Of a DNA stretch of 64,000 bases, positions 1-64,000 are shown one piece after another. Numbering within the stretch: the stretch's first letter is position 1; every line of letters starts with the position of its first letter. The position numbers and the translations under genes are program-made. The DNA comes from Dimorphilus gyrociliatus. Taxonomy: Eukaryota > Animalia > Annelida. The stretch spans positions 305,310-369,309 of the forward strand of contig CAJFCJ010000005.1 of the NCBI GenBank assembly GCA_904063045.1, read 5' to 3'. The notes beneath the pieces were generated by a model. It had not been told where the DNA came from. It did not search any database and saw only the letters and a list, made by a program, of their open reading frames with translations.

Positions 1-1580
1 GATGAAAAGTTTTACATTTTCTTTCATTTTATCGATTGTAACAAACTTTAAAGCTGGGAGAATTTCACTATTGAACGTCTTTTCGTAGTATGAACATACT
101 TTGTCTGCTTGCTTTGTATTCTTTACATTATCTATATCTTCAAAAAATTGTTGAACTATGCTCTTTTTACCAGCAGCTTCAAACTTTATGAGAAATGATA
201 TGGAAAATCAAAAGTATTAATGGTTTTGAATTCAAAAATAGGGGAAAATGACTTTTACATTTATTAGGTTCATCTTTTCTTCGAGTGGACATTTCAGGTC
301 GTCTACTATGGACTGGGCTTCCGAGTTTCCAGTACAATTTATTTTATTGTGAAAGGAATGAATAAGTGCCAAATGGACTCCGTTTTCAGTTTCCCTGACA
401 TAGCATAGAGATTAATATCACAAAGTCATCTGTTATTAAAAATTAAATGAACTTACTTTGTATAGGACTCAAGGCAGTCTGATATTAATAATCTCATTGC
501 ATCTTTCGGGTGAGGGTTAGGAGGAAAATTATCTTGTAATAGCATACTTTGGCATCTGGATAAGAAATTCTCCAACTTCTCGTCAGACCAATTCTACAAT
601 TAAAAAAAAGTCAATGGAATAGGTCTTTAAGTACATATTTAAGGTAAGTTTAATACTTTAAAAATTTCTGACTGGTTTACATCAGTAAGCATGTATGAGT
701 TAGCTATCTGCTCAAAAATACTTATCATAGAGTTGACTAATTCTACAAATATGACTTTTGATGTATCATCCTCCTTATATTTCATCCCAATTTTCGCCCA
801 AAATAAGAGTCCTTCAACAACTTCATCCTTACATTTTAACAGAGTTTTCGAACTAGAAAATATGTAGAAATTTCACTTAGTTTTTACTTATAATATACAT
901 AGGACTACTTACGAAACATTTGAATATATTGACGAAAATGTATTTGTTATATTCTCCGCCCAGTACTGTGAATTTTTATCATTTTTCTTCGGTTGAAACT
1001 CTTTGCATAAACTTTTAAGCCACTTTGAAATATGAACTTCAGATACATCTTTCTACACGAAGAAAGGTAAACATAAAACATTTGAATATTTCAGAAAACG
1101 ACTGATTGTTCCTACAAACCTCAATATAATCCATAAATAAACTATTACTAAAAAATTCTTCAATAGCATCCAAATTTCCTGAACAGGTAGCTTGAATCTC
1201 AAATATATTCGTAAACTGATTCATTAGCTTCTCGCTTACAGGTTTCGCTTCTTCATACGATAAATCCCGTCTATTGAAAGACAATATCTTACTTAACTAT
1301 AACTAAATGACAAATAAAACTAAATAATTATTTACTCCATAATGGTGTTCAAAAATTGAACACAAGTTCTAGAAACCTCTGATGCTGGCGTTTCGTACGT
1401 ATAGCCTTTCTCGTAACATATCTCTTTGTGGAGAATATGTATAAATCCAATAATCTCTGCCACGACACCTTTACACTGATCTTCTAAAGTTTCGAGATGC
1501 TCTGAGAATTTATCTTTTTTATCTTCATTAATCTCAGCCAATGGAGAATATTGTTTTATTAAACTAATTGCACTTTGCAT
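1..1580 (-). CDS. Multi-exon gene of unknown function (predicted mostly alpha-helical); runs off the left edge of the window
   Basis: ORFs 1332-1580 and 1039-1284 join through short GT-AG introns (…NTIME/RRDLSYEE…DYIE/KDVSEVHISKWLKSLCKEF…). Further open minus-strand segments continue to the left edge. No motif recognised. Confidence 0.6.
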
Positions 1581-2428
1581 TTTATGTTTTCTATTAGAAA
1601 AGTAACATTTAAATTCTCTCTACGCTTAACTATTCAACAGAAATCACGGTATAGTAGTGTGAATTAACGTTAAAGTTCGCATTTTTCATATATATATATA
1701 TAAATCCTAGCGGGCAAAAATCAAGTTTAGCATTTGTCAATGGTAACTTAGTAATTAGTCAATAGAATTAGCAAATCGTTGTAGAGTAGACAGTAAATTT
1801 TAGCTTAAACGCAGTTTTATCGAAATTTCCGTAGTTGCATAATTTTTTTCGGTCTAGATACTCTTTGTTAGAATGTGATTTGTATGACCTGGGAATGTTA
1901 ATGATAAGAGAAAGTGAGTAACCGATTCTATAAGTAGCTATTGATCGTATAGCTTAACCTATAGTGCAATGACCTTTCTCTCTCTCTCTGTCCGTCTGGC
2001 CAGCATGTCTGTCCAATAAACAATATATGCATATATATGAATACACTGAATGCTAGTTTTATTTTAATAGATTTTACTTAAAGTCCATTTATTTTACATA
2101 TCTTTATAATAAGTGATCGTTGATCTTTTCTAGTTAGATTATCTTCAAAACAAGAATTACAACGTAAAAGAGTAACGAGGTCGCTAAGTACAGCATTTCT
2201 TCTCAACTCTCCTTATAGATTGTTTTCCCTAATATTTACTTTTCTTTATTTAATCAGCCATTAGTTCATGTCTTAGTGTAGCAATCATACGGGTAAGTAT
2301 AGATAGCTAAGAGCTACACTATCAGGAAAAATTTAAAGGGGAGATTTCATTTAAGATTAATCATAAAATTAATTAAATTGGCAGAAAATAACTTCATTTA
2401 TTGTTTTATAAACAGAGGAAACAACTGT

Positions 2429-5400
2429 TCAAGATGTCTTGAACACTTTATGCGATTTCTGAAGGAGTTTTCTTAATAAAGCGATAGCTAACGATATATC
2501 CGAATTAATCTTCTCGTTGGTTGATCCAGATAAATTTTGAAAAGAAAGATAATATTTATTTCCCTCTACAAAAATTAAAGTTTCGCAAATAGATTCATTC
2601 AGACAAAGTGAATTTTTATGACTAAATTGAATAGCTTTGAATAAACATAGTGTAAAGATAAATATATCTTTGATTCCCTTAATATCAGTTTTATATTGGA
2701 AAGGAGATAATTTATGAAGATATTCTTCAGATGAAATATGATATTTAAAGCAATTTTTAAAGAAATGTAAATCTATAATCATATAGAATTCATTATTGAT
2801 ATTGAATATCTAAATATACTATATACATTCTAATTTCACTTCGTCTCTTGCTTTGGATAGAAGAGCTTGTCTTAATTGATTAAATGAATATTAATTAATT
2901 CATTCATAATTAATAATTTCTGTTTTAAACAACAGACCGTTTCTTTCTATTCTTCTTCCATATTTCGGATACTGTATATACAAATGGATTTAGTATAGCG
3001 TTCATTGGAACAAGTAACATAACAATCCAAATGTAGATATCATTTTTGATTTGAAATTTAACGACCAACGAAAATAAACCTTGAATGATATCATTACTTG
3101 GCTTTTGTATACGGTATATACAGTATAGATTCAATTCAAACCTAACGCTGAAATTGGTATCCAACAGCCAATATTCGTTAAAACTATAACCAAAGCTGTC
3201 TTTTTCACAGATGTAAATGAATTGCTTACATTTTTGGAGAATTGTGACGCTTTCCACAGTGAAAATAGTATTATACAATATATGACACCAATACTTATTG
3301 ACAATACGAACATAAGAATTCCGTATATCCAATAAGAATACATCCATCCGCTAGTATTTTCGCTTCTAATGTAAACATTAAAACAGATTGGTGTGTTCGA
3401 ATAGTAATCCTTAAAGAATGAACAGTTTTACATAAATAATAAATAATAATAATTGAATGATTAAAGTTGAAATACTTTAAATAAGAAATTTGGAAGAATT
3501 GAAAGAGTAATTGAAGATATTAAATTAAAGATGATAATTAAAGATATAAGATATATATTATTGAAATATTCTTCAAATGGATATTTAACGACTAAGAATC
3601 TCTCAATTGTTATTGCCAATAAGATTAATGATGAAAATATTAAAGAAAAACTAATAAATATTCCAATAAAACTACACGTCCAACTAGATTTCCATATTTC
3701 GTCAAATAATATATAATTGCCTTCGTATTGTTTATCTTTTATAGCTAGAGTAAGTATTGATAGCGAAGTACTTAAATCTCCAATTGCAAGCGATAGATAT
3801 AATAAATGCGATAGACGTTGAAATGAATGAATACGAAAAAATAATGATATAACATTACCGGAAACGCCAAAAACTGCCATAAGCCATACGCATATTTTCA
3901 ATCCATTTGAAACTAATAAATCTGAACACGATGTAAATAATTCACTACTAGGAAGACAGTTTTTTATTGTCTTTTGATATTTCCAAATATAGCAACAAAT
4001 GCTAAAGTATTCGCTAACTAGATATTGAATTTGTGTAAATAGTCGAAATATTTTAGGATTACGGGAATATGGTATTTCCGTTTTGTTTAAAAATAGCTTT
4101 TCAACACTTTGAAGTGGAATAGCACCTCTACCATCAATATGTTTAATATTGCAATCCAAAAGCGATAAGATTTTCAATTTTAATAGACTATTCAAATTTG
4201 AAAGAGATAGTGAAGAATATAACACACCAATTATTTCTAAATGACGAAGATTTGGAAAAATGGAAAATGAGAATTCGTTTATAGTTTCACTTTGAATTTT
4301 ATATATTTTAATAAATTGAAGTAATTGAATTTCTTTTAAATTGAAATATAATGAAAAATTAAATTCCATTTCTTTTAATTCAATTGAAATAAGATTTGGA
4401 AAGTTTTCATTTAAGAGAATATTATTCAATTTACATTGATCTAGTCCTAAATCCATAATGAAGGATAAGGATAGATTTTGAACTAAATCTAAAGTAAGTG
4501 ATTTAAAAATAGCTCTTTTGTATAATGAATGATGATATTCTTCAACAGTTGAATTGGTGATTGATTTCTTTGTACAATTTATTGTTTTAGTTTGTAAATT
4601 TATATTGCAATTGTCTGAAGATGGCATTGAATTTGTACAACTATTTTCGTCACTACCATCTTTACACTGTATAATTCCATCACAAACGTTGTCTAGCTTT
4701 AAAAGTATACTGTCTTCTCGACATTGGAAGAAACCTTTCGGCCGAAATTGATCTAATATGTACATATTGCATATATATCTTGCGATTGTATAATAAAAAG
4801 TAATAACCGCAATCGATTTCATCATCACCTTTCGTACAGTGAGTAATACCATCGCATATCAATGATACCGGTATACAATAGCCGCTGTCTTGGCATCCAT
4901 AAGTTCCATTCAAGCATATGTGATTTTCACAGTCATTTAAATGGTAGTATGGACCCTGTATTTGAGATAATATCTCATCTTCAAGACCAATTTGCAAATT
5001 GCACGCATTTTTACTTTCTTTAATGAACAGTGCGCATGCTTTATAAAATAAATAGAAATCTAGAATTATCCAATTGTTTTAAATTTGAATGATTAACCTT
5101 TGAATTCCTTAGCTGTATCGCAAAATTCATTTTCTTCATCACTATTATCTTTGCAATCATATCTTGTATTGCAGTAAAATTCTCTTGGTATACATCGATT
5201 TTTATCGCAATGGTATGAATTTTTTTGACAGATTTCTAGATTTCAAAGTTTTAATTTAGCTAATCCAGTTAAATGTTATTTTCTCTCTACTTAGATCGGG
5301 ATTAGTAGAAGATGTTTTGCATATTTCATCACTTTTATCTTCACAATTTATTATTGAATCGCAAAATTTTTCATTCGGAAGGCATTTCATGTTTGAACAT

Positions 5401-5800
5401 CTTGAAAATCATAGATATTTTGCAGATGAAAATGGAAAGAAAAAAAGTACTATTAAACCTTTTGGAAGAGCATTTACTCCAGTCTTTAACAAGGAAAACA
5501 AATTCAAGCTTCATTATACGGTATATAAATAGATATAAAGTTTATAATTTCACTCACTGCAAAAATCTTCATCAGCTCTATTGGAACAATCAAAATGATG
5601 ATCGCAAACGAGTTGAAAGCTAATTTTCTCATTTTCAGAGCAATAGAAATATAGAATACGATTGCAATGTCTCTCATCCTCATTTAATGAACAATCTCTT
5701 CTACCATCACATACATAAATAATATTTATATAAATTTCATCACTTTGACAAAGAAACAATTGAGGAGAAATTTTTGACGAAATAATTTGAGGATATAAAA
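2429..5800 (-). CDS. LDLa-repeat + LRR + rhodopsin-type 7TM receptor (GRL101/LGR-like GPCR), core part
   Basis: LDLa repeats (CDGRRDCSLNEDERHC, CDHHFDCSNRADEDFC, CDGITHCTKGDDEIDC, CDGIIQCKDGSDENSC), LRRs, hinge ICCYIWKYQKTIKNCLP…SCSDLL, TM1 WLMAVFGVSGNVISL, TM3 AITIERFLVVKYPF, TM6 TNIGCWIP, TM7 PMNAILNPFVYT. A 62-nt intron near 3080-3140 restores the TM6-TM7 frame. The left end 2429 assumes the two extra tail exons described in findings; otherwise the stop is at 2925. Confidence 0.85.
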
Positions 5801-8800
5801 CAGTTCTTTTAACGTTTGTATCTAATTAAACACGATGATAAATCAATGAATATTATTTATAAATAAAATTAATTACTAACATAAAGGTTTCTGACAAATG
5901 TAGTTTGTAAATGTTTCTTTACAATTTGAAAATTTAATAACACCATATCTAGCTTTTGAAGTGAAATACATACATTCACCTACTCTTGATTCTTTATATT
6001 CAAAGAAAGTTCTTTGACTAAATTCACATCGTTTAGCTAATTTTAAATGCTGTAGCAGACCAAATTGTAATATAAAGTCAATTGGATAATTAAAATGAAT
6101 GGAGGAAGTTTGTCTTGAATTTGTTTTAGAAGAATTTCGATATCCAATTACTAAGTAATTTGATATGGTTAATATAAACTATGTAGACTGTATACTGTAT
6201 ATGTGTATATATAACTGTTATGTCAAAGTTCTATATTTTTACATCTTAACTAGGCAAACTAAAAACTATACTTATAAAGGACTATTTGTTTTCGCAAGAT
6301 GCTTGAATGTTCTTTTGAAAGAAGCGGTCTTCTATCAACCTCTAGATTGTCATTAGCAAAGCTAAATCATTTATGCCATCTCAATGTTTTTACATACTTA
6401 TTTCAATGCTAATGTGACATTCGTTTAACACGGTCATTCTTAGTTAAAAATCATTCGGAGAGCGTACGTCATTGTCATCTTTGTCAATATATAACACAGT
6501 AGCGATTCTTGAAGGAGATGACGATTTGTTGATGCTTTATCATTCAATAATTATCTAAATCATACCATCAGCATGAACTCTCTTCCATTCAACGATAAAA
6601 CAGATTTTTCTTAGATTTGCAAACTCTATGCTTCTTTGGCTCCATAGTTAGCCATAAACTCTTCAAAGTTCCTTTTATAAATGAATGTTGTATATCCTTC
6701 ATCACCTTGGCTGTGAACTCTCTTCTATTATCATTTTGACAATTTGAAGAGTGAACAAAGCACTTTTGCGTTTCAAGTCTGTTTGCACTTCACTTTGAAA
6801 ATCTTAATATAAAGTACGTTTTCTTTTTACTCATAGATATAAAACATCTATCAATAAGCATACTAAATAAGTTTCTTATTAAATATTTCCATTATATTTA
6901 ACTATTTCTCTATAAGAAATTGGTATTATGTCCAGGTAATATAACTTTGACATAACATACAGTATACTGTACACTGTATACTATTTACTTACCACTTGGT
7001 ATTCTATTGTCTATTACATCCATTTGCCTTAATTTTACAAGTACTTTATGAGCCATTAAAAATGAAAAATCTACAAGATATAGATTATTCTTTTCGCATA
7101 ATGATGTCACTTCCGCAAAACTCTTTCTTCTTACAGATTTGAATATTGAATAGCAATTATCGTTAATATTGTAACTATGGTTATCGTGGCAAACTAGAAT
7201 AAATGTTTATAATACAAAATATTAAATATATAGTTAATAATAACTGATTTATTTGAAAATTACAACCCTGATAAGTATGGTAACTGCACTTAATTTTTAA
7301 AGTGAGGTTATCAACCGTATGTAAATTGAAAGCATCATCCGGAGCTAATACATATCGTACAAAACTACCTACAGTCTTTTCATTTAGAAGAGATTTTCTC
7401 CTTCTCTCTTCCGTAAAACATTCCAATATATTGTGAAATTCGTTTGGACAATTTATTTCAAGAGAAATCGCTCTGTCTTCATTTGACTCACTTAGAACGG
7501 TAGTACCATAAGAAAAACCAAAATGTTTACACGCTAAAGAAACTATTAAGCTATTCATAGCCTTTTCTTTTATATCGTAATATTTTTCACGGTAAGAAAA
7601 TTGTAAATAACCAGTTATTTCTTTTGGCTTCTTTTTATCATCGAAGTAATAAGACGTTTGAAAATTATTATAAATTCTTAATACAGAATCTGTAACTATT
7701 AATAGAAGGTAAAGTATCCTTTTAACGATTTATTCATAATTCGTTACTGTCAGCGGATTTATTTTTACAATGGGAAAAGTATAAGTTAGTATATCTAATT
7801 GGAGCTTTCATTCGGCAGCCTTCATTAACAGATCTGTCCCATTTACAATCAGTTAGTCCCATACGGTTATTCGACAAGAAATTAAAGTTAAACAATCTAC
7901 TGCAATGAACATTCGCCTGGTTGATAAAAGGAATTTCTGTCTATTTCTTTAAAAGACTAGAGATAAAAAAAACATCTTACCTGAAAGATTGGCATAGACA
8001 TGTAAAGTAATCTTTGATTTCCGCTTGTTTTATTGTAAATATGACAAATGAAATTTGCAATAAGTGGTATTTCTCCTATTTGCCAAAGTAACGGTAATTT
8101 ACCATAAGTTTTTGATACTATCATTGGTGAAAAAGTATTTAAAGTCTTATCACCAAATAAGTAAATAAAAGAGGCAAAATATTCATCAATAGGAACAATT
8201 TGAAAATCTATTGAATATTGAATCACTTTGATTTTTCTTATAGAAAATCTTTTTGTCTTCTTCATTTACCTTTAATTTCTTCGTAACTGCAAAAGAGTTC
8301 ATATGAATTTGAGAGATTGAAACTAAATCCATATTTATCGAATTTAATGAATAATAATTGATTTGTAATATAATAATCAATAAAAAATTCCGATTTTGAA
8401 CATATTGAATCTTTATCTCTGCTTAAAATTCTATAACTATTGGATATTCTTCTTAAAAATGGAATGAATAATTCAGTTTTTGAATTGAATTTGGTGAAAA
8501 TATCTTTATTCGAGGGAAGAAAACGTTTTGTCTATAAAATTTTACTCTTTTCAATCTTTCTTTTGGTATACATTACAAGTGGCGTTTTTTTTGAAACATT
8601 TAATACAAATAACACCAAAATTTCTATTCATTTTTTCCTTAAAAACATAACTGGTAAATAGAAGTAATTAATATTTTTTTATTAATGAATACTATTCATT
8701 TAATGGCAAAATGTTATTACAAGGAACAGCAAGGCTTTATAGATTTAAAGTTTAATATAATAGGATCTGGAAAATTAGAGAAAACATTGATATTCAATGC

Positions 8801-9155
8801 TGAAATCGATAGTCTTTTTACCTTTAGTTTCTTTACAAGTCTCGTGAACAAAATGAATATCATCATAATTCATTACAGTGCATAATTGTTTAATAAAATT
8901 ATATTCCCTTTTACATCCGGTTGACAAGACAGGTAAAGTATAATTTTCATCAGGTAAATATACTGTTAACTTTCCAAATACAAATGAACTGGTTTCTTTT
9001 AAAGGGTCAAGATATAAATTAGTTTGATTATCATTTATTGTTCCGAAGATATTATTCTTTAAATCTCTTTCGTTAGAAATAAGATTTTTAAATTCAATTC
9101 CACTTTTAAAGGAGAAAAATAGAAGGAAATTAAATAATATGTAAAGAAAAGTCAT
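5800..9155 (-). CDS. Probable N-terminal exons of the same GPCR (signal peptide, degenerate SRCR-like and possibly C-type-lectin-like segments), or a separate secreted-protein gene
   Basis: ORF 8775-9155 starts with a hydrophobic signal peptide (MTFLYILFNFLLFFSFKS). ORF 7181-7558 contains an SRCR-like LACKHFGFSYG…LEINC…ILEC. A continuous splice path through 6350-6800 was not resolved. Confidence 0.45.
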
Positions 9156-9688
9156 AGTATTTGCATTTTCGTATTAAAAAATATCGATTATTTAATAAAG
9201 TTGAATAGATCTTTTATAATACATCTATACTTTATGAAAACAAAAAACATATACAAATCTATGCTTGAATCAATTAATAACCTAATTTTCGTCTCCAACT
9301 TCAACGATAATAAACCATATTTATAAATAATAAGATAGTTTAGTTTACATGACGAAATTATGAAATAAGGATGTTTTTGAAAACACCCATACTTTTGAGG
9401 TATTGCCCGAACCTTATCTGTAATCCTAACCTTCTAGTTCCTCGTAACCCTTACTTCATATCCATGTGTTTTTACCTTGAAAAACTCGTAATCTGTAAGA
9501 AATCGATAAATCTGTGATTTTAATATCTTGATATATATACAGTATATATATAATTTATCTCGAGTTAATAATACTACAGTAAAAAACACTCAACAAATCC
9601 TTTTTACCAGAAACTAAATAGGTCAAGGGGCAAAAGAAACGACAAGTCAAGGAGGTTACTATGGCAGTAGCAATAGCAGCGATAGTAT

Positions 9689-9733
9689 GGAAAGGAGAGA
9701 GGGCGAGGGGAAAGGGAGGGGGGGGGGAGGAAA
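9689..9733 (+). promoter_or_regulatory. Purine/G-rich tract (G-quadruplex-capable) in divergent intergenic region
   Basis: GGAAAGGAGAGAGGGCGAGGGGAAAGGGAGGGGGGGGGGAGG has at least 4 G-runs in very AT-rich DNA. It lies between divergent starts at 9155 (-) and 10011 (+). Regulatory function is inferred only. Confidence 0.35.
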
Positions 9734-10010
9734 TGAGTGAACTGAATAGGAAAACATTATGTATTGAATCGTCTTCTTGTCATATTTAAATAGTATTATA
9801 AAATGTATAAAAATGATAGTATAAAATAGACATAATAGAAAAAAATACGTTTAACGTATGGCTACTAAAAATTTTCATTGAAGAAAAGCCTTGTTAAGAC
9901 CTTTTAATGCTATTAAACATTCGTAAATTTTGTTGGCAGGCCTTCTTAATACTTATAGTTGTCTACTCCGTTTTGGTTATATTTACTTTACTTAACCATA
10001 CGGACGACAA

Positions 10011-11649
10011 ATGAGAAAACTTAAGGAAATTGTTCTTCAATTTATTACGGACTATCCTGATTTACTAATTGATTATCCACATAAAAGGAATATTGTTCTG
10101 CCTCAAAGCATCTCTCAGGAAATTTTAGAGAATATTGATAAGAAACACAACAAATTATTAGAAAAATATTTACCGTATTTCAATTGCAAATATACGATTT
10201 TAAAAGAAGTGAACATTCATGCAAGATTTATTAGTGAAACTTCAATATTTTCCTTTCTAAATGGTCATAAAATTACTAATTTTAAACTATATTTTTGTGA
10301 TAATTGTCAATTGGGAACGATATTTGATTATTTAAAGAGAAAATCGAAATTAACAGAACTTACAATATCTGAAGTAAATATTAAAGAATTTAGATATTCA
10401 AACAAAATTAAAACTACTTTAAAAAGATTATTCGGAAAGTTAAAATTGAATAATTTAACTAAATTAGATTTTAGTTATACAAATTTAAATGATAATGGAT
10501 TTAAATGGATTTGTAAAAATTTAATAAATCTTCAACAATTAGATATTTCTGGAACAAAATTAACAAGATTAACAAGATTAACAAGATTAAAGAATTTAAT
10601 TATTTTTAAATTTACCGGAAGTTATAGGAATTTTAATCGTTTTGAATTATATAGCTTAAAGGATTTAAAAGAATTGGAAGAGATTCATCTATTCGAAAGC
10701 GATGCTTTACTAACAGGTCTAAGAAAGACATTATTAATAACACTACCTAATACATTCTTTGAAGATTGTGAATGGAAAAGATTGAAATATTTTAGCGCTG
10801 TAATTTTCATATCGGATCCGGCGTTCAGTCTCATGTAAAACGATTCTTGATTATTCAGGTAAAACTCTATGCTATGTTTTCTTATTCCCTCCAGAAATTT
10901 TATTCAAAAACATCCAGCATTGAAATGTTTATGCTTTTGGAATCATATAAACAATTCTTTAAGACCATTCTCACCTTCGCAAGATATTATCTTCCCTAAA
11001 GATTATACAAGAGTACGAAATTATATAGTTTTATTCTTTACTATTTCCTTTTATGACTCAAATTTTCCTTTAAAGGATTTCAACGTTCACGAAGTAAATA
11101 GGCTTATTGATATCTTTAACAACATAAATATTCCATTTGGTGATTTCTCAAACTTACTGTTATTCATCGACCGCCATTTTAATGATATGAATGATGCCGA
11201 AAAGGAAACTTTTGTTGAAAAATTGAATAAAGAAAAATTTTTTAGCGTATGACTAATTTATTCTCAATAATATACTTTTACCTTTAATGAAATAAACAAC
11301 ATTTTTTCCAGGTGACCTTGAAAAGAATCAGTTATTTCTTCAACAAGAACATCTTTAGTAATCATATAATAAATGTAAACGTTCTTGAGAGTTTTGGAAG
11401 AGTCTTAGATATTTATGATTATTCTACAAAAGATTTAGATTCGTGGCTTGAAATTTGCTTGATAATTAAAGATTTAATCAATTCAAAAGGTGAACAGAAT
11501 TGAAACTTTATTAAATAATTAACTAATTAAACTATTATTGAAAAATATTAGATTTTAATACTGCCGAAAATTATCTGGCTGCTCTCGTTCCAGTATTTAG
11601 AAAGTGTTGGCAACTTTTCAAATTGATTAATTTCAAATATAATACTTAA
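10011..11649 (+). CDS. ZYG11/ZER1-like LRR protein, paralog 1 (BC-box/Cul2-box-like N-terminus, LRRs, helical C-terminus); 4 exons
   Basis: N-terminus KLKEIVLQFI…LPQSISQEI; LRR LTKLDFSYTNLNDNGFKWICKNLINLQQLDISGT; exon 2 starts NFIQKHPALK. Short introns join ORFs 10011, 10869 and 11312 and a last exon ending TAA at 11649. Confidence 0.7.
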
Positions 11650-11771
11650 GACAATCAATAAAGATGACAATTGAACTGAAATAATGACTCAATAAACTAT
11701 AAGTTAAAAGAATCATCCGGAAAAACTGATTTATTATTCTTTGATTCAATATATTTCAAAAATCGAATAGT

Positions 11772-13025
11772 TCATTCACTTTCTTTTGAATCTAAATGTT
11801 GATTTTTAATATTTTCGACATTTTCAAGAGCCGAATTGACTGAAGCATAAATAGAAGAGAAAAAAGCTTCGAAAAGTGTAACTAGGAATCTTTCTTTAGA
11901 CGAAATTTCTTGAACATTTATTGCTGGTGCAACCATTTCAATTTTATATTGTTGATTGAACACTGACTTTACTATTTGTTCTTGATATTTACAATAAGGT
12001 TGAGATGATATTATAACAATTGACTTGGACATTAAACTTTCGCCGTACTGTCGAATTGTTTCCTCAAGGCTACTCTTTGTATTTGGTCTTACATATTTCC
12101 ATACTCCTTTATTCTGTTCTTTAAGGATCTTTGGACTATTTACAATATCTAATGGATATTTATTTATTATCGGGTTTCTCTTTGCTAAAAACGATATCAT
12201 ATCTGTTTCTGTTGGCCATTTAACACCGTATTTTGAATTAATACATTCATAGATTTGTTCATGAGCAGACATAACAGCAGCTCCATCTGTTACGGATACT
12301 CCTTCAAGATACTTATCAATTTCGCTTTGTATTTCCATACAAATATCGCATTTATTGTATTCATCCGATGACTTCTGCAGCATTTCTGCAATAATTTCTA
12401 CAGCTATCGTTTCTCCATTGAGTCTATTGTCGGAATCATTGGGCCAAAGATCTCTCTCACCTCCGACTAGAATAATACGAGATGGATTTATTTCCTTATT
12501 CTTTAGCATGTTTGCTGCAGCCTGTAATCTTAGATTAAAGCCATAATAAGCTGCTCCCAGAATTAACAGAGTATGGAATGTATTATTCTTGGGGATAATC
12601 TTATCTATAAATCCTAAATTACGAAATTTTTCAACCAGCGTATCGAAAAACTGTACCATGTCAATACGGGAAGACATTTGTCTTCGTTCCATTCCTTCCG
12701 GTCTGAAACGTGATCTCTGATTTTGTCCTATACTATTAAACCATTTTAGAGCCTCTGATATAGATGGAAACTTTTGAAAGAAAGTTCCAGCGTCCAATAG
12801 ATTGTTTTTAGCCTCTTCATTAGTCATTAAAGTATCCGGTGTTTTGCCGTTTGTAAAAGCTCCTGAAGCGTGAAATAATTGTAAAAAATCCATTTTCTGT
12901 GAGAGTGTTTTATAGCCGTAATAATGTATTGTTTCAAACAAAATATTCCTTTTTTTACAGTCTTCCGCATCAATTTGATCATAAGATAAACATTCCTTAG
13001 TCGTTAACTCATTAGAAGTATCCAT
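11772..13025 (-). CDS. Intronless 417-aa protein with YdcF/DUF218-like (HUP-fold) motif order; bacterial-like hypothetical protein
   Basis: Single uninterrupted ORF (ATG at 13025). Motifs: LGFIDKIIP…LLILGA…RL…IILVGGERDLW…PTETDM…RPNT…IVIISSQPYCKYQ…IEMVAPA. The fold assignment comes from motif recall, not a search. Confidence 0.75.
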   Translation of the reverse strand: MDTSNELTTKECLSYDQIDAEDCKKRNILFETIHYYGYKTLSQKMDFLQLFHASGAFTNGKTPDTLMTNEEAKNNLLDAGTFFQKFPSISEALKWFNSIGQNQRSRFRPEGMERRQMSSRIDMVQFFDTLVEKFRNLGFIDKIIPKNNTFHTLLILGAAYYGFNLRLQAAANMLKNKEINPSRIILVGGERDLWPNDSDNRLNGETIAVEIIAEMLQKSSDEYNKCDICMEIQSEIDKYLEGVSVTDGAAVMSAHEQIYECINSKYGVKWPTETDMISFLAKRNPIINKYPLDIVNSPKILKEQNKGVWKYVRPNTKSSLEETIRQYGESLMSKSIVIISSQPYCKYQEQIVKSVFNQQYKIEMVAPAINVQEISSKERFLVTLFEAFFSSIYASVNSALENVENIKNQHLDSKESE

Positions 13026-13476
13026 TTTATGTTTCTTTAAAAAAAAAAGGAACAATATTAAATGTTTAATAATGTTACTATCTAATTATTCAACTAGTTC
13101 TATTTTCTAACTTCTTAGTTGATAAGGCAGATTTTTTTTTTTTGTAATATGTATTGAAAATATAAACCGACTGGCCTATTTTTTATTCAGATTAGATGAA
13201 GTAACGCGAAAGAATTCGATTTGAATTGGAAAAAAATTAGTAATTATTGTTACAGACACGGCAGTATTTATCATTTTAGCGGATATTTTTATATAGACAA
13301 AATATTTCGTTATATTTGCTTTAGTATTATGTTTATAGACTGAAAAGTTGTTGTACAGACTCGGTCTTAATGTAGAATTTGTACTCAATGTAGTATATTC
13401 GAGTATTGATTAGAAATAATACGATAAGAAACTTTATCATTGCTTTTTTCATTCATTGAACATTCAACTGCAAAAA

Positions 13477-15034
13477 TTAACGGTAATTGAATGAATTTTC
13501 CAGAATTTTCGATAGTATATCGTTCATTTCTTTAAATTTTGAATTATATTTCATATCTTGAAAATATATTAAATAAATTATAATTAATTAGTAATTTGCA
13601 TAATTTATTAGAAACTTACGTATTAGTGGTTTTATTTCTAATATTCTTTCAGTAATATTATTCCATTCAAATTGATTTCCACAATCTTTTTCTTTAATCC
13701 ACAGAATCAGTTGAAAGAGATGATAAATGAATAAAGTTCTATCGCATCTTGTAGGATAGTTACAAATTGTATAATAGAGTTTTAAAGCTCTATTGAATAT
13801 CTTGAACAAATGATAGATAATTTAAAAAGTGTTAATTTATTAATAATTTCAATACCTTTAATAAATTATCACGATGTAGTTTCTCTACATCAATATCTCT
13901 TTGATCCGCCGATCTAGCTTCTAAATGTAATACAATAAATTCAAAAAGCTGTACCAAATCATCAAAAGAAACTTTTAAACAACTAAAATAATCGATTTCG
14001 CTGTTGATGAAATCTACTGCAAAATTCTGGAATAGATAAAAAAAAATCGTAGAGTATAAGTTTTATAGTTTTAATACTAGATATCACGTGATAGTATCGT
14101 GGGAAAATAAGTTGATAATTATATAAATCATTTCGTAGTATGCTATTTTTAGGTATTTTACCAAAATATTTCAACTTTGTATGGCATTTTACGAATTTCC
14201 TATTGGAAATAGAAGAAAGTGTCCAGTTAGTTTAAAGTTATGTAATAAGAGTATTATTAACTTGATAAACTGTTCGTTAATTCTGAAAATAGGAAGGGAA
14301 ACGTATTCTAAATTCATCCAACTGTTGTAATAGGACAACAAATTTTCAATTGTATTCAATAATTCAATACAATTTTCATCAATTTTACTCGAAAATTGAA
14401 TTTTTTGTAGATTCTTAAGTGATTTTAATACTAATAGATCATTAATACGAAAATATTCGCAACATTCATCAAATATAAAACTATTCAAGTTGATTAAATT
14501 ATCAATTGAATTGAATTTTAGTATAAAGGTTTTGGAAATATTCAATTTTTTTAAATTTATGAATTCTTTGCAAATAATATCGAATCCTTTTGTTTCTATA
14601 TTCGTTCCATATAAATTTAGGTTTGTTATATTTTTAAAATGAACTAATTTGCATAATTCATAAAATAAATACTTCTTTTCTTCTAATTCGTTAATGTTGT
14701 TATTATTTTCCAAAATATTAATTAGGTCATTTATATCAATATCATAAAAATTAAATATTCTCCAATATTTACATGGTGGAATCTTTTTAAATGATAATTT
14801 CGATGAATATTCATAAGAATACGCTTCATATTTCAAATTCTTTAATTTGTATCTATTACATTCTAAAGTATGAAGAAATTTCTTTGAAAGTCCGCCATTT
14901 TTTTTAGTTATTAACCAAAAGATTTGATCTTTTAGATCATAGGGAATAACATTCTCCTCTTTAAGCAAAGAAGTTTGATACATTTGAAAATTCTTTTCAA
15001 TATATAATAAAATTAAATTCTGTAGACTATTCAT
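13477..15034 (-). CDS. ZYG11/ZER1-like LRR protein, paralog 2
   Basis: SLQNLILLYI…IPYDLKDQI; LRR ITNLNLYGTNIETKGFDIICKEFINLKKLNISKT; exon 2 KFVKCHTKLK; late exon with EWNNITERILEI. Spliced by eye to a stop near 13477. Confidence 0.7.
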
Positions 15035-15739
15035 CCTTCAGGAAATGATATTCAACAACTTATCCTTATCTAAAACTCTTTAAAATCATAGAGAAATGTC
15101 TATTTAAGTAACATTGGTATTATATGAAACTGTATATTTTTAACTAGCATTAATCCCCTTACCAAAGGAATTATGTAAGATTATTGAAATAATTAAAGAA
15201 AAAAAAATCCGGATTATTAGAATAAATGAAACTAAGTTTAGTGTTAAAAAAAATCAATTACTTAATCACTGTTTTCATAAATGGCAGCTTTAATTATTAA
15301 TAATATTAAAACTCATATGATAAATGATATTCAATAAAGATTACATTAATGCTACAATGATTACTATGAAATTATTCAACTACTTTAGTTTAAATACAGT
15401 AGAACTGTTGTCAATGGCAGCAAAATGTACTTTGAACGACCCTTTAATACTTATTCATGAGATTTCATTAATATTGAACTATCGGTGAACTTTTCAACTG
15501 TAGAATCATACATTACATTAAATAAAGTCAAATTTACGCATAGTAACAACCTCGTTTTGCTATGGGTCAATAGTCTTTGTGAAAAAAAGGTTAGGGAAAG
15601 ACCTTGTCAATACTGATCCAACAAAAGAAGAATAGCCAAGTTTCATTATTGTAATACTATATTAGTGGAAAGATTTCAGTATCACATTGAAGCATCAAAC
15701 ATTAAACTCTGAAAAGCAAACTTGAAATCGATAAAAACT

Positions 15740-16024
15740 ATGAAAGTTTTAAAGAGTTTTGAGGAAATTCTATTGCTGCTAACTTTTGCAATGTTTTTTA
15801 TCCATGCTCTAGAAATTTCTCCACCTCCAAATCGAAAGATCCGAGCATTACCTCCACCTGGAAAGGCGCATGGACTCCCTCCTAGCGGTAATACAGACAA
15901 TTTACCTCCAAGTCGCAAGGTACGAGCATTACCTCCATCTGGAAAGGCGCATGGACTCCCTCCTAGCGGTAATGCGAACGGTCTACCTCCCAGTGGCAGC
16001 AGTATCAATAAGCAGGAACAGTAG
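15740..16024 (+). CDS. Small secreted repeat protein / candidate propeptide with xLPPSG repeats (94 aa)
   Basis: ATG at 15740; signal peptide MKVLKSFEEILLLLTFAMFFIHA; 9-aa units IRALPPPGK/AHGLPPSGN/TDNLPPSRK/VRALPPSGK/AHGLPPSGN/ANGLPPSGS; single exon. Confidence 0.7.
   Translation: MKVLKSFEEILLLLTFAMFFIHALEISPPPNRKIRALPPPGKAHGLPPSGNTDNLPPSRKVRALPPSGKAHGLPPSGNANGLPPSGSSINKQEQ
15842..16000 (+). repeat. 81-bp tandem duplication (3 x 27-bp subunits) inside the LPPSG ORF
   Basis: CGAGCATTACCTCCAYCTGGAAAGGCGCATGGACTCCCTCCTAGCGGTAAT recurs at 15842 and 15923 (period 81). Confidence 0.9.
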
Positions 16025-16329
16025 ACATTCAAGAGAGTGAAAGTAAAACTTTTTCAGAAGATAGAATTCTTAACGAGATATTAGATATATCATTCCTTAT
16101 ATCAGATAATCTTGAGTTATTATCTCTTTTGTAGAAAAGAAAAGGATGCTAAAAATCAATGATTATATTGTTTTATTGTTTAACATTTATCGTCAAGTGC
16201 GGACTACTAGGCTCTATTACGTAAAATATTATTGTGAGATTTTTGCAGTATTGCAGTAGACTATCAATTAATACAATTATACGAAACGAAATAAAACTAT
16301 TAATTACGTAATAATAATAATATTAATAT

Positions 16330-17441
16330 TTATGAAAATTCACTCAAGTGTGAAATGATTTGAACATCTATGTCGCAAACTGAAACAATATTGAGCATTT
16401 GAGTTGAATTTGAATTGGATAGCCATTTAATATAGATTAATTTACATAATCTATAACCGCAACTACATTTGAAAGAACACTTTCCCGTTTGTGATGATTT
16501 TAGTGAACATTGATAAAAGATTCCACTCCATAGGTCATTTTCTTTAAAGTATTGATCCGCGGACGGTACGTAAACAACAACGAAAGGCAACTCCGAACTA
16601 CTGGAGCACGTGAAATTATCACCTGTAATATCAACTTGAACCATATTTGAATATGGTCGATAGATTTGATATATAAATTTTTGCTGTTTTGTCGAGTTTA
16701 ACTGATAACAAGTTTCATATCTCTCAGGCGATGACAGACCTCCCAATTCGCAGACATTATCAACCATTAGGTGTCCGTATAATCCAAGGTAAAGATCTTC
16801 TTCAGGAATTACTAACGTTATAGATGAAATTATTTAAAATAATGTATTATTATATAAAAAATGTACTCACAAGGTGATCTAAATACCGAAACGGCTCTGT
16901 TATTAAATTGAAAAACTGATAACAAAGTATTATCTTGTTTCTGAAGAGAAATTTGGTTTTGAGTGCGTTCGCAAAAGGAATTCTGGGATTTATCGTTTAT
17001 AATCCATACGTATTTACCTTTAATTATTACACATACATACAATTTTTAAAGGTACGCTTCTACAAACTTTTTTACCTCTAACTTTAAACTTTACAGCTGC
17101 AGCAGGATTGGTCAACAACTTACGATGCCATACGTAAACAAGCTCTGCATCTGAATTAGGATCGTCTGGAATTAATTCCAATTCTCCTAGAATAGATAAT
17201 AAGAAATAGGAGAATATTTATTCATAGCACGAACAAATAATTTAAAACCTCCAGGTAAAAAACATTTCGGTGTACTTGTTAACTTGAAGCAACAACCTAA
17301 ATTTGAGCATTGTTCAGCAACGTTTACTGCCTTACCGCATTCAATTCTTTCATCACTTGGCATGTAACATATTTTTGAATTAATAGTAGAAAAATTGTTT
17401 AGAATTAAACCAACTATTAATAGAATATTTGAACAATTCAT
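16330..17441 (-). CDS. Secreted protein: trefoil (P-type) domain followed by a galactose-binding/F5-8-like region and a Cys-rich C-terminal domain; multi-exon
   Basis: Signal peptide, then ICYMPSDERIECGKAVNVAEQCSNLGCCFKLTSTPKCF (6-Cys trefoil pattern), splice donor at PG|GT. Downstream exons include FCERTQNQ…VFQFNNRAVSV and CSFKCSCGYRLCKLIYIKW. Confidence 0.7.
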
Positions 17442-18610
17442 CGTTTATTGTTGAAATGTTCAAGTTTGAACTAAAAATAAAGAACAATGTCATTTTTACC
17501 TTATTTATATCATATTCTCAATAAAAAGAGGATAATATCAATTTCTAATTAATATAAAAAATAAAGAAGAGATTTTTGCAACTTTTGTTTTTAAAAAAAA
17601 AAACAATTTCGAACATTTTGAATATTAAAAGACTTTATTTTTTTATTTTCTAAATGTTTCAAACTTTAATAAATATTCGATAAGAATATAAAATCGGAAG
17701 TGTTAAGTATCTTTTTCCCTCTGCCTCTTTCTCTCTCTCTCTATTGTTCAAATTTTATGCTTTTTTATACTAATTAACTAATAATTGAACGTTTAATTTC
17801 TAAATTTCTTTCTCCTTTTCAATAAATGTTATAACATTGAATTGAAAATTTGAAATTAGATTATAAGGGTAGAGACCGATAGGAAATGATGGATAGGGTT
17901 TAGATTACGAGAAATAAACGAAGTAGTAACTTTAAAGAGCTGTGGTCTTTATATAATGTTTTTTCTTTTTGACCAAATGCTACTAATATTGATTTATGTT
18001 TCTTGTATGAATAACTAGCTATTCTACTAGTAAACTACCATTGAAAGGGGTGAGATTATAGTATTTTTTCTATATATATATATATATATATGTATACTGT
18101 ATATATAAAATTGTAACACCCACAGCTAATATCATTAATCTTTCTTACAAGAATGATAAAAGTGGTTCGGTTATTGTTATTATTTATATTTTGAACTTTA
18201 ATCCTTCTAAATATAGTATTTTAAGATAAGAATGAAGAAGTGGGTGATGTTAATTAATCCTATGAGATTTATTGATTAATTAAATGCATTGTTTATAGAG
18301 GGAATAGATATTATTCTTATCAGATTATACCCGATAGATCACATTTACTATCGAAATGGTTTAACGGCTTTGAGTATGCATTTTTCGTATTGAAAGATGA
18401 ATAATCTGTTAGGCCAGTTTTTACCTTGAATGCAGTGATCGTTGGATTCTTTCCTTTTGTTAGTTTCGCAGAGAAATTTCTAGTCGGAGTTTACACTTTC
18501 ATACATACTGTATTTATTGAAATATAGGATATTCTAATAAAATATTTCTCTAATGAATGGATTATTGATAGTTTAAGGAAACACCTGCAAAATTATTAAT
18601 ATTTCAAAAT

Positions 18611-21600
18611 ATGAAAGCTTTGGAAAAATTAAATTTTAGTTTACAAAGAGAAAATCTGCAAAAACTCTTCTTCGATCAAAGTATTTTTATTCAAGTAATA
18701 CAGAAATTATCTGATCAAAATATTATAAATTCTAAAAAACAAGAAGAAATCGATAATCAATATAAATTTAGAGGTAAAATGAAAACAACCAATCTAATTC
18801 TAGATATATTGGCAACCCAACCTCTTAATACTGCAAATGAGATAGTAAATGGTCTAGAGGTGGATAATAAATACTTGTCCGAACATCTCATGGATATTCA
18901 AAATGGATGGTTAAAATTAGTTGCTGATTTGAAAAATGAATGGAAAGAAAAATATTTGTACATTAAACTTCTTCCTCTTGGATATGTTAGAGAAATAAAA
19001 ACGACAGATGTTCAAGCATCAATTGAAATGATGAATTTAAGCAATAAAGCTATATTCGAAACGTATTTAAATTCAATAAATTTGAATTATTCAAATTTTT
19101 ATAAAATTTTTCAAGCAAATTTTAATAAAATCCTTATTCAAGGTGAATCGGGAATTGGTAAAAGCGTTCAATTAAAGTATCTTGTTCATTCGTGGGCAAA
19201 CGATTATTGGGAGATATGCAAAGATAAAATTATTATAGTTATTATATCGAGGAATGTTTTACCAAGTGATGACGTATACGATACAATACTAAAGCAGAAT
19301 TTTAGAAATATTCCCTATATGAATAGAGACATCTTAATGTCGCTTTTCCAGGAGAAAAATTCCAATATTCTACTATTTATTGATGGAGCCGATGAATTTA
19401 ATATCTTGAATCATCCGTTAAATAATATTTTTGAAAAATCAAATTGTTCCATACCAACTGTAATTTGGTCTCGTAAAAGAAAAGCTCAAACTATTCAAAG
19501 TTCGTGTGACGTCACTTTCCAATTAACAGGTTTCGATAGTTCACAATTTAAGAGTTTTATACAAAGGTATTTTATTTCTATTGAAAAATCGGAAGTTTTC
19601 ATTAGAGAACTTGAGCAACAAACTAGTACTATTCAAAGCTTATTAAAGGTACCATTGATGGGACTGATGTTTTATTTTATCTGGCAGGAACTAGGTAGTA
19701 TTCTGGATAAAAGCTTATACGAAATCTATGAGAAATTAGTTGTCTTACTTCAAAAGAATATAGGATTATCAAGTGAAAGTATATTGAATAGAATGTTAAT
19801 GGTCTATAAACTATGTTTCATTTATCTACCATCTTCTAAAATATTAGTACCAGTAGACAAACACGAAGAAGAGGAACTGGTGAAATGTATAGGCTATTTT
19901 GCTCAAATTATACCTCAGTATCATACAACTCCGAGATCGGTTGAAATTCAATTTTTACACCAATCTTTACAAGAATATTTCGCCGCAAAATATCTAATTG
20001 ATAAATTTCAAACAACGAAAAGTCTTAGCTACTGGAAAACATCATTCGATAATCAATTAACTAAGATGAATAATACGAAATTATACAACGTTATTGAATA
20101 TATTAGACAGAGTTCAAATGAAATATTTCAAAAATTCCTAACCGTTTCGGAGAAATTGCAAGAAATTTACAATTGTAGTAAAGAATTGAAAGATTTATTA
20201 GCGAATGGTATAAAGGATAACAATAAATTATTGATTAAAGACGAATATATCAGTAATATTACTGTAGAAATTTTAACCGAAAAACTCGGAATACATTGCG
20301 TGGATATAACTTTAATAAATCCAAATATAGATTTATCTTTTATGACCAATCAGCTTTGTTCAAAAGCTAAATGTTTAAAGAATTTCATCATTTGTGTGAA
20401 AAGTTCAGAAAAATTTGTAGAATTGAATGCAAATCTATGGTTCAGTATTTTAAACTTGTTAGTTTCTACTAAACTTGAAAGCTTTATATTGAAAAGTGTA
20501 CAAAATGATAACAATTTACAGAAATCGTGTCTTGAAAAAAGATATCGTAATTCGGTAAGGGATACGGATTCTAAACAAACTACAAGTACTATGGTACAAG
20601 ATTCAACTCCAAATCTTCGAACACTCGATCTTTGCGGATGTCGTCTGTCCGAATCTCAATCAAAAGAACTTGCATCGTTATTATTAAAGTGTAATAATTT
20701 ACATTCTTTAAATATCAGATATACGAAAGTAATGAATTCTGGATTTATAGATATTTGTAATGGATTAAAAAATAGTTGTAATAGACTAAAAGTATTAAAT
20801 TTATATGGATTTGGTTTGTCTGAAGCAGAGTCTCTGGCTTTAGGAGAAGTATTAAGTGTCTGCTGTCAAATCGAATCGATTGATTTAGGTTGGAATGTTA
20901 GTATGGGCGCTGGATTGAACTCTATATGCGAAGGTTTGAAACTGTCCAACGAAACTCTTAAAAGTCTTAGTGTCTATTGGTGTGATTTAAATGAAAATCA
21001 ATCGGAAGCCTTAAGAGAGCTGTTACTTCATTGTTCAAATATAGAAGCTTTAAATCTAGCTTGGAATAAAAATATAAATGAAGGATTACAAAGGGTATTA
21101 GAGGGTCTTGAGCATTCTCACTCTACATTAACTAGTCTTAACCTTCAAAATTGTAACCTAACTGAGAAACAGTTGGTTTATTTGGGAGAATGGATAAAAA
21201 CTTGTTCTAGTATTAAACAATTGGATTTGGGCGGTAATAGAAGTATGTTCTGCGGCTATAAAATGATAATCGACAATTTAAAATCGTCTTCCGATTCAAT
21301 AACAAGCCTTAACTTTTACGGTTGTAATTTAACCGAATTTCAAGCAACAAATCTAAAAGACCTTTTAGTATGCTGTTCAAACATTCAATCATTAAATCTC
21401 GCTTGGAATAGAAATATGGGTTACGGAATTCAATCGATAATAAACAGTTTAAAAAGTTCATGCAATACTATTAAAACTCTTAATTTTTGCGGATGTGATA
21501 TAAGAGAAACTCAATTAATATCTTTAGCAGAATTATTATCAATTTGCCCAAAACTTGAATTATTGGATTTAAGTTATAACACAAAAATGAATTATGGACT

Positions 21601-21760
21601 TAAAGAAGTAATTAACACTTTAAAAACCTCTTCAGATAATCTAACCAGTCTAAAAGTAATTGGTTGCCGTTTGACACACGATCAAGTAGATACTTTAAAG
21701 GAATTACTATTGACTTGTCTAAATGCAATTGACCAAACTCGTAAAATTTCTCTTTATTAA
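18611..21760 (+). CDS. NLR: CARD-like death fold + NACHT + RI-type LRRs, 1049 aa, intronless
   Basis: Walker A ILIQGESGIGKS, Walker B LLFIDGADEF, winged-helix FLHQSLQEYFAAKYL, alternating 28/29-aa LRRs (LRTLDLCGCRLSESQSKELASLL…). The N-terminal ~95 aa is a helical death-fold-like segment. Confidence 0.9.
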   Translation: MKALEKLNFSLQRENLQKLFFDQSIFIQVIQKLSDQNIINSKKQEEIDNQYKFRGKMKTTNLILDILATQPLNTANEIVNGLEVDNKYLSEHLMDIQNGWLKLVADLKNEWKEKYLYIKLLPLGYVREIKTTDVQASIEMMNLSNKAIFETYLNSINLNYSNFYKIFQANFNKILIQGESGIGKSVQLKYLVHSWANDYWEICKDKIIIVIISRNVLPSDDVYDTILKQNFRNIPYMNRDILMSLFQEKNSNILLFIDGADEFNILNHPLNNIFEKSNCSIPTVIWSRKRKAQTIQSSCDVTFQLTGFDSSQFKSFIQRYFISIEKSEVFIRELEQQTSTIQSLLKVPLMGLMFYFIWQELGSILDKSLYEIYEKLVVLLQKNIGLSSESILNRMLMVYKLCFIYLPSSKILVPVDKHEEEELVKCIGYFAQIIPQYHTTPRSVEIQFLHQSLQEYFAAKYLIDKFQTTKSLSYWKTSFDNQLTKMNNTKLYNVIEYIRQSSNEIFQKFLTVSEKLQEIYNCSKELKDLLANGIKDNNKLLIKDEYISNITVEILTEKLGIHCVDITLINPNIDLSFMTNQLCSKAKCLKNFIICVKSSEKFVELNANLWFSILNLLVSTKLESFILKSVQNDNNLQKSCLEKRYRNSVRDTDSKQTTSTMVQDSTPNLRTLDLCGCRLSESQSKELASLLLKCNNLHSLNIRYTKVMNSGFIDICNGLKNSCNRLKVLNLYGFGLSEAESLALGEVLSVCCQIESIDLGWNVSMGAGLNSICEGLKLSNETLKSLSVYWCDLNENQSEALRELLLHCSNIEALNLAWNKNINEGLQRVLEGLEHSHSTLTSLNLQNCNLTEKQLVYLGEWIKTCSSIKQLDLGGNRSMFCGYKMIIDNLKSSSDSITSLNFYGCNLTEFQATNLKDLLVCCSNIQSLNLAWNRNMGYGIQSIINSLKSSCNTIKTLNFCGCDIRETQLISLAELLSICPKLELLDLSYNTKMNYGLKEVINTLKTSSDNLTSLKVIGCRLTHDQVDTLKELLLTCLNAIDQTRKISLY

Positions 21761-22525
21761 TCAATTAATTACAAAGATGCTATGCTATTTAGCTTTTTTT
21801 ATTATTAATAAGAAAAGACTAAACTAAACAATCCCTTATTTTTTTTACCGTATTTTCAATAATAAACTCTTTTCTTCCAAGTATTGATATTCTCCCTTCA
21901 ATAAGATCTCTCTTTTTTCATATTAATGCTTAAAGGTTGATTTATTTAAAAGAACCAATAGAGAAAAAGAGTACGACATTTCAATACTACTTAACTCAGC
22001 CTATTAGTATAAAATCCAGAATATTTAAGGTAAGAAAATTCGATCAGATAAAATACTAACGATAAAGTCTATTAACATATAATAACTAATTATTTAACCA
22101 ATTATTTATAGTCCACTAGTACAATTGCTAAAAATATTGATATTATAGATATTTAGATATTGTTGTATGTCTTTGTATAAGCCAATGTATAACGATGGAA
22201 TAGATATCTATAACATATGCATAAGATACTACTTTGCGGGAAATTCTATCTCAAAAACAAAACATAATAACAAAAACGCAAGTAAAAAAAATCAATTATT
22301 TCAATCAATAGTTGTAAACACATTAGAACAGCTTTAGCTGTTTCCGATTGCGTAACATATAGTAATATTAATGAAGTATAGATATATTTAGTCAACTGTC
22401 TTTCGATACTTTATCTAACCCGCTCTAGTGTTAGTTTTTCTATATTGGAATATCAAATATTATCTACGTTCATCAGTTGTTTCAGCAAATCTTATTACGT
22501 TTTAATATAATATTTATATTAAAAT

Positions 22526-23489
22526 ATGACGCCTACCTTTCATGCCTTTTATTCATCATTTAAGGAGACAGAGAACTATCTTCGACAGGTTGTTATTCAA
22601 TAATCTAAGCCTTTTTTTTAATTTAGATAATTCTTTCAATTTAGTATAAAGATGAAAAAAATATTCAAATATTATGCGACATGGCAGAGAAAATGTTTAA
22701 TAGCGATCCGATAAATATGACGCTAAAGCATCCTATAATTGCGATTGAGGGTTTAGATGGAACTGGTAAATCCACACTGGCTTATAATTTATCAAAAACT
22801 TTGAATGGGGTATATTTCCATGCGCCACCATCCAATGTTGTTGGTATTAAAAACAGCTTAAAACCTGTCTTTCAACATAATAGCGAACTGAGAAAAGCGT
22901 TCTACTTGATGAGTAATTACATCGCTGCTCACCGTATGCAAGACATTTGTAAAGAAAACGTCGTTTTTTTAGATAGGTTTATCAGAAGATAATCCTAAAA
23001 GCGATCAAATGTGATAAAGAGTAAAATTTCCAATAGGTATTGGCATAGTAGCCTGGCATTTGGAATATCAGAAAAATGCCTCGATGAAGATAAGAGTCTT
23101 CCACCACCAGAACACGAGATATACACGTGGCCAGAGGATCTACAAAAGCCTACTGTTGTAATTTTATTAGAACTATCTGAGGAGGAACGTTTAAGGCGTT
23201 TAAAAAATCGACATGAAAAACCAGTCACACCTTCAGAGAAAAGGCTAGAGAAATATTCTCTACTGAGAGATATGTAAATTATTATTCTTTCGCAACATTT
23301 CACTACGTAGAATCTTTTCATGCATTTTATCTTTCAACTCTATTCTTAATTAATAATCACAAATGTATTTTCAGGATTATAAACAGCTACAAACGAGTAA
23401 AATTCTCACCACTTGTAGTCATTGATGCTGGTGAATCACCAGAAGCTGTTTCTCGGAAAGCTATGGAAATTATTGAAAATTATCTATGA
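22526..23489 (+). CDS. CMPK2: UMP-CMP kinase 2-like (thymidylate kinase family); 4 exons
   Basis: IAIEGLDGTGKST P-loop; RKAFYLMSNYIAA; FLDR|YWHSS; LPPPEHEIYTWPEDLQKPTVVILLELSEEERLRRL; last exon SYKRVKFSPLVVIDA…TGA at 23489. All follow the CMPK2 pattern. The first exon (ATG 22526) is less certain. Confidence 0.85.
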
Positions 23490-23983
23490 GCATTTTTTTT
23501 CATTGGTATTGAATATCACAATATTTGAATATTTAAACAAATAAATTCTTAGATGCTATGTACACCAAGATATTCATCTGTCTAGAAGTAGATCTTGAGC
23601 CACATAGGCTTAGTGTAAATTCAGACTAATTGCTGAACAAGTTTTTAAGTTTCCTTTCGCTTCTCCATAATTTGCAGATTTTACAACAAAGAATATATTG
23701 TTCTTTGCGACAGAATTATCAATAGGGTCTTCGAACATTTTGCATAACGTCTAGAAACTGGAAATGACTCAATTCGTTTGCATCTATAATTAACATTTAG
23801 ATGCTTGAACACAAAGAAACCGTTATGATATTTAGATGACCTCACTAATTGAGGATTTTATAAGCCAATTGACTTAATAGGCTAAATTTGATCTTTTTCT
23901 CGGTACAAAGTCTGGCAAAGTCAACTCTAAACAAAAAGTAAATTAGAATTTTTAGATACTTTTATTTAAATTCTCTTTAAAAT

Positions 23984-25799
23984 TTAATTCATTCCTTCTA
24001 TTTCTTCTATTTTAGCAATTGCTGCAACGAAACCATTCCAAATTTCGGTAAAACTTGGTGTTATTGCTGATGCTGGAGGATCGAATCCTGGACCACGAAG
24101 TTCCGGTGTGAAAGTATAAGTTATACCAGCTTTATCGTATGCATAATCCATACTTGATCCTGATACTGGATCTAATTAAAGAAATATTTGTTGTTAGACA
24201 TAAGAGCTTTGTTGTAGGTCTATCTAATGCTCTACTTACAAATAGTGCTACATCCAGTTCCTCTCTCCCTATGAATGTTATATAGTTGTAATAATGAAAC
24301 TCTTAATATATTTCATATGAAGATGATATTTACCAGATCGTGTCATACGTATTTTCAATGGCATCTGCAAAAGCGTTACCAGCAGCAAGTTGTTTTTCAT
24401 GATCGGCTGGTATAGCGCATTCTTCATTACTGTCAGTATGACCGTAGGGAAGGAGAATCATTTGAGCGGTAGAGTGAATTGAAGTAAGCGCAATTACTCT
24501 GCTACCAATCGATCTTAGGTAATTCTTTGAAATGTTTAAAGTCATGAAAGATTAAACTATGAAACTATGAAGAAGATTATCACGATTACCTGAACATTTT
24601 GAGTCTCTGTTTCGGATGCAGCGGACGATCCTCCGAATACATCTGAACACGGCTCAGTAGACGTTCCATCATCTTGTTATTGGAAAAAAAAATTACTAAT
24701 GAAGTATAATATTATATTGACAATTACTCATCCAATTAACATCGAAATTTCTGTTCAAATCAGTACCACGACAAACTGAACCAGGGTTGGGAGTTCTATT
24801 TTTTCTCCAGAGTCTCTATTTCGTGTTCAAAAGGTCATATTATCAATTGTTAAGGAAAGCAACTATTTTACGTACATTGTCGGGACTCTCCCAAGAAAAG
24901 CTATAACCATCTGGATTCATTATTATTAAGAAATAGAAATCATATTTATTGAGTAGACTAACGGCATTAGGGTCTTCTTGCGATAGAATCTGGAAAAATT
25001 AGGTTAGAGTATTATGTATATTCTGGTTTAATTACACTTACTGCGTCCAATAATTTGAGATTTGTGGCGGGTGCTAACCATTCTCTAGCGTGAATTGCTG
25101 AATCGAACCAGACAATTTTCCTTTGTGATGGTTTAACTATTTTGAATAATCTAATAGGTTTATTTTCGGGGGTAAGTCCAATATCTTCGAGAACGCAGGA
25201 AGCGCTACTAGGGCATTTAAGTAGTAGATCATCAAGACCTGAAAGAATATCCTCGAAAGTATTGTATTTATCAAGACCAAATACTCTTGGTTCGTCGTTT
25301 CTTAATTGAAAAGATTTTTTCAAGTCCCTTGAAAAGAAATGAATAATAAAAGAAGATTTCTTTTAAAAAGGTAAAAAGAATTACAAACTCTGCAACGTTG
25401 CTGGAGATGATATTATATTTCAAGCCATTTATAGACAGCCTTTCAAAAACGTTTTCAATTTGATCTCTCGGTACAAGAAATTCGGCTGGAGTTTCAAATC
25501 TTGTTGATATTTTCAAGAAATCTAACTATAAAATGAAATTGCAATAAGTATAAAATACAATATATGTGTAGATGTTGCTTACTCCATCTTTAACGTTTAA
25601 ATCTTTCAATAATTTTAAATGAGAGTCGTTTTCTGGAATTGCACTCAAGACTTGATATCTTTAAGGGTGTAAACAATTTACGAATAGAGTGAATCTTATC
25701 CAAATTATCCCTATTATTTAATTAAACATACCCTTCGTAGTTCGGCTGTTGGGCAGATACTGCAGCAAACAGCATAAGAATTACATTGAAAGTTTGCAT
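23984..25799 (-). CDS. Secreted M14A zinc carboxypeptidase (A/B type) with propeptide; multi-exon
   Basis: Signal [16 protein letters not shown]; zinc motif IHAREW; WRKNR…TDLNRNF; [14 protein letters not shown]; MDYAYD…YTFTPELRG (catalytic Glu); stop near 23984. Confidence 0.92.
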
Positions 25800-27177
25800 A
25801 TCTATTCGACTATTCCTTTAATAATATGTTTAAAATAGTTCCTTTTTATATCTTTCCAGTTATTATCCAACGTATTAAATGTTTTCTATTACCTTTTACT
25901 TTATATATAAGTCTTTTATCAATTTTTTTTATTCTTGACCTAAATTATCACATTAAGTAGCAATTGTTATTTTCACACCAACAATACATTATCACTCAAT
26001 TTCATTAATTTATAATTTAAAAGTTATCAAAGGAAAATGGCGAAATTCATACAATCCAATAGTGGGATATAGCCTGTTCGAATATACTTATTTCTGTCCT
26101 TTCTCACATTAATATCATTACTTTAACAGTTAGGAACTAAAGCATTTATAAACAGAACCGGACGCACGTTGCTCTTCATTGAACTTGTTTCGACTTTAAT
26201 TATCACTTTACTTTCTAATGGTTACATTTACATTTATAAAGGTCTACCTCGATAACTACTTAATACTATATACAACAATATAATGCTTATCTTAGAAACT
26301 AAAATAACGTGCAGCTGTCAGGTCAACAATTTGACTATGATCCATGTGGACGAGTGTCCAAGTGTACTACTGCAATGAGAGTGAATATGAGAAATTCTAA
26401 GTATATCACTACTTGTTTCTATAGTTCACACTCTGTGAATGAAATGTTCTTGATATGCTATACTCAGTTATAGGTTAAAAGTGTTCAAAACACTGAACAA
26501 TTAAAAAAAACTGATCTTTGTGCGTTTAAATGCTCTAAATTGTGCTCTATTTTTTAACAGAAGCAAATTCCCACTATCTCGATGATGTTCTCAATATAGG
26601 ACTTGGTATATAATGTAAAAGAGTCGAAATTTAATTACTAAACAGTCTGATCTAACAAGAAACTTGAACACTTGAACTTTTGATCCCATTGTTTAAAATT
26701 CGTACTTTTTTCATTCTAAACTTGTATTTTGCAGAAGGACTTGAGATTATCAATAAAATTTTAATCTTTCTCAGAAGATTGAATCACAACGAATGATTAT
26801 ATTTATATATCTTAGTATATACTGTATATAAACAAACCAAATAGTATTGAATTGTCCTAAATCAAGCTATTAATATTCCATTGATTATTTAATATGTTAT
26901 GTTGAATTGATTTTTATGGCTACTTGTTTTATGTTTTAAAACATATCACGGAGGAATGTTTATGACATTAGCCACTAAAAATAATACTTTATAGTCCTCT
27001 GAATAGTTTTGTAATCAGATAAACTAACAAGAAGTAAGACGAGGTAGGCAATTTTTGTTTACACGATTAACTTGTATTTTTACAAAACCACTGATTACGC
27101 AATAATACCAGTAGTTTCCCAGAATGCTGTGTTCATAGGAGATATATAAATCAGTGAAAAATATATATAATAGAAAA

Positions 27178-29014
27178 ATGGTACTAACTCTGAAGGATAC
27201 AGCTTGGCTATGTATTGGATATAATAAACTGTTTTGTGTGCAGTATTGGAAAAAGAAAGATCGCAAACTACCATATTTATACTCTGAGATGATAATAGAT
27301 CTCTTTAGTTCAGAACCCAATGGATTATCGGAAAATTTAACACTGTTTACTGATTTAAAAAAGATAAAACTATTTGGTACAAAAATAGAAAATGTAGATT
27401 ATTTAACGATGATCGAAAAATATTATCTGACGTCATTAAAGGTGTATAGAGCAAAACCTATGGATTTAATCAAGTTGTTTGATGTGTTGAAATGGGAAAA
27501 TTCATTTAAAATTACTATTTCTTGTTGTCATTTTACTCATGAAAAAATCTTTGAAACTCTCTTTAAGAATGTTAATTTAAAAAATTTAACAAAACTTAAT
27601 ATAAGCTTTACAAATCTAAATGATAAAGGTTTGCAATATTTATGTAAAGAAGCCTCAAATCTAAAAAAGTTGGATATCTCTGGAACGGATGTTTTAACTT
27701 TAAAATATATTAAACATCTAAAAGATTTAACAAGTTTTAAGCTTTCTTCTGCTCCGAAATGTCTTGATGAAAATGAGATTAACAACTTAATCTCTCTGAC
27801 TAAACTGCAAAAGCTCTTCTACTTTGATGATAATCCTTTTACTGATTCTAGCAGAAATTATTCAAAGGCTGAAACCACCAAAACATTTTTAGTTGATGGA
27901 TATTGGAAAGATCTTGAACATTTATCCTATCCAATTGCTCTCGATTCAACTAGAGACATACTGAGGTTAGTGTTTCGACCAGCTTAACTATTCTTTCGGT
28001 GTCGTAGCGTCATGTTCTTCTCATCCGTTTGTATATTTGTTATTATGTAGAATAAATTATATCTCGGGGGTTAGAGCAATGGATTCTGCCATATCGTCAG
28101 CAGTATCATGAATTATCTTTCAATTCTTATAGCTATACTGCTGACTTTGTGGACAATCCAGATAATCTTTTCATTTGACATTAGCCTTTATTTCTTCGTA
28201 AACGATTTAGTATACTTATTTATATACCTTTATAAATAGTCGAATATCTCTTACAACCTGTGTTTTCTTGCTTCTTTCATAGATACTTTATAAATAAACA
28301 TCCCAAGTTAAAGGTATTTCGAATAAGCAATTCATCAATGTTTAACATTCGTTGGCAGAGCATTTCAAGTGTAATTTTTCCAAGGACGTATGAAGTAATA
28401 CGATAGCTTATATCATTCAATCAGTTCTTAAATAACTATTAACTGATATTTCAGTCATTCAGTATCGATACGTTAAATGAAGAAATGATAATATTAGAGG
28501 AAAATGTATTATCATCAATAGATTACGATATATACTTGAAATACATATATGATCATTTAAATGACAATGAAGAGCAAATGTATAGTCTTCTAAGTGAATT
28601 ACATACAAAGACAATTCTTAGAGTAAGATTATTACTTATCATAATGTATTAATAAAATTAATTACATCTTTTCTTTTATAAAAGATCTTCAAAAAGAGAT
28701 TACTCTGTTTTGGAAAATGCATATTTACTCCTAGTATAGACGAGCAAGAGGATGGTCTTATTACGTCTCTTAAGCTATTAAATTTAATAAAATACTCTTC
28801 AAAAGATGAAATCGAATGGAAAAACATATGTTTCGCAATTCTCCATATAAACAATGGTACATAATTCAATTGTTCATTTTCAATCTTTCAAATGAACATC
28901 TATTGTTTTTCAGGACGTGATAAGAAGAGTCAGAATGAAAATTTAACTACTCAGTTAAAGCTTATTCTAAACAAATGTTCACCTATTGGACCATTTAAAT
29001 ATAGTTCATTCTAA
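27178..29014 (+). CDS. ZYG11/ZER1-like LRR protein, paralog 3
   Basis: MVLTLKDTAWLCI…LPYLYSEMI; LRR LTKLNISFTNLNDKGLQYLCKEASNLKKLDISGT. A late exon IFKKRLL…EIEWKNICFAILHI matches paralog 2. Middle exons only partly resolved. Confidence 0.65.
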
Positions 29015-29034
29015 ATGAAATAATTGGTTGTTTT

Positions 29035-31119
29035 TTACAACAAAGGGCAAATTTTAAATGTTTTGTCTTTCATTTACAATTTTATAATACTTTTAATGGA
29101 ACCTTTTGAAGGATTTAATATGAAAATACTAATATTTTGTATGGTTGTGTTACAAAGAAAGAAGTATACATCTTTGGAATCTTTTACCAAACTTTCAATG
29201 GATTTACATTCAAGATATTTTCCGTTGGATTCTCCAATTACTACTAAGTCGTTAAAAAGAAGATTTTCACCAGTTAAACCAATTCCTTTATGAATTGATC
29301 CAATAGATTCTGGTATAACTATAACAGAATCTTTAAATTTACTGCACTGTTCTGTGGAATCTTCAATTGATGCTATTTTGAAAATATAATATATACTATA
29401 CTTTTTAAATAGATAAAATAAATAAAAAATTACACATACTAAATGGTTTTGTAATTGATGTCAATTGTATGCTAATTTCATGAATTTGAAGCAATATTTT
29501 AGATGTTATTTGAATCTTTCCAATAACTATTGCATTCATATCATTGCAAATAGTATGTGCTTCACTCATAGTTGTATTAGGCATCACAGTCTCAGATATT
29601 TGTGAATTTGTGTAGAATTCAACTTTTAAAGCATTTTGTTCCTTTTGATTTGAAATTTCATCTAAAAATGAAATTAAACAATCATTATTACGATGAATTG
29701 AAATTAAAACAATAGCTTATTTGTACATGTTAAACATATTGAATCAATAATGGTTTGTTCAGTGATAATCATAAGATTTTCTTTATCGTTCAAACTAACA
29801 CTTCCATTATTCATAGCAAATACTCCATCGTTAATATCCATTAGATTAATAGATTTTCCATCTTTTTCAATTGATTTAATCATATCAGTTTTATCAATTG
29901 TACTGTCTATAAGAGATAAAAAAGAAAAAGAAATGGATAATAAGTTTATTTCATATCAATTAAACTAACGTTCCATTTGTGTTTTAGCGTTTAGATTTTC
30001 GTAAAATATATATACATCTGTCATTATTAAAAAGTTTTCAGTAGAGGCTTTCGAGCTCGATTTGAAAAGAATGTATCGCCCCCTTTTAACAACCGGAATA
30101 ACAATCAAAGTTCGATAACTACTTGAATATGGATTATATATACGTGCACATTTTGAATCTTCAGATGCTGTATCAGGTGTATATTTTAAGAATGTATCGA
30201 TATATTGAATATCTCCGCCTAAAATTTACAATTATTAATATTTTTGCTTGTTTAATTATTTGAATTTGATTTCTAACTTGAAGATTTATCGAAATTAACA
30301 TGAAGGCATTCTAGTGTATAGATTCCGTTCATATCTATTCTTAAAAATGAATCAACTGCATTTTCTGTTGAAATTTTTGTTCCGAATAAACCATCTCCTA
30401 GTATTGATGATGTTTCTTTTGTTGCTCTACCGTAGAATATCTTGGTTTGTTTTGTATCTAACAAACTATAGCCTGCCAATAAGAAGCATATTGTAAAAAT
30501 ATTAACTTTAATAAGCTTTGATAGCTAAATGGAGATTATAGAGAAATTACTAACCAAATTTTTTTAATAGTACTCCTCTTGCTTTTATATCAGTAATGAC
30601 TAAAGTATCGCCCATATTCATCTTTCTAATTCTTAAATATTCACCTTGACAGTTTGTCGTCTTACATATATAACTCTCAGGCTCATTAGTATCTTTTACA
30701 GGTATCGTGTCGTTAAAAATGGAACACGTTTGTTCGTCCGATAAAAAAAATGTTATTGTTGTAACTTTGAAGTTTCTTAGTGTCTCTTTAAATAAAAAAA
30801 TATATATAAAATATAGTAACATTTTATCTATTAATCAATTACCTATTAAATGCATGTTCAAAATACACACTTCTGTAATAGTATAAGTACCATTCAGAAA
30901 TACCATCCACCAACCACGAGCATCAGGAGGTATTGAACTTGATTTATTAAAGTTTGACCCATCACTTATCGCGTAGCTTGCAATTCCTTCGTCATTAGTC
31001 GTGGAGGATTGAATTGCATGTTTATGACGAATGATATTATCAACTTCGTCTATATAAGAAAAGGTAAATTTGATGAGAAATAGAGAAGAGTAAAGTAGAA
31101 TGATTTTTAGAGAATTCAT
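29035..31119 (-). CDS. Secreted tandem F-type-lectin-like (FTP / F5-8 type C fold) protein, paralog A; about 7-8 short exons; 3' end approximate
   Basis: Signal peptide, then NIIRHKHAIQSST…ASYAI…RGWWMVFLNGTYTITEVCILN and NFKV…YICKTTNCQGEYLRI…LVITDIKARG, then further degenerate copies (DSFLRIDM, RGRYILFK). Confidence 0.75.
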
Positions 31120-31636
31120 AACGATTCGTAAAGCTTGAATAAAAGAATGATATCTGTTTTTTTTGACTTTTTGTCGGTTTGTTCCATCAATAATTAAAAT
31201 TTAAGATCAATATATTTAATAAAAACTTTCATTAAAAATTCTTTTATTATTCATATATGCATTTATCTTATCTTTAATTTCATGTAAAATACGTTTGTGA
31301 TTAACAAAAGGTAAACTTTTTTACCTTTAAAATTACACGAACAAACTTGATTTATGTCTAATTAAAACAATGACCTAGAAAAGTATTATGAACATTCAAT
31401 TCGATAAGTATAAACGTCACTTTTATTTGTAATAGTCATAGTTGAATTAAAAAGGTCAAGGTTTTTTAGTGTCTATTAAACGTCACTACCTACCTGCTCG
31501 GCCATTTTATCAATAAACAAGTATCGAATTAAATTGTTTTCGTAATTGAAATAATCTCTTTTCGCCAATTAGTAAGTGGAGTTGAACTAATAATTGATCA
31601 ATTAAATTAGCATATCAACGATTACTCTAATCATAA

Positions 31637-34600
31637 ATGAATAGCAGCGAAGAATTAAAGATAAATCCTCTACTTTCGTTTTATAAAAACAACCTAAAAG
31701 AACTATTAGCAGACGACGAACGATTTATCATTCATCTTTGCCAAGAGAGTGTTTTTAATCTTGACGATAGAAAACGTGTAAAGTTGGATTTCGAAGCAAT
31801 TTTTAACAGTTATATTCTAACATTACCTACTTATAAACTTTTAGCTATTTTACATAAATTATCACTAGATAAACACGTAAATTTAGCTCGTAAAATAGAA
31901 AATACATGGGAAAGTTTAATAATAGAAACAAAGAGATTAGCTGTTGAAAACTATTCAACAGTGTTGAAATTTTCCAAATTTCAAAGTGATAAAGTAAACT
32001 TTATCAATTTTCAAAATATATTAACTCCAATACAAATCGTTGCTCGAAAGAAACCCGAATCATATAAAGATGATGTTTACTTTGAGGAAGGTTTCGAATT
32101 TCTAGAAAATATTGACAATTCTCAAGGTCGTTTTCTAATTAAAGGTGAAGCTGGCGTTGGAAAAAGTTATCATTTTATTAAACTTATTCATTTATGGGCG
32201 ATTCAAGAGAGAATCCTTCAAGATTATCTCGTTTTAAAAGTTGATTTGAGTCAACTTTCTTCTAATGATAGCTTTGAAGAGAATTTATACAATCAGAATT
32301 TTAGCAAAGATTCATGGGTAACACGTGACCTTTTACATTATTTCTTATCGGACGATTGCGAATATAGAAACATAAAGATTATTTTTCTATTTGACGGAGC
32401 AGATGAATACGGAAGTAAAGAATCCCTTTTTTCAAATATTATTGAAAATGACGGATGTATCAAATTTCCAATAATTGTTTGGTGCCGAAACTGGAAAGCC
32501 GAACAAATAGAAGATACTTATCATAATGTTCTTGAGATATTAGGTTATAAAGATGATCATATACCTTTATTTTTTGCCAAATTCTTTCACGAAGGAACAG
32601 ATATATTTCAAAATTTAATAGAATCCGATAATACTCCAAAGAGTCAGCAACTAATAAACTTTTTACAAAAGAATAGAGAGGACCTACTAAAATCTTGCTC
32701 AAATCCTTTAATTGCATCTATAACTGCAAATATCTGGGATACTAAATGGAATTCAATGAAGAAAGATTCATATTCAATTTACGATGATGCTGTTGAATTG
32801 TTGATGAAGAATCGTACGAATACAATCGATAAAGAAGATTACGATGCATTTCTTCATCAATGCGCACTAGAAGCATTTATAAACATTCTTTTTGATAAAC
32901 CAATCGAAATGAAAAAATACAGTGAAGATTCTAAAGTATTTGGCAACTTATTAACAACTTTAACATGCTTTCAAACCGGAAAGAAACATTATAGATTTAT
33001 ACATTTTTCATTTCAAGAATATTTCGCAGCTAAATTTATCATAAAATGCTTAGAAACGAACGCCAATTGCCTTATTTCAGATGTTACTGAACAGCAATGT
33101 CAAGGTAAACTTTTAGAGATAATTTGCCAATCAACTTATACTCTTAAGTTAAAGGCGACTTTTGATTTTATTAAAAGTCAAAATATGCAAATTTTTTCAA
33201 TGATTATCAAAGAAAATCCAATAATTTTAAGTATTTTGGATACTGTTAACGAAAAAATTATAGATTTAATCAAATACAAAAGTGATAGTCAAAAGATATA
33301 TCTCGAAGATGGATATCTATCAACAACAGTATGGTTTTCGATTGTTGAAACATTTTCAAGAAATATTACTGTATTATCGTTCAAAAATGTTAAAATTAAC
33401 TTTCAAAAGTTTATTAATATTTCAATTGAAAGCTTAAAAGGAACATTGATTGAATTATCTATAGACTCTGGTGTGTATAATCATTTTTCTGTTAGAATGA
33501 TAGAGGATATCGTCAAAGAATTCTCCAATTTAAAACTACTCTTATTAGCTAATATTCCATTTAATAATTCAAAAAAGGCAAACTTTTTCATCAATTCAAA
33601 TTCTTTAGAATCGTTAAGTTTAATTAATTGTGAAATTGACTTTAATTTACTAAACCTTTTGAAATGTAGGCATTTAAATCACCTAAATCTATCCCACAAT
33701 ACAATAGCAGGTAAGAATTTTCACGTTGAATAACATATTTAATAACTAAATTTCTATTTATTTCATAATTTAGCTGGTCAATTAGAAAAACTTGTTGATT
33801 ATCTAGAAAATTCCCTTGAACTTCATTCAATAAACTTTTCTTACTGTGCTTTAAAAGATGAACATTTTACGATTTTGAAGAGATTATTCGAAGAGATGAC
33901 CGATATTTACAATTTCTGGTTAGATGGAAACGAATTTAGTGATAGTTTTGTTGATGATTTAATGAAATTTCTAATTGAAAATGGCAATAATGTTAAAGAA
34001 TTCTCAGTTAAAGATTGTAATAGTAACATTACAGCGTCGACAGTTACTAGTCTATTGGATAATAATCTATCTTTAAATATTCTTAATCTCTATGGTAATA
34101 AACTGTTAAATGTAAGAGAAGTTTCATTTCCAAAGAGTATTATTCTTTCCAAAGAACTTCAGGAGTTAAGATTTCCCATAATGGATTGCGATACTGCCAT
34201 TGAATATAAAGATTTCTATGAAATAATGGATGGAAATCTTGAATTGAAAATGTTGGATTATAGTGGAAATAACTTAAAAGTACAGTTTCTATTTGGTGTT
34301 TTACAAAAGATTATCTCTTTTTCGACTAATCTAGAGAGTATAAACCTTAGTAATTGTAAATTACCATTAGAACATCAGGAGGAATTATTTAATAGTTTAA
34401 AAGTACACGATAAACTGTTGAATATGAATTTAGAAGGAAATTTATTGAATGAAAAGATATTTCTTAATTTTATTAATCATAGATCAAAAAAATTGAATAA
34501 AGAAGGAGTGAAACTAAACGTATCTCAATGCGATCTTAGACAATTTTCTCTAATCGAATTGATAAATTTGAATATGTTATCTATAAATTTATCTGGAAAT

Positions 34601-37147
34601 AACTTGAAAGAAACTATTAATTGGAAGAAAATGACAATAAAAAATCCTACATGTATTAAAGAACTTCTCCTTCAAAAGTGCCAATTAAACTCTTCGTTTG
34701 TTAACGTACTAACCGTAAATCTTCATAATTTACCATCATTAGAAGTTTTGGATATATCAATTAATAAGTTTAGTGATCAAGCCATTTTGAATTTTTTCAA
34801 TAAGGCCTCAACTCAGAAAAATAGCTTAAAATATGTTTATTTTTACGGTGGAAAGTTAACTATAAAAGCTTTAATTGATTTATCAATATCTATAAGTAAA
34901 ATAAATGATATTGAAGTCATTAATTCACCTTTTATAGACGAGGAAAGTGATGATTTTAACCAATTGAATTCTATTAATTTAGCAAATTCGAAATATTTTA
35001 ATCTACAAATTATTAATGAAATTCTATTTCAAATAGACAGTATAATGAAATATAAGAAATTACAAATAAATTCAACAGAATCACCAAGATACGATATGAT
35101 TCGAATGGTAAAAGAATCATCATTAGAAATAAGGAGTATAAGTATTTATGACGATTTAATACCAGATGAAATAAATCATATGAAATCAATTATTGAGAAT
35201 AATACCGATATTGAAACTATGGAATTAAATTTTAATTTATCCCATGAAACTATAATGACGTTTTTTGGAATGACAAAAGAATTTATTCGAAGGATTAAAT
35301 CATTTAGTTACAATTCAAATAGCAATTCAAAATCAAGTATTATGGATATAATAAATTTTCATGAATTCTTACATAATCAACAAGATTTAAAACGTCTCTC
35401 TTTAACTTGTTTGAATTTTGTAACAAGTAACGCCATTAAATTTTTTAAAGACTATCCAAATAATTCACAAAATTTGAATACTTTGAAATTATTTCGTAGT
35501 AAATTTACAGAGGAGACAAGCGAATATCTTGGAAAATTCATTAGTAATCAATTAGGTTTAAAATCTCTGGATTTAGGATCAATTAATCTTGATGGTAATA
35601 TTGGAGAGAAATTGTTTAAGAATATCTCAAACTCTTGCTGCAATCTAAATAAAATCAACTTATCTAATTGTCATTTAAACGATACAGCATTGGAATATCT
35701 TGGACAAGTTTTTAGTTATCAAACACATCTGGATTCTATAGATTTATCTGGAATTGATTTAAGTAACAAATACGGATGTCAATTATTTCAGAATTTGGCC
35801 AATTCAAATAAATTTACTAAAGTTAAATTGCAAAATTGTAGTTTAAATGGTAAAATTTTACCAGATTTGCAAAGATTTATTCAAAATCAAACAAATTTAA
35901 ATGTCGTTGATCTGTCTAACGTAAAGTATAATGTCGATATTCAACAAGATATTCTTCAGGATTTCTCATTCAAGTGTAAAAATATAAGTGAACTTTACTT
36001 ACGCAATTGTCGCTTTAGTGATAGTCTCTCGAGAGTTATTGGAAAACTACTAACTGAACAAAACAGTATAAATGTTCTGGATTTATCATTTTCTAACTTA
36101 TCTAAAACGGGAGCTGAAAATTTGTTCAATCAAATATCTCATAATACAAGCTTATCTGAAGTTGATCTAAGCAATTCAACATTTACGGAAGATATGATTG
36201 AATACATAGGGAAATTTCTTTACAATCAAATATCTCTAAAAGTTATGAATATTTCCATGATAAAACTTAAAAATATGGTTGGAATGTTATTCTTTCAGCA
36301 TCTTACAAATCCAAATATGAAACTCAAGGAACTGTATCTAACTGGCTGTAAATTTACTGCTAACATGACTGAATACATTGGAAAGTTTATTGATAGCCAA
36401 AATCATTTACAAATTTTAGATCTATCAAACACAAATCTACGTTCAAACATCGGAAAAAATCTCTTTATTAACATATCGAACAAATGCTGTAATTTAAGGA
36501 ATTTGAATATGGAAAATTGTCAATTAACAGAAGATATGACAGAAGAACTTGGAAAATTCATTGGCTATCAGAATCAATTGAATATACTAGACTTGGCCGA
36601 TGTAAATTTAGAGCATAACATTGGAAAGAATTTGTTTGAAAATATTTCTAAAGTATGCTGTAACATCCATGAAATATGTTTGGATGACTGCAAACTAACT
36701 GAAGATATGTCAGATTCTCTTGGAAAATTCATTGGTTATCAAAACAAATTGGAGCTTTTGTATATGGCGAATGCAGACCTGAAAAATGATATTGGGAAAA
36801 ATTTCTTCAGAAATATTTCCAGCCAATGCTGCAATATTAGAGAAATTATTATGGAAAAATCCATATTTACAGAAGATGTAACAAAATATCTGGGAGAATT
36901 TATTAGCTACCAAAAGAAATTGAAACTATTAGATATTGCCGATACGAAATTAGATAATGCCATTGGAATGAATTTATTTAAAAATGTATCGGATCTATGC
37001 TGTCCAAAAGCCGTCAATTTATTAGGATGTAAACTTTCAGATCAAGTTACCGAATGTTTAGATAATACCTTTGGCTTAGAAACAGATATTGCTATGGATT
37101 CTTCGGCAGATGAATGTGTTAATGAAGAGATAGATATGTTAGCCTAA
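31637..37147 (+). CDS. Large NLR: death-fold-like N-terminus + NACHT + very long LRR region; two exons (intron 33711-33773), about 1815 aa
   Basis: Walker A FLIKGEAGVGKS, Walker B IFLFDGADEY, FIHFSFQEYFAAKFI. Donor GCAG|GTAAGA at 33711 and acceptor TTTAG| at 33773 put ORF 31637 in frame with ORF 33875 (5448 nt spliced). Confidence 0.9.
36350..37040 (+). repeat. 171-bp (57-aa, paired LRR) coding tandem repeat in the NLR C-terminus
   Basis: ACAGAAGATATG/ACTGAAGATATG/ACAGAAGATGTA at 36527, 36698 and 36869 (spacing exactly 171). Protein unit TEDMxExLGKFIGYQNxLxxLDLA…IGKNLFxNISxxCCN. Confidence 0.85.
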
Positions 37148-39426
37148 CATAATTGATTATAATACGTTTATCTTCTACTTGATATCATCAGATTGTAATT
37201 TGTGTTTCTTATTTTTCTATAGAGTTTATAATTTTCTAGGTCAATTATTATAAATAAATAATTTTTATATTAAGTGATAGTTTGATTGTTTCAATATGGA
37301 AGAGAGTACTTATCTAAAAATAGTACTGTTTCACAATCCACTCTCTGATCTCAGCCAATTGATGTGCGTGTTATGTTCAAACAGTATACGGAACAATGTT
37401 CTAAATGATCTTCTGTCGTCTGCCAGTACATTGATCAGACACTGAAGATTGTATCATTATGGTCAACGGTAATGTATAGTATAAACGTTGTAAATTACAT
37501 GTTATATACAGTATATGGTTATGTATTAGCCCGAGTTCACGATCGCCTACTATATAAATACAGTACAATCATAGAAATTAACCTCTAAATGCTATGAATA
37601 GAAATTTTAGTAATATTCTATTATTATCAAACTGTCTATCTTAGTGTTCTATTAAACAATAAGATAAAAAGTTATTGAATATTTTTAATGAAACTCGTAA
37701 ATGGTAATGAAAAAGATAGAAATAAATAGCAATTGTAGTTTACATAAAAATGAAATATACTATATTTACAGTTTATAGATATTTTTAATAATTTAGATGT
37801 CTACTCGAGATAAACTTACTGTTATTAAAGAATTGTTTAGATCATTTTTGAACCAATAAGGACAGTTTGGTTGATTATTTCATTATTTATATTGAAAGGA
37901 AAAAGTCTCAATAAACAATATTTAAACTATAATTTAAAAAAATCTGTTATGTTCAAGTTCTATTTGCAGCGATAATCACGTTATTTGATGTATTACTGAA
38001 TATTTTTTTTTACAGTAAAATGTCTGAATGATGTATGGAAAATTTAAAGAAATAAGAAGGCCCAAGTTTTATTAGCAATAAAAACATTTAAAAACTGATT
38101 TTCAATATTTATGTTATTGATAATTGGTAGTGCAATATTAGCATTAACAGGTGAATGACCGACATATTCTTGAATTTGCATTACAAGAGTGTGGCTCCTC
38201 ACATCAGCTGCAATGAAATAGTTTCCTTCTACTATTGGATTGTATAAAGACGGGACTATGCCTTGATTAAAGGTAAGTATTTTACGTGAATACATTCAAA
38301 CATAATAACTGTTATATAATTTTTATAAGACGTTTCTTCTTTGGATGACAAAGTCTATTTCAACGGAAGTGTTGACGATATATAAAGGGTATTATACATA
38401 TTATATGATATTAAGCATCATTTCACTAAAAGTAGCCGTCTTTATTGTAAATAATAAAATTTGCTGGCAGCTAGCATACGCAACTAAAAATGTATGGAAC
38501 TGTGATGAAAAATAACGTCATTTTTTGTTTGCTTCAATTCATTTTCCTACGAATACCTTCATTATCACTGAATTTTTTTTAACCTATCAATATAATGATT
38601 AATCTTTAACCTACGTATACATTGCTTTCCCTTTGTACTATAAATAAAGATACAAGGATTGAAGTATAATGTCGTATATTAATAATTTTAGAAATAGACC
38701 AATATAACTTTAAGAATTTTGAACGATATATTTTTAAATAGTAAATAGTTGCAATCTTGTTGACAACATGAGTGTAAATATGGAATTGATAATCATTAAT
38801 CATTTACAATGAATTGTTTGTATTACAAAAATAAAAATTATATTTAAAGCTCTAACGACGTATTTCTGAATGTTTACTGATAAATCAGACAGATAGTAAT
38901 GTCGCTTCTCTGAAATATAGAATATTCTATTTAATGTTAATGAGATTAACATCTAATACTAAATTTTCTTAACGGTACGTATCTTTTGTTTTAAAGAGAT
39001 TAATAAGTGTTCAATTCCGCGATTATGATATATTAGTAATTAGACTTTCAATAATTGCATACACATTTACAATAACTTATTTTAATGATACTAATTATGC
39101 GATAAAAACTAATTAATATCTCTCAGATGAATCCGTGTTCACTTGAATTGCGCTTGAACAATAGTTCACCAGGAAAGATGTAAGAATTGTTAAGCTTTAC
39201 ATATAGACTGTAGAGAGAAAGTTATTCGATCAACCCCCAATTAGATTTCTCCACTAAAATTGATAGATTGATCATCGACCTATTTAATTATTATTTAAAA
39301 TTCAATTTCTTTATGATTACTCTTTATTGGACAATTATTGAATTTAATAAGAGTGCAAAATCATGTGACACATTTCGACAATTTTTGAGATTACTATATA
39401 ATTGTTTAGTGAAGCTTCTGATTAAT

Positions 39427-40701
39427 TTAACAATAATCATCTTGCGTTGGTGCAGAGCATGTTTTATAATGAAAAATAGAAGTTGGACTGGTAATTAGCA
39501 TGTCATCAAAAATATGACCAAAATGTAAAATTGACTTGTTAGCTGTAACTGAAATACCAGAGCAATTTTGTAAACTTTGACATAATTTCAAACATTGAAT
39601 TGAAAGTTGACAATCTTGATCAAATGTATCTTTTTTCATTTCTATTGAGGATAGAGAATAGAAAGGAGTTTCGACAATAGCCGGTTGTCCAATTATATAT
39701 ATATTAGTAAAAGTGAATTGAAAAGGTGACTTGACTATAAGATATCGTCCAATAGTAGTTCTCTTACAAGTTATAGTAAAATAATATCTGTCGTCTTTAA
39801 TCGTAAAAGTATCAGTATCTGAAGAACTGAGATGATTGCATAGCGTTGTTCTTAATCGTTCAGAGTATCCATGACCCAAATGAAACGAAATCTTTCCGTT
39901 GACATTTGGTTGTACATCCGTTGTAACTAATATCTTTTCGACATTTGAGCATGTTTTCAATTGAAGTTTGAATACACTCAAATACAAATTAATAGGAATT
40001 GAAGTTGTAAGCGTTGGTTGCGGATAACTGATAAATGTAGCTAAGTATTTTACCGTTGCTTTAAATTATTGATATTATTAGTTAATTTATATATTCTGCA
40101 TCTTATTTGAAGGTTTATACCTATCTTAAGAAGATCTTTTACAACACCAGCAATAAGGAGATAAAATCTGGTCGGAGTTGTAGTATCAAAAGCAATTGTA
40201 TCTCCAAGTGAAGAGCAGCAGTTGTGTTTTAATCGAGAATGGAATGGATATTCGCTAGTTTGATCTTTCAATTCAGAAATACATCTTACATTGCTGTCAG
40301 GAGGACTAGACTTTCTAGTATGGATACCAATCACATCGAATTTTTTAACGAGAAAAGGTTCTTCTAATTCTACCATTTGTACTTGATGAAGTGGTCCTTG
40401 AGGGACGTTTGTTTCGTGGACTAATGTATAAGTTAAATCACTAACTGGTCTCCAAATTGCTACATTTTAAACGAAATTATTAAGGGCGAAAGTACGAAAA
40501 TATCAACGCAAGACACACACCTATATAACAAAGGTAATTATTCTCTCTGGCATAACTGTATTGAAACAAGTATCCATCTTCTTGTATATATTGGGTTGGA
40601 GCGATAATTATAGTTAAGGAACCTCCATTATAGGTTTCTTTCGATACCGCATTTGCCAATTCTACATCCGGTGGATAAAATCTCAGCGAAGTAACAAACA
40701 A
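39427..40701 (-). CDS. Multi-exon protein with F5-8/FTP-like and C-terminal PAN/apple-like segments; 5' end unresolved (probably further right)
   Basis: TITCKRTTIGRYLIVKSPFQFTFTNIYIIG (FTP-like C-half), then QCLKLCQSLQNCSGISV (PAN-like); collinear ORFs 40050-40376 and 40480-40701. Confidence 0.55.
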
Positions 40702-41913
40702 AATTGAAAAATCTAAAGTAGAGAATTAATTATTAATAATTAATTAGGTTAATATAAATAATAATCACGCTAACCTTGAATGAAAAAACTGAACAAACTA
40801 TAAATGACATTCATTTAAATAAGTTTATTAGAGTTTTAAAAACTTCCAAGTAATTTCCTTTGAATTTCTTAATAAAAACTAAATTCTAACCTTTCGTAAG
40901 AATAACAAAATTCTCCTTTTATTCCTCCTACAGATAGAATATACGTATTGTGGTTTCTGCGAATGATAATAAGGAAAATGGACGAACTTTGTTAATCTGT
41001 AAAGTCTTTATAATTTTTTTACAAATTATGATATTTAATATAAAAAACCTTGGATAACAAGTTATTATTTTGTTGTATAGACAATCAGAGTAAAAATACG
41101 AACATAGTTTCTCTCCTTCCCAATAATCATTATCTTTCTTTTTTTATATATTCTTACGTCTTATACAATCGATGACTGATGACAGTAATTTGGAATTTGT
41201 AATCTAATAACGTTTTCAAATATTTCGCTGATTTCCCATTCAATTATCGATATTTTATGGTTATAGAAATTTTAATTAGTTTTTTCTAGGTTATAGTTAG
41301 ATATATGAAATAAATATTTCAATTAGAACGGTTTAATATGGGAATAACGTTCTATTTCTAATAAACAATTCATTTTTGAAAAGTTTTAACTGTATGCATA
41401 AGGAAACTAGTATTCTTTTAGACTATTTCATTAATTTATAATAATAACAGATATCTCTTATCTATTCTATTCGCGTCTATTCAAACTTTTTACGTAGTTT
41501 AAATAGCAATTATTCTACTCTCCAGTCCTTTTTCGTCGATAATCGAAAAGAGTTCAATATACTACTACAACGTCCAGAATGTATCGATATTTTATTGGCT
41601 TGTTTGTTATTATTATTATCGACAAATAAATGATATTTTCAATTTATATTTTATATAAAATTACTTTTTTAATTCTTATCTTTAATTAAAAGCTAAAGTT
41701 GAATTAAAATAAAAACTATATTTCACAAGAAATCGAAACCGATTCCAAATTTTACAATATCCATATCCGTGACAATTCTTCGAAGTATCTGGTGAATGAA
41801 GAATGTAATTTGTAGTGAAATAGTGAAGTTTTTAACTATTATAGTTTAATGTATAGGAAATAGTAGATGATCAATGAAAGAATAGGACTATTTTTTTAAT
41901 TGATTCAACAGTA

Positions 41914-43428
41914 ATGGCTGTTTTTACGTTAAAGAGACTTTCTTTGGAAATAATTTCAAGAAATTTAGGATTATTATCTCAATTTTGCGAAAAGAAATCT
42001 TTAAAAATACCAATGGAATTAAGTAATTTAATCTTTAATTATTCAATAAAAGAAATGGAATATTTAACTGAGAATGAATTGAGATTTTTTAATTCAAAAT
42101 CATCGATATTAACAAGTATTTGTTTATATGGAAAAAGATTAGTAAATATCAAAGATTTCTCCTTTTTAAACAATCATCCAATCAAAATTGTACATTTAAC
42201 AAATTTTCCGGAAGTTAATGAAGTTACTAAATTCATAAATTTAAATATTATTGAAGAAATTACATTTGATAATTGCCAATCAAGTTTTGAAAATGTTTCA
42301 AAGATATTCAACAGTTTACAATCTTTAAAGAAGCTTACTTTAATTAGAAGATCATTCTTACATATTCCATTCAAGTATTTAGGTAAAATGTTACCAAATT
42401 TACAGGAATTAGTCCTATTTGGACAGAGTTACATTTTCTACGATTTAAGAAAGTTATTTCCAAATTTGGTGGCCTATGAGAATATTAATAGTTATAAGCC
42501 TAAGAAGGAGATAAATTCAATAAGAAATTTTAAACATCTAGTAAAAATCGACATTAACTTTTTTGATATTGCAATATCGGATAACCGTCTAAAGGAATAT
42601 TACAGTATATTCTTAGAAATTGATTTATGGCCTGACCTTGAAATTTTCATATTAACTGCAAAGAATGTACAATTAATTGAAATAATCAAGTATATTTTTA
42701 TCATTCAATTGAATTGAATAGTTGTTATTAATATCGATATTTCTTTCTTTCTTTCGTATAGAGTTTTTATTGAAAATCATAAAAAGTTAAAGTTTATTGG
42801 CGTTTTATTCGGAGATTCTAATACAACATCAAACACGATTGATATATCAACATCAGCCACAATGTTCATAGAGAATAATGATGTTTGTTTATAACTTTAT
42901 TGATTAACCTTGACCCCTTTTATTTCTATATTTTAGGATAAAAACTACACAGATATTGGTACTTTATCAAAGATATCAAACTATTTAAAGAATCATAATT
43001 GTGAATATTTTTACAAATGTCTTAAATTTTGTACTATTCAAGAAATTTCAAAAGATGACTGTAGAACAAACAATCATAACATTCAATTAATTTTTAAAGT
43101 AAGTATTTTATAATATTGTAATGAATTTTCTTAATAAATCTTCATTCTTTAGATAATTTGCGATATATTAGAATATCATCAATTGATTGAATTCGAAAGA
43201 GTTAATTTAATAAAGAGCTTTTTCCACTTTCGTCATTGTTTTGGTTTATTGAATAATTTAAAAACTTTTGAATCTGAAATATGGATCTATATCTTATCTT
43301 TTGGATTAAAAGCTCTCAAAGTTCCAGAAATAAACTATACAAGTGATTTGTGTTCGAATATATACTCTATTTTAGATTATCATAAATATTGTTCAAAAAT
43401 GATTATGAACCTTTATAAAAGTCGTTAA
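41914..43428 (+). CDS. ZYG11/ZER1-like LRR protein, paralog 4
   Basis: FTLKRLSLEIISRN…IPMELSNLI; FFNSKSSILTSICL (similar to the ZER1/ZYG11 N-terminal region); exon 2 RVFIENHKKLK. 3' end approximate. Confidence 0.7.
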
Positions 43429-43478
43429 ATTAATAAAATAGTTAAGTTTATTTTCTTAAAAATTACATCTTATACTTT

Positions 43479-44555
43479 TTAACATCTCACTGGTCTTGTG
43501 CTGAAATTTGGCCAACCTTGGATAACGCTGTAAAGGTATCTTCCTGGACAGGATGTAGACATTGCGTCTCTGTGGCCAAATAGCTCGTAACCGCTAGATA
43601 GAATACCTCTGCTTACGGCACATCTAGCTAAGTTTTGTATAGCAGTAAGAATAATTTGAGGAGGAGAAGAGGTTTCGAAATTTCCCATCGCTGAAAAAGC
43701 TATAGATCTTCTATTATGACAGCCGGTATGAGCGCCAACAGTAGACCAGCCTCTTCCCTCGTATGCTCTACCGTCACCGCCAATAAGGAAGTTGTAACCA
43801 ATATCATTCCACCTGTTAGAATCCATATGATAATTTTGTATAGCTCTAGTTCTAGCGCTGCAAGTTGATTGAGAAGAACAGGTAGCTCCAGCGGTATGAT
43901 GAACAAACAACATAGAAACTGGAGTCACTAAATTTGTTCTACTTCTTGGAGGTCTTGCCTGCCATTGACTTCTGGTAACAATTTGAATAGCACTGCAAGA
44001 TTTAGCTGCAACAAATTAAAAATTGAAGATTTAACTGTACTTGTAAATTATTAAATTATACCTAAATCTTCATAAGTTTCTTTAGTATTTTCTGCAATTA
44101 ATAATTAAGATTATGTAATAACAACTTTATTTCGTATGATTCAAACGTTTAAATAACTTACGACATTTGTATTCTGGAGCTACAATCAACGAATCGGCGT
44201 CAATCCAAAGATCAAGACCAGGGGAATATTCAATGCTTTGAAATTCTTTGTTATTTTCTAAATAGAAAAAAGAGACAATAAATAATTATGCTTTATCTTA
44301 TAAAACATTCAAAATAACCGTTTAATTTACAGGTTTCTTTCGTTTCGGTTGAAGGGAAACAAGTTTCTTCAGGTATTGACGTAATTGTGAATCCGCAAGC
44401 TTAAGTTGAATAAACATTGAAGATTTTTAATAGCAAATAGTAAAAAATATCTTACGAGTTTGCTTAGCAAGAACATTGCTCTTTACAGTACAAAAGCAAC
44501 GAGCTTCTGCTCCTTGAAAAATTGCTAAAACAACAATTAAGGTGAAAATAACCAT
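43479..44555 (-). CDS. PGRP: Peptidoglycan recognition protein (amidase-type) with signal peptide and N-terminal SH3b-like module
   Basis: IVTRSQWQARPP; FVHHT; WNDIGYNFLIGGDGRAYEGRGW; GAHT; GHRD; TSCPG. Zn/catalytic His, Tyr, His and Cys are all present. ATG at 44555; upstream exons join through ~55-60-nt introns. Confidence 0.95.
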
Positions 44556-45327
44556 TTTTAATATATTAACGGTTACGTAAACGATCTACTACGGTTTTAA
44601 ACTGAACTAGTGTCTTTTGAATAATATATGTTAGTGGTAAGAAGAAAGCATATGATAATTTCTCACGCTTATTATTCTTTATCATATTATCTTCTTGGAA
44701 TTTTCCTTTTTTAAGTTTTTATTCAAACAAAACAACAAATTTTTTTATGAAATTCAATTTATCAAGCCGAAAACATGATTGACAATTATTTAAAGTTTAC
44801 TTGAAATTCCTAACCAAAATGGTTATTAGCATAAACATTTCTAACAATCTCTCTATAGTCTTTTAGTATATAAATATAACAATATTACGTATTAGTATGT
44901 AGTAGAGCAGGGAGAGGAACGCGTATACAAATACCTTAAATTCCTTTAATTGTATCTGTGTTTTTTTCTTCTTTTTAAAGTAGGCTATCTAGGCAGGAAA
45001 ACAACACAATGTCACTTTATCAACTAGAATATAGCTTAATTTAGTAATTATAATCCTATGAAAAGTTAGTTAGAAAGTTTTAGATAAAGATTATTAAAAC
45101 GTAATTTTTAAAATATAGATGGCGCTTATTAATATAGAAAATAGAAAAATAACACTCTTCGTATCATTTTCAACTATGATATTTATTTGGAAAAGTAACT
45201 TTATCTGTTGTCTGCGTAATATTCAAGATAATTGATATTTTTATAGATGTATTTACTTGACTTTGCCTTAAAAGTACCAGATGTCCAGTTGAACAATACT
45301 TCATAAAACGTCCGCAAATCAATAGTT

Positions 45328-45348
45328 TAACCCTAACCCTAACCCTAA
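45328..45348 (-). repeat. Short interstitial telomere-type repeat (TTAGGG)3.5
   Basis: TAACCCTAACCCTAACCCTAA on the + strand. Confidence 0.8.
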
Positions 45349-45873
45349 GACGAAGTCTTTCTAAGTACAAATTAGTTGTTGTCCTTTGCTTTTTGACCAT
45401 TTGCGGACATTTTCTGTCAACTTCGGGTTTGAAAATACTAACGTAAGCAAGAAAAATATAGACTTTCTTTTACCTGTAAACTGGAATGAAATAAATCTCC
45501 GGTGATTATATTAAGCATGTATTATACTATATAATGATTACATCCTCTCCCCACTGCAATTATCAGTGATACTTGTCAATTTCCCTACTATATTTAGTTA
45601 AGCCCTACTTTTTTAAATTAATACTGCATCATTGTCTCAGAAAAGAACTAATTAAAAGTAAGACAGCTTTTGATTTTAAGTAAATAATTTGTCTATTCTA
45701 ACTATATTAAATACAAAAAGTCTCTTGTTAAGTTTATCTTCATAATGTCAGTTGTAGTATGAAATTTTTAAAAAATCGTTACTAATAGAATTAATTATAA
45801 AAATTATAGATGGCGCTTTACTAATAGTTTGTATTTATTTGCAGAAAAATTTTAAACATCCGTCATCTGCTAC

Positions 45874-46853
45874 ATGTCTAAAAGGAAGAGAATTTTAACA
45901 CTGGAAAAGATTGTATTAAAACAAATAATAAAGGATTTCGAACAAGTTTCTCAAGTATGGGTTAATTCTGGAATATGCCTTCCCTTTAGATTTTCTGATA
46001 GGATCTTTAAGAAATTACACAAGAAATACGAATTATCGAAATATGCGCAATTCTTTAATTATAAATACGCAAGATTGAATGATGTAACAATTTTTGGAAC
46101 TGAAATAAAAAGATCTTCGTTACTATCATTTCTGAAAAATCATCAAATTAAATCAATTAAAATTCTTGGAATTCATACAGAAATATTACTTGATCTATTT
46201 AAATACTTGAATGAAAATCATCTACAAGAATTGAAAATATGTAGGACGAAAATCGTTTCCTACTTTTACTGGGATAGGACTATTTTGGAGAGAGTTTTCA
46301 ACAATTTTACCTTTGATAACTTATTAAAATTGAGTTTTAAACATACTTATCTGAATAATCAAGGATTTGATTATATTTGTTATAAATTCTCAAATATTCA
46401 TGATTTAAATATATCGGGAACAAAAGTAACAGATATAAGTCCAATAGTAAATTTAAGAAATCTTCGAATATTCAAATTTAATGATATTAAGGCAAAATAT
46501 GTTAAAATTGATTTTAACTGCTTGAAAAAGTTACCTCATCTACAAGAAATATACATTCTATATCGGCTCGATCATTGTATTCCTCCTTTTCTTACTCAAA
46601 TCAATTTATTAGAAAATGGCTTTTGGGAAGATCTCAGATATATTTCATTATTTACAGGTGGTCAAGAGACGGAAGAAATCTTAAGGTAACATCTCAATCA
46701 CTTTCAAAGAGAATCTATTAATCCTTTTACTTATACAATAGAAGCTTTATAAGAAGGCATTTAAAGTTGAAAGTTGTTAAACTTCACTGTACAAAGAATG
46801 GATTTAATATACCTAATTACAGTCATATTTCTCAGAATATACTCACAATCTAA
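45874..46853 (+). CDS. ZYG11/ZER1-like LRR protein, paralog 5; apparently C-terminally truncated (possible pseudogene)
   Basis: ILTLEKIVLKQI…LPFRFSDRI; LRR LLKLSFKHTYLNNQGFDYICYKFSNIHDLNISGT. Exon 2 RSFIRRHLKLK reaches a stop after ~37 codons, and retrotransposon sequence follows where the other paralogs have more exons. Confidence 0.6.
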
Positions 46854-46999
46854 TAGACTACAGTATAATGAAGTGTTCATTTTTTTAGGTTAACATTTAT
46901 AAGCCTTTCTTTTTAATACAATCGAAGATGAATGTTTTCATGAGAGAATTATTTCTAGCGTTTTTAACTAAGTGAAAATATCACGACGACGAAACAATT

Positions 47000-48450
47000 C
47001 GTACACCGGAAGTAAATAAAAGAATTTTGAAACGTAAAAGTTTCGTCAACCAGTCTGCGGGGTTACATGATACCATTAATCAGGGCTTGTATACTGTCTT
47101 ATTTCTGTTATTCTTGCTCTTGCATATTTCTCCATCTGCACCTCCTTATGTTTGTTATACTTCAGGACCACCTCTGAATCAGTCAGGAATACTGCCCACT
47201 GTCTCGCCACTCCCTGGCTCACTTCCAGCGCCAACCTTACTCCCATTAAGGTGCCGCGAGTTCGCGCCTGGGATTTATTTTCTATGGCTGACGAGTAATG
47301 CCTTTGCTCTTACTACCCTCTGCTTTCCTGCCTCGTAGGCGTATATAACAGCTCCAATCACCTCATCTGATAAATAAATGTGGTATTTTTTGACCTTACC
47401 CACATAGTGTTCTTGGGACATCTCATTTGGAAGTCTTTTTACCGTCCTATTCCATTCTTCCCTTTGTTATTCTGGTAACTTCTCCCTCCAGTGTGTCATG
47501 CCCTTGCTCAACTTTGAGAAAATCGCTCGAAATTTAGCCACTACGATGTGAACCAAACCTAAAGGATCATAGATCTTTGCTATTACCCCCAGCATTTCCC
47601 TCCATGTTTCCTTTGGTCCTAGCGCCAAGTTTTCTAGGCTCCATCGGAGTGTGTCGTTCTGTTTGTCATACTGAATTTCTAGCACGCTATTAGGGTGCTC
47701 ACTTGGCTCTCTGTGAGTATTCCATGAATACTTCGATACCAGTTTTACAGCGATAATCACGTTTGATGAAATGAACAATATCTGAAAAGATATTGTATCT
47801 ACAAGGCAAAATATCGCACTACACGACATTTTTTCTATCGGCTATTATGCTATCTGTATAGGTTAAAAAGAACTTATTTTATAATGATAAGTGTTTGACT
47901 GCATCCAACGGTCTATAGTTTAGCCTTAATGTAACGAGTAAGAATTTACTATTTTATCAATTAGTCATACAATCAAGCTGGAATTTCCGTCAGTGAAAAT
48001 AAAATACTCTATCTTTTTCATAGGCTTAGCTGACTGTGACTATCATCTCGTCGCTTCCACCGGCATAAATCCTGTAACTTAAGACTTAATCTAAAGAGTC
48101 GTAGATCCTCGCGACTATATCCTGCGCCTCCCGATACAGACTTCCTTCTATTAGAATCAGATAATTCAGTCTTCATTTTATCTTGTCCTTGACCATGTCG
48201 TAGCTAGAAGAATTCTCCTCATCATTAGTCGTGCAAGCCGACTGTTCCGTGAAGGGTTGCCGAAGCGTCGCAAAGGACTGCTTTTGTCACCAAAAACATG
48301 CCTGGTTAACGTATTCGACTATATTCCTGTTGGTCTTCGATTGACCTTTCCGCCAATATAGCAAGCCGAAATAGCAGAGATTGTTGTGTTCCATATTTCG
48401 GCCGGTGGAGTACGGCTTTTATGTTGCCCGTGCGATGTAGACCAATTGTC
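47000..48450 (-). mobile_element. Degenerate BEL/Pao LTR-retrotransposon remnant (pol RT-end/RNase H region); boundaries approximate, LTRs not identified
   Basis: TWREMLGVIAKIYDPLGLVHIVVAKFR…THWREKLPE matches the Pao TKRxxLSxxxxxYDPLG…WDExLP motif. SCNPADWLTK near 47040-47070 matches the NPAD motif. Stops lie between the pieces, and GC is higher than in the flanks. Confidence 0.75.
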
Positions 48451-48993
48451 TATTATTCTTTTTTTTGACAATTTTTCATTGTTTCATTTGGAAATTGTAA
48501 TTACCGCGGATGAGAATCTACAAAAGTCCTCAATTCCCCCATTGTATTTCAATGCACTATATACAGTAAGACTTTAAAATAATCATCCAACAAATATCAT
48601 TAATATACAACGGAGAATAGAATTCTAACATATTGCAGAATATTGATAAGAGATTGTTTCATCCGACGATACGGTGCGTATAATTTAAAAATATCATAAT
48701 AATAAAAAAAGATTAAATGATAGAATATGCTATTATCCTTCAATTGGAGCAAATAGTATTTTTTATCCCCCCCTCCCGTATAACAGTTTTTTAGAGCGTT
48801 TTATCTATTTATGATATCATGATTGATATTATGCGCTCTTGAAAATGACCTAATTACAATTGTAAAATTATTAAACCAAGTATAGAAATGTGTTACATAA
48901 AAAAATGGCAATGAAGATTATATCTACATATGCGCTTATATAGTTATAACAATCTCTTTTCCAGTTGATACTTATTCAAGTTACGTTGAAAAA

Positions 48994-49962
48994 ATGAAAC
49001 GAGCTCTTAACGCTATTGTTTATGTATTTCTCTTTTCTATTCTTCATAAAGAAATTGGTAATTTACATATCAATTGTTGATATTGTTGAAAAGCATCTTT
49101 TTATAATTTTTTTTAGACTGCGAAACAAGATTCGGCTATGAACAGATAGATAATCTAGCTATTGAACAATCTGTATTTACTTATGAAGCTGAAAATGGAC
49201 TTGAATCCTGCTTTCAGAAATGTTCATATATCTATAATTGCTATGCATTTGCAATGGTAGATGATGATTGTTATGGATATGACAAAAGCAATTTGGCCTT
49301 TGTTGAAGAAGATGATGATTCTACTCTGTACATCAGAGATTCAAAATGTAAATTCGTTATAATAATAACAATTCATGTTTCAAAATTCTCTTATTTGTTT
49401 CAATTTACTTAATAGATATTGCTGAAGGATACTTTGCAATAGATCAGAAAGCATCAGCAGGAAATGATATAAAAATTCTTACTGACACATCATTATCTAT
49501 ATGCGTAAGGGAATGTAATAAAACTATAAGTTGTAAAGCATTGGCGTACAACTTTGAAAAGAACAATTGTTGGTTAAAAGATACAGTTAGAAAGGAAGAA
49601 GACTTTACTATACGGCCTCACTCAGTATTTTATACGAAGGATTTTAGAGGTAGAAAACTCTTTTAATATTACTAAACCTTATTTATTAACCCTTTTTTAT
49701 ATATCTATACTATACGTATATAGCTTTTGTCTCCAAGAAGATATACGATATACATCCTTTTCACACAATGAAAGGAATTATCTACTCTAAGATTCCTAAT
49801 ACACCGGTTTTTGAATGTGCTAATAAGCATTGCTTCGAAAGTGCCGATTGTTTAGGTTTCGTATACTATAAAGGAGGATGTTACCTGTTCAATGAAATTG
49901 TTGCAATTATACCAAGGCAAGATCGTTTCGCCTACACTAAACTAGACACCCAACTTTCTTAA
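48994..49962 (+). CDS. Secreted triple PAN/apple-domain protein; 4 exons
   Basis: Signal exon MKRALNAIVYVFLFSILHKEI; three domain-sized exons: SCFQKCSYIYNCYAFAMVDDDCY; GNDIKILTDTSLSICVRECNKTISCKALAYNFEKNNCWLK; ECANKHCFESADCLGFVYYKGGCYL; stop at 49962. Confidence 0.85.
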
Positions 49963-50099
49963 TTATTATAGATATTGCCATAAAAGAGAGAATAGATATA
50001 CTATACTGTGTTTATCTAGAGCGTCTAGCAAAACGTCTAAATTTTGTGTAAAATCAGTTTTTGTTATTTATGTATCATGTGATGGTGTACTTTATTCAT

Positions 50100-52182
50100 T
50101 CAATCATTGTTCACAGATAATTCTTTCAGTTCAAATACATTCAAAATACAAGATATCCTTTAAGTACAATGCTTGGATTAAAGATCATGATATCAATACT
50201 TTTTACTTTCGTTTTACAAGTAAAAAGATAGACTTTTTGAACTTTTCCTTTAGAATATCCAATACCAGATTGTTCACAATTAAATGAATTGACCATACCA
50301 TTTCCAATAACGTAGATATCATTTATTTTAACGTTTACCCCTGTTATTCCAATTCCAATATTATTATTAAGAATTGACTGTGGAATGGTAATTTTACTCA
50401 ATCTCATAGTATCGCAATTAGATATCAAACTATCAATGGGGGCTGTTGTTGTAAACATGTATATAGGCCAAATAATGAATATATTAAAACATACTTAGTG
50501 TATCTGACATGTATGCAAAATAAATAGCAATACTATCAATTCTAAGTTTAAAAGTTGCCTTTATTTCCATTTTGTTGATTGTAACTTCCTTTAGATGATA
50601 GCATACAGTATGTTGTATTGTATAATAGGTATTTGGGTACGTTTGTATAGCTAGTCCATTTGTACTGAAAGTTTTAACTGATACTCCATTATTAGTAGGG
50701 GAATTGTCCATCATTACTTGAACGTTTACAAACGTTTAATTAGACTGTATATTGTTTATTATTATAAATATTACCTTTAATACAGTAGTAATTAATAAGG
50801 GTTGGTTCGATATTTATCTTTAACATGTCATTCGATTTGAGATTAATACTTTCAGAACTTTTTATAAAGTTTCCGTTATGAATTGTCTTTGAAATAGCAT
50901 TTCCAGCTAAATCAATTGAAGTAATCATATCATTTTTCAATGTTGGTTTCCCTAAAATATTCAAAAAATTCTCCTGAACTACAATCTCTGGAATATGTTA
51001 ATTTTTATTTACATTTCATTTCGTTGCCTATGGAAACAGTTTTGCAATAAATATAAACATTCGATATTTGTAGAAAGTTATTCTTTCCAGGTGTACAAGT
51101 TGTTTTAAAGAGTAAATATCTTCCAGTTTTATAGTTTAATGATTTAACAACATGAGTTGTAAAATAATTTTTATAAGGTAAATCAACGTAACCAAGAATT
51201 TCATCTGCTGGATAATTGATCGTTTCGGGAAAATATCTCAAATATACGTACATTTTAAGTATATCGGGATCTTTAGAAAGATAATAATATGTTGTGAATA
51301 GAGAGCTTGAATAGGAATGTATAACATTTTAATTCTTACCATCATAAGCCATATTATCGAAAAGAACCGTTTTTATATCATAACTTTTTGTCATATCAAT
51401 TCTTAAAAATGGTTCACTATTTAACTCTTTGTCTTTAAAGACGTGTGTATTGAAGAGGCCATCACTTAAAACTAAAGGCTTGACTGCTTTCTCCTTACCG
51501 AAATGAATAAGGCTTGTTGTTAAATTATATAACATATCATCTGTTATATTTTGTTTTATTCGATGATATACAGTATACAGTATATTATTATTATTAGATA
51601 TTGGACTAAATTACCTGATTGTTTGACATAAGTTCCTCTTACTGTCATATCAGTTAGAGCAAAGTAATCAGAATGAAGTTTTTTTAATCTTAGAAAAGAG
51701 CCTTTGCAATTGCAACTACGGCAAATATAACTAGACTTTGATCTAATTGGATTACTAACAACTTCGTCTGGATAACTGAAACAAAGCTCTTCTTCGTCAA
51801 GTAGATGAATTTCGGCAAAAACTTGAAAATTTCTCAAAAATCCTTATTTAGATAGAAATGAGAAATTATTAAAAAATAATTCAAAACATTCAATATTCCA
51901 TTTACCAGAAGGTTGACTATTCCAGAAGCAAATTTCGGTTATTGAATAATAACCACCCAAATCTATTGTCAACCATCCAACGGACTTACGATCTTCGGCA
52001 TAATTTGACAAATTATTATCGGAACTAACAGCGTATTTTGCCAAATGTTGATCCGATTGAGTAGTAAACTGATAAGCTGGACGCGATCTGGCAATATTAT
52101 CTTTTTCTTCAATAAAACATTCGCAAGATAGAAGAAAAGTTGAAATTTTAATAAATTTATAACAAGTTTTAAAACTAAGCAT
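50100..52182 (-). CDS. Secreted tandem F-type-lectin-like protein, paralog B; at least 7 exons; 3' end approximate
   Basis: DNIARSRPAYQFTT…AKYAV…GWLTIDLGGYYSITEICFWN; RNFQV…YICRSCNCKGSFLRL…LTDMTVRG; EPFLRIDM; TGRYLLFK. Exon order matches paralog A. Confidence 0.78.
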
Positions 52183-53769
52183 ATTTTTTATTTATTTTCT
52201 CTTCTAACTGTAAAGAAATTAACATCTTTCTTTTTACCTATAAATAAAGGTATAAATCATTAAAATATTTTTATATTCAAACATATTTTCAACCAATTAG
52301 AATCCTTCATGAATAAATTAAATAGATTCATGTATATATTGTATACATGTATTAATTTAAACCAAATATTTTCCCTTGAATCCTTTATCTTTATATTTTA
52401 TATTAAATATTTAATAAGTAAATAATACCAAGTAAAAATATTAGTTGAAGAAAATCGGTAGAGTTAGGCCTATAACCTCTTCGTATCTCTCTTTTAATAA
52501 ACGCGTTCATGTTTTTCTAGTATAAAACTGATTTTCATTAGTATTTTCTCTTTTCGAATAAAAGAATATAGAGGAAGAGGAAAAAGAGAAATTTGACAAT
52601 TAACGTCTCGCATCTAGTACAAAAGTATGATGCGTATTGAATAAGAAAAGTAAATGTTGTCTTAGATATTTATATATTCTAAGAAAGCATTATTTACATG
52701 ACGTTTTCAATAATCTCTTTGTAATTATTAATTAATCAAAACGCTTTTACATTTACATTAGAGATTGTCTCTTCTCTCTTTTCATCAATGTTTTCATTTT
52801 GATATATTCTTACTAAATCCATTAAAGGTTTTGCGTCATTCTTCTATTCACCTTATTACCATTTATTGAATTTTAATTATCCAATCAGTTCATAGTTTTC
52901 TTTGTCTTTTTTTTTCATATATTTAATCAATACACTCGTATCAATCTGTATTGTATCCTAACCACCGAGAAAACAACTCACTTCACTACTTTTCTACTCT
53001 ATTTTCTGCGAAGAATTCAGCATTAATTTCTTATCTATTCATATTGTAGCAGAACTACTTGAATATGATTAAACACTGTGTTCAAACTTCTTGAATTGTT
53101 TTTTTTATAGTCAAGTTTACATAATGGACAAATAACTGTTCAAATAGCTTGGTTTTTTTGAAAAAATGATGGTTGATTGTGTCTTACTAGTGTTGAATTG
53201 AGATCGGAAGAACGCAAGAAGTTTCGTTAGTTAAATGATATCTTTCGTTTCTTTACATTCCTTTTATTAAATAACCTTAACCGTCAATATTTACTATCTA
53301 TATAGTAAATACGGAAGGGAAAATTGTGTTTAAACTTAAGAAACTATCCATTAGAAGTAAGTTTGATTAAATAGACTGTAAATTAAATGATAATGGCCCC
53401 TTAACATAGAATAGTAATGTATATACTGTATATATACAGTATATATCACTGCGAAAAAGGTAGCTATGTTGTAGTATTTATATTCTACAATGGTAAAAAA
53501 CAAAGCTGTTATAATCTTTTTCTACCGTTTCGTCAACCTTAAAATACGATTGTTTTCCAGTTGTTTTATTTGAATAACATCTAATTGAATCCTCTCCCTT
53601 TGAATGTTCTGGTTGAACTCTTTAGTAGTAAAGTAAAGCTGACCTTATCTGATATCCTCAGGACATTTTCGATATTGTAAAAGTAACTGTATATACTGTA
53701 TATATATTATATGTTTATTTAGTCTAGTAGTGTATTAAACATGAACATTTCTTATGTTTTATTGTTACA

Positions 53770-55873
53770 AATACGACATCAACACTTTACAGAGAACATT
53801 TAATTAATGTAAAGTAAGCAATTTATCTATATTAAAAGAACCCCTTGTACCAAATCGGCTGATTTGAATGTATAAACGTCTACAGCCTTCATATTTGAAC
53901 CACAAAAGAAGACATACGTATTATATGAATTATAATTTTCTACTACTGAATTCAAATTGCATTGTTTGAATTTTTCTCCAATATAGGCCAAAATAATTAT
54001 ATCATCCATATCGGTAATATTCCCCCTAATAACCACACCAAGATAATTATTACTATTCAATAAAGAAAAGTATATTTTCTTAGGATTCATATATCCGCAT
54101 TCATTTACAGGCATAATATTTTCTTGAATAGTTCAAAAACAAAAAAAAAGAACGTCATAATTATTGAAATTAAAGATAATAACTTACCAAAATTCATTCC
54201 TACAGGTTTAAGAAAAATACCAATGCCTGTAATGTTCACATTATTTACTGCTGTCAATCTCAATTCATTTGAAAATGCATTAATTGCAGTATTTGTACCA
54301 ATTTTATCATAATTTCTATGATATATACCGAAGAAATTCATCATATATATGATATTACCATTATAGAACATTGCTAATTTTAATTGTTTCGTAATAGAAT
54401 GATTGTAAAAAGAGACTGAAATAAAAAAGAATAATATGTATATTGTAAGAAATGTTATACTTTGAATTACCTTCTACAACTACATAATTTACTAGTATAG
54501 TTGGAAATTTTATGGTTATATAATCGTCTTTTTCAACAGAGATAATCCCTTTAGGTCTTGCTAAGGAATCTTTTACTGTTAGATTTGAATATTCAATTCC
54601 ATTGTGTTCGATTTTTTTGATGTTATTGTTAAATACTAACACTGGTACTTGAAAAGTATAAAAACAACAATAAGAATTATTGATAGTTAATACGCTTAAA
54701 TGTTAAATTAACCTTTTACATTCTCATTTTCTTTGGACGTTTTATAATAAATATAGATATTCGAGATATTCAAACTAACATGATGAATTATTGATCTAAA
54801 AACTACGTATCTTCCAGTAAAATAATCATTTCTTGTACTAACGTGCGTCCTCGAAAATTCAAAGCACTTTATTGTCATTGACTTGAAACAGTCTCCATCG
54901 AAGAAAGTATAATGATCTGGTATATTTTTTATATAAATCGACATTGTCCTGATTAAAACATCTACAAAAAATAACGATTTAGGCTAAAGAATGAGAATTT
55001 TTAAATGGTATTACAAGGGCACTTTGGAAAATCAAATAGAATGGTTTTAATATTGTAATATTGCTTCATATCTACAATAATTATAGAATAATATTTTGAT
55101 GGTAAAATTTCTACTGCAGTATCGAAGAGTCTATCGGAAAGGATATTTGAATCTAGAATTCTGCCGTCTCCTGTCTCTATATCAGCTTTATCCAACAGAA
55201 AAAGTTGTTCATCTTGAAAAGAATTAAAAATAGATTTGTTTCATCCATTTCATCTTCTATTCAACACTTTTACAACTACAATTCCTTTAATTGTATAGTA
55301 ACTCACCTGCTTCTTTTAATAAAGTTCCTTTTGCTTTTAAATCTGTTATTACTAAAGAACCATATCCGATACTCCTCAATCTTAAAATACTACCTTGACA
55401 ATTACAAGACCAACATTTGTAACTAGGGGTAGCCATTTTCAAAACTTGAACTACTACAGAAACGCATAAACTGGACTGGTCGCCCATTGCCTTTTCAGCG
55501 TAAATTCTAAAATTCCTCAACACTTTGGATAGAAATTTTAATCAATTTATTAGAAAGATAAAAGGGAAAGTTGTTAATAATAGTAACCAGGTAATACACT
55601 GTTCCAAATACATATTTCAGTTATTCTATAAAATCCTTCTAAATCAGTCAACCACCAACCAAGATGAGATTTTTCATCATACGAATATTTTTCAATAGGA
55701 ATATTATCTTTACCAGTTATGGCAAAAATTGCCAAATTGTCATCGCTTTTCGTACTAAACTGATAAGCCGGTCGGTATTTTACTATATTATCAATTTCAT
55801 CAATGAGACATTGACATTTGAGAAGATATATTAAAAATATGCTTAATTGTATCATCATATTCTTATGGTTCAT
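53770..55873 (-). CDS. Secreted tandem F-type-lectin-like protein, paralog C; at least 7 exons; 3' end approximate
   Basis: DNIVKYRPAYQFST…AIFAI…GWWLTDLEGFYRITEICIWN; RNFRI…YKCWSCNCQGSILRL…LVITDLKAKG; TGRYVVFR. Exon order matches paralogs A and B. Confidence 0.78.
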
Positions 55874-57758
55874 TTTCTAAACTTTTTATCAAGTTAGTAG
55901 TTGCTTTCCTTTGATAATGAATGCAAACGAAAGTTGGTGAAATTTTTATCTTTCAACTGTAGATTAAGATCAATAAACTTCTTAAAAAACTATTTTAAAA
56001 ATGTTTCGGTAATTAACCAAGTCAAATAAATTATGAATATTTATTACAGAATCAATTTCAATGAATAATAATCACTTCCAAGATAGTTCAATGATATAGA
56101 GGTGAAGCGAAGGTGGCAATTTGACAGGTTTACTTTTATTTTTAATAGTTTAGTCATCTATTCGAAAGGTTTAAATGGGTTCAACAGAACAATTTATTTC
56201 AATATACTAAAGGATGGGTTACTTTTTTAGACTTTGTATCTTTTTTCCCTCCAGGTCTTTTGATTTTTATGGGTATTACATAATAGTAAGTGAGGAAAAT
56301 AACAGAAATGTGGCTATATATATAAATTTATATGTTTATTAATTATCTAATATCATAGGTACTACTTCTTTCAATAGCAAGTTTATAAGAGAAAATAATA
56401 AGATACACGTTTTTTATATTTAGTATGAGAAAAATAAGTTAATGTAAATAAAGTACACATGTTTAGATATTTTATATTGAATTTTTATTCACAAGTCCAT
56501 TAACTGTGCAAGTTTATCTACACACATTACTCTTATAACATTTATTCTTTAATGTTATTTTGTCCAATGTCGATAGCTATTCCATCCAATGAACTACATC
56601 ATATAAGTCATTCTATTGCCAAATAATGATAGTAAAAAGGTATGGGAGTAATTCAAAACCTTTTAAATTATAGTAAAAGATATAATTCGATTTCAGTAAT
56701 TGAACTAGATCTATCCAACTCTGAATAATTTAGTGGAAAATCGATTTACTTCTTTCTTAAGCTTTGCTAATGTGTATAAAAAAATTTTTCAAAGAATATT
56801 TGAAAGTGTTTACAGCATTCAGAATATCAAGTTTACTTTAGTTGTTTGGTTTTCTCGAAAGAATAGGCTAGTTTTTCTATTTAATCAAATATCTTCGCTA
56901 AACCTTCAAGTCATTTTTCTAATGGTCATCTACAGTAACTTTGCCTATCTGAGTCAAGGTAAGACTGGAAAAGTAAGACTTTATCCATGATTTTCTTAAT
57001 TTTTCTTCACAGTGAATTGAGTAAAGCAAGTGAAAAGTTAAGGAAACTGTGTTAAAAGTACCTGTAAAAGGTTCAAATTAGATCCAGGTAAGCCTTTTCT
57101 TTTCATTAATTTAATAGAAGCGTATACAAAAAAGCTATTTCCGGTTAATTATACATATTTAATAATATCTATATCACTGATAGAATAAGCATAATCATAT
57201 ATCATTTATATTTATTTCATATCCAAGTCCATTGTTAATAACTATCATGTATCTCATGTCATTTTTTATGTATATTTGTGAGCAATCAATCCATATGTAA
57301 AAACACAAAAAAGACTCTGATTACTGTAGGAAAGACAAGAGTATATTGACCCTTCTCTCCTTTGAAATATGTATTGTTAAATGTGACTATGCTCTATAAT
57401 TAGGCGAAAAATTCACTTTAAAAAAGACACGCTAATAGCTCAGCAAAATATCTTAGTAACGATCTGTTTTTTATTTAGTTTACCGAACAAGAAAGTTGTA
57501 TAGTGTACAGTTTATACAATAGATTGAATTCTATTTTTTAAGTCATTTATAAAACTTTAAGCATAATAATTTATAACTTGTTCGTAAATTTATTAAAATA
57601 TCATATACTGTACATATTAATAAATTAAGAAAATTTCATTAAATATATGTTAATTAATAATAATAGGTCAGATCAAAAGGATCTCTGTTAAAAAAAGATT
57701 CAAGTATACTGTAAATCGACGAAATTCTTATATCTTTAGAATAAATTCCAATGCTTTC

Positions 57759-60700
57759 TTAACAAGAAGGTATCCTCATAGCGATTTGATACATAATATA
57801 AGTTTCCTCCGAAGTAAAAGACGTCACACTATAACTCATATTAAAAAATAGAGAAACGTCTGAAAATCTACAAATTTTACTATCGTACGAATAAGATATA
57901 CTTTGGCAACTTGATAACGTTTTACAATGAGTTAGACAAGATAAAAAGTTATTATTATCATTTGACAGAGAAGTTACAAGTTCTTCTTTGAATTGAATAT
58001 TTCCTCTTTTCATAGAGTATTGAAATTCTTTTGAATAAGAAATCATATAGAATGATGGTATTTGAACATACTGTATACAGTTTTCATTAAATTACATACC
58101 TAAATTTAATGGTTTATTCTGTGCAATAATGTAAAAATCACAAAATTGAATAATATTGGTGTCTGATTCCATTAGAATCGATTTTATTGCCATATTGATA
58201 AAGCATTCAAAGAATAGTGTTGTGTTTGAAATAATTACAATATTCTTCTTCCAAATATCACATTCAATTTTAGATTCACCATCGAATCCGTAGACTTTTA
58301 TATCGCCTCCCTGAAAAGTTTCGTTTACTTGAAATCCAAATCCTAACATTCGATAAAGACCATTAAATTGAATCAAAACTCTTGAATTTTTCAACAAACA
58401 TTCCAAATGATTTATTGTTTGTAAATGTGTTAAATCAAATATTTTAGATGGATATATAACGGTATTAAAAGCTGTCATGTACACGTACTATATACTGATG
58501 TATATATAAATAATAAATAACTTAATAACATACTCTTTTCAAGTGAATTTAAATTTTTTCCATAAACAACAACTTCGCAAAGAATAAGTTTTCGATTTCC
58601 ATGACTACGATAAAATGATACTTTATCACCAATTAAGGAACAGTTGAAATGTATTAGGGAATGCCTATTCTTCCATTGATCGATAGATTGACCGCATATT
58701 TTCCTTTCGGGAGTTCTAGAGTTCTGTTCAACCGATACTAAAACATTTCTAAAGACCTCTTAAAGTAAATGATAACAGAAAAATGAAATATAGTTAGTAT
58801 TAAATGATAATTAATTACCACTAGTCTGACTTATCATTACTACTACTTGTTCAATTCTATATGTTGATTGCAAATAAACGGAGATTCTACTCTCCTGCCA
58901 ATGTAAAACTTCCGTACAAGATGTTTCAAGTCTATTTATAAAGTAGTTGAAGTTATTTCCATCAATTACTTTTATTGGAAATTTAAGATAATAATAACTC
59001 GGTTTAATTTCTGAATTTTCGTCTACTTTTACTAGTTTTAATCTGGTGAAATTATCACTTAATATTTCAGTTCCATATGCTTCAATTTCAGCAAAAGTAA
59101 TAGACGGTTCACCAAGGAAATAAACGACCAACGAACGGCCAATTGGATTAGGATTATCACATTTAAAAATTCGATATCCATATAACAAAATATCATCAGT
59201 ATTAGTGACGCAATTTTTGCTTTTATCATTAAAATCGGATGATGAATGTTCGTAGCCGTAGGACATATAAACAGTAAATTTTTCAACTCCCATAAAGGCT
59301 GATTAATAATAATGTCTTTATCATTAATTTTCTAAATAGGTTTTAGTTAAAAACGTACTGTTAGAGTTCATAACTCCAAATGCAGAGATTTGGTAATTCT
59401 CTAGTAAATCAATTAATATCCAATTGTTTCTCTCTCCGGTACCACCCATAAAAGTATTTATATTGTCATCTATCACCAGAATATCGGTCATCTTTCCCCA
59501 AGATACAACCATTTTTCTCTTTAAAATATTAACTGAATCTTGGACTATGAAGAGGCATTTTTAAAAGAGGAAACTGTATTAAAATCTCTATATACATAAT
59601 ATGGATACCTGGTTCACCAACATAATCACCAAATACTTCAATACTACTTAAATTAAAGGTTATTTCAAAGACTGAATTCTGTTCCAATATGACAAATTGA
59701 CCAGAAACACCACCGTCTTTGCAGACGGTTGTTATCTTTCCAAGACTATCAGGATTTGTTTGAACATTTCCACATAGCGTTTTATTTACATTCAACCACG
59801 ATTTAGCTGGATTTTCATCCGCCAACTTTAACACTAAATCATTCTGTATTATCTGAAATTCTGTCAGATCAATTATATAAATCTTATATCTTCTTTCAAG
59901 ATTTATCGCCAGCCAAGAATCATGTTGAAATGTGTATGTTTCGTATAGATCATATTTTTGAAGATTTAATATATATATAGATGATTTATTGTAAAGATTC
60001 GTTGCAATTGGTCGTTTAAAACTTAAATTATCTATTTTATATTGAAAAACGCTTTATTAAAGTTAATTAATCATGTAATATTTTAAAAATAGCATTCTCT
60101 ACAAACCAACATAAACTTCTACTTCACATATGTATCTTGGATTACTATCCGTATGCCGGATGTATACCGAATTTCCCCTTTGAACGCTACTCATACATAC
60201 AACTTCAGTTGATGTTCCATTATTTAATTCAACTTCCATTTTACAAGTATTAGGGGCTCCCGAAACGACGACATCTACAATTTGAATAACTAAGGGAGGA
60301 GAAGAAAATTGACATTTCGATCAGCAAAATATATCTATAAATAACATACAATCCGTATAGGGCGTCCAAATTATCACTTTCTTAATAGGCAATTCATAGT
60401 CGAAACTTACACGTATAAAAGAATTTGAAAGAATATGCAGACATCCACCTAATGACGCATCAGGCAAAGTTATACCATCTGTTGCGTGAGCTCTATTATT
60501 AACATCTCCTGATTGTGTTACCCCAGAAGATGAACGATAAAGAGCAATATTTTTATCCGATACGGAAGTTAAGCCAAAACATTTTACTCTATTTGTATTG
60601 TAATTTATCTGATCAATATGTATCCTTACTGAATTATGTAACATTCTCATATCGTCTAAAACTTCATTAACATTCTTAGTTTGCCAATTGCCGTCCATTT

Positions 60701-61440
60701 CAAATGCACTATCTTTACAGCCAACTGTTTTCCACAATAACCGATAGCACTCTTCATGAGGAGGATTCGAGAAACCGCATATAGCATCTTTCTTATCTAT
60801 TTATATCAATTAGGTTAAAAATAGTAAAGCCGGAAAATGTGTACAAACCTTTCAATATACTTGTATTATAATGAGAATTTGATGTCAAACCATTCACAAT
60901 GGCATTTTTTATATCGCATTCAAAGATATTGTTTACAGGAAAATCAAGATATCTTATTACCATAGCAACACAACTACTATCATTTAAACAAAAATTATAA
61001 CAATCATTGATAACATTAAAAGTTTTCTTTTCAATAGAGAATTCAGGATAATGCATTTGTTCCAATAAAAGAACGTTATCTAAGAAATGAAGGGAATAGA
61101 TAGTAACAATACAAATTAAATGTATTAAAAGATCAAACCGTCGCTGCATATATCTCCAGTAAATTGTGGTTTGCAACTACAAGAGCCAACATTGCAATAT
61201 TCGACGGTGGAACAATCATTATTATTCACGCATGTCTTGTCTGAACGGAAAAAGATAAGATATTACATAACTATTTTAAAGAGATATCTAAATTGTCTTT
61301 TTAATAATACTTGTTTGCTTTACAAGCTATCGTAAACAAAGAAACAAACAGATAACGATTTCTTAAATTTTGTACTTACCTGAGCTTGAAGTGCAATTTA
61401 TGTAAAAGAGAGAAAATATTATATATATAGCACTATTCAT
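57759..61440 (-). CDS. Secreted mosaic protein: signal peptide, EGF-like, PAN, several FTP/F5-8-like domains, C-terminal PAN
   Basis: Exon 1 MNSAIYIIFSLFYINCTSSS; exon 2 TCVNNNDCSTVEYCNVGSCSCKPQFTGDIC; PAN DCYNFCLNDSSCVAM; FTP NIALYRSS…ATDG…GCLH; VCKDGGVSGQFVIL…LSSIEVFG; CDNPNPIGRSLVV…ITFAEIEAYG; PAN SCLTHCKTLSSCQSISYSYDSKICRF. Confidence 0.75.
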
Positions 61441-61918
61441 ATCGTTAGTTTAAATGGAATAGCATACGAACGTGGGACGACTACAACCTATAACTATTAA
61501 TTGCTTATTACAAAACACTAACTATTAATAGTTTATCATTATTTACAACAAAGGTTTTGACATGATCAATGTCATTATTAGTTATTTACATTAAAATTCT
61601 AAAGGTAAATTAAGCAATTCAGATATTCAAAACTATCGTTTTAAAAAATGATATTAGTATGTTGAAAGTAGAACTTCATTTTTTCAATGAAGAATTAATT
61701 AATAAATAGTTTATTAACTTCTTTCTAAGGAGCATACTTTGAATTTTGTTTGTTTACCTCTAATAAAAGATAAATCTATAGGCAAAATTGTTTTAATTGA
61801 ATAACTTATTGAATGTTTTTAGTTCTTTCAACGTTTCAACAATTGTTGATATTGTATTTCATGTAAGTAAGTTCCTCTCATTCAATTTTCACTTTCCGTA
61901 ACGCTGACATATATTTGC

Positions 61919-61950
61919 AGAGAGAGGGAGAGAGAGAGTGAGAGAGAGAA
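61919..61950 (+). repeat. (GA)n microsatellite
   Basis: AGAGAGAGGGAGAGAGAGAGTGAGAGAGAGA. Similar short (CT)n tracts lie near 1975 and 17729, and (TA)n at 18071. Confidence 0.8.
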
Positions 61951-62744
61951 AGTTTCACAATCTATCTTCATATAATTTTATACAACAAATACCAGCTAGC
62001 CTTTCATGCTATTCAATATATGCTATTTGCTATTTTACATAGATATTGCTTAACGCCATAAAACATAATTATTGATTAATATAGCATATTAATAGCTTTA
62101 AAATTACAATTATACTAATATATATAGAATAAGCATATTACAGAAGATCATTTATCTATGGATAAAATTCAAATAATTGTAGGATGTTTTACTTAAATTC
62201 GATAATCCATTATATCGAGATAATCATATTTAATATAGGGATTATATAAAATGAGAACTTGGCTATATTAGTACTTAATATTTAATTATTATTTCTATAC
62301 TTTCACTTAGACAAATAGAGAAACTCTTTGAAGTGGAGAAGTGTAATAAATTTGAATATTAATTATCTGAATTAGAGCTATATTATAGTTATTGAATAAT
62401 TTGTAATAACTAAAATTAAATATGAAGCTTACACTTTGAACAATTTGCTCATCAACTTCATAATAATAAGATTATAGATTTCTTTCTTAGTTTAAAATAG
62501 ATGAGTAGATTACATCTGTTTTTATTAGATCAATTTCTTTCAACTATTTAACAGTTAAAAGTAAAAAGATACTTTGATAATCATAGCCTAAATATATAAT
62601 AATTGATGAATTTGTTCAATTTGGATATTCTGAATTAATTGTGATGGACATAGCTTGACTAGTTATAAATTTTGATAATTAAGTTAATTACCTTGAGAAA
62701 AGGGATTAAAAATGATTACTATTAAAAAAAAAAAAGTGATCCAC

Positions 62745-62817
62745 TGCCGGAACCCGGGATTGAACCAGGGACCTTTAGATCTTCAGTCTAACGCTCTCCC
62801 AACTGAGCTATTCCGGC
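62745..62817 (-). tRNA. trnF-GAA: tRNA-Phe (GAA)
   Basis: Reverse complement GCCGGAATAGCTCAGTTGGGAGAGCGTTAGACTGAAGATCTAAAGGTCCCTGGTTCAATCCCGGGTTCCGGCA; 73 nt, full cloverleaf, no encoded CCA. Confidence 0.97.
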
Positions 62818-62997
62818 CGATATGTAAACTTGAAATAAATCTTCATTTTTATTTACAAAAGTATTTTGTTCAAGAATTAAAGTTCTACTTTAACTGATGA
62901 AAAAGGTAAAAAAAAGAACCAATAAATCAAACCTATACATAAAAAAAAGATAAAGACGTAAGTCATTTCATATAAATTAAAAAGAAAAAAAAAGAAT

Positions 62998-63069
62998 CTC
63001 CGTGACGGGGAATCGAACCCCGGTCTCCTGAGTGACAGTCAGGGATACTCACCACTATACTATCACGGA
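62998..63069 (-). tRNA. trnD-GTC: tRNA-Asp (GTC)
   Basis: Reverse complement TCCGTGATAGTATAGTGGTGAGTATCCCTGACTGTCACTCAGGAGACCGGGGTTCGATTCCCCGTCACGGAG; 72 nt, paired acceptor and anticodon stems, G discriminator. Confidence 0.96.
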
Positions 63070-64000
63070 CACGCTAAATGGATGTTTAATTCTGTTTACT
63101 AACAAAACCAGTAAAAATTCATTTTTGAAAAGAAAGTTCAATATCTCAATATAACTTTTTTATTTTTACTTGTTTGTTATTTAGTCTAAAACTCTTAAAA
63201 ATTAATAATTGACCATAGCAAACATAGATAAAATATAGGCCTAACCCTTTTTTTATTAATCCTAGACCACAAGATTAACAGGAAAGAAACAAACATGTAT
63301 CTTAGTAAAAGTATGGGATTCGCCCGAGTAACGTCAAATTTAACTTTTGAAATCGATTAAGATTTCTCTAAAATACTATAGGCCTAAGTCATAAATTATT
63401 GGTGAAAATATTTTGAGGTCAAAATGTATGAGAATTCTGAGAAAAAATCTATTAAATCTATTTTGCCTTTTAATAATTTGAATAGAATGTAGAAATCATT
63501 CATAAGCATAATCTTTTGGTTGAAAATCATTTAATACGGTTCCCATTGTCTAAATGGAAAATCAAGTATGCTCACTTTATATTGATCTATAGGTACCGTT
63601 ACCTTCAGAAAAAGCTTATCCTTGACTTAGGACTAGTTTACATGTTCGGCAAGTTTAATAGTGTTAGACCTTCTGATACGATATTCATAAAAACTTATCC
63701 TAGGTTTGTATATTAACTTTCCTCTAATGAGAAATGCCTGAAATATTAAGTGATATTTGAATTATATACCGTTTGTCTTTGTATCGGCTATGAAACTTTA
63801 AGGAAAAGCAGAGGAGATTTTATAAATATAACTAAATATAATTTCTTATTGTTATTATCTAAGTTATTTATCAGTTAGTTAAAAGAGTTCATTGATAATA
63901 GTTTTTAGTTTGTTAGCTTAGATTTCTCTTCTGTTTAGAAAGATTTTTCCTGAATTATTCTCATATTCTATGTAAGAAATATCCTAAATGAGATTTTATA

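Follow-up and report, generated by a model that had tools for sequence, protein, structure and literature searches.

Old, diverged ZER1/ZYG11-like paralogs of a large LRR family in Dimorphilus gyrociliatus, five of them interleaved with NACHT and PGRP genes

Introduction

The closest described relatives of the genes reported here are human ZYG11B and ZER1 and Caenorhabditis elegans ZYG-11, which are CRL2 receptors of the Gly/N-degron pathway. In these proteins a VHL box is followed by a curved solenoid of leucine-rich repeats (LRRs), as in the family described here. In VHL-box proteins the BC-box consensus is (S/T/P)LxxxCxxx(A/I/L/V) on the first helix. ZYG11B and ZER1 reach about 770 aa. The Gly/N-degron pocket of ZYG11B includes W522, N523 and D526. 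Residues L18, L26, F50, P51 and L58 of ZYG11B touch Elongin C, and activity is lost in the mutants L18S and P47A/V49A/F50A/P51A (PMC13201589). In most animals ZYG11/ZER1 genes number one or two. An expansion has been described in Caenorhabditis, where zyg-11-like genes, including zeel-1, number 19-37 per species and partly form tandem arrays (Seidel et al. 2011, PMC3144186).

The annelid Dimorphilus gyrociliatus carries a family of this kind, and five of its members lie in the window, the whole 64-kb stretch of DNA that was analysed. Their annotation is well supported and their function is speculative; they do not amount to a new mechanism.

Five paralogs in the window and their neighbours

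The own-genome census places exactly five copies in the window, all intact, named g1 to g5 and starting at 10011(+), 15034(-), 27178(+), 41914(+) and 45874(+). An earlier note had put five paralogs at these positions, and open frames of 267-281 codons, corresponding to the first exons, are indeed found there and align end to end. At the 28% GC of this DNA about 8% of random codons are stops (by arithmetic), which puts the probability of 270 codons without a stop near 1e-10. The paralogs had been called very divergent, which agrees with a pairwise identity of 23-31% over the full length. The shared N-terminal motif and the WxxL before intron 1 were confirmed, as L4, I12, P31, I38, W255 and L258 (g1 numbering) are invariant in the alignment, and intron 1 is in phase 2 at an identical position in 5/5. 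The block LxxLxxSxTNLxxxGFxxIC...L(D/N)ISGT, reported for four genes, can be read in g1, g2, g3 and g5, whereas g4, the most diverged copy, has a degenerate form of it. The residues at the BC-box Cys position were also read correctly (V, I, A, S and V). The FIxxHxxLK motif at the start of exon 2 is real but had been undercounted, since F(I/V)xxHxxLK occurs in all five genes and not in four.

Exon 1 of g1 (10011..10834, +) encodes the head, with a putative BC box at residues 3-12 and a Cul2-box-like helix at 30-42, and about 8 LRRs. It is the sole gene of the five above the cut-off of 27 for Pfam LRR_Zer-1 (40.1 bits). A donor gtaaaa at 10835 opens a phase-2 intron of 60 nt. Exon 2 (10895..11246, +), which lacks any Pfam match, opens with NFIQKHPALKCL, a motif that aligns with the exon 2 start of the true D. 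gyrociliatus ZER1 orthologue, and continues with the last LRR strand and a helical region. Exon 3 (11312..11503, +) is a C-terminal helical exon with a family-invariant Trp, followed by the stop codon, and the predicted protein has about 455 aa.

On the minus strand, g2 has its head and LRRs in exon 1 (14262..15034). Exons 2-4 span approximately 13591..14199, with open frames at 13986-14231, 13835-14062 and 13591-13821 and approximate inner splice sites; exon 2 opens with FVKCHTKLKYFG and exon 4 carries the invariant Trp. The sister of g2 in the tree is a copy at C5:285 kb (SH-aLRT 99). The head and LRRs of g3 are in exon 1 (27178..27965, +), which matches Pfam LRR_6 with 25.7 bits and LRR_Zer-1 with 24.4 bits. 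The LRR_Zer-1 model is unspecific and matches an archaeal control genome as well. After an intron 1 of 317 nt, exons 2-4 of g3 follow (approximately 28283..28861, +; open frames ending at 28403, 28649 and 28861), exon 2 opening with FINKHPKLKVF and the last exon having the invariant Trp.

Exon 1 of g4 (41914..42689, +) again encodes the head and LRRs, and exons 2-4 lie at approximately 42762..43425 (+), with open frames at 42718-42891, 42937-43110 and 43153-43425; the last of these exons keeps 37% identity in a related species. Finally, g5 consists of exon 1 with the head and LRRs (45874..46685, +) and a short exon 2 (46742..46853, +), which opens with FIRRHLKLKVV and then reaches a stop codon. 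Helical C-terminal exons of g5 were not found in D. gyrociliatus or the related species.

Regarding the neighbourhood, a NACHT (NLR-type) gene is located between g2 and g3 (18611..21760, +; Pfam NACHT 47.6 bits, cut-off 26.7). A second NACHT ORF (31637-33733, +; 29.7 bits) lies within the context region 31637..37147, and 3' of it there is an ORF of 1090 codons without a Pfam match (33875-37147, +), which may belong to the same gene. Between g4 and g5 there is a PGRP-type amidase exon (43479..44015, -; Pfam Amidase_2 76.4 bits), which is syntenic in the related species and has a dN/dS of 0.11. Hence the interleaving with immune genes described before stands for two NACHT genes and one PGRP/Amidase_2 gene; the lectins listed with them are weakly supported, the candidates being PAN-domain exons and an F5/8-type-C match that does not reach the Pfam cut-off.

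Descent from a ZER1/ZYG11 gene

D. gyrociliatus has a single true ZER1/ZYG11 gene, at C6:583906-586446, and this gene alone shows consecutive ZER1-like_2nd ARM exons (Pfam PF22964: 64, 60, 38 and 30 bits). It also contains the motif LWNITDE. Its own exon 1 gives a weak match to ZYG11B (E 0.004).

The family is linked to this gene in several ways. A profile of the five genes matches its exon 1 over positions 3-274 with an E of 2e-27, and a 21-member profile built without the gene finds it with an E of 8e-58. The phase-2 intron 1 is common to g1-g5 and the orthologue, after ...ILR and before FxxxHxxLK, and the exon-2 opening motif of the family aligns with that of the orthologue (hhalign E 7e-5). 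The structure of the first exon points in the same direction: for the AF2 model of g1 exon 1 (pLDDT 84) the best PDB match is human ZYG11B in its Elongin B/C complex (VIA, Z 20.2), with residues 1-275 placed on chain residues 15-286, that is, the VHL box and LRRs, at an rmsd of 2.6 A over 255 residues, and other folds (FBXL17, RNase inhibitor, internalins) reach a Z of 16 or less (VIA). Foldseek also puts ZYG11B first (E 1e-7, TMq 0.66). A natural full-length family protein of 570 aa (P0009) matches ZYG11B with a Z of 23.9, its model residues 1-537 lying on chain residues 15-533. The atlas lead was likewise a 'Zer-1-like LRR' cluster (score 0.96). A profile of the first 120 residues, covering the head and first LRRs, did not find ZYG11B among PDB sequences.

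The assignment as ZYG11/ZER1-like, with a putative BC box and a Cul2 box before the LRRs, is thus upheld by the structure, the sequence link to the species' own ZER1 gene, the shared intron and the conserved residues, and it is well supported that g1-g5 are old, diverged ZER1/ZYG11 paralogs by descent.

The head: putative BC box and Cul2 box

Across 56 copies Leu4 is present in all of them, preceded by S/T in 38, and position 12 is I/L/V in 54/56. The Cullin-box helix has a hydrophobic residue at position 30 (56/56), Pro31 (50/56), I/L at position 34 (46/56) and I/L/V at position 38 (56/56). These conserved positions correspond to L18, L26, F50, P51, V54 and L58 of ZYG11B, as matched by spacing and aligned ranges and not by residue-level superposition. 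The head is the most constrained part of the protein (dN/dS 0.075). Elongin C is present in D. gyrociliatus at two loci, and the compared exon is identical to human Elongin C at 49/53 positions. The head is therefore predicted to bind Elongin C and Cul2. The conservation could also be structural and not functional, because the solenoid of LRRs is capped by these same helices.

Among the alternatives, the one that survives best, unlikely as it is, holds that these proteins are LRR scaffolds that are no longer ligase receptors, the head being only a solenoid cap, or short forms such as g5 serving as Elongin BC decoys. The canonical BC-box Cys is found in 11/56 copies and is otherwise replaced by T, I, V, A or S; the ARM substrate domain is shortened, and in g5 almost missing; and the ZYG-11-like part of ZEEL-1, taken by itself, failed to rescue in C. 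elegans (PMC3144186). However, the true orthologue also has Ala at the Cys position, the positions kept unchanged in 56 diverged copies coincide exactly with the Elongin C contacts, and the low dN/dS of the head is the lowest in the protein.

The C-terminal tail and the favoured reading

The C-terminal tail is helical in g1-g4 (about 170-220 aa), and g5 has almost none. PF22964 has no match at an E of 0.01 or better in exons 2-3 of g1, nor at an E of 1 or better in the C-terminal exons of other copies and in full-length family proteins. WNxx(D/E), the Gly/N-degron pocket motif, was found downstream of 0/21 family genes, and an hhalign comparison of the family C-terminus with one ARM exon was negative. 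A weak PF22964 match (27 bits) persists in one copy near C6:4.24 Mb. The structural overlap of the tail with ARM repeats is weak (rmsd 12 A), because the C-terminal domain model has a low confidence (pLDDT about 50-80).

Considering these data together, we regard g1-g5 with moderate confidence as duplicates, made at the DNA level, of a single ZER1/ZYG11 gene, and most likely as CRL2 substrate receptors with ranges of their own. Such duplication would have given rise to the family of at least 60 full copies, in which each paralog keeps a VHL box, composed of a BC-box helix and a helix like a Cul2 box, together with an LRR domain of about 8-10 repeats, and the nine-repeat ARM domain is replaced by a shorter, diverged helical tail without the Gly/N-degron pocket motif. 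The head would dock on Elongin C, Elongin B and Cullin-2, which could make each paralog a CRL2 substrate receptor. The substrate range would probably be set mainly by the variable C-terminal helices and not by the LRR concave face.

Family size, genomic placement and selection

A lineage-specific expansion of the adaptor had been proposed, and the HMM census of the genome bears this out, with at least 60 full copies and 120 hits. In a genome of 78 Mb with roughly 14,000 genes, such a family would rank among the largest of the species. Terminal branches in the tree measure about 1 substitution per site, which marks the paralogs as old. Concerning co-localisation with NLRs genome-wide, a hand count puts 25/120 family hits (about 21%) at 25 kb or less from a NACHT hit, where about 6% are expected by chance. 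NACHT genes are interleaved in 3/9 of the largest clusters (C5:219-510 kb, C16:970-1008 kb and C17:247-303 kb), and the C5:219-510 kb super-cluster contains 4 NACHT hits vs about 0.4 expected. The proposed association therefore holds as some enrichment, but not as a rule: NACHT hits are missing from the 25-kb surroundings of about 4/5 of the hits, and from those of six among the nine largest clusters (C11, C8, C5:2.5 Mb, C5:3.25 Mb, C1 and C19).

The paralogs are under purifying selection. In three orthologous pairs with the related species the gene-wide dN/dS is 0.11 for g5, 0.12 for L006 and 0.34 for g4, at a dS of 1.1-1.5, which is near saturation; these values mean that g4, g5 and L006 are functional genes. 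The syntenic orthologue of g5 in the related species (L021:2929-3744) is 73% identical, and the orthologue of g4 is 52% identical. On the LRR concave face, positions have an entropy of 2.62 bits in 56 paralogs vs 2.95 elsewhere in the domain, and orthologues differ at 28/96 concave vs 149/402 other positions (one-sided p 0.94). A dN/dS above 1 or a concave-face excess, which is the pattern of VLRs and plant NLRs, was not found in these comparisons. The rapid diversification proposed in the earlier note is thus not supported, and neither is its placement on the concave face, where positions are if anything less variable than in the rest of the domain.

These results also bear on the idea of an intracellular defence arm based on CRL2, in which fast-diversifying paralogs would recognise foreign proteins for degradation. 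The interleaving with two NACHT genes and a PGRP gene and the enrichment near NACHT hits are in its favour, most of the nine expanded families in this genome are locally duplicated immune genes (PMC7854359), and human ZYG11B degrades enterovirus VP1 (PMC11998487). However, the low dN/dS is like that of the neighbouring PGRP gene, the concave face is the less variable part in both paralogs and orthologues, most of the largest clusters have no nearby NACHT hit, and the paralogs are old, with the synteny of g5 kept in the other species. The defence arm is therefore improbable, and an immune role for g1-g5 is not supported.

There is a slightly smaller chance that the family regulates the host's own NLRs through turnover or 'functional degradation' of adjacent NACHT receptors, as CRL2-ZYG11B/ZER1 does with cleaved human NLRP1. 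ZYG11B binds a Gly/N-degron peptide of NLRP1 (bioRxiv 10.1101/2024.06.24.600508), and NACHT genes occur in the three clusters named above. On the other hand, the family lacks the WNxTD degron pocket motif, which the true orthologue keeps, most clusters have no NACHT neighbour, and big locally duplicated families often share neighbourhoods without a functional link. It is similarly doubtful that part of the family are dedicated CRL2 receptors controlling the stability of adjacent NACHT receptors, with receptor and adaptor co-duplicating; if true, the ZYG11B/ZER1-NLRP1 'functional degradation' switch would have a counterpart in an annelid.

Lastly, F-box-like adaptors of SCF (Skp1-Cul1) ligases are very improbable. 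In their favour, the second head helix, (I/L)PxxφxExIφ, looks like the beginning of an F-box and aligns weakly to that of FBXL17, which with FBXL2 and SKP2 comes after ZYG11B in the structural ranking (Z 15-16), and two Skp1 genes are present in the genome. Against them, Pfam F-box is absent from g1-g5 at an E up to 1, the match to ZYG11B is better by 4 Z units and includes the head, and the family descends from a ZER1 gene.

Comparison with known systems

The expansion provides a natural collection of VHL-box and LRR scaffolds whose putative substrate-binding tails are exchanged or shortened, and this could help to study how CRL2 receptors acquire specificities and whether such expansions go along with those of NLRs.

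Compared with the true ZER1/ZYG11 orthologue, the family has in common intron 1 and the post-LRR motif FxxxHxKLxFLG, and the Elongin C contact positions of ZYG11B are conserved. The differences from ZYG11B/ZER1 lie in length (about 730-770 aa vs about 310-570 aa in the family), in the loop that links BC box to Cullin box (about 6 residues shorter in the family), and in the C-terminus, where a nine-repeat ARM domain with a WNxTD pocket contrasts with a short tail without PF22964 signal or WNxTD. Moreover, ZYG11B/ZER1 exist in one or two copies and the D. gyrociliatus family in dozens.

In FBXL17, FBXL2 and SKP2, too, the LRR solenoid is preceded by a short helical head for adaptor docking, but these proteins dock on Skp1-Cul1 and score lower than ZYG11B. 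PRAME, a CRL2 receptor that has a BC box, is not known to have the ZER1-type post-LRR motif and intron; a specific sequence or structural match of the family to PRAME was not found. The PRAME family of eutherian mammals consists of LRR proteins that have likewise grown by local duplication (PMC3037382).

The Caenorhabditis zyg-11 expansion differs in that, in the D. gyrociliatus family, no transmembrane fusion is seen and no toxin-antidote link is known. It is likewise a lineage-specific growth of an LRR family to tens of genes, and the annelid family would be the second known large expansion of the ZYG11/ZER1 adaptor after it, independent of that in Caenorhabditis, larger, and set in a compact genome.

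The five genes and their neighbours

The five LRR paralogs that the earlier note had placed at window positions 10011 (+), 15034 (-), 27178 (+), 41914 (+) and 45874 (+), here named g1 to g5, were confirmed at these starts. Their first exons are all intact open frames of 267-281 codons with pairwise identities of 23-31% over the end-to-end alignment, and the profile census of the genome (assembly size of 77.9 Mb) found exactly these five copies of the family within the window (C5:305310-369309). The residues L4, I12, P31, I38, W255 and L258 (g1 numbering) are invariant among them. A phase-2 intron 1 is found at the same place in the five genes, and exon 2 begins with F(I/V)xxHxxLK in all of them, so the motif described earlier is present, although in five genes instead of four. 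The g1 gene (+) is composed of the exons 10011-10834, 10895-11246 and 11312-11503, with a predicted protein of about 455 aa. Exon 1 of g2, g3 and g4 is followed by three short exons each, with approximate inner splice sites, while g5 and its related-species orthologue present only a short exon 2 before the next gene, which is a PAN-domain gene.

Regarding the immune neighbours, two NACHT genes (18611-21757 and 31637-33730) and a PGRP amidase exon (43479-44015, -) are located between the five genes, as had been proposed; the lectins, however, were reduced to a sub-threshold F5/8-type-C match and the PAN-domain exons. Directly 3' of the 698-codon NACHT ORF, on the same strand, there is an ORF of 1090 codons (33875-37147, +) without Pfam match, which may be the C-terminal part of the adjoining NLR gene, of an unrecognised type. 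An intronless ORF of 427 codons (11772-13055, -), also without Pfam match, lies between g1 and g2. Moreover, a stretch of around 2.2 kb lying between exon 2 of g5 and the PAN-domain gene (46900-49100) is missing from the syntenic related-species contig. This stretch is probably a low-copy mobile-element remnant, since part of it (about 47063-47720) is repeated on contigs C14, C141 and C128 at 69-83% identity.

Assignment to the ZER1/ZYG11 family

Searches and folds were done with single exons or with natural full-length database proteins (P0009 and others) as queries. For exon 1 of g1, an AlphaFold2 model based on a 21-member alignment reached a pLDDT of 84, and its best PDB match was human ZYG11B in the Elongin B/C complex (9lk2_A; Foldseek E 1e-7, TMq 0.66). 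VIA superposed model residues 1-275 on chain residues 15-286 (Z 20.2, rmsd 2.6 Å over 255 residues), and the next folds (FBXL17, RNase inhibitor, RanGAP, internalins) showed Z values of at most 16.

The ZER1-like_2nd ARM domain (PF22964) appears as consecutive exons in only one gene of the genome (C6:585139-586446; 64, 60, 38 and 30 bits). The exon just upstream of them (C6:583906-584667) is matched by the five-gene profile at E 2e-27 over positions 3-274, and a 21-member profile from which this gene had been left out matches it at E 8e-58. This gene, the single true orthologue in the genome, is located at C6:583906-586446 (+; loci L019 and L025-L027) and encodes a head plus LRR exon followed by four ZER1-like_2nd exons. 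It retains the degron-pocket motif LWNITDE, which fits W522, N523 and D526 of ZYG11B (PMC13201589). Its phase-2 intron at ...ENILR|NFLKAHKKLTFLG coincides in place and phase with that of g1-g5, and the motif after the intron aligns with that of the family (hhalign E 7e-5). As a language-model lead, a 'Zer-1-like LRR' cluster was found in rank 2 of the ESM Atlas (0.96).

The Pfam model LRR_Zer-1 was above its cut-off for g1 (40.1 bits), but it was rejected as a decisive family marker and this match counts for little, given that an archaeal control genome and numerous unrelated LRR ORFs are matched as well. Among PDB sequences, a profile of the first 120 residues (head and first LRRs) gave only weak generic LRR and FBXL17 matches and missed ZYG11B; sequence comparison with the PDB thus does not allow the head to be assigned. 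The genes g1-g5 are tied to ZER1/ZYG11 by four independent lines, namely structure, sequence link to the orthologue, gene structure and language model, which bear out the identity proposed earlier and strongly support the assignment.

Docking head and C-terminal tail

The head comprises the BC-box helix and a Cul2-box-like helix. At the contact of ZYG11B with Elongin C, residues L19, C22, L23, L26, F50, P51, V54 and L58 form the opposing cavity, and the mutants L18S and P47A/V49A/F50A/P51A lose activity (PMC13201589). Residues were counted in 56 family copies of the D. gyrociliatus genome (g1 numbering). Leu at position 4, a hydrophobic residue at position 30 and I, L or V at position 38 are present in the 56 copies; I, L or V occupies position 12 in 54, Pro position 31 in 50, and S or T position 3 in 38. 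Position 8, which corresponds to the BC-box Cys, is variable (C 11, T 10, I 9, V 9, A 8, S 8). Their spacing and the aligned ranges, in which model residue 1 falls on chain residue 15, identify the positions counted as the Elongin C contact positions. The linker loop is some six residues shorter than its ZYG11B counterpart. Between species, no other part is as constrained as the head (dN/dS 0.075).

Elongin C is encoded at two loci, C7:4250133 (-; L074) and C9:2345401 (+; L075), with near-identical products, and 49 of the 53 residues of the exon compared are identical to human Elongin C. They could be haplotigs of each other or else a genuine duplication. Two Skp1 loci were also observed (C4:657118 and C19:2368239). 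The family head would be expected to bind Elongin C, and a function of these proteins as putative CRL2 receptors is rather likely.

Concerning the tail, the helical exons after the LRRs, neither PF22964 nor any other Pfam family matched the C-terminal exons examined, the WNxx(D/E) motif was absent downstream in the 21 family genes inspected, and the family gave no hhalign match to a single ARM exon taken from the true orthologue. The tails are nevertheless homologous to each other, as g1-g4 and 12 other copies share an alignable exon with an invariant Trp, with a mean column identity of 19% versus 31% in exon 1. P0009, a natural full-length family protein (570 aa) that shares about 75% identity with the C11 copy (L006), was modelled with an all-helical tail of low confidence. 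This model overlays ZYG11B up to residue 533 (Z 23.9, but with an rmsd of 12 Å). Hence, the tail is probably a shortened and strongly diverged ARM remnant that lacks the canonical Gly/N-degron pocket.

Family size, clusters and age

The five-gene profile gave at least 120 matches in the genome at E ≤1e-3, about 60 of them full-length head-plus-LRR exons with open frames, which supports the lineage-specific expansion suggested by the earlier note. The lower-scoring matches are limited to the head and first repeats, in ORFs of 400-900 codons, so the ZYG11-type head is also present on larger LRR proteins. Matches to profile positions 2-150 only, at the start of ORFs of 400-940 codons, were observed at C1:3597555-3604894, C69:82523, C80:73273, C110:36211 and others. 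The cluster at C5:219-510 kb, window included, gathers 29 family matches, and further clusters are located on C11, C16, C8, C17, C19, C1, C5:2.5 Mb and C5:3.25 Mb.

A tree of 62 copies was rooted with the true orthologue, and g1-g5 did not form a single clade. The genes g1, g3 and g5 form a weak group (SH-aLRT 87), g2 is sister to a copy at C5:285 kb (SH-aLRT 99), and g4 is placed in a clade separate from these groupings. Terminal branches are about 1 substitution/site, versus 0.45 for the true orthologue; the window genes are old duplicates and not a young tandem array. Two copies on small contigs, L015 (C41:101573) and L030 (C211:9743), are nearly identical (branches of 0.15-0.17), all other copies being far apart, and they are haplotigs or else were duplicated very recently. 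Intron 1 is lost in L006 (C11:1211032), L011 (C16:1007337) and L002 (C5:439931), whose frames stay open through FxxxHxKL in ORFs of 462, 421 and 319 codons, respectively. The GenBank model DgyrCDS8598 (1631 aa) presents three profile matches and looks like a fusion of three adjoining family genes.

Selection between species

Syntenic orthologues were taken from Logan assemblies of a related species, where the gene order PGRP - g5 - PAN is conserved, and dN/dS was calculated by NG86, as YN00 was defeated by saturated dS. The g5 pair (73% aa identity) gave dN 0.165, dS 1.54 and dN/dS 0.11, the neighbouring PGRP gene pair (79%) 0.155, 1.42 and 0.11, the C11 copy L006 against another assembly (76%) 0.141, 1.19 and 0.12, and the g4 pair (52%) 0.362, 1.06 and 0.34. 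These ratios are rough because dS is near saturation, and none is close to 1. Furthermore, the 32 x positions of the eight LRR strands of the g1 model, taken as the concave face, showed no excess variability versus the remaining 139 positions of the domain, either in mean entropy among 56 paralogs (2.62 vs 2.95 bits) or in differences between orthologues (28/96 vs 149/402, one-sided Fisher p 0.94). Hence, neither the rapid diversification proposed earlier nor its expected concentration on the concave face is seen in these data.

No orthologues of g1-g3 were found at ≥50% identity in the related assemblies, with best matches of 32-37%, which could be due to gene turnover or to gaps in those assemblies. 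Homologues of window segments 39430-39600, 30553-30786 and 51901-52119 differ in order and orientation in L068 and L071 (Logan SRR23372229 and SRR23372216), where they surround copies related to g4 and g1/g3; this change suggests that the region is locally rearranged between species.

Relation to immune genes

Co-localisation with NACHT genes was counted by hand from the profile-match tables (120 family and 98 NACHT matches). Twenty-five of the 120 family matches (21%) are within 25 kb of a NACHT match, versus about 6% for a random point. This enrichment is modest and looks real, with counts that are not independent since both families are locally duplicated. NACHT matches are present in three of the nine largest clusters (four in C5:219-510 kb, two in C16 and two in C17) and absent from the other six. 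In the genome paper, the expanded families numbered only nine, 'most of them ... implicated in immune responses', and neither ubiquitin nor ZYG11 is mentioned in its text (PMC7854359). Taken together, the reading as a rapidly diversifying immune defence is not supported by the tests run; a narrower link may exist between family copies and neighbouring NLRs.

Comparison with other animals

When 1.84 billion representatives were searched with the profile, multi-repeat LRR proteins swamped the list of matches, and the distribution outside Dimorphilus could not be read from it. Ten matches with a single or few stretches were looked up, six being annotated Dimorphilus proteins and four coming from Logan assemblies. 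Word-indexed searches returned almost nothing besides Dimorphilus and Logan, which is probably due to AT-rich words taking up the candidate list. Seidel et al. showed that zyg-11 is present as one or two genes in most animals (PMC3144186). Compared with the zyg-11 expansion described by these authors in Caenorhabditis, the annelid expansion is independent and larger.

Follow-up and report, generated by a model that had tools for sequence, protein, structure and literature searches.

An open reading frame (ORF) of bacterial appearance lies among intron-split genes in the genome of the annelid Dimorphilus gyrociliatus, raising the questions of whether it belongs to the worm, where it came from, and what its protein may do. 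The ORF is carried by scaffold CAJFCJ010000005.1 (4.55 Mb, assembly GCA_904063045.1), of which a stretch of 64,000 nucleotides (hereafter the window, in which all positions are counted) was analysed. We consider it probable that a dinophilid annelid lineage acquired a bacterial gene in its nuclear genome by horizontal transfer and retained it there as a working gene; the gene encodes what is probably an enzyme that acts on a diphosphate- or phosphate-bearing ligand.

Gene structure and transcription

The minus strand is open for 417 codons (Table 1), in agreement with the first-pass annotation, which had described an uninterrupted ORF and had left its strand unnamed. In the ORF list the entry extends to an upstream TTG start (11772..13055); the first ATG, at 13025, gives a protein of 417 aa and has an A at −3 and a G at +4. 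With a GC content of 28% in the window, stops make up approximately 8% of random codons, and by our own arithmetic from window composition the chance of a 417-codon open frame is approximately 1e-16. The motifs quoted earlier from the sequence (RFRPEGMERRQM, LGFIDKIIP, LLILGA..RL, IILVGGERDLW, PTETDM, RPNT, IISSQPYCKYQ, and IEMVAPA) are all present in the translation, in that order. A candidate poly(A) signal is located downstream of the stop codon; this represents weak evidence because the AATAAA hexamer is not enriched in the AT-rich window (268 matches, 285 expected). Codon use of the ORF is host-like (GC3 of 0.246, as compared to 0.18–0.23 in host genes; RSCU against the host set, r = 0.87); however, as a check of origin it discriminates poorly, because low-GC bacterial relatives correlate almost equally strongly with the host set (r = 0.82 for the relative P0010).

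The evidence for transcription consists of assembled contigs from two studies, represented by runs X2 (2017 study) and X3 (2020 study); both libraries are RNA-derived, since contigs of the same runs are spliced in both neighbouring genes. These contigs cover the ORF without any joint and extend into a 5′ UTR of at least about 100 nt, in which no intron was seen in the X2 and X3 contigs. A further run, X6, presented blanket G>A changes like those of a bisulfite-type library and was left out.

Both neighbours of the ORF are split by short introns, as had been noted from the sequence, and in runs X2 and X3 the spliced contigs confirm GT..AG introns of 55–65 nt. The convergent neighbour, a leucine-rich repeat (LRR) gene on the plus strand, has exon ends at 10834, 11012, 11246, and 11487 and a last exon that starts at 11550, with the stop codon at ~11647–11649; the introns skipped are 60, 63, 65, and 62 nt long, and the 3′ end of this gene adjoins the 3′ end of the ORF. 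In the upstream neighbour, also an LRR gene and encoded on the same strand as the ORF, the skipped introns measure 63, 55, 61, and 62 nt (CT..AC joints, i.e., GT..AG on the minus strand), and the transcript stops approximately 100 nt short of the start of the ORF transcript. Both genes were read exon by exon, without a joined model. The surroundings of the ORF contain LRR and NACHT genes, and by this domain content they are a putative immune locus, as labelled earlier.

Table 1. Positions of the ORF, its protein domains, its transcript, and the neighbouring genes in the window
Feature	Position	Strand	Basis
Intronless coding sequence, 417 aa + stop	11772..13025	−	TGA at 11774–11772; identical gene call on CAJFCJ010000005.1
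Minimum transcribed unspliced stretch	11791..13128	−	X3 contig 11791–13128; X2 contig 11550–13048
N-terminal all-helical domain, aa 28–136	12618..12944	−	Model secondary structure
DUF218/YdcF-like alpha/beta core, aa 149–370	11916..12581	−	Structural match to YdcF and column counts
Three-helix insert within core, aa 205–266	12228..12413	−	hhalign A2 vs. A4, and model
Candidate poly(A) signal AATAAA	11730..11735	−	37–42 nt 3′ of stop codon
Convergent host neighbour, LRR (Zer-1-like) gene	10011..11649	+	LRR_Zer-1, E 4.9e-10
Upstream host neighbour, same strand as ORF	13234..15034	−	CT..AC joints; four 55–63-nt introns

Relatives and a second copy

Only three relatives were found by word search, and an exhaustive profile (HMM) search returned 1086 at E ≤ 1e-3 (398 at E ≤ 1e-10), most of them without a taxon label, so that "bacterial" is verified for the members that were looked up. 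GTDB yielded three matches to a 12-sequence query; this number understates the range of the family because the query used a single peptide pattern. With the exception of P0002 (below), every near relative whose genomic context was looked up lies in a dense array of bacterial genes, including P0010 (whose 1.08-Mb contig also encodes BamE, PolA, MgtE, and an ankyrin protein), P0006 (QueC, SLT, FabD), P0008 (a tRNA synthetase and GTP cyclohydrolase I), P0019 (LptF/G, GcpE), and P0151, which adjoins VirB4; no conserved gene neighbourhood was found among these contexts. The best identity between the worm protein and a bacterial protein is 35–38%. A resemblance to proteins of intracellular bacteria, previously proposed, was borne out for Rickettsiales by relatives from Rickettsiales metagenome-assembled genomes (MAGs) and by protein WP_322497277.1 of Candidatus Cyrtobacter comes (pairwise E 1e-20), a ciliate endosymbiont of the Midichloriaceae; for Chlamydiae, it was borne out by one cluster of structural neighbours whose members are mostly Chlamydiota. 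A further named relative comes from an Alphaproteobacteria MAG. The closest relatives come from low-GC bacteria of host-like composition that appear to be host-associated.

The worm protein presented no usable match to Pfam, NCBIfam, or PADLOC, including the defence families of the latter; no Pfam model reached its cut-off in scans of 60 close and 56 distant relatives, and no fused domain was recognisable in the longer family members. This bacterial family of approximately 1,100 members is thus outside the curated models searched. A scan of viral contigs found no relative, and a viral vector is therefore disfavoured.

One relative, P0002, is located on a contig that has a GC content of 27% and comes from other runs, SRR23372229 and SRR23372231; it is intronless, is 47–48% identical to the worm protein, and adjoins an LRR gene that is homologous (32% identity, E 7e-18) and has a ~64-nt GT..AG intron. 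The upstream neighbour of the ORF in the window is a homologue of the LRR gene beside P0002, at 25% identity. By this eukaryote-type context, P0002 belongs to a related eukaryote. The window protein and P0002 are the only eukaryote-type copies among the relatives examined; both are intact and have kept nearly all family-wide residues, and their identity of only 47–48% would indicate an older event.

Predicted fold and putative active site

An AF2 model with a pLDDT of 92.5 was used for fold analysis; a first model, built from four sequences, was poor (pLDDT 71.2) and was replaced. In an exhaustive VIA search, the top structural match among 48,161 chains was E. coli YdcF (3ca8_B; Z 11.0, with a runner-up at 9.7), aligned over 177 residues in the model range 120–398 with an rmsd of 3.7 Å and 8% identity; ESM Atlas clusters labelled YdcF/DUF218 presented a TM of 0.68–0.70 by target. 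Because the confident model matches YdcF best, the worm protein is predicted to fall on a divergent branch within the DUF218/Upr-like fold, consistent with the YdcF/DUF218-like layout read earlier from the motif order and with weak Pfam DUF218 matches in distant family members. Foldseek, the route to YdcF relatives suggested in the first-pass annotation, gave no match in the PDB with either model, and YdcF was found through the exhaustive search only. Profile searches of the PDB with 4 and with 60 sequences likewise gave no match, and hhalign comparisons with YdcF alone and with four E. coli DUF218 proteins were not significant. Formal membership in DUF218 (PF02698) by sequence was rejected for the worm protein, which scores below the Pfam gathering threshold (E 0.2; 12 bits, where the cut-off is 27.6; residues 153–218 only); matches to this model were found in 1 of 60 close relatives (E 0.0044) and in 8 of 56 distant relatives (best E 9e-4). 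The distant subfamily is homologous to the subgroup containing the worm protein (hhalign, E 1e-57).

The core follows the helical N-terminal domain, in which Q101, R108, E113, and R114 are family-wide residues (column counts, 147 relatives). Within the core, LLILGA forms β1 and IILVGGERDLW forms β2, followed by WPTETDM, RPNT, and SSQPYCKYQ. The three-helix insert occurs in the subgroup of the worm copy and P0002; the distant subfamily (A4), whose members are shorter, lacks it. No N-terminal hydrophobic segment is present in the window protein or in P0002–P0010, and the highest Kyte-Doolittle 19-residue mean in the worm protein is 1.22, at residue 380; the earlier reading of a missing signal peptide thus holds, and the protein, which also has no membrane segment, is probably cytosolic. 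The hydropathy threshold is exceeded in 34 of 151 relatives, and in 31 of these, mostly in the distant subfamily, the segment is N-terminal. Lacking an anchor, the worm protein and the relatives nearest to it would not be periplasmic.

Canonical Upr-like enzymes cleave, by hydrolysis, the linkage of a sugar to undecaprenyl diphosphate, using a catalytic cluster that comprises T125, H149, R152, and E182 of UprA (bioRxiv 10.64898/2026.10.14.759067). A putative register, set by motif order and a non-significant hhalign local match, places these residues at T316, Y344, Y347, and E386 of the worm protein. Position 316 is Thr in 137 of 147 relatives and position 386 is acidic (D/E) in 123; the canonical Arg position is Tyr in 116, and the canonical His position is Tyr in 57, His in 36, and Phe in 31, with Tyr in both the worm copy and P0002. 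If this register is right, the Thr and the acid of the canonical tetrad would be kept, with His and Arg replaced by Tyr, and substrate and chemistry probably differ from those of lipid II release, because both canonical residues are Tyr here. A ring of conserved arginines (R108, R114, R166, R191, and R313) is the probable binding site of a ligand with a diphosphate or phosphate group, and catalysis on this ligand would then probably fall to T316, E273, and the acidic residue 386. The biochemical activity, like any role in immunity, is putative.

The replacement of the catalytic His by Tyr344 in both eukaryote-type copies may alternatively indicate that catalysis was lost and that the protein is a ligand-binding module, for example, one that senses or sequesters a precursor of the bacterial envelope, or a signal resembling a nucleotide, in the cytosol and serves the immune-type LRR/NACHT genes among which the ORF is located; ligand-binding CARF domains and universal stress proteins, which rank after YdcF in the structural search (Z 8–9.7), point in the same direction. 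However, Tyr344 is not an animal-specific loss, since Tyr and Phe are the commonest residues at this position across the bacterial family, and the remaining family-wide polar residues are all kept; moreover, according to the tool, a Z of the CARF and universal stress protein level is common for this fold class, and PADLOC yielded no match to a defence family. We regard loss of catalysis as unlikely and an enzyme retained by the worm as the better reading.

For such an enzyme, a more specific role can be imagined, though we hold it to be improbable: a bacterial Upr-like enzyme may have been turned into a cytosolic immune component that recognises or cleaves a diphosphate-linked glycan precursor (lipid- or nucleotide-linked) of intracellular bacteria. 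If so, the invader would lose a needed building block, or a fragment would be freed for sensing by the LRR/NACHT neighbours, and the Rickettsiales and Chlamydiota members of the family could play, in the cytosol, the part of the periplasmic release factors wherever a lineage or compartment is without these.

Origin of the gene and comparison with known systems

Horizontal transfer is well supported by the nesting of the gene in the family tree, by its physical integration, and by its transcription; a source in an endosymbiont is plausible. In a maximum likelihood (ML) tree, with the root placed on the distant subfamily and not inferred, the window protein and P0002 form a pair (support 100/100) inside a 17-row clade (100/99) together with four proteins of verified bacterial context and a Midichloriaceae-related cluster; within this clade the pair sits in a polytomy. 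A quick tree of 69 rows agrees with this ML tree. The phylogeny proposed earlier as a check on horizontal transfer thus nests the pair in a clade holding proteins from bacterial contexts. The published genome paper of D. gyrociliatus does not itself report gene transfer, and no report of this ORF was found in the literature searched.

Vertical inheritance of an ancient gene of eukaryotes or animals that nearly all lineages have lost, or else a transfer in the opposite direction, from animal to bacteria, could draw on the placed root and on one Atlas neighbour cluster in which just 64% of the labelled members are Bacteria, but appears very improbable. The family has approximately 1,100 relatives, with bacterial contexts at every one that was checked and in several deep clades, against two eukaryote-type copies that form one shallow pair; the ORF is intronless although its neighbours each hold several introns, and its three-helix insert, absent from the distant subfamily, is also found in the bacterial subgroup.

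The ORF is integrated in the worm genome and transcribed there: a DNA contig of 6170 nt spans positions 9800–15300 without a single difference, and in an RNA contig from the separate 2017 study spliced exons of the LRR neighbour run on into the ORF region with zero mismatch, so that the join to host flanks, which the first-pass annotation had wanted proven, is seen in both DNA and RNA at the level of contigs. That the ORF of a culture-associated bacterium was misjoined to worm DNA is the least credible explanation of all, for although the closest relatives are bacteria of host-like composition, and the assembly may itself derive from the DNA run that gave full coverage, the RNA contig is independent of that run, a second RNA run covers 11791–13128 with flanks included, both flanks are intron-bearing expressed genes within 100–250 nt, the 4.55-Mb scaffold belongs to a PacBio assembly that was decontaminated four times (PMC7854359), and P0002, in a related eukaryote, adjoins a homologous LRR gene.

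Acquisition of a bacterial gene by horizontal transfer and its retention as a working gene would make this locus a clean case of transfer from bacterium to animal in an annelid, with several lines of evidence. It also flags a large bacterial family that appears to be a branch of the DUF218/Upr-like fold that has diverged and for the most part lacks an anchor. A gene kept intact in an LRR/NACHT cluster across what would be a deep split may thus provide a eukaryotic handle on the function of this family and a testable link to innate immunity.

A first biochemical function of the Upr-like (formerly DUF218) proteins, undecaprenyl-diphosphate-polysaccharide release factors, was described in October 2026, with UprA residue numbers following E. 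coli SanA, and canonical members are reported to be missing from Chlamydiae (bioRxiv 10.64898/2026.10.14.759067). One cluster of structural neighbours of the worm protein is mostly chlamydial. Besides SanA, the periplasmic DUF218 proteins of E. coli are ElyC and YgjQ. With these release factors, the worm protein shares the fold class, the order of core motifs, and, by the putative register, the Thr and Glu of the catalytic cluster; a SanA-like N-terminal hydrophobic anchor is found in many members of the distant subfamily but not in the worm protein, and the invariant residues of the worm's family (Q101, R114, R191, E273, Q342-P343, and Q348) are not described for canonical Upr-like proteins. 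By language-model features, the nearest ESM Atlas clusters (score 0.94) are those to which the Atlas itself gives the label PF27209 "Rv3785_N"; they are also structural neighbours (TM 0.66–0.70 by target), are shorter (315–330 aa), and belong mainly to Actinomycetota and Pseudomonadota. No function of Mycobacterium tuberculosis Rv3785 is described in the literature that mentions it.

The closest structural counterpart, E. coli YdcF (PDB 3ca8), is a cytoplasmic DUF218 protein that binds S-adenosyl-L-methionine. Like the worm protein, YdcF has neither a signal peptide nor a membrane anchor, and a function has been described for neither protein. The catalytic residues of canonical Upr proteins are also altered in both, by the putative register in the worm protein and according to bioRxiv 10.64898/2026.10.14.759067 in YdcF. 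The two show no significant similarity in sequence, and, unlike YdcF, the worm protein carries a helical N-terminal domain of ~110 residues, a helical insert of 60 residues, and a long C-terminal helix.

Linkage and transcription in the worm genome

The window has 28% GC throughout and contains a single copy of the ORF (tblastn), whose translation holds all the motifs listed in the first-pass annotation, in the same order. At this composition about 8% of random codons are stops, which, given the ORF length, arithmetically excludes a chance open frame. An exact protein look-up puts the ORF on GCA_904063045.1, an accession cited for Dimorphilus gyrociliatus (Annelida, Dinophilidae) in PMC12890243. 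According to the genome paper (PMC7854359), the host genome was assembled from PacBio data to 73.8 Mb; the median intron measures 66 bp, and contaminants were removed in four rounds of Blobtools. The stretch in question was present in five runs from two studies; three of these, together with X6, which shares only the species label, were compared over 9800-15300. A 6170-nt DNA contig from X1, possibly the assembly's own source, covers this whole interval with no difference. Contigs from X2 (2017, a different study and organism label) and X3 (2020) skip 60, 63, 65, and 62 nt with GT..AG borders in the plus-strand LRR neighbour, and X2 contigs skip 63, 55, 61, and 62 nt with CT..AC borders in the minus-strand neighbour; these splice joints identify both runs as RNA-derived, whatever their label, and bear out the introns of about 60 nt previously ascribed to the neighbouring genes. 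The same runs cross the ORF without a joint (11791-13128 in X3, 11550-13048 in X2), as expected of the uninterrupted, intronless gene that had been proposed.

One X2 contig (2157 nt) joins the ORF to the spliced exons of its convergent LRR neighbour with zero differences, the 3′ ends meeting within a few tens of bases (11550-11775). A contig spanning two genes is not a single transcript; this one fits two convergent transcripts with meeting 3′ ends that the assembler merged. AATAAA hexamers, which are not enriched in the window, follow both stop codons (Table). In another X2 contig the match ends at 11775 and unrelated letters follow (ATTCCTGGATTAG...), with no canonical splice site at that point. 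Contigs of two studies thus place the ORF in continuity with expressed, intron-bearing host genes; the gene is integrated in the worm genome and, as read from assembled contigs, transcribed. X6, a 2024 run, presented blanket G>A changes (87 in one 906-nt piece) and no usable ORF coverage; its pattern resembles that of a methylation library made by bisulfite or enzymatic conversion.

Codon usage of the ORF is host-like (GC3 of 0.246, against 0.18-0.23 in host genes; RSCU r = 0.87 with the host set). However, low-GC bacterial relatives score nearly as high (r = 0.82 for P0010), so that this comparison, proposed as a check on transfer, discriminates poorly and adds little. Besides the two flanking LRR-type genes, the window contains an LDLa-7TM receptor gene, two NACHT genes, and additional genes of the LRR type. 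The earlier description of an immune locus holds insofar as NACHT and LRR domains surround the ORF; the label "immune-type cluster" denotes this domain content only.

Features of the window, of the encoded protein, and of the genomic contexts of its relatives
Feature	Position	Strand	Details
ORF	13055 (TTG) to 11772; first ATG 13025	-	417 codons from ATG
ORF stop	11772-11774	-	AATAAA at 11730-11735
LRR gene convergent with ORF		+	Zer-1-like LRR (domain match, E 4.9e-10)
Stop of convergent LRR gene	~11647-11649	+	AATAAA at 11657 and 11691
Upstream neighbour of ORF		-	Homologous to LRR gene of same type
Receptor-type ORF	3461-4852	-	LDL-receptor class A repeat, start of rhodopsin-type 7TM domain
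Long single-exon NACHT ORF	18611-21760	+	E 2e-12
Long single-exon NACHT ORF	31637-33733	+	E 7e-7
1090-aa ORF	33875-37147		Adjoins NACHT ORFs; no Pfam match
tRNA-Phe(GAA), tRNA-Asp(GTC)	62745-63069	-	180 nt apart; ARAGORN and Rfam agree
ORF protein	CAJFCJ010000005.1 (4,546,684 bp), 314-321 kb		Exact protein match
Helical N-domain (model)	aa ~28-136
Alpha/beta core (model)	aa ~149-370
Three-helix insert inside core (model)	aa ~205-266
Long C-terminal helix (model)
P0010 context	1.08-Mb contig, 31% GC		MgtE, ABC transporter, aspartokinase, ankyrin-repeat protein, BamE, DNA polymerase I
P0019 context			LptF/G, GcpE, TatA, ankyrin protein
P0006 context			QueC, lytic transglycosylase, FabD
P0008 context			tRNA synthetase, GTP cyclohydrolase I
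P0151 context	L014, 737-4408		Directly adjoins VirB4 type IV secretion ATPase gene

Bacterial relatives and a second eukaryotic copy

While a word-indexed search returned three relatives, a four-sequence profile run against all 1.84 billion cluster representatives yielded 1086 at E ≤ 1e-3, of which 398 reached E ≤ 1e-10 and 42 reached E ≤ 1e-30. None had a covering model in the Pfam copy used or an informative name, and the family appears to be undescribed save for automatic labels; the literature searched contained no report of the ORF gene and no transfer survey of D. gyrociliatus. The near relatives whose gene contexts were fetched (P0010, P0019, P0006, P0008, and P0151) lie in dense bacterial arrays. 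The VirB4 gene beside P0151 and the ankyrin-repeat proteins near P0010 and P0019 hint at host-associated bacteria and, perhaps, secreted family members. A minority of relatives carry taxon labels, including two Rickettsiales MAGs and one Alphaproteobacteria MAG from GTDB, another Alphaproteobacteria MAG, and Candidatus Cyrtobacter comes (Rickettsiales, Midichloriaceae), a ciliate endosymbiont; in neighbouring ESM Atlas clusters, most labels are those of Pseudomonadota, Actinomycetota, and Chlamydiota. The likeness to Rickettsiales and Chlamydiae proteins noted originally was thus recovered by searching. No relatives were found in the viral contigs scanned, and the contexts and scans examined revealed no fused domain, conserved operon partner, or defence-system match.

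The second eukaryotic copy (P0002) also encodes 417 aa without introns, is 47-48% identical to the window protein, and lies on contigs of 3.7 kb and 1.9 kb (27% GC) from two other runs. The LRR gene downstream of it shows 32% identity (E 7e-18) to the convergent LRR neighbour in the window and contains a GT..AG intron of about 64 nt followed by a homologous second exon; the contig is therefore genomic and comes from a related eukaryote. A locus missing from the D. gyrociliatus assembly is an alternative source, but a paralogue in that assembly would have been recorded on a long contig. Under the reading as a related eukaryote, the LRR gene, which is on the same strand as P0002 (L001, 872-3685) and convergent with the ORF in the window, differs in orientation through an inversion or independent rearrangement since the split. 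Both copies are intact, and the gene has thus been kept in two deeply diverged lineages.

A quick ML tree (69 rows) and a careful one (43 rows, LG+C20+F+G4 PMSF) agree: the window protein and P0002 form a pair (100/100) inside a 17-row clade (100/99) that also contains P0006, P0008, P0010, and P0151, all from bacterial contexts, as well as P0048, whose cluster includes the protein of Cyrtobacter. The Rickettsiales proteins from GTDB fall in another well-supported clade. The root was placed, not inferred, on a shorter distant subfamily, a reasonable outgroup given that it lacks the helical insert and presents weak DUF218 matches. The phylogeny proposed as a check thus nests the animal copies among proteins of bacterial context, and the gene is of bacterial ancestry. 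Together with host linkage and transcription, this makes horizontal transfer from a bacterium to the worm, a known kind of event, very probable; inside the 17-row clade the animal pair sits in a polytomy, so the tree singles out no donor.

Predicted fold and family assignment

The AlphaFold2 model, built from a 60-sequence alignment (pLDDT 92.5, pTM 0.89), predicts a YdcF-type fold. An exhaustive VIA structure search ranked E. coli YdcF (3ca8) first (Z 11.0, 177 residues aligned), followed by Rossmann-like CARF, HemD, and universal-stress domains (Z 8-9.7), and Atlas YdcF/DUF218 clusters matched the model with a TM of 0.68-0.70 by target. The YdcF/DUF218-like layout read from the motifs thus agrees with the model, although the Foldseek comparison suggested for it returned no match. 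Pfam DUF218 scores 12 bits on the window protein, below the 27.6 cut-off. Weak DUF218 matches occur, however, in 8 of 56 members of the distant subfamily, whose homology to the subgroup of the worm protein is beyond question (hhalign probability 100, E 1e-57). On these grounds we place the family in the DUF218 superfamily as a divergent branch, outside the Pfam DUF218 family.

A hydropathy threshold was exceeded in 34 of the 151 proteins, 31 of them, mostly from the distant subfamily, in an N-terminal segment; no such segment was found in the worm protein or its nearest relatives. Export signals are thus absent from the worm protein, in line with the missing signal peptide noted initially. Many of the shorter, insert-less proteins (P0070-P0150) start with a hydrophobic stretch like membrane-anchored DUF218 proteins, and the insert-bearing P0001-P0013 mostly do not; the family seems to be split into exported and cytosolic branches.

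Relation to Upr chemistry

The periplasmic DUF218 proteins of E. coli, renamed UprA, UprB, and UprC, are reported to hydrolyse the bond that links undecaprenyl diphosphate to its sugar cargo, using a Thr-His-Arg-Glu cluster (UprA T125, H149, R152, and E182) and a divalent cation; in the same report, their cytoplasmic paralogue YdcF, whose substrate is not known, is missing a number of these residues, and Chlamydiae yielded no canonical Upr-like proteins (10.64898/2026.10.14.759067; preprint, October 2026). The Atlas cluster structurally closest to the worm protein (TM 0.81 by target; 265 aa, 101 members) is mostly Chlamydiota, and may be a divergent stand-in for canonical DUF218 proteins in peptidoglycan-making Chlamydiae.

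UprA numbering matches E. coli SanA (RT125LDS, FH149CER152, RE182F). The catalytic register used here comes from the motif order and from the sole local hhalign alignment between the family and E. coli DUF218 proteins, which is non-significant (E 0.21) and sets IISSQPYCKYQ on IIITQRFHCER in that same register. Counted over 147 relatives in this register, the putative counterpart of UprA T125 (T316) is Thr in 137, that of the His (344) is most often Y (57), with H in 36 and F in 31, that of the Arg (347) is Tyr in 116, and that of the Glu (386) is acidic in 123 (94 D, 29 E). The worm protein also keeps every near-invariant residue of the family's own (Q101, R108, E113, R114, R166, R191, E273, R313, Q342, P343, and Q348). 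The conserved arginines might bind a phosphate-rich ligand, and the acidic residue at 386, together with T316 and E273, might act in the cytosol on a substrate of the diphosphate-linked sugar or nucleotide type; with Tyr replacing His and Arg, the chemistry would be akin, not identical, to the Upr reaction. We regard this biochemical reading, taken as a whole, as possible but rather unlikely, the main alternative being a non-catalytic binding role for the worm protein.

Compared with known systems, the worm protein is structurally closest to YdcF, which likewise deviates from the Upr catalytic residues. Relative to UprA (SanA), its family appears to retain T316 and the acid at 386, whereas the His position is apparently Y, H, or F and the Arg position largely Tyr; unlike in the periplasmic Upr proteins, no N-terminal hydrophobic segment is found in the worm protein or the relatives nearest to it.
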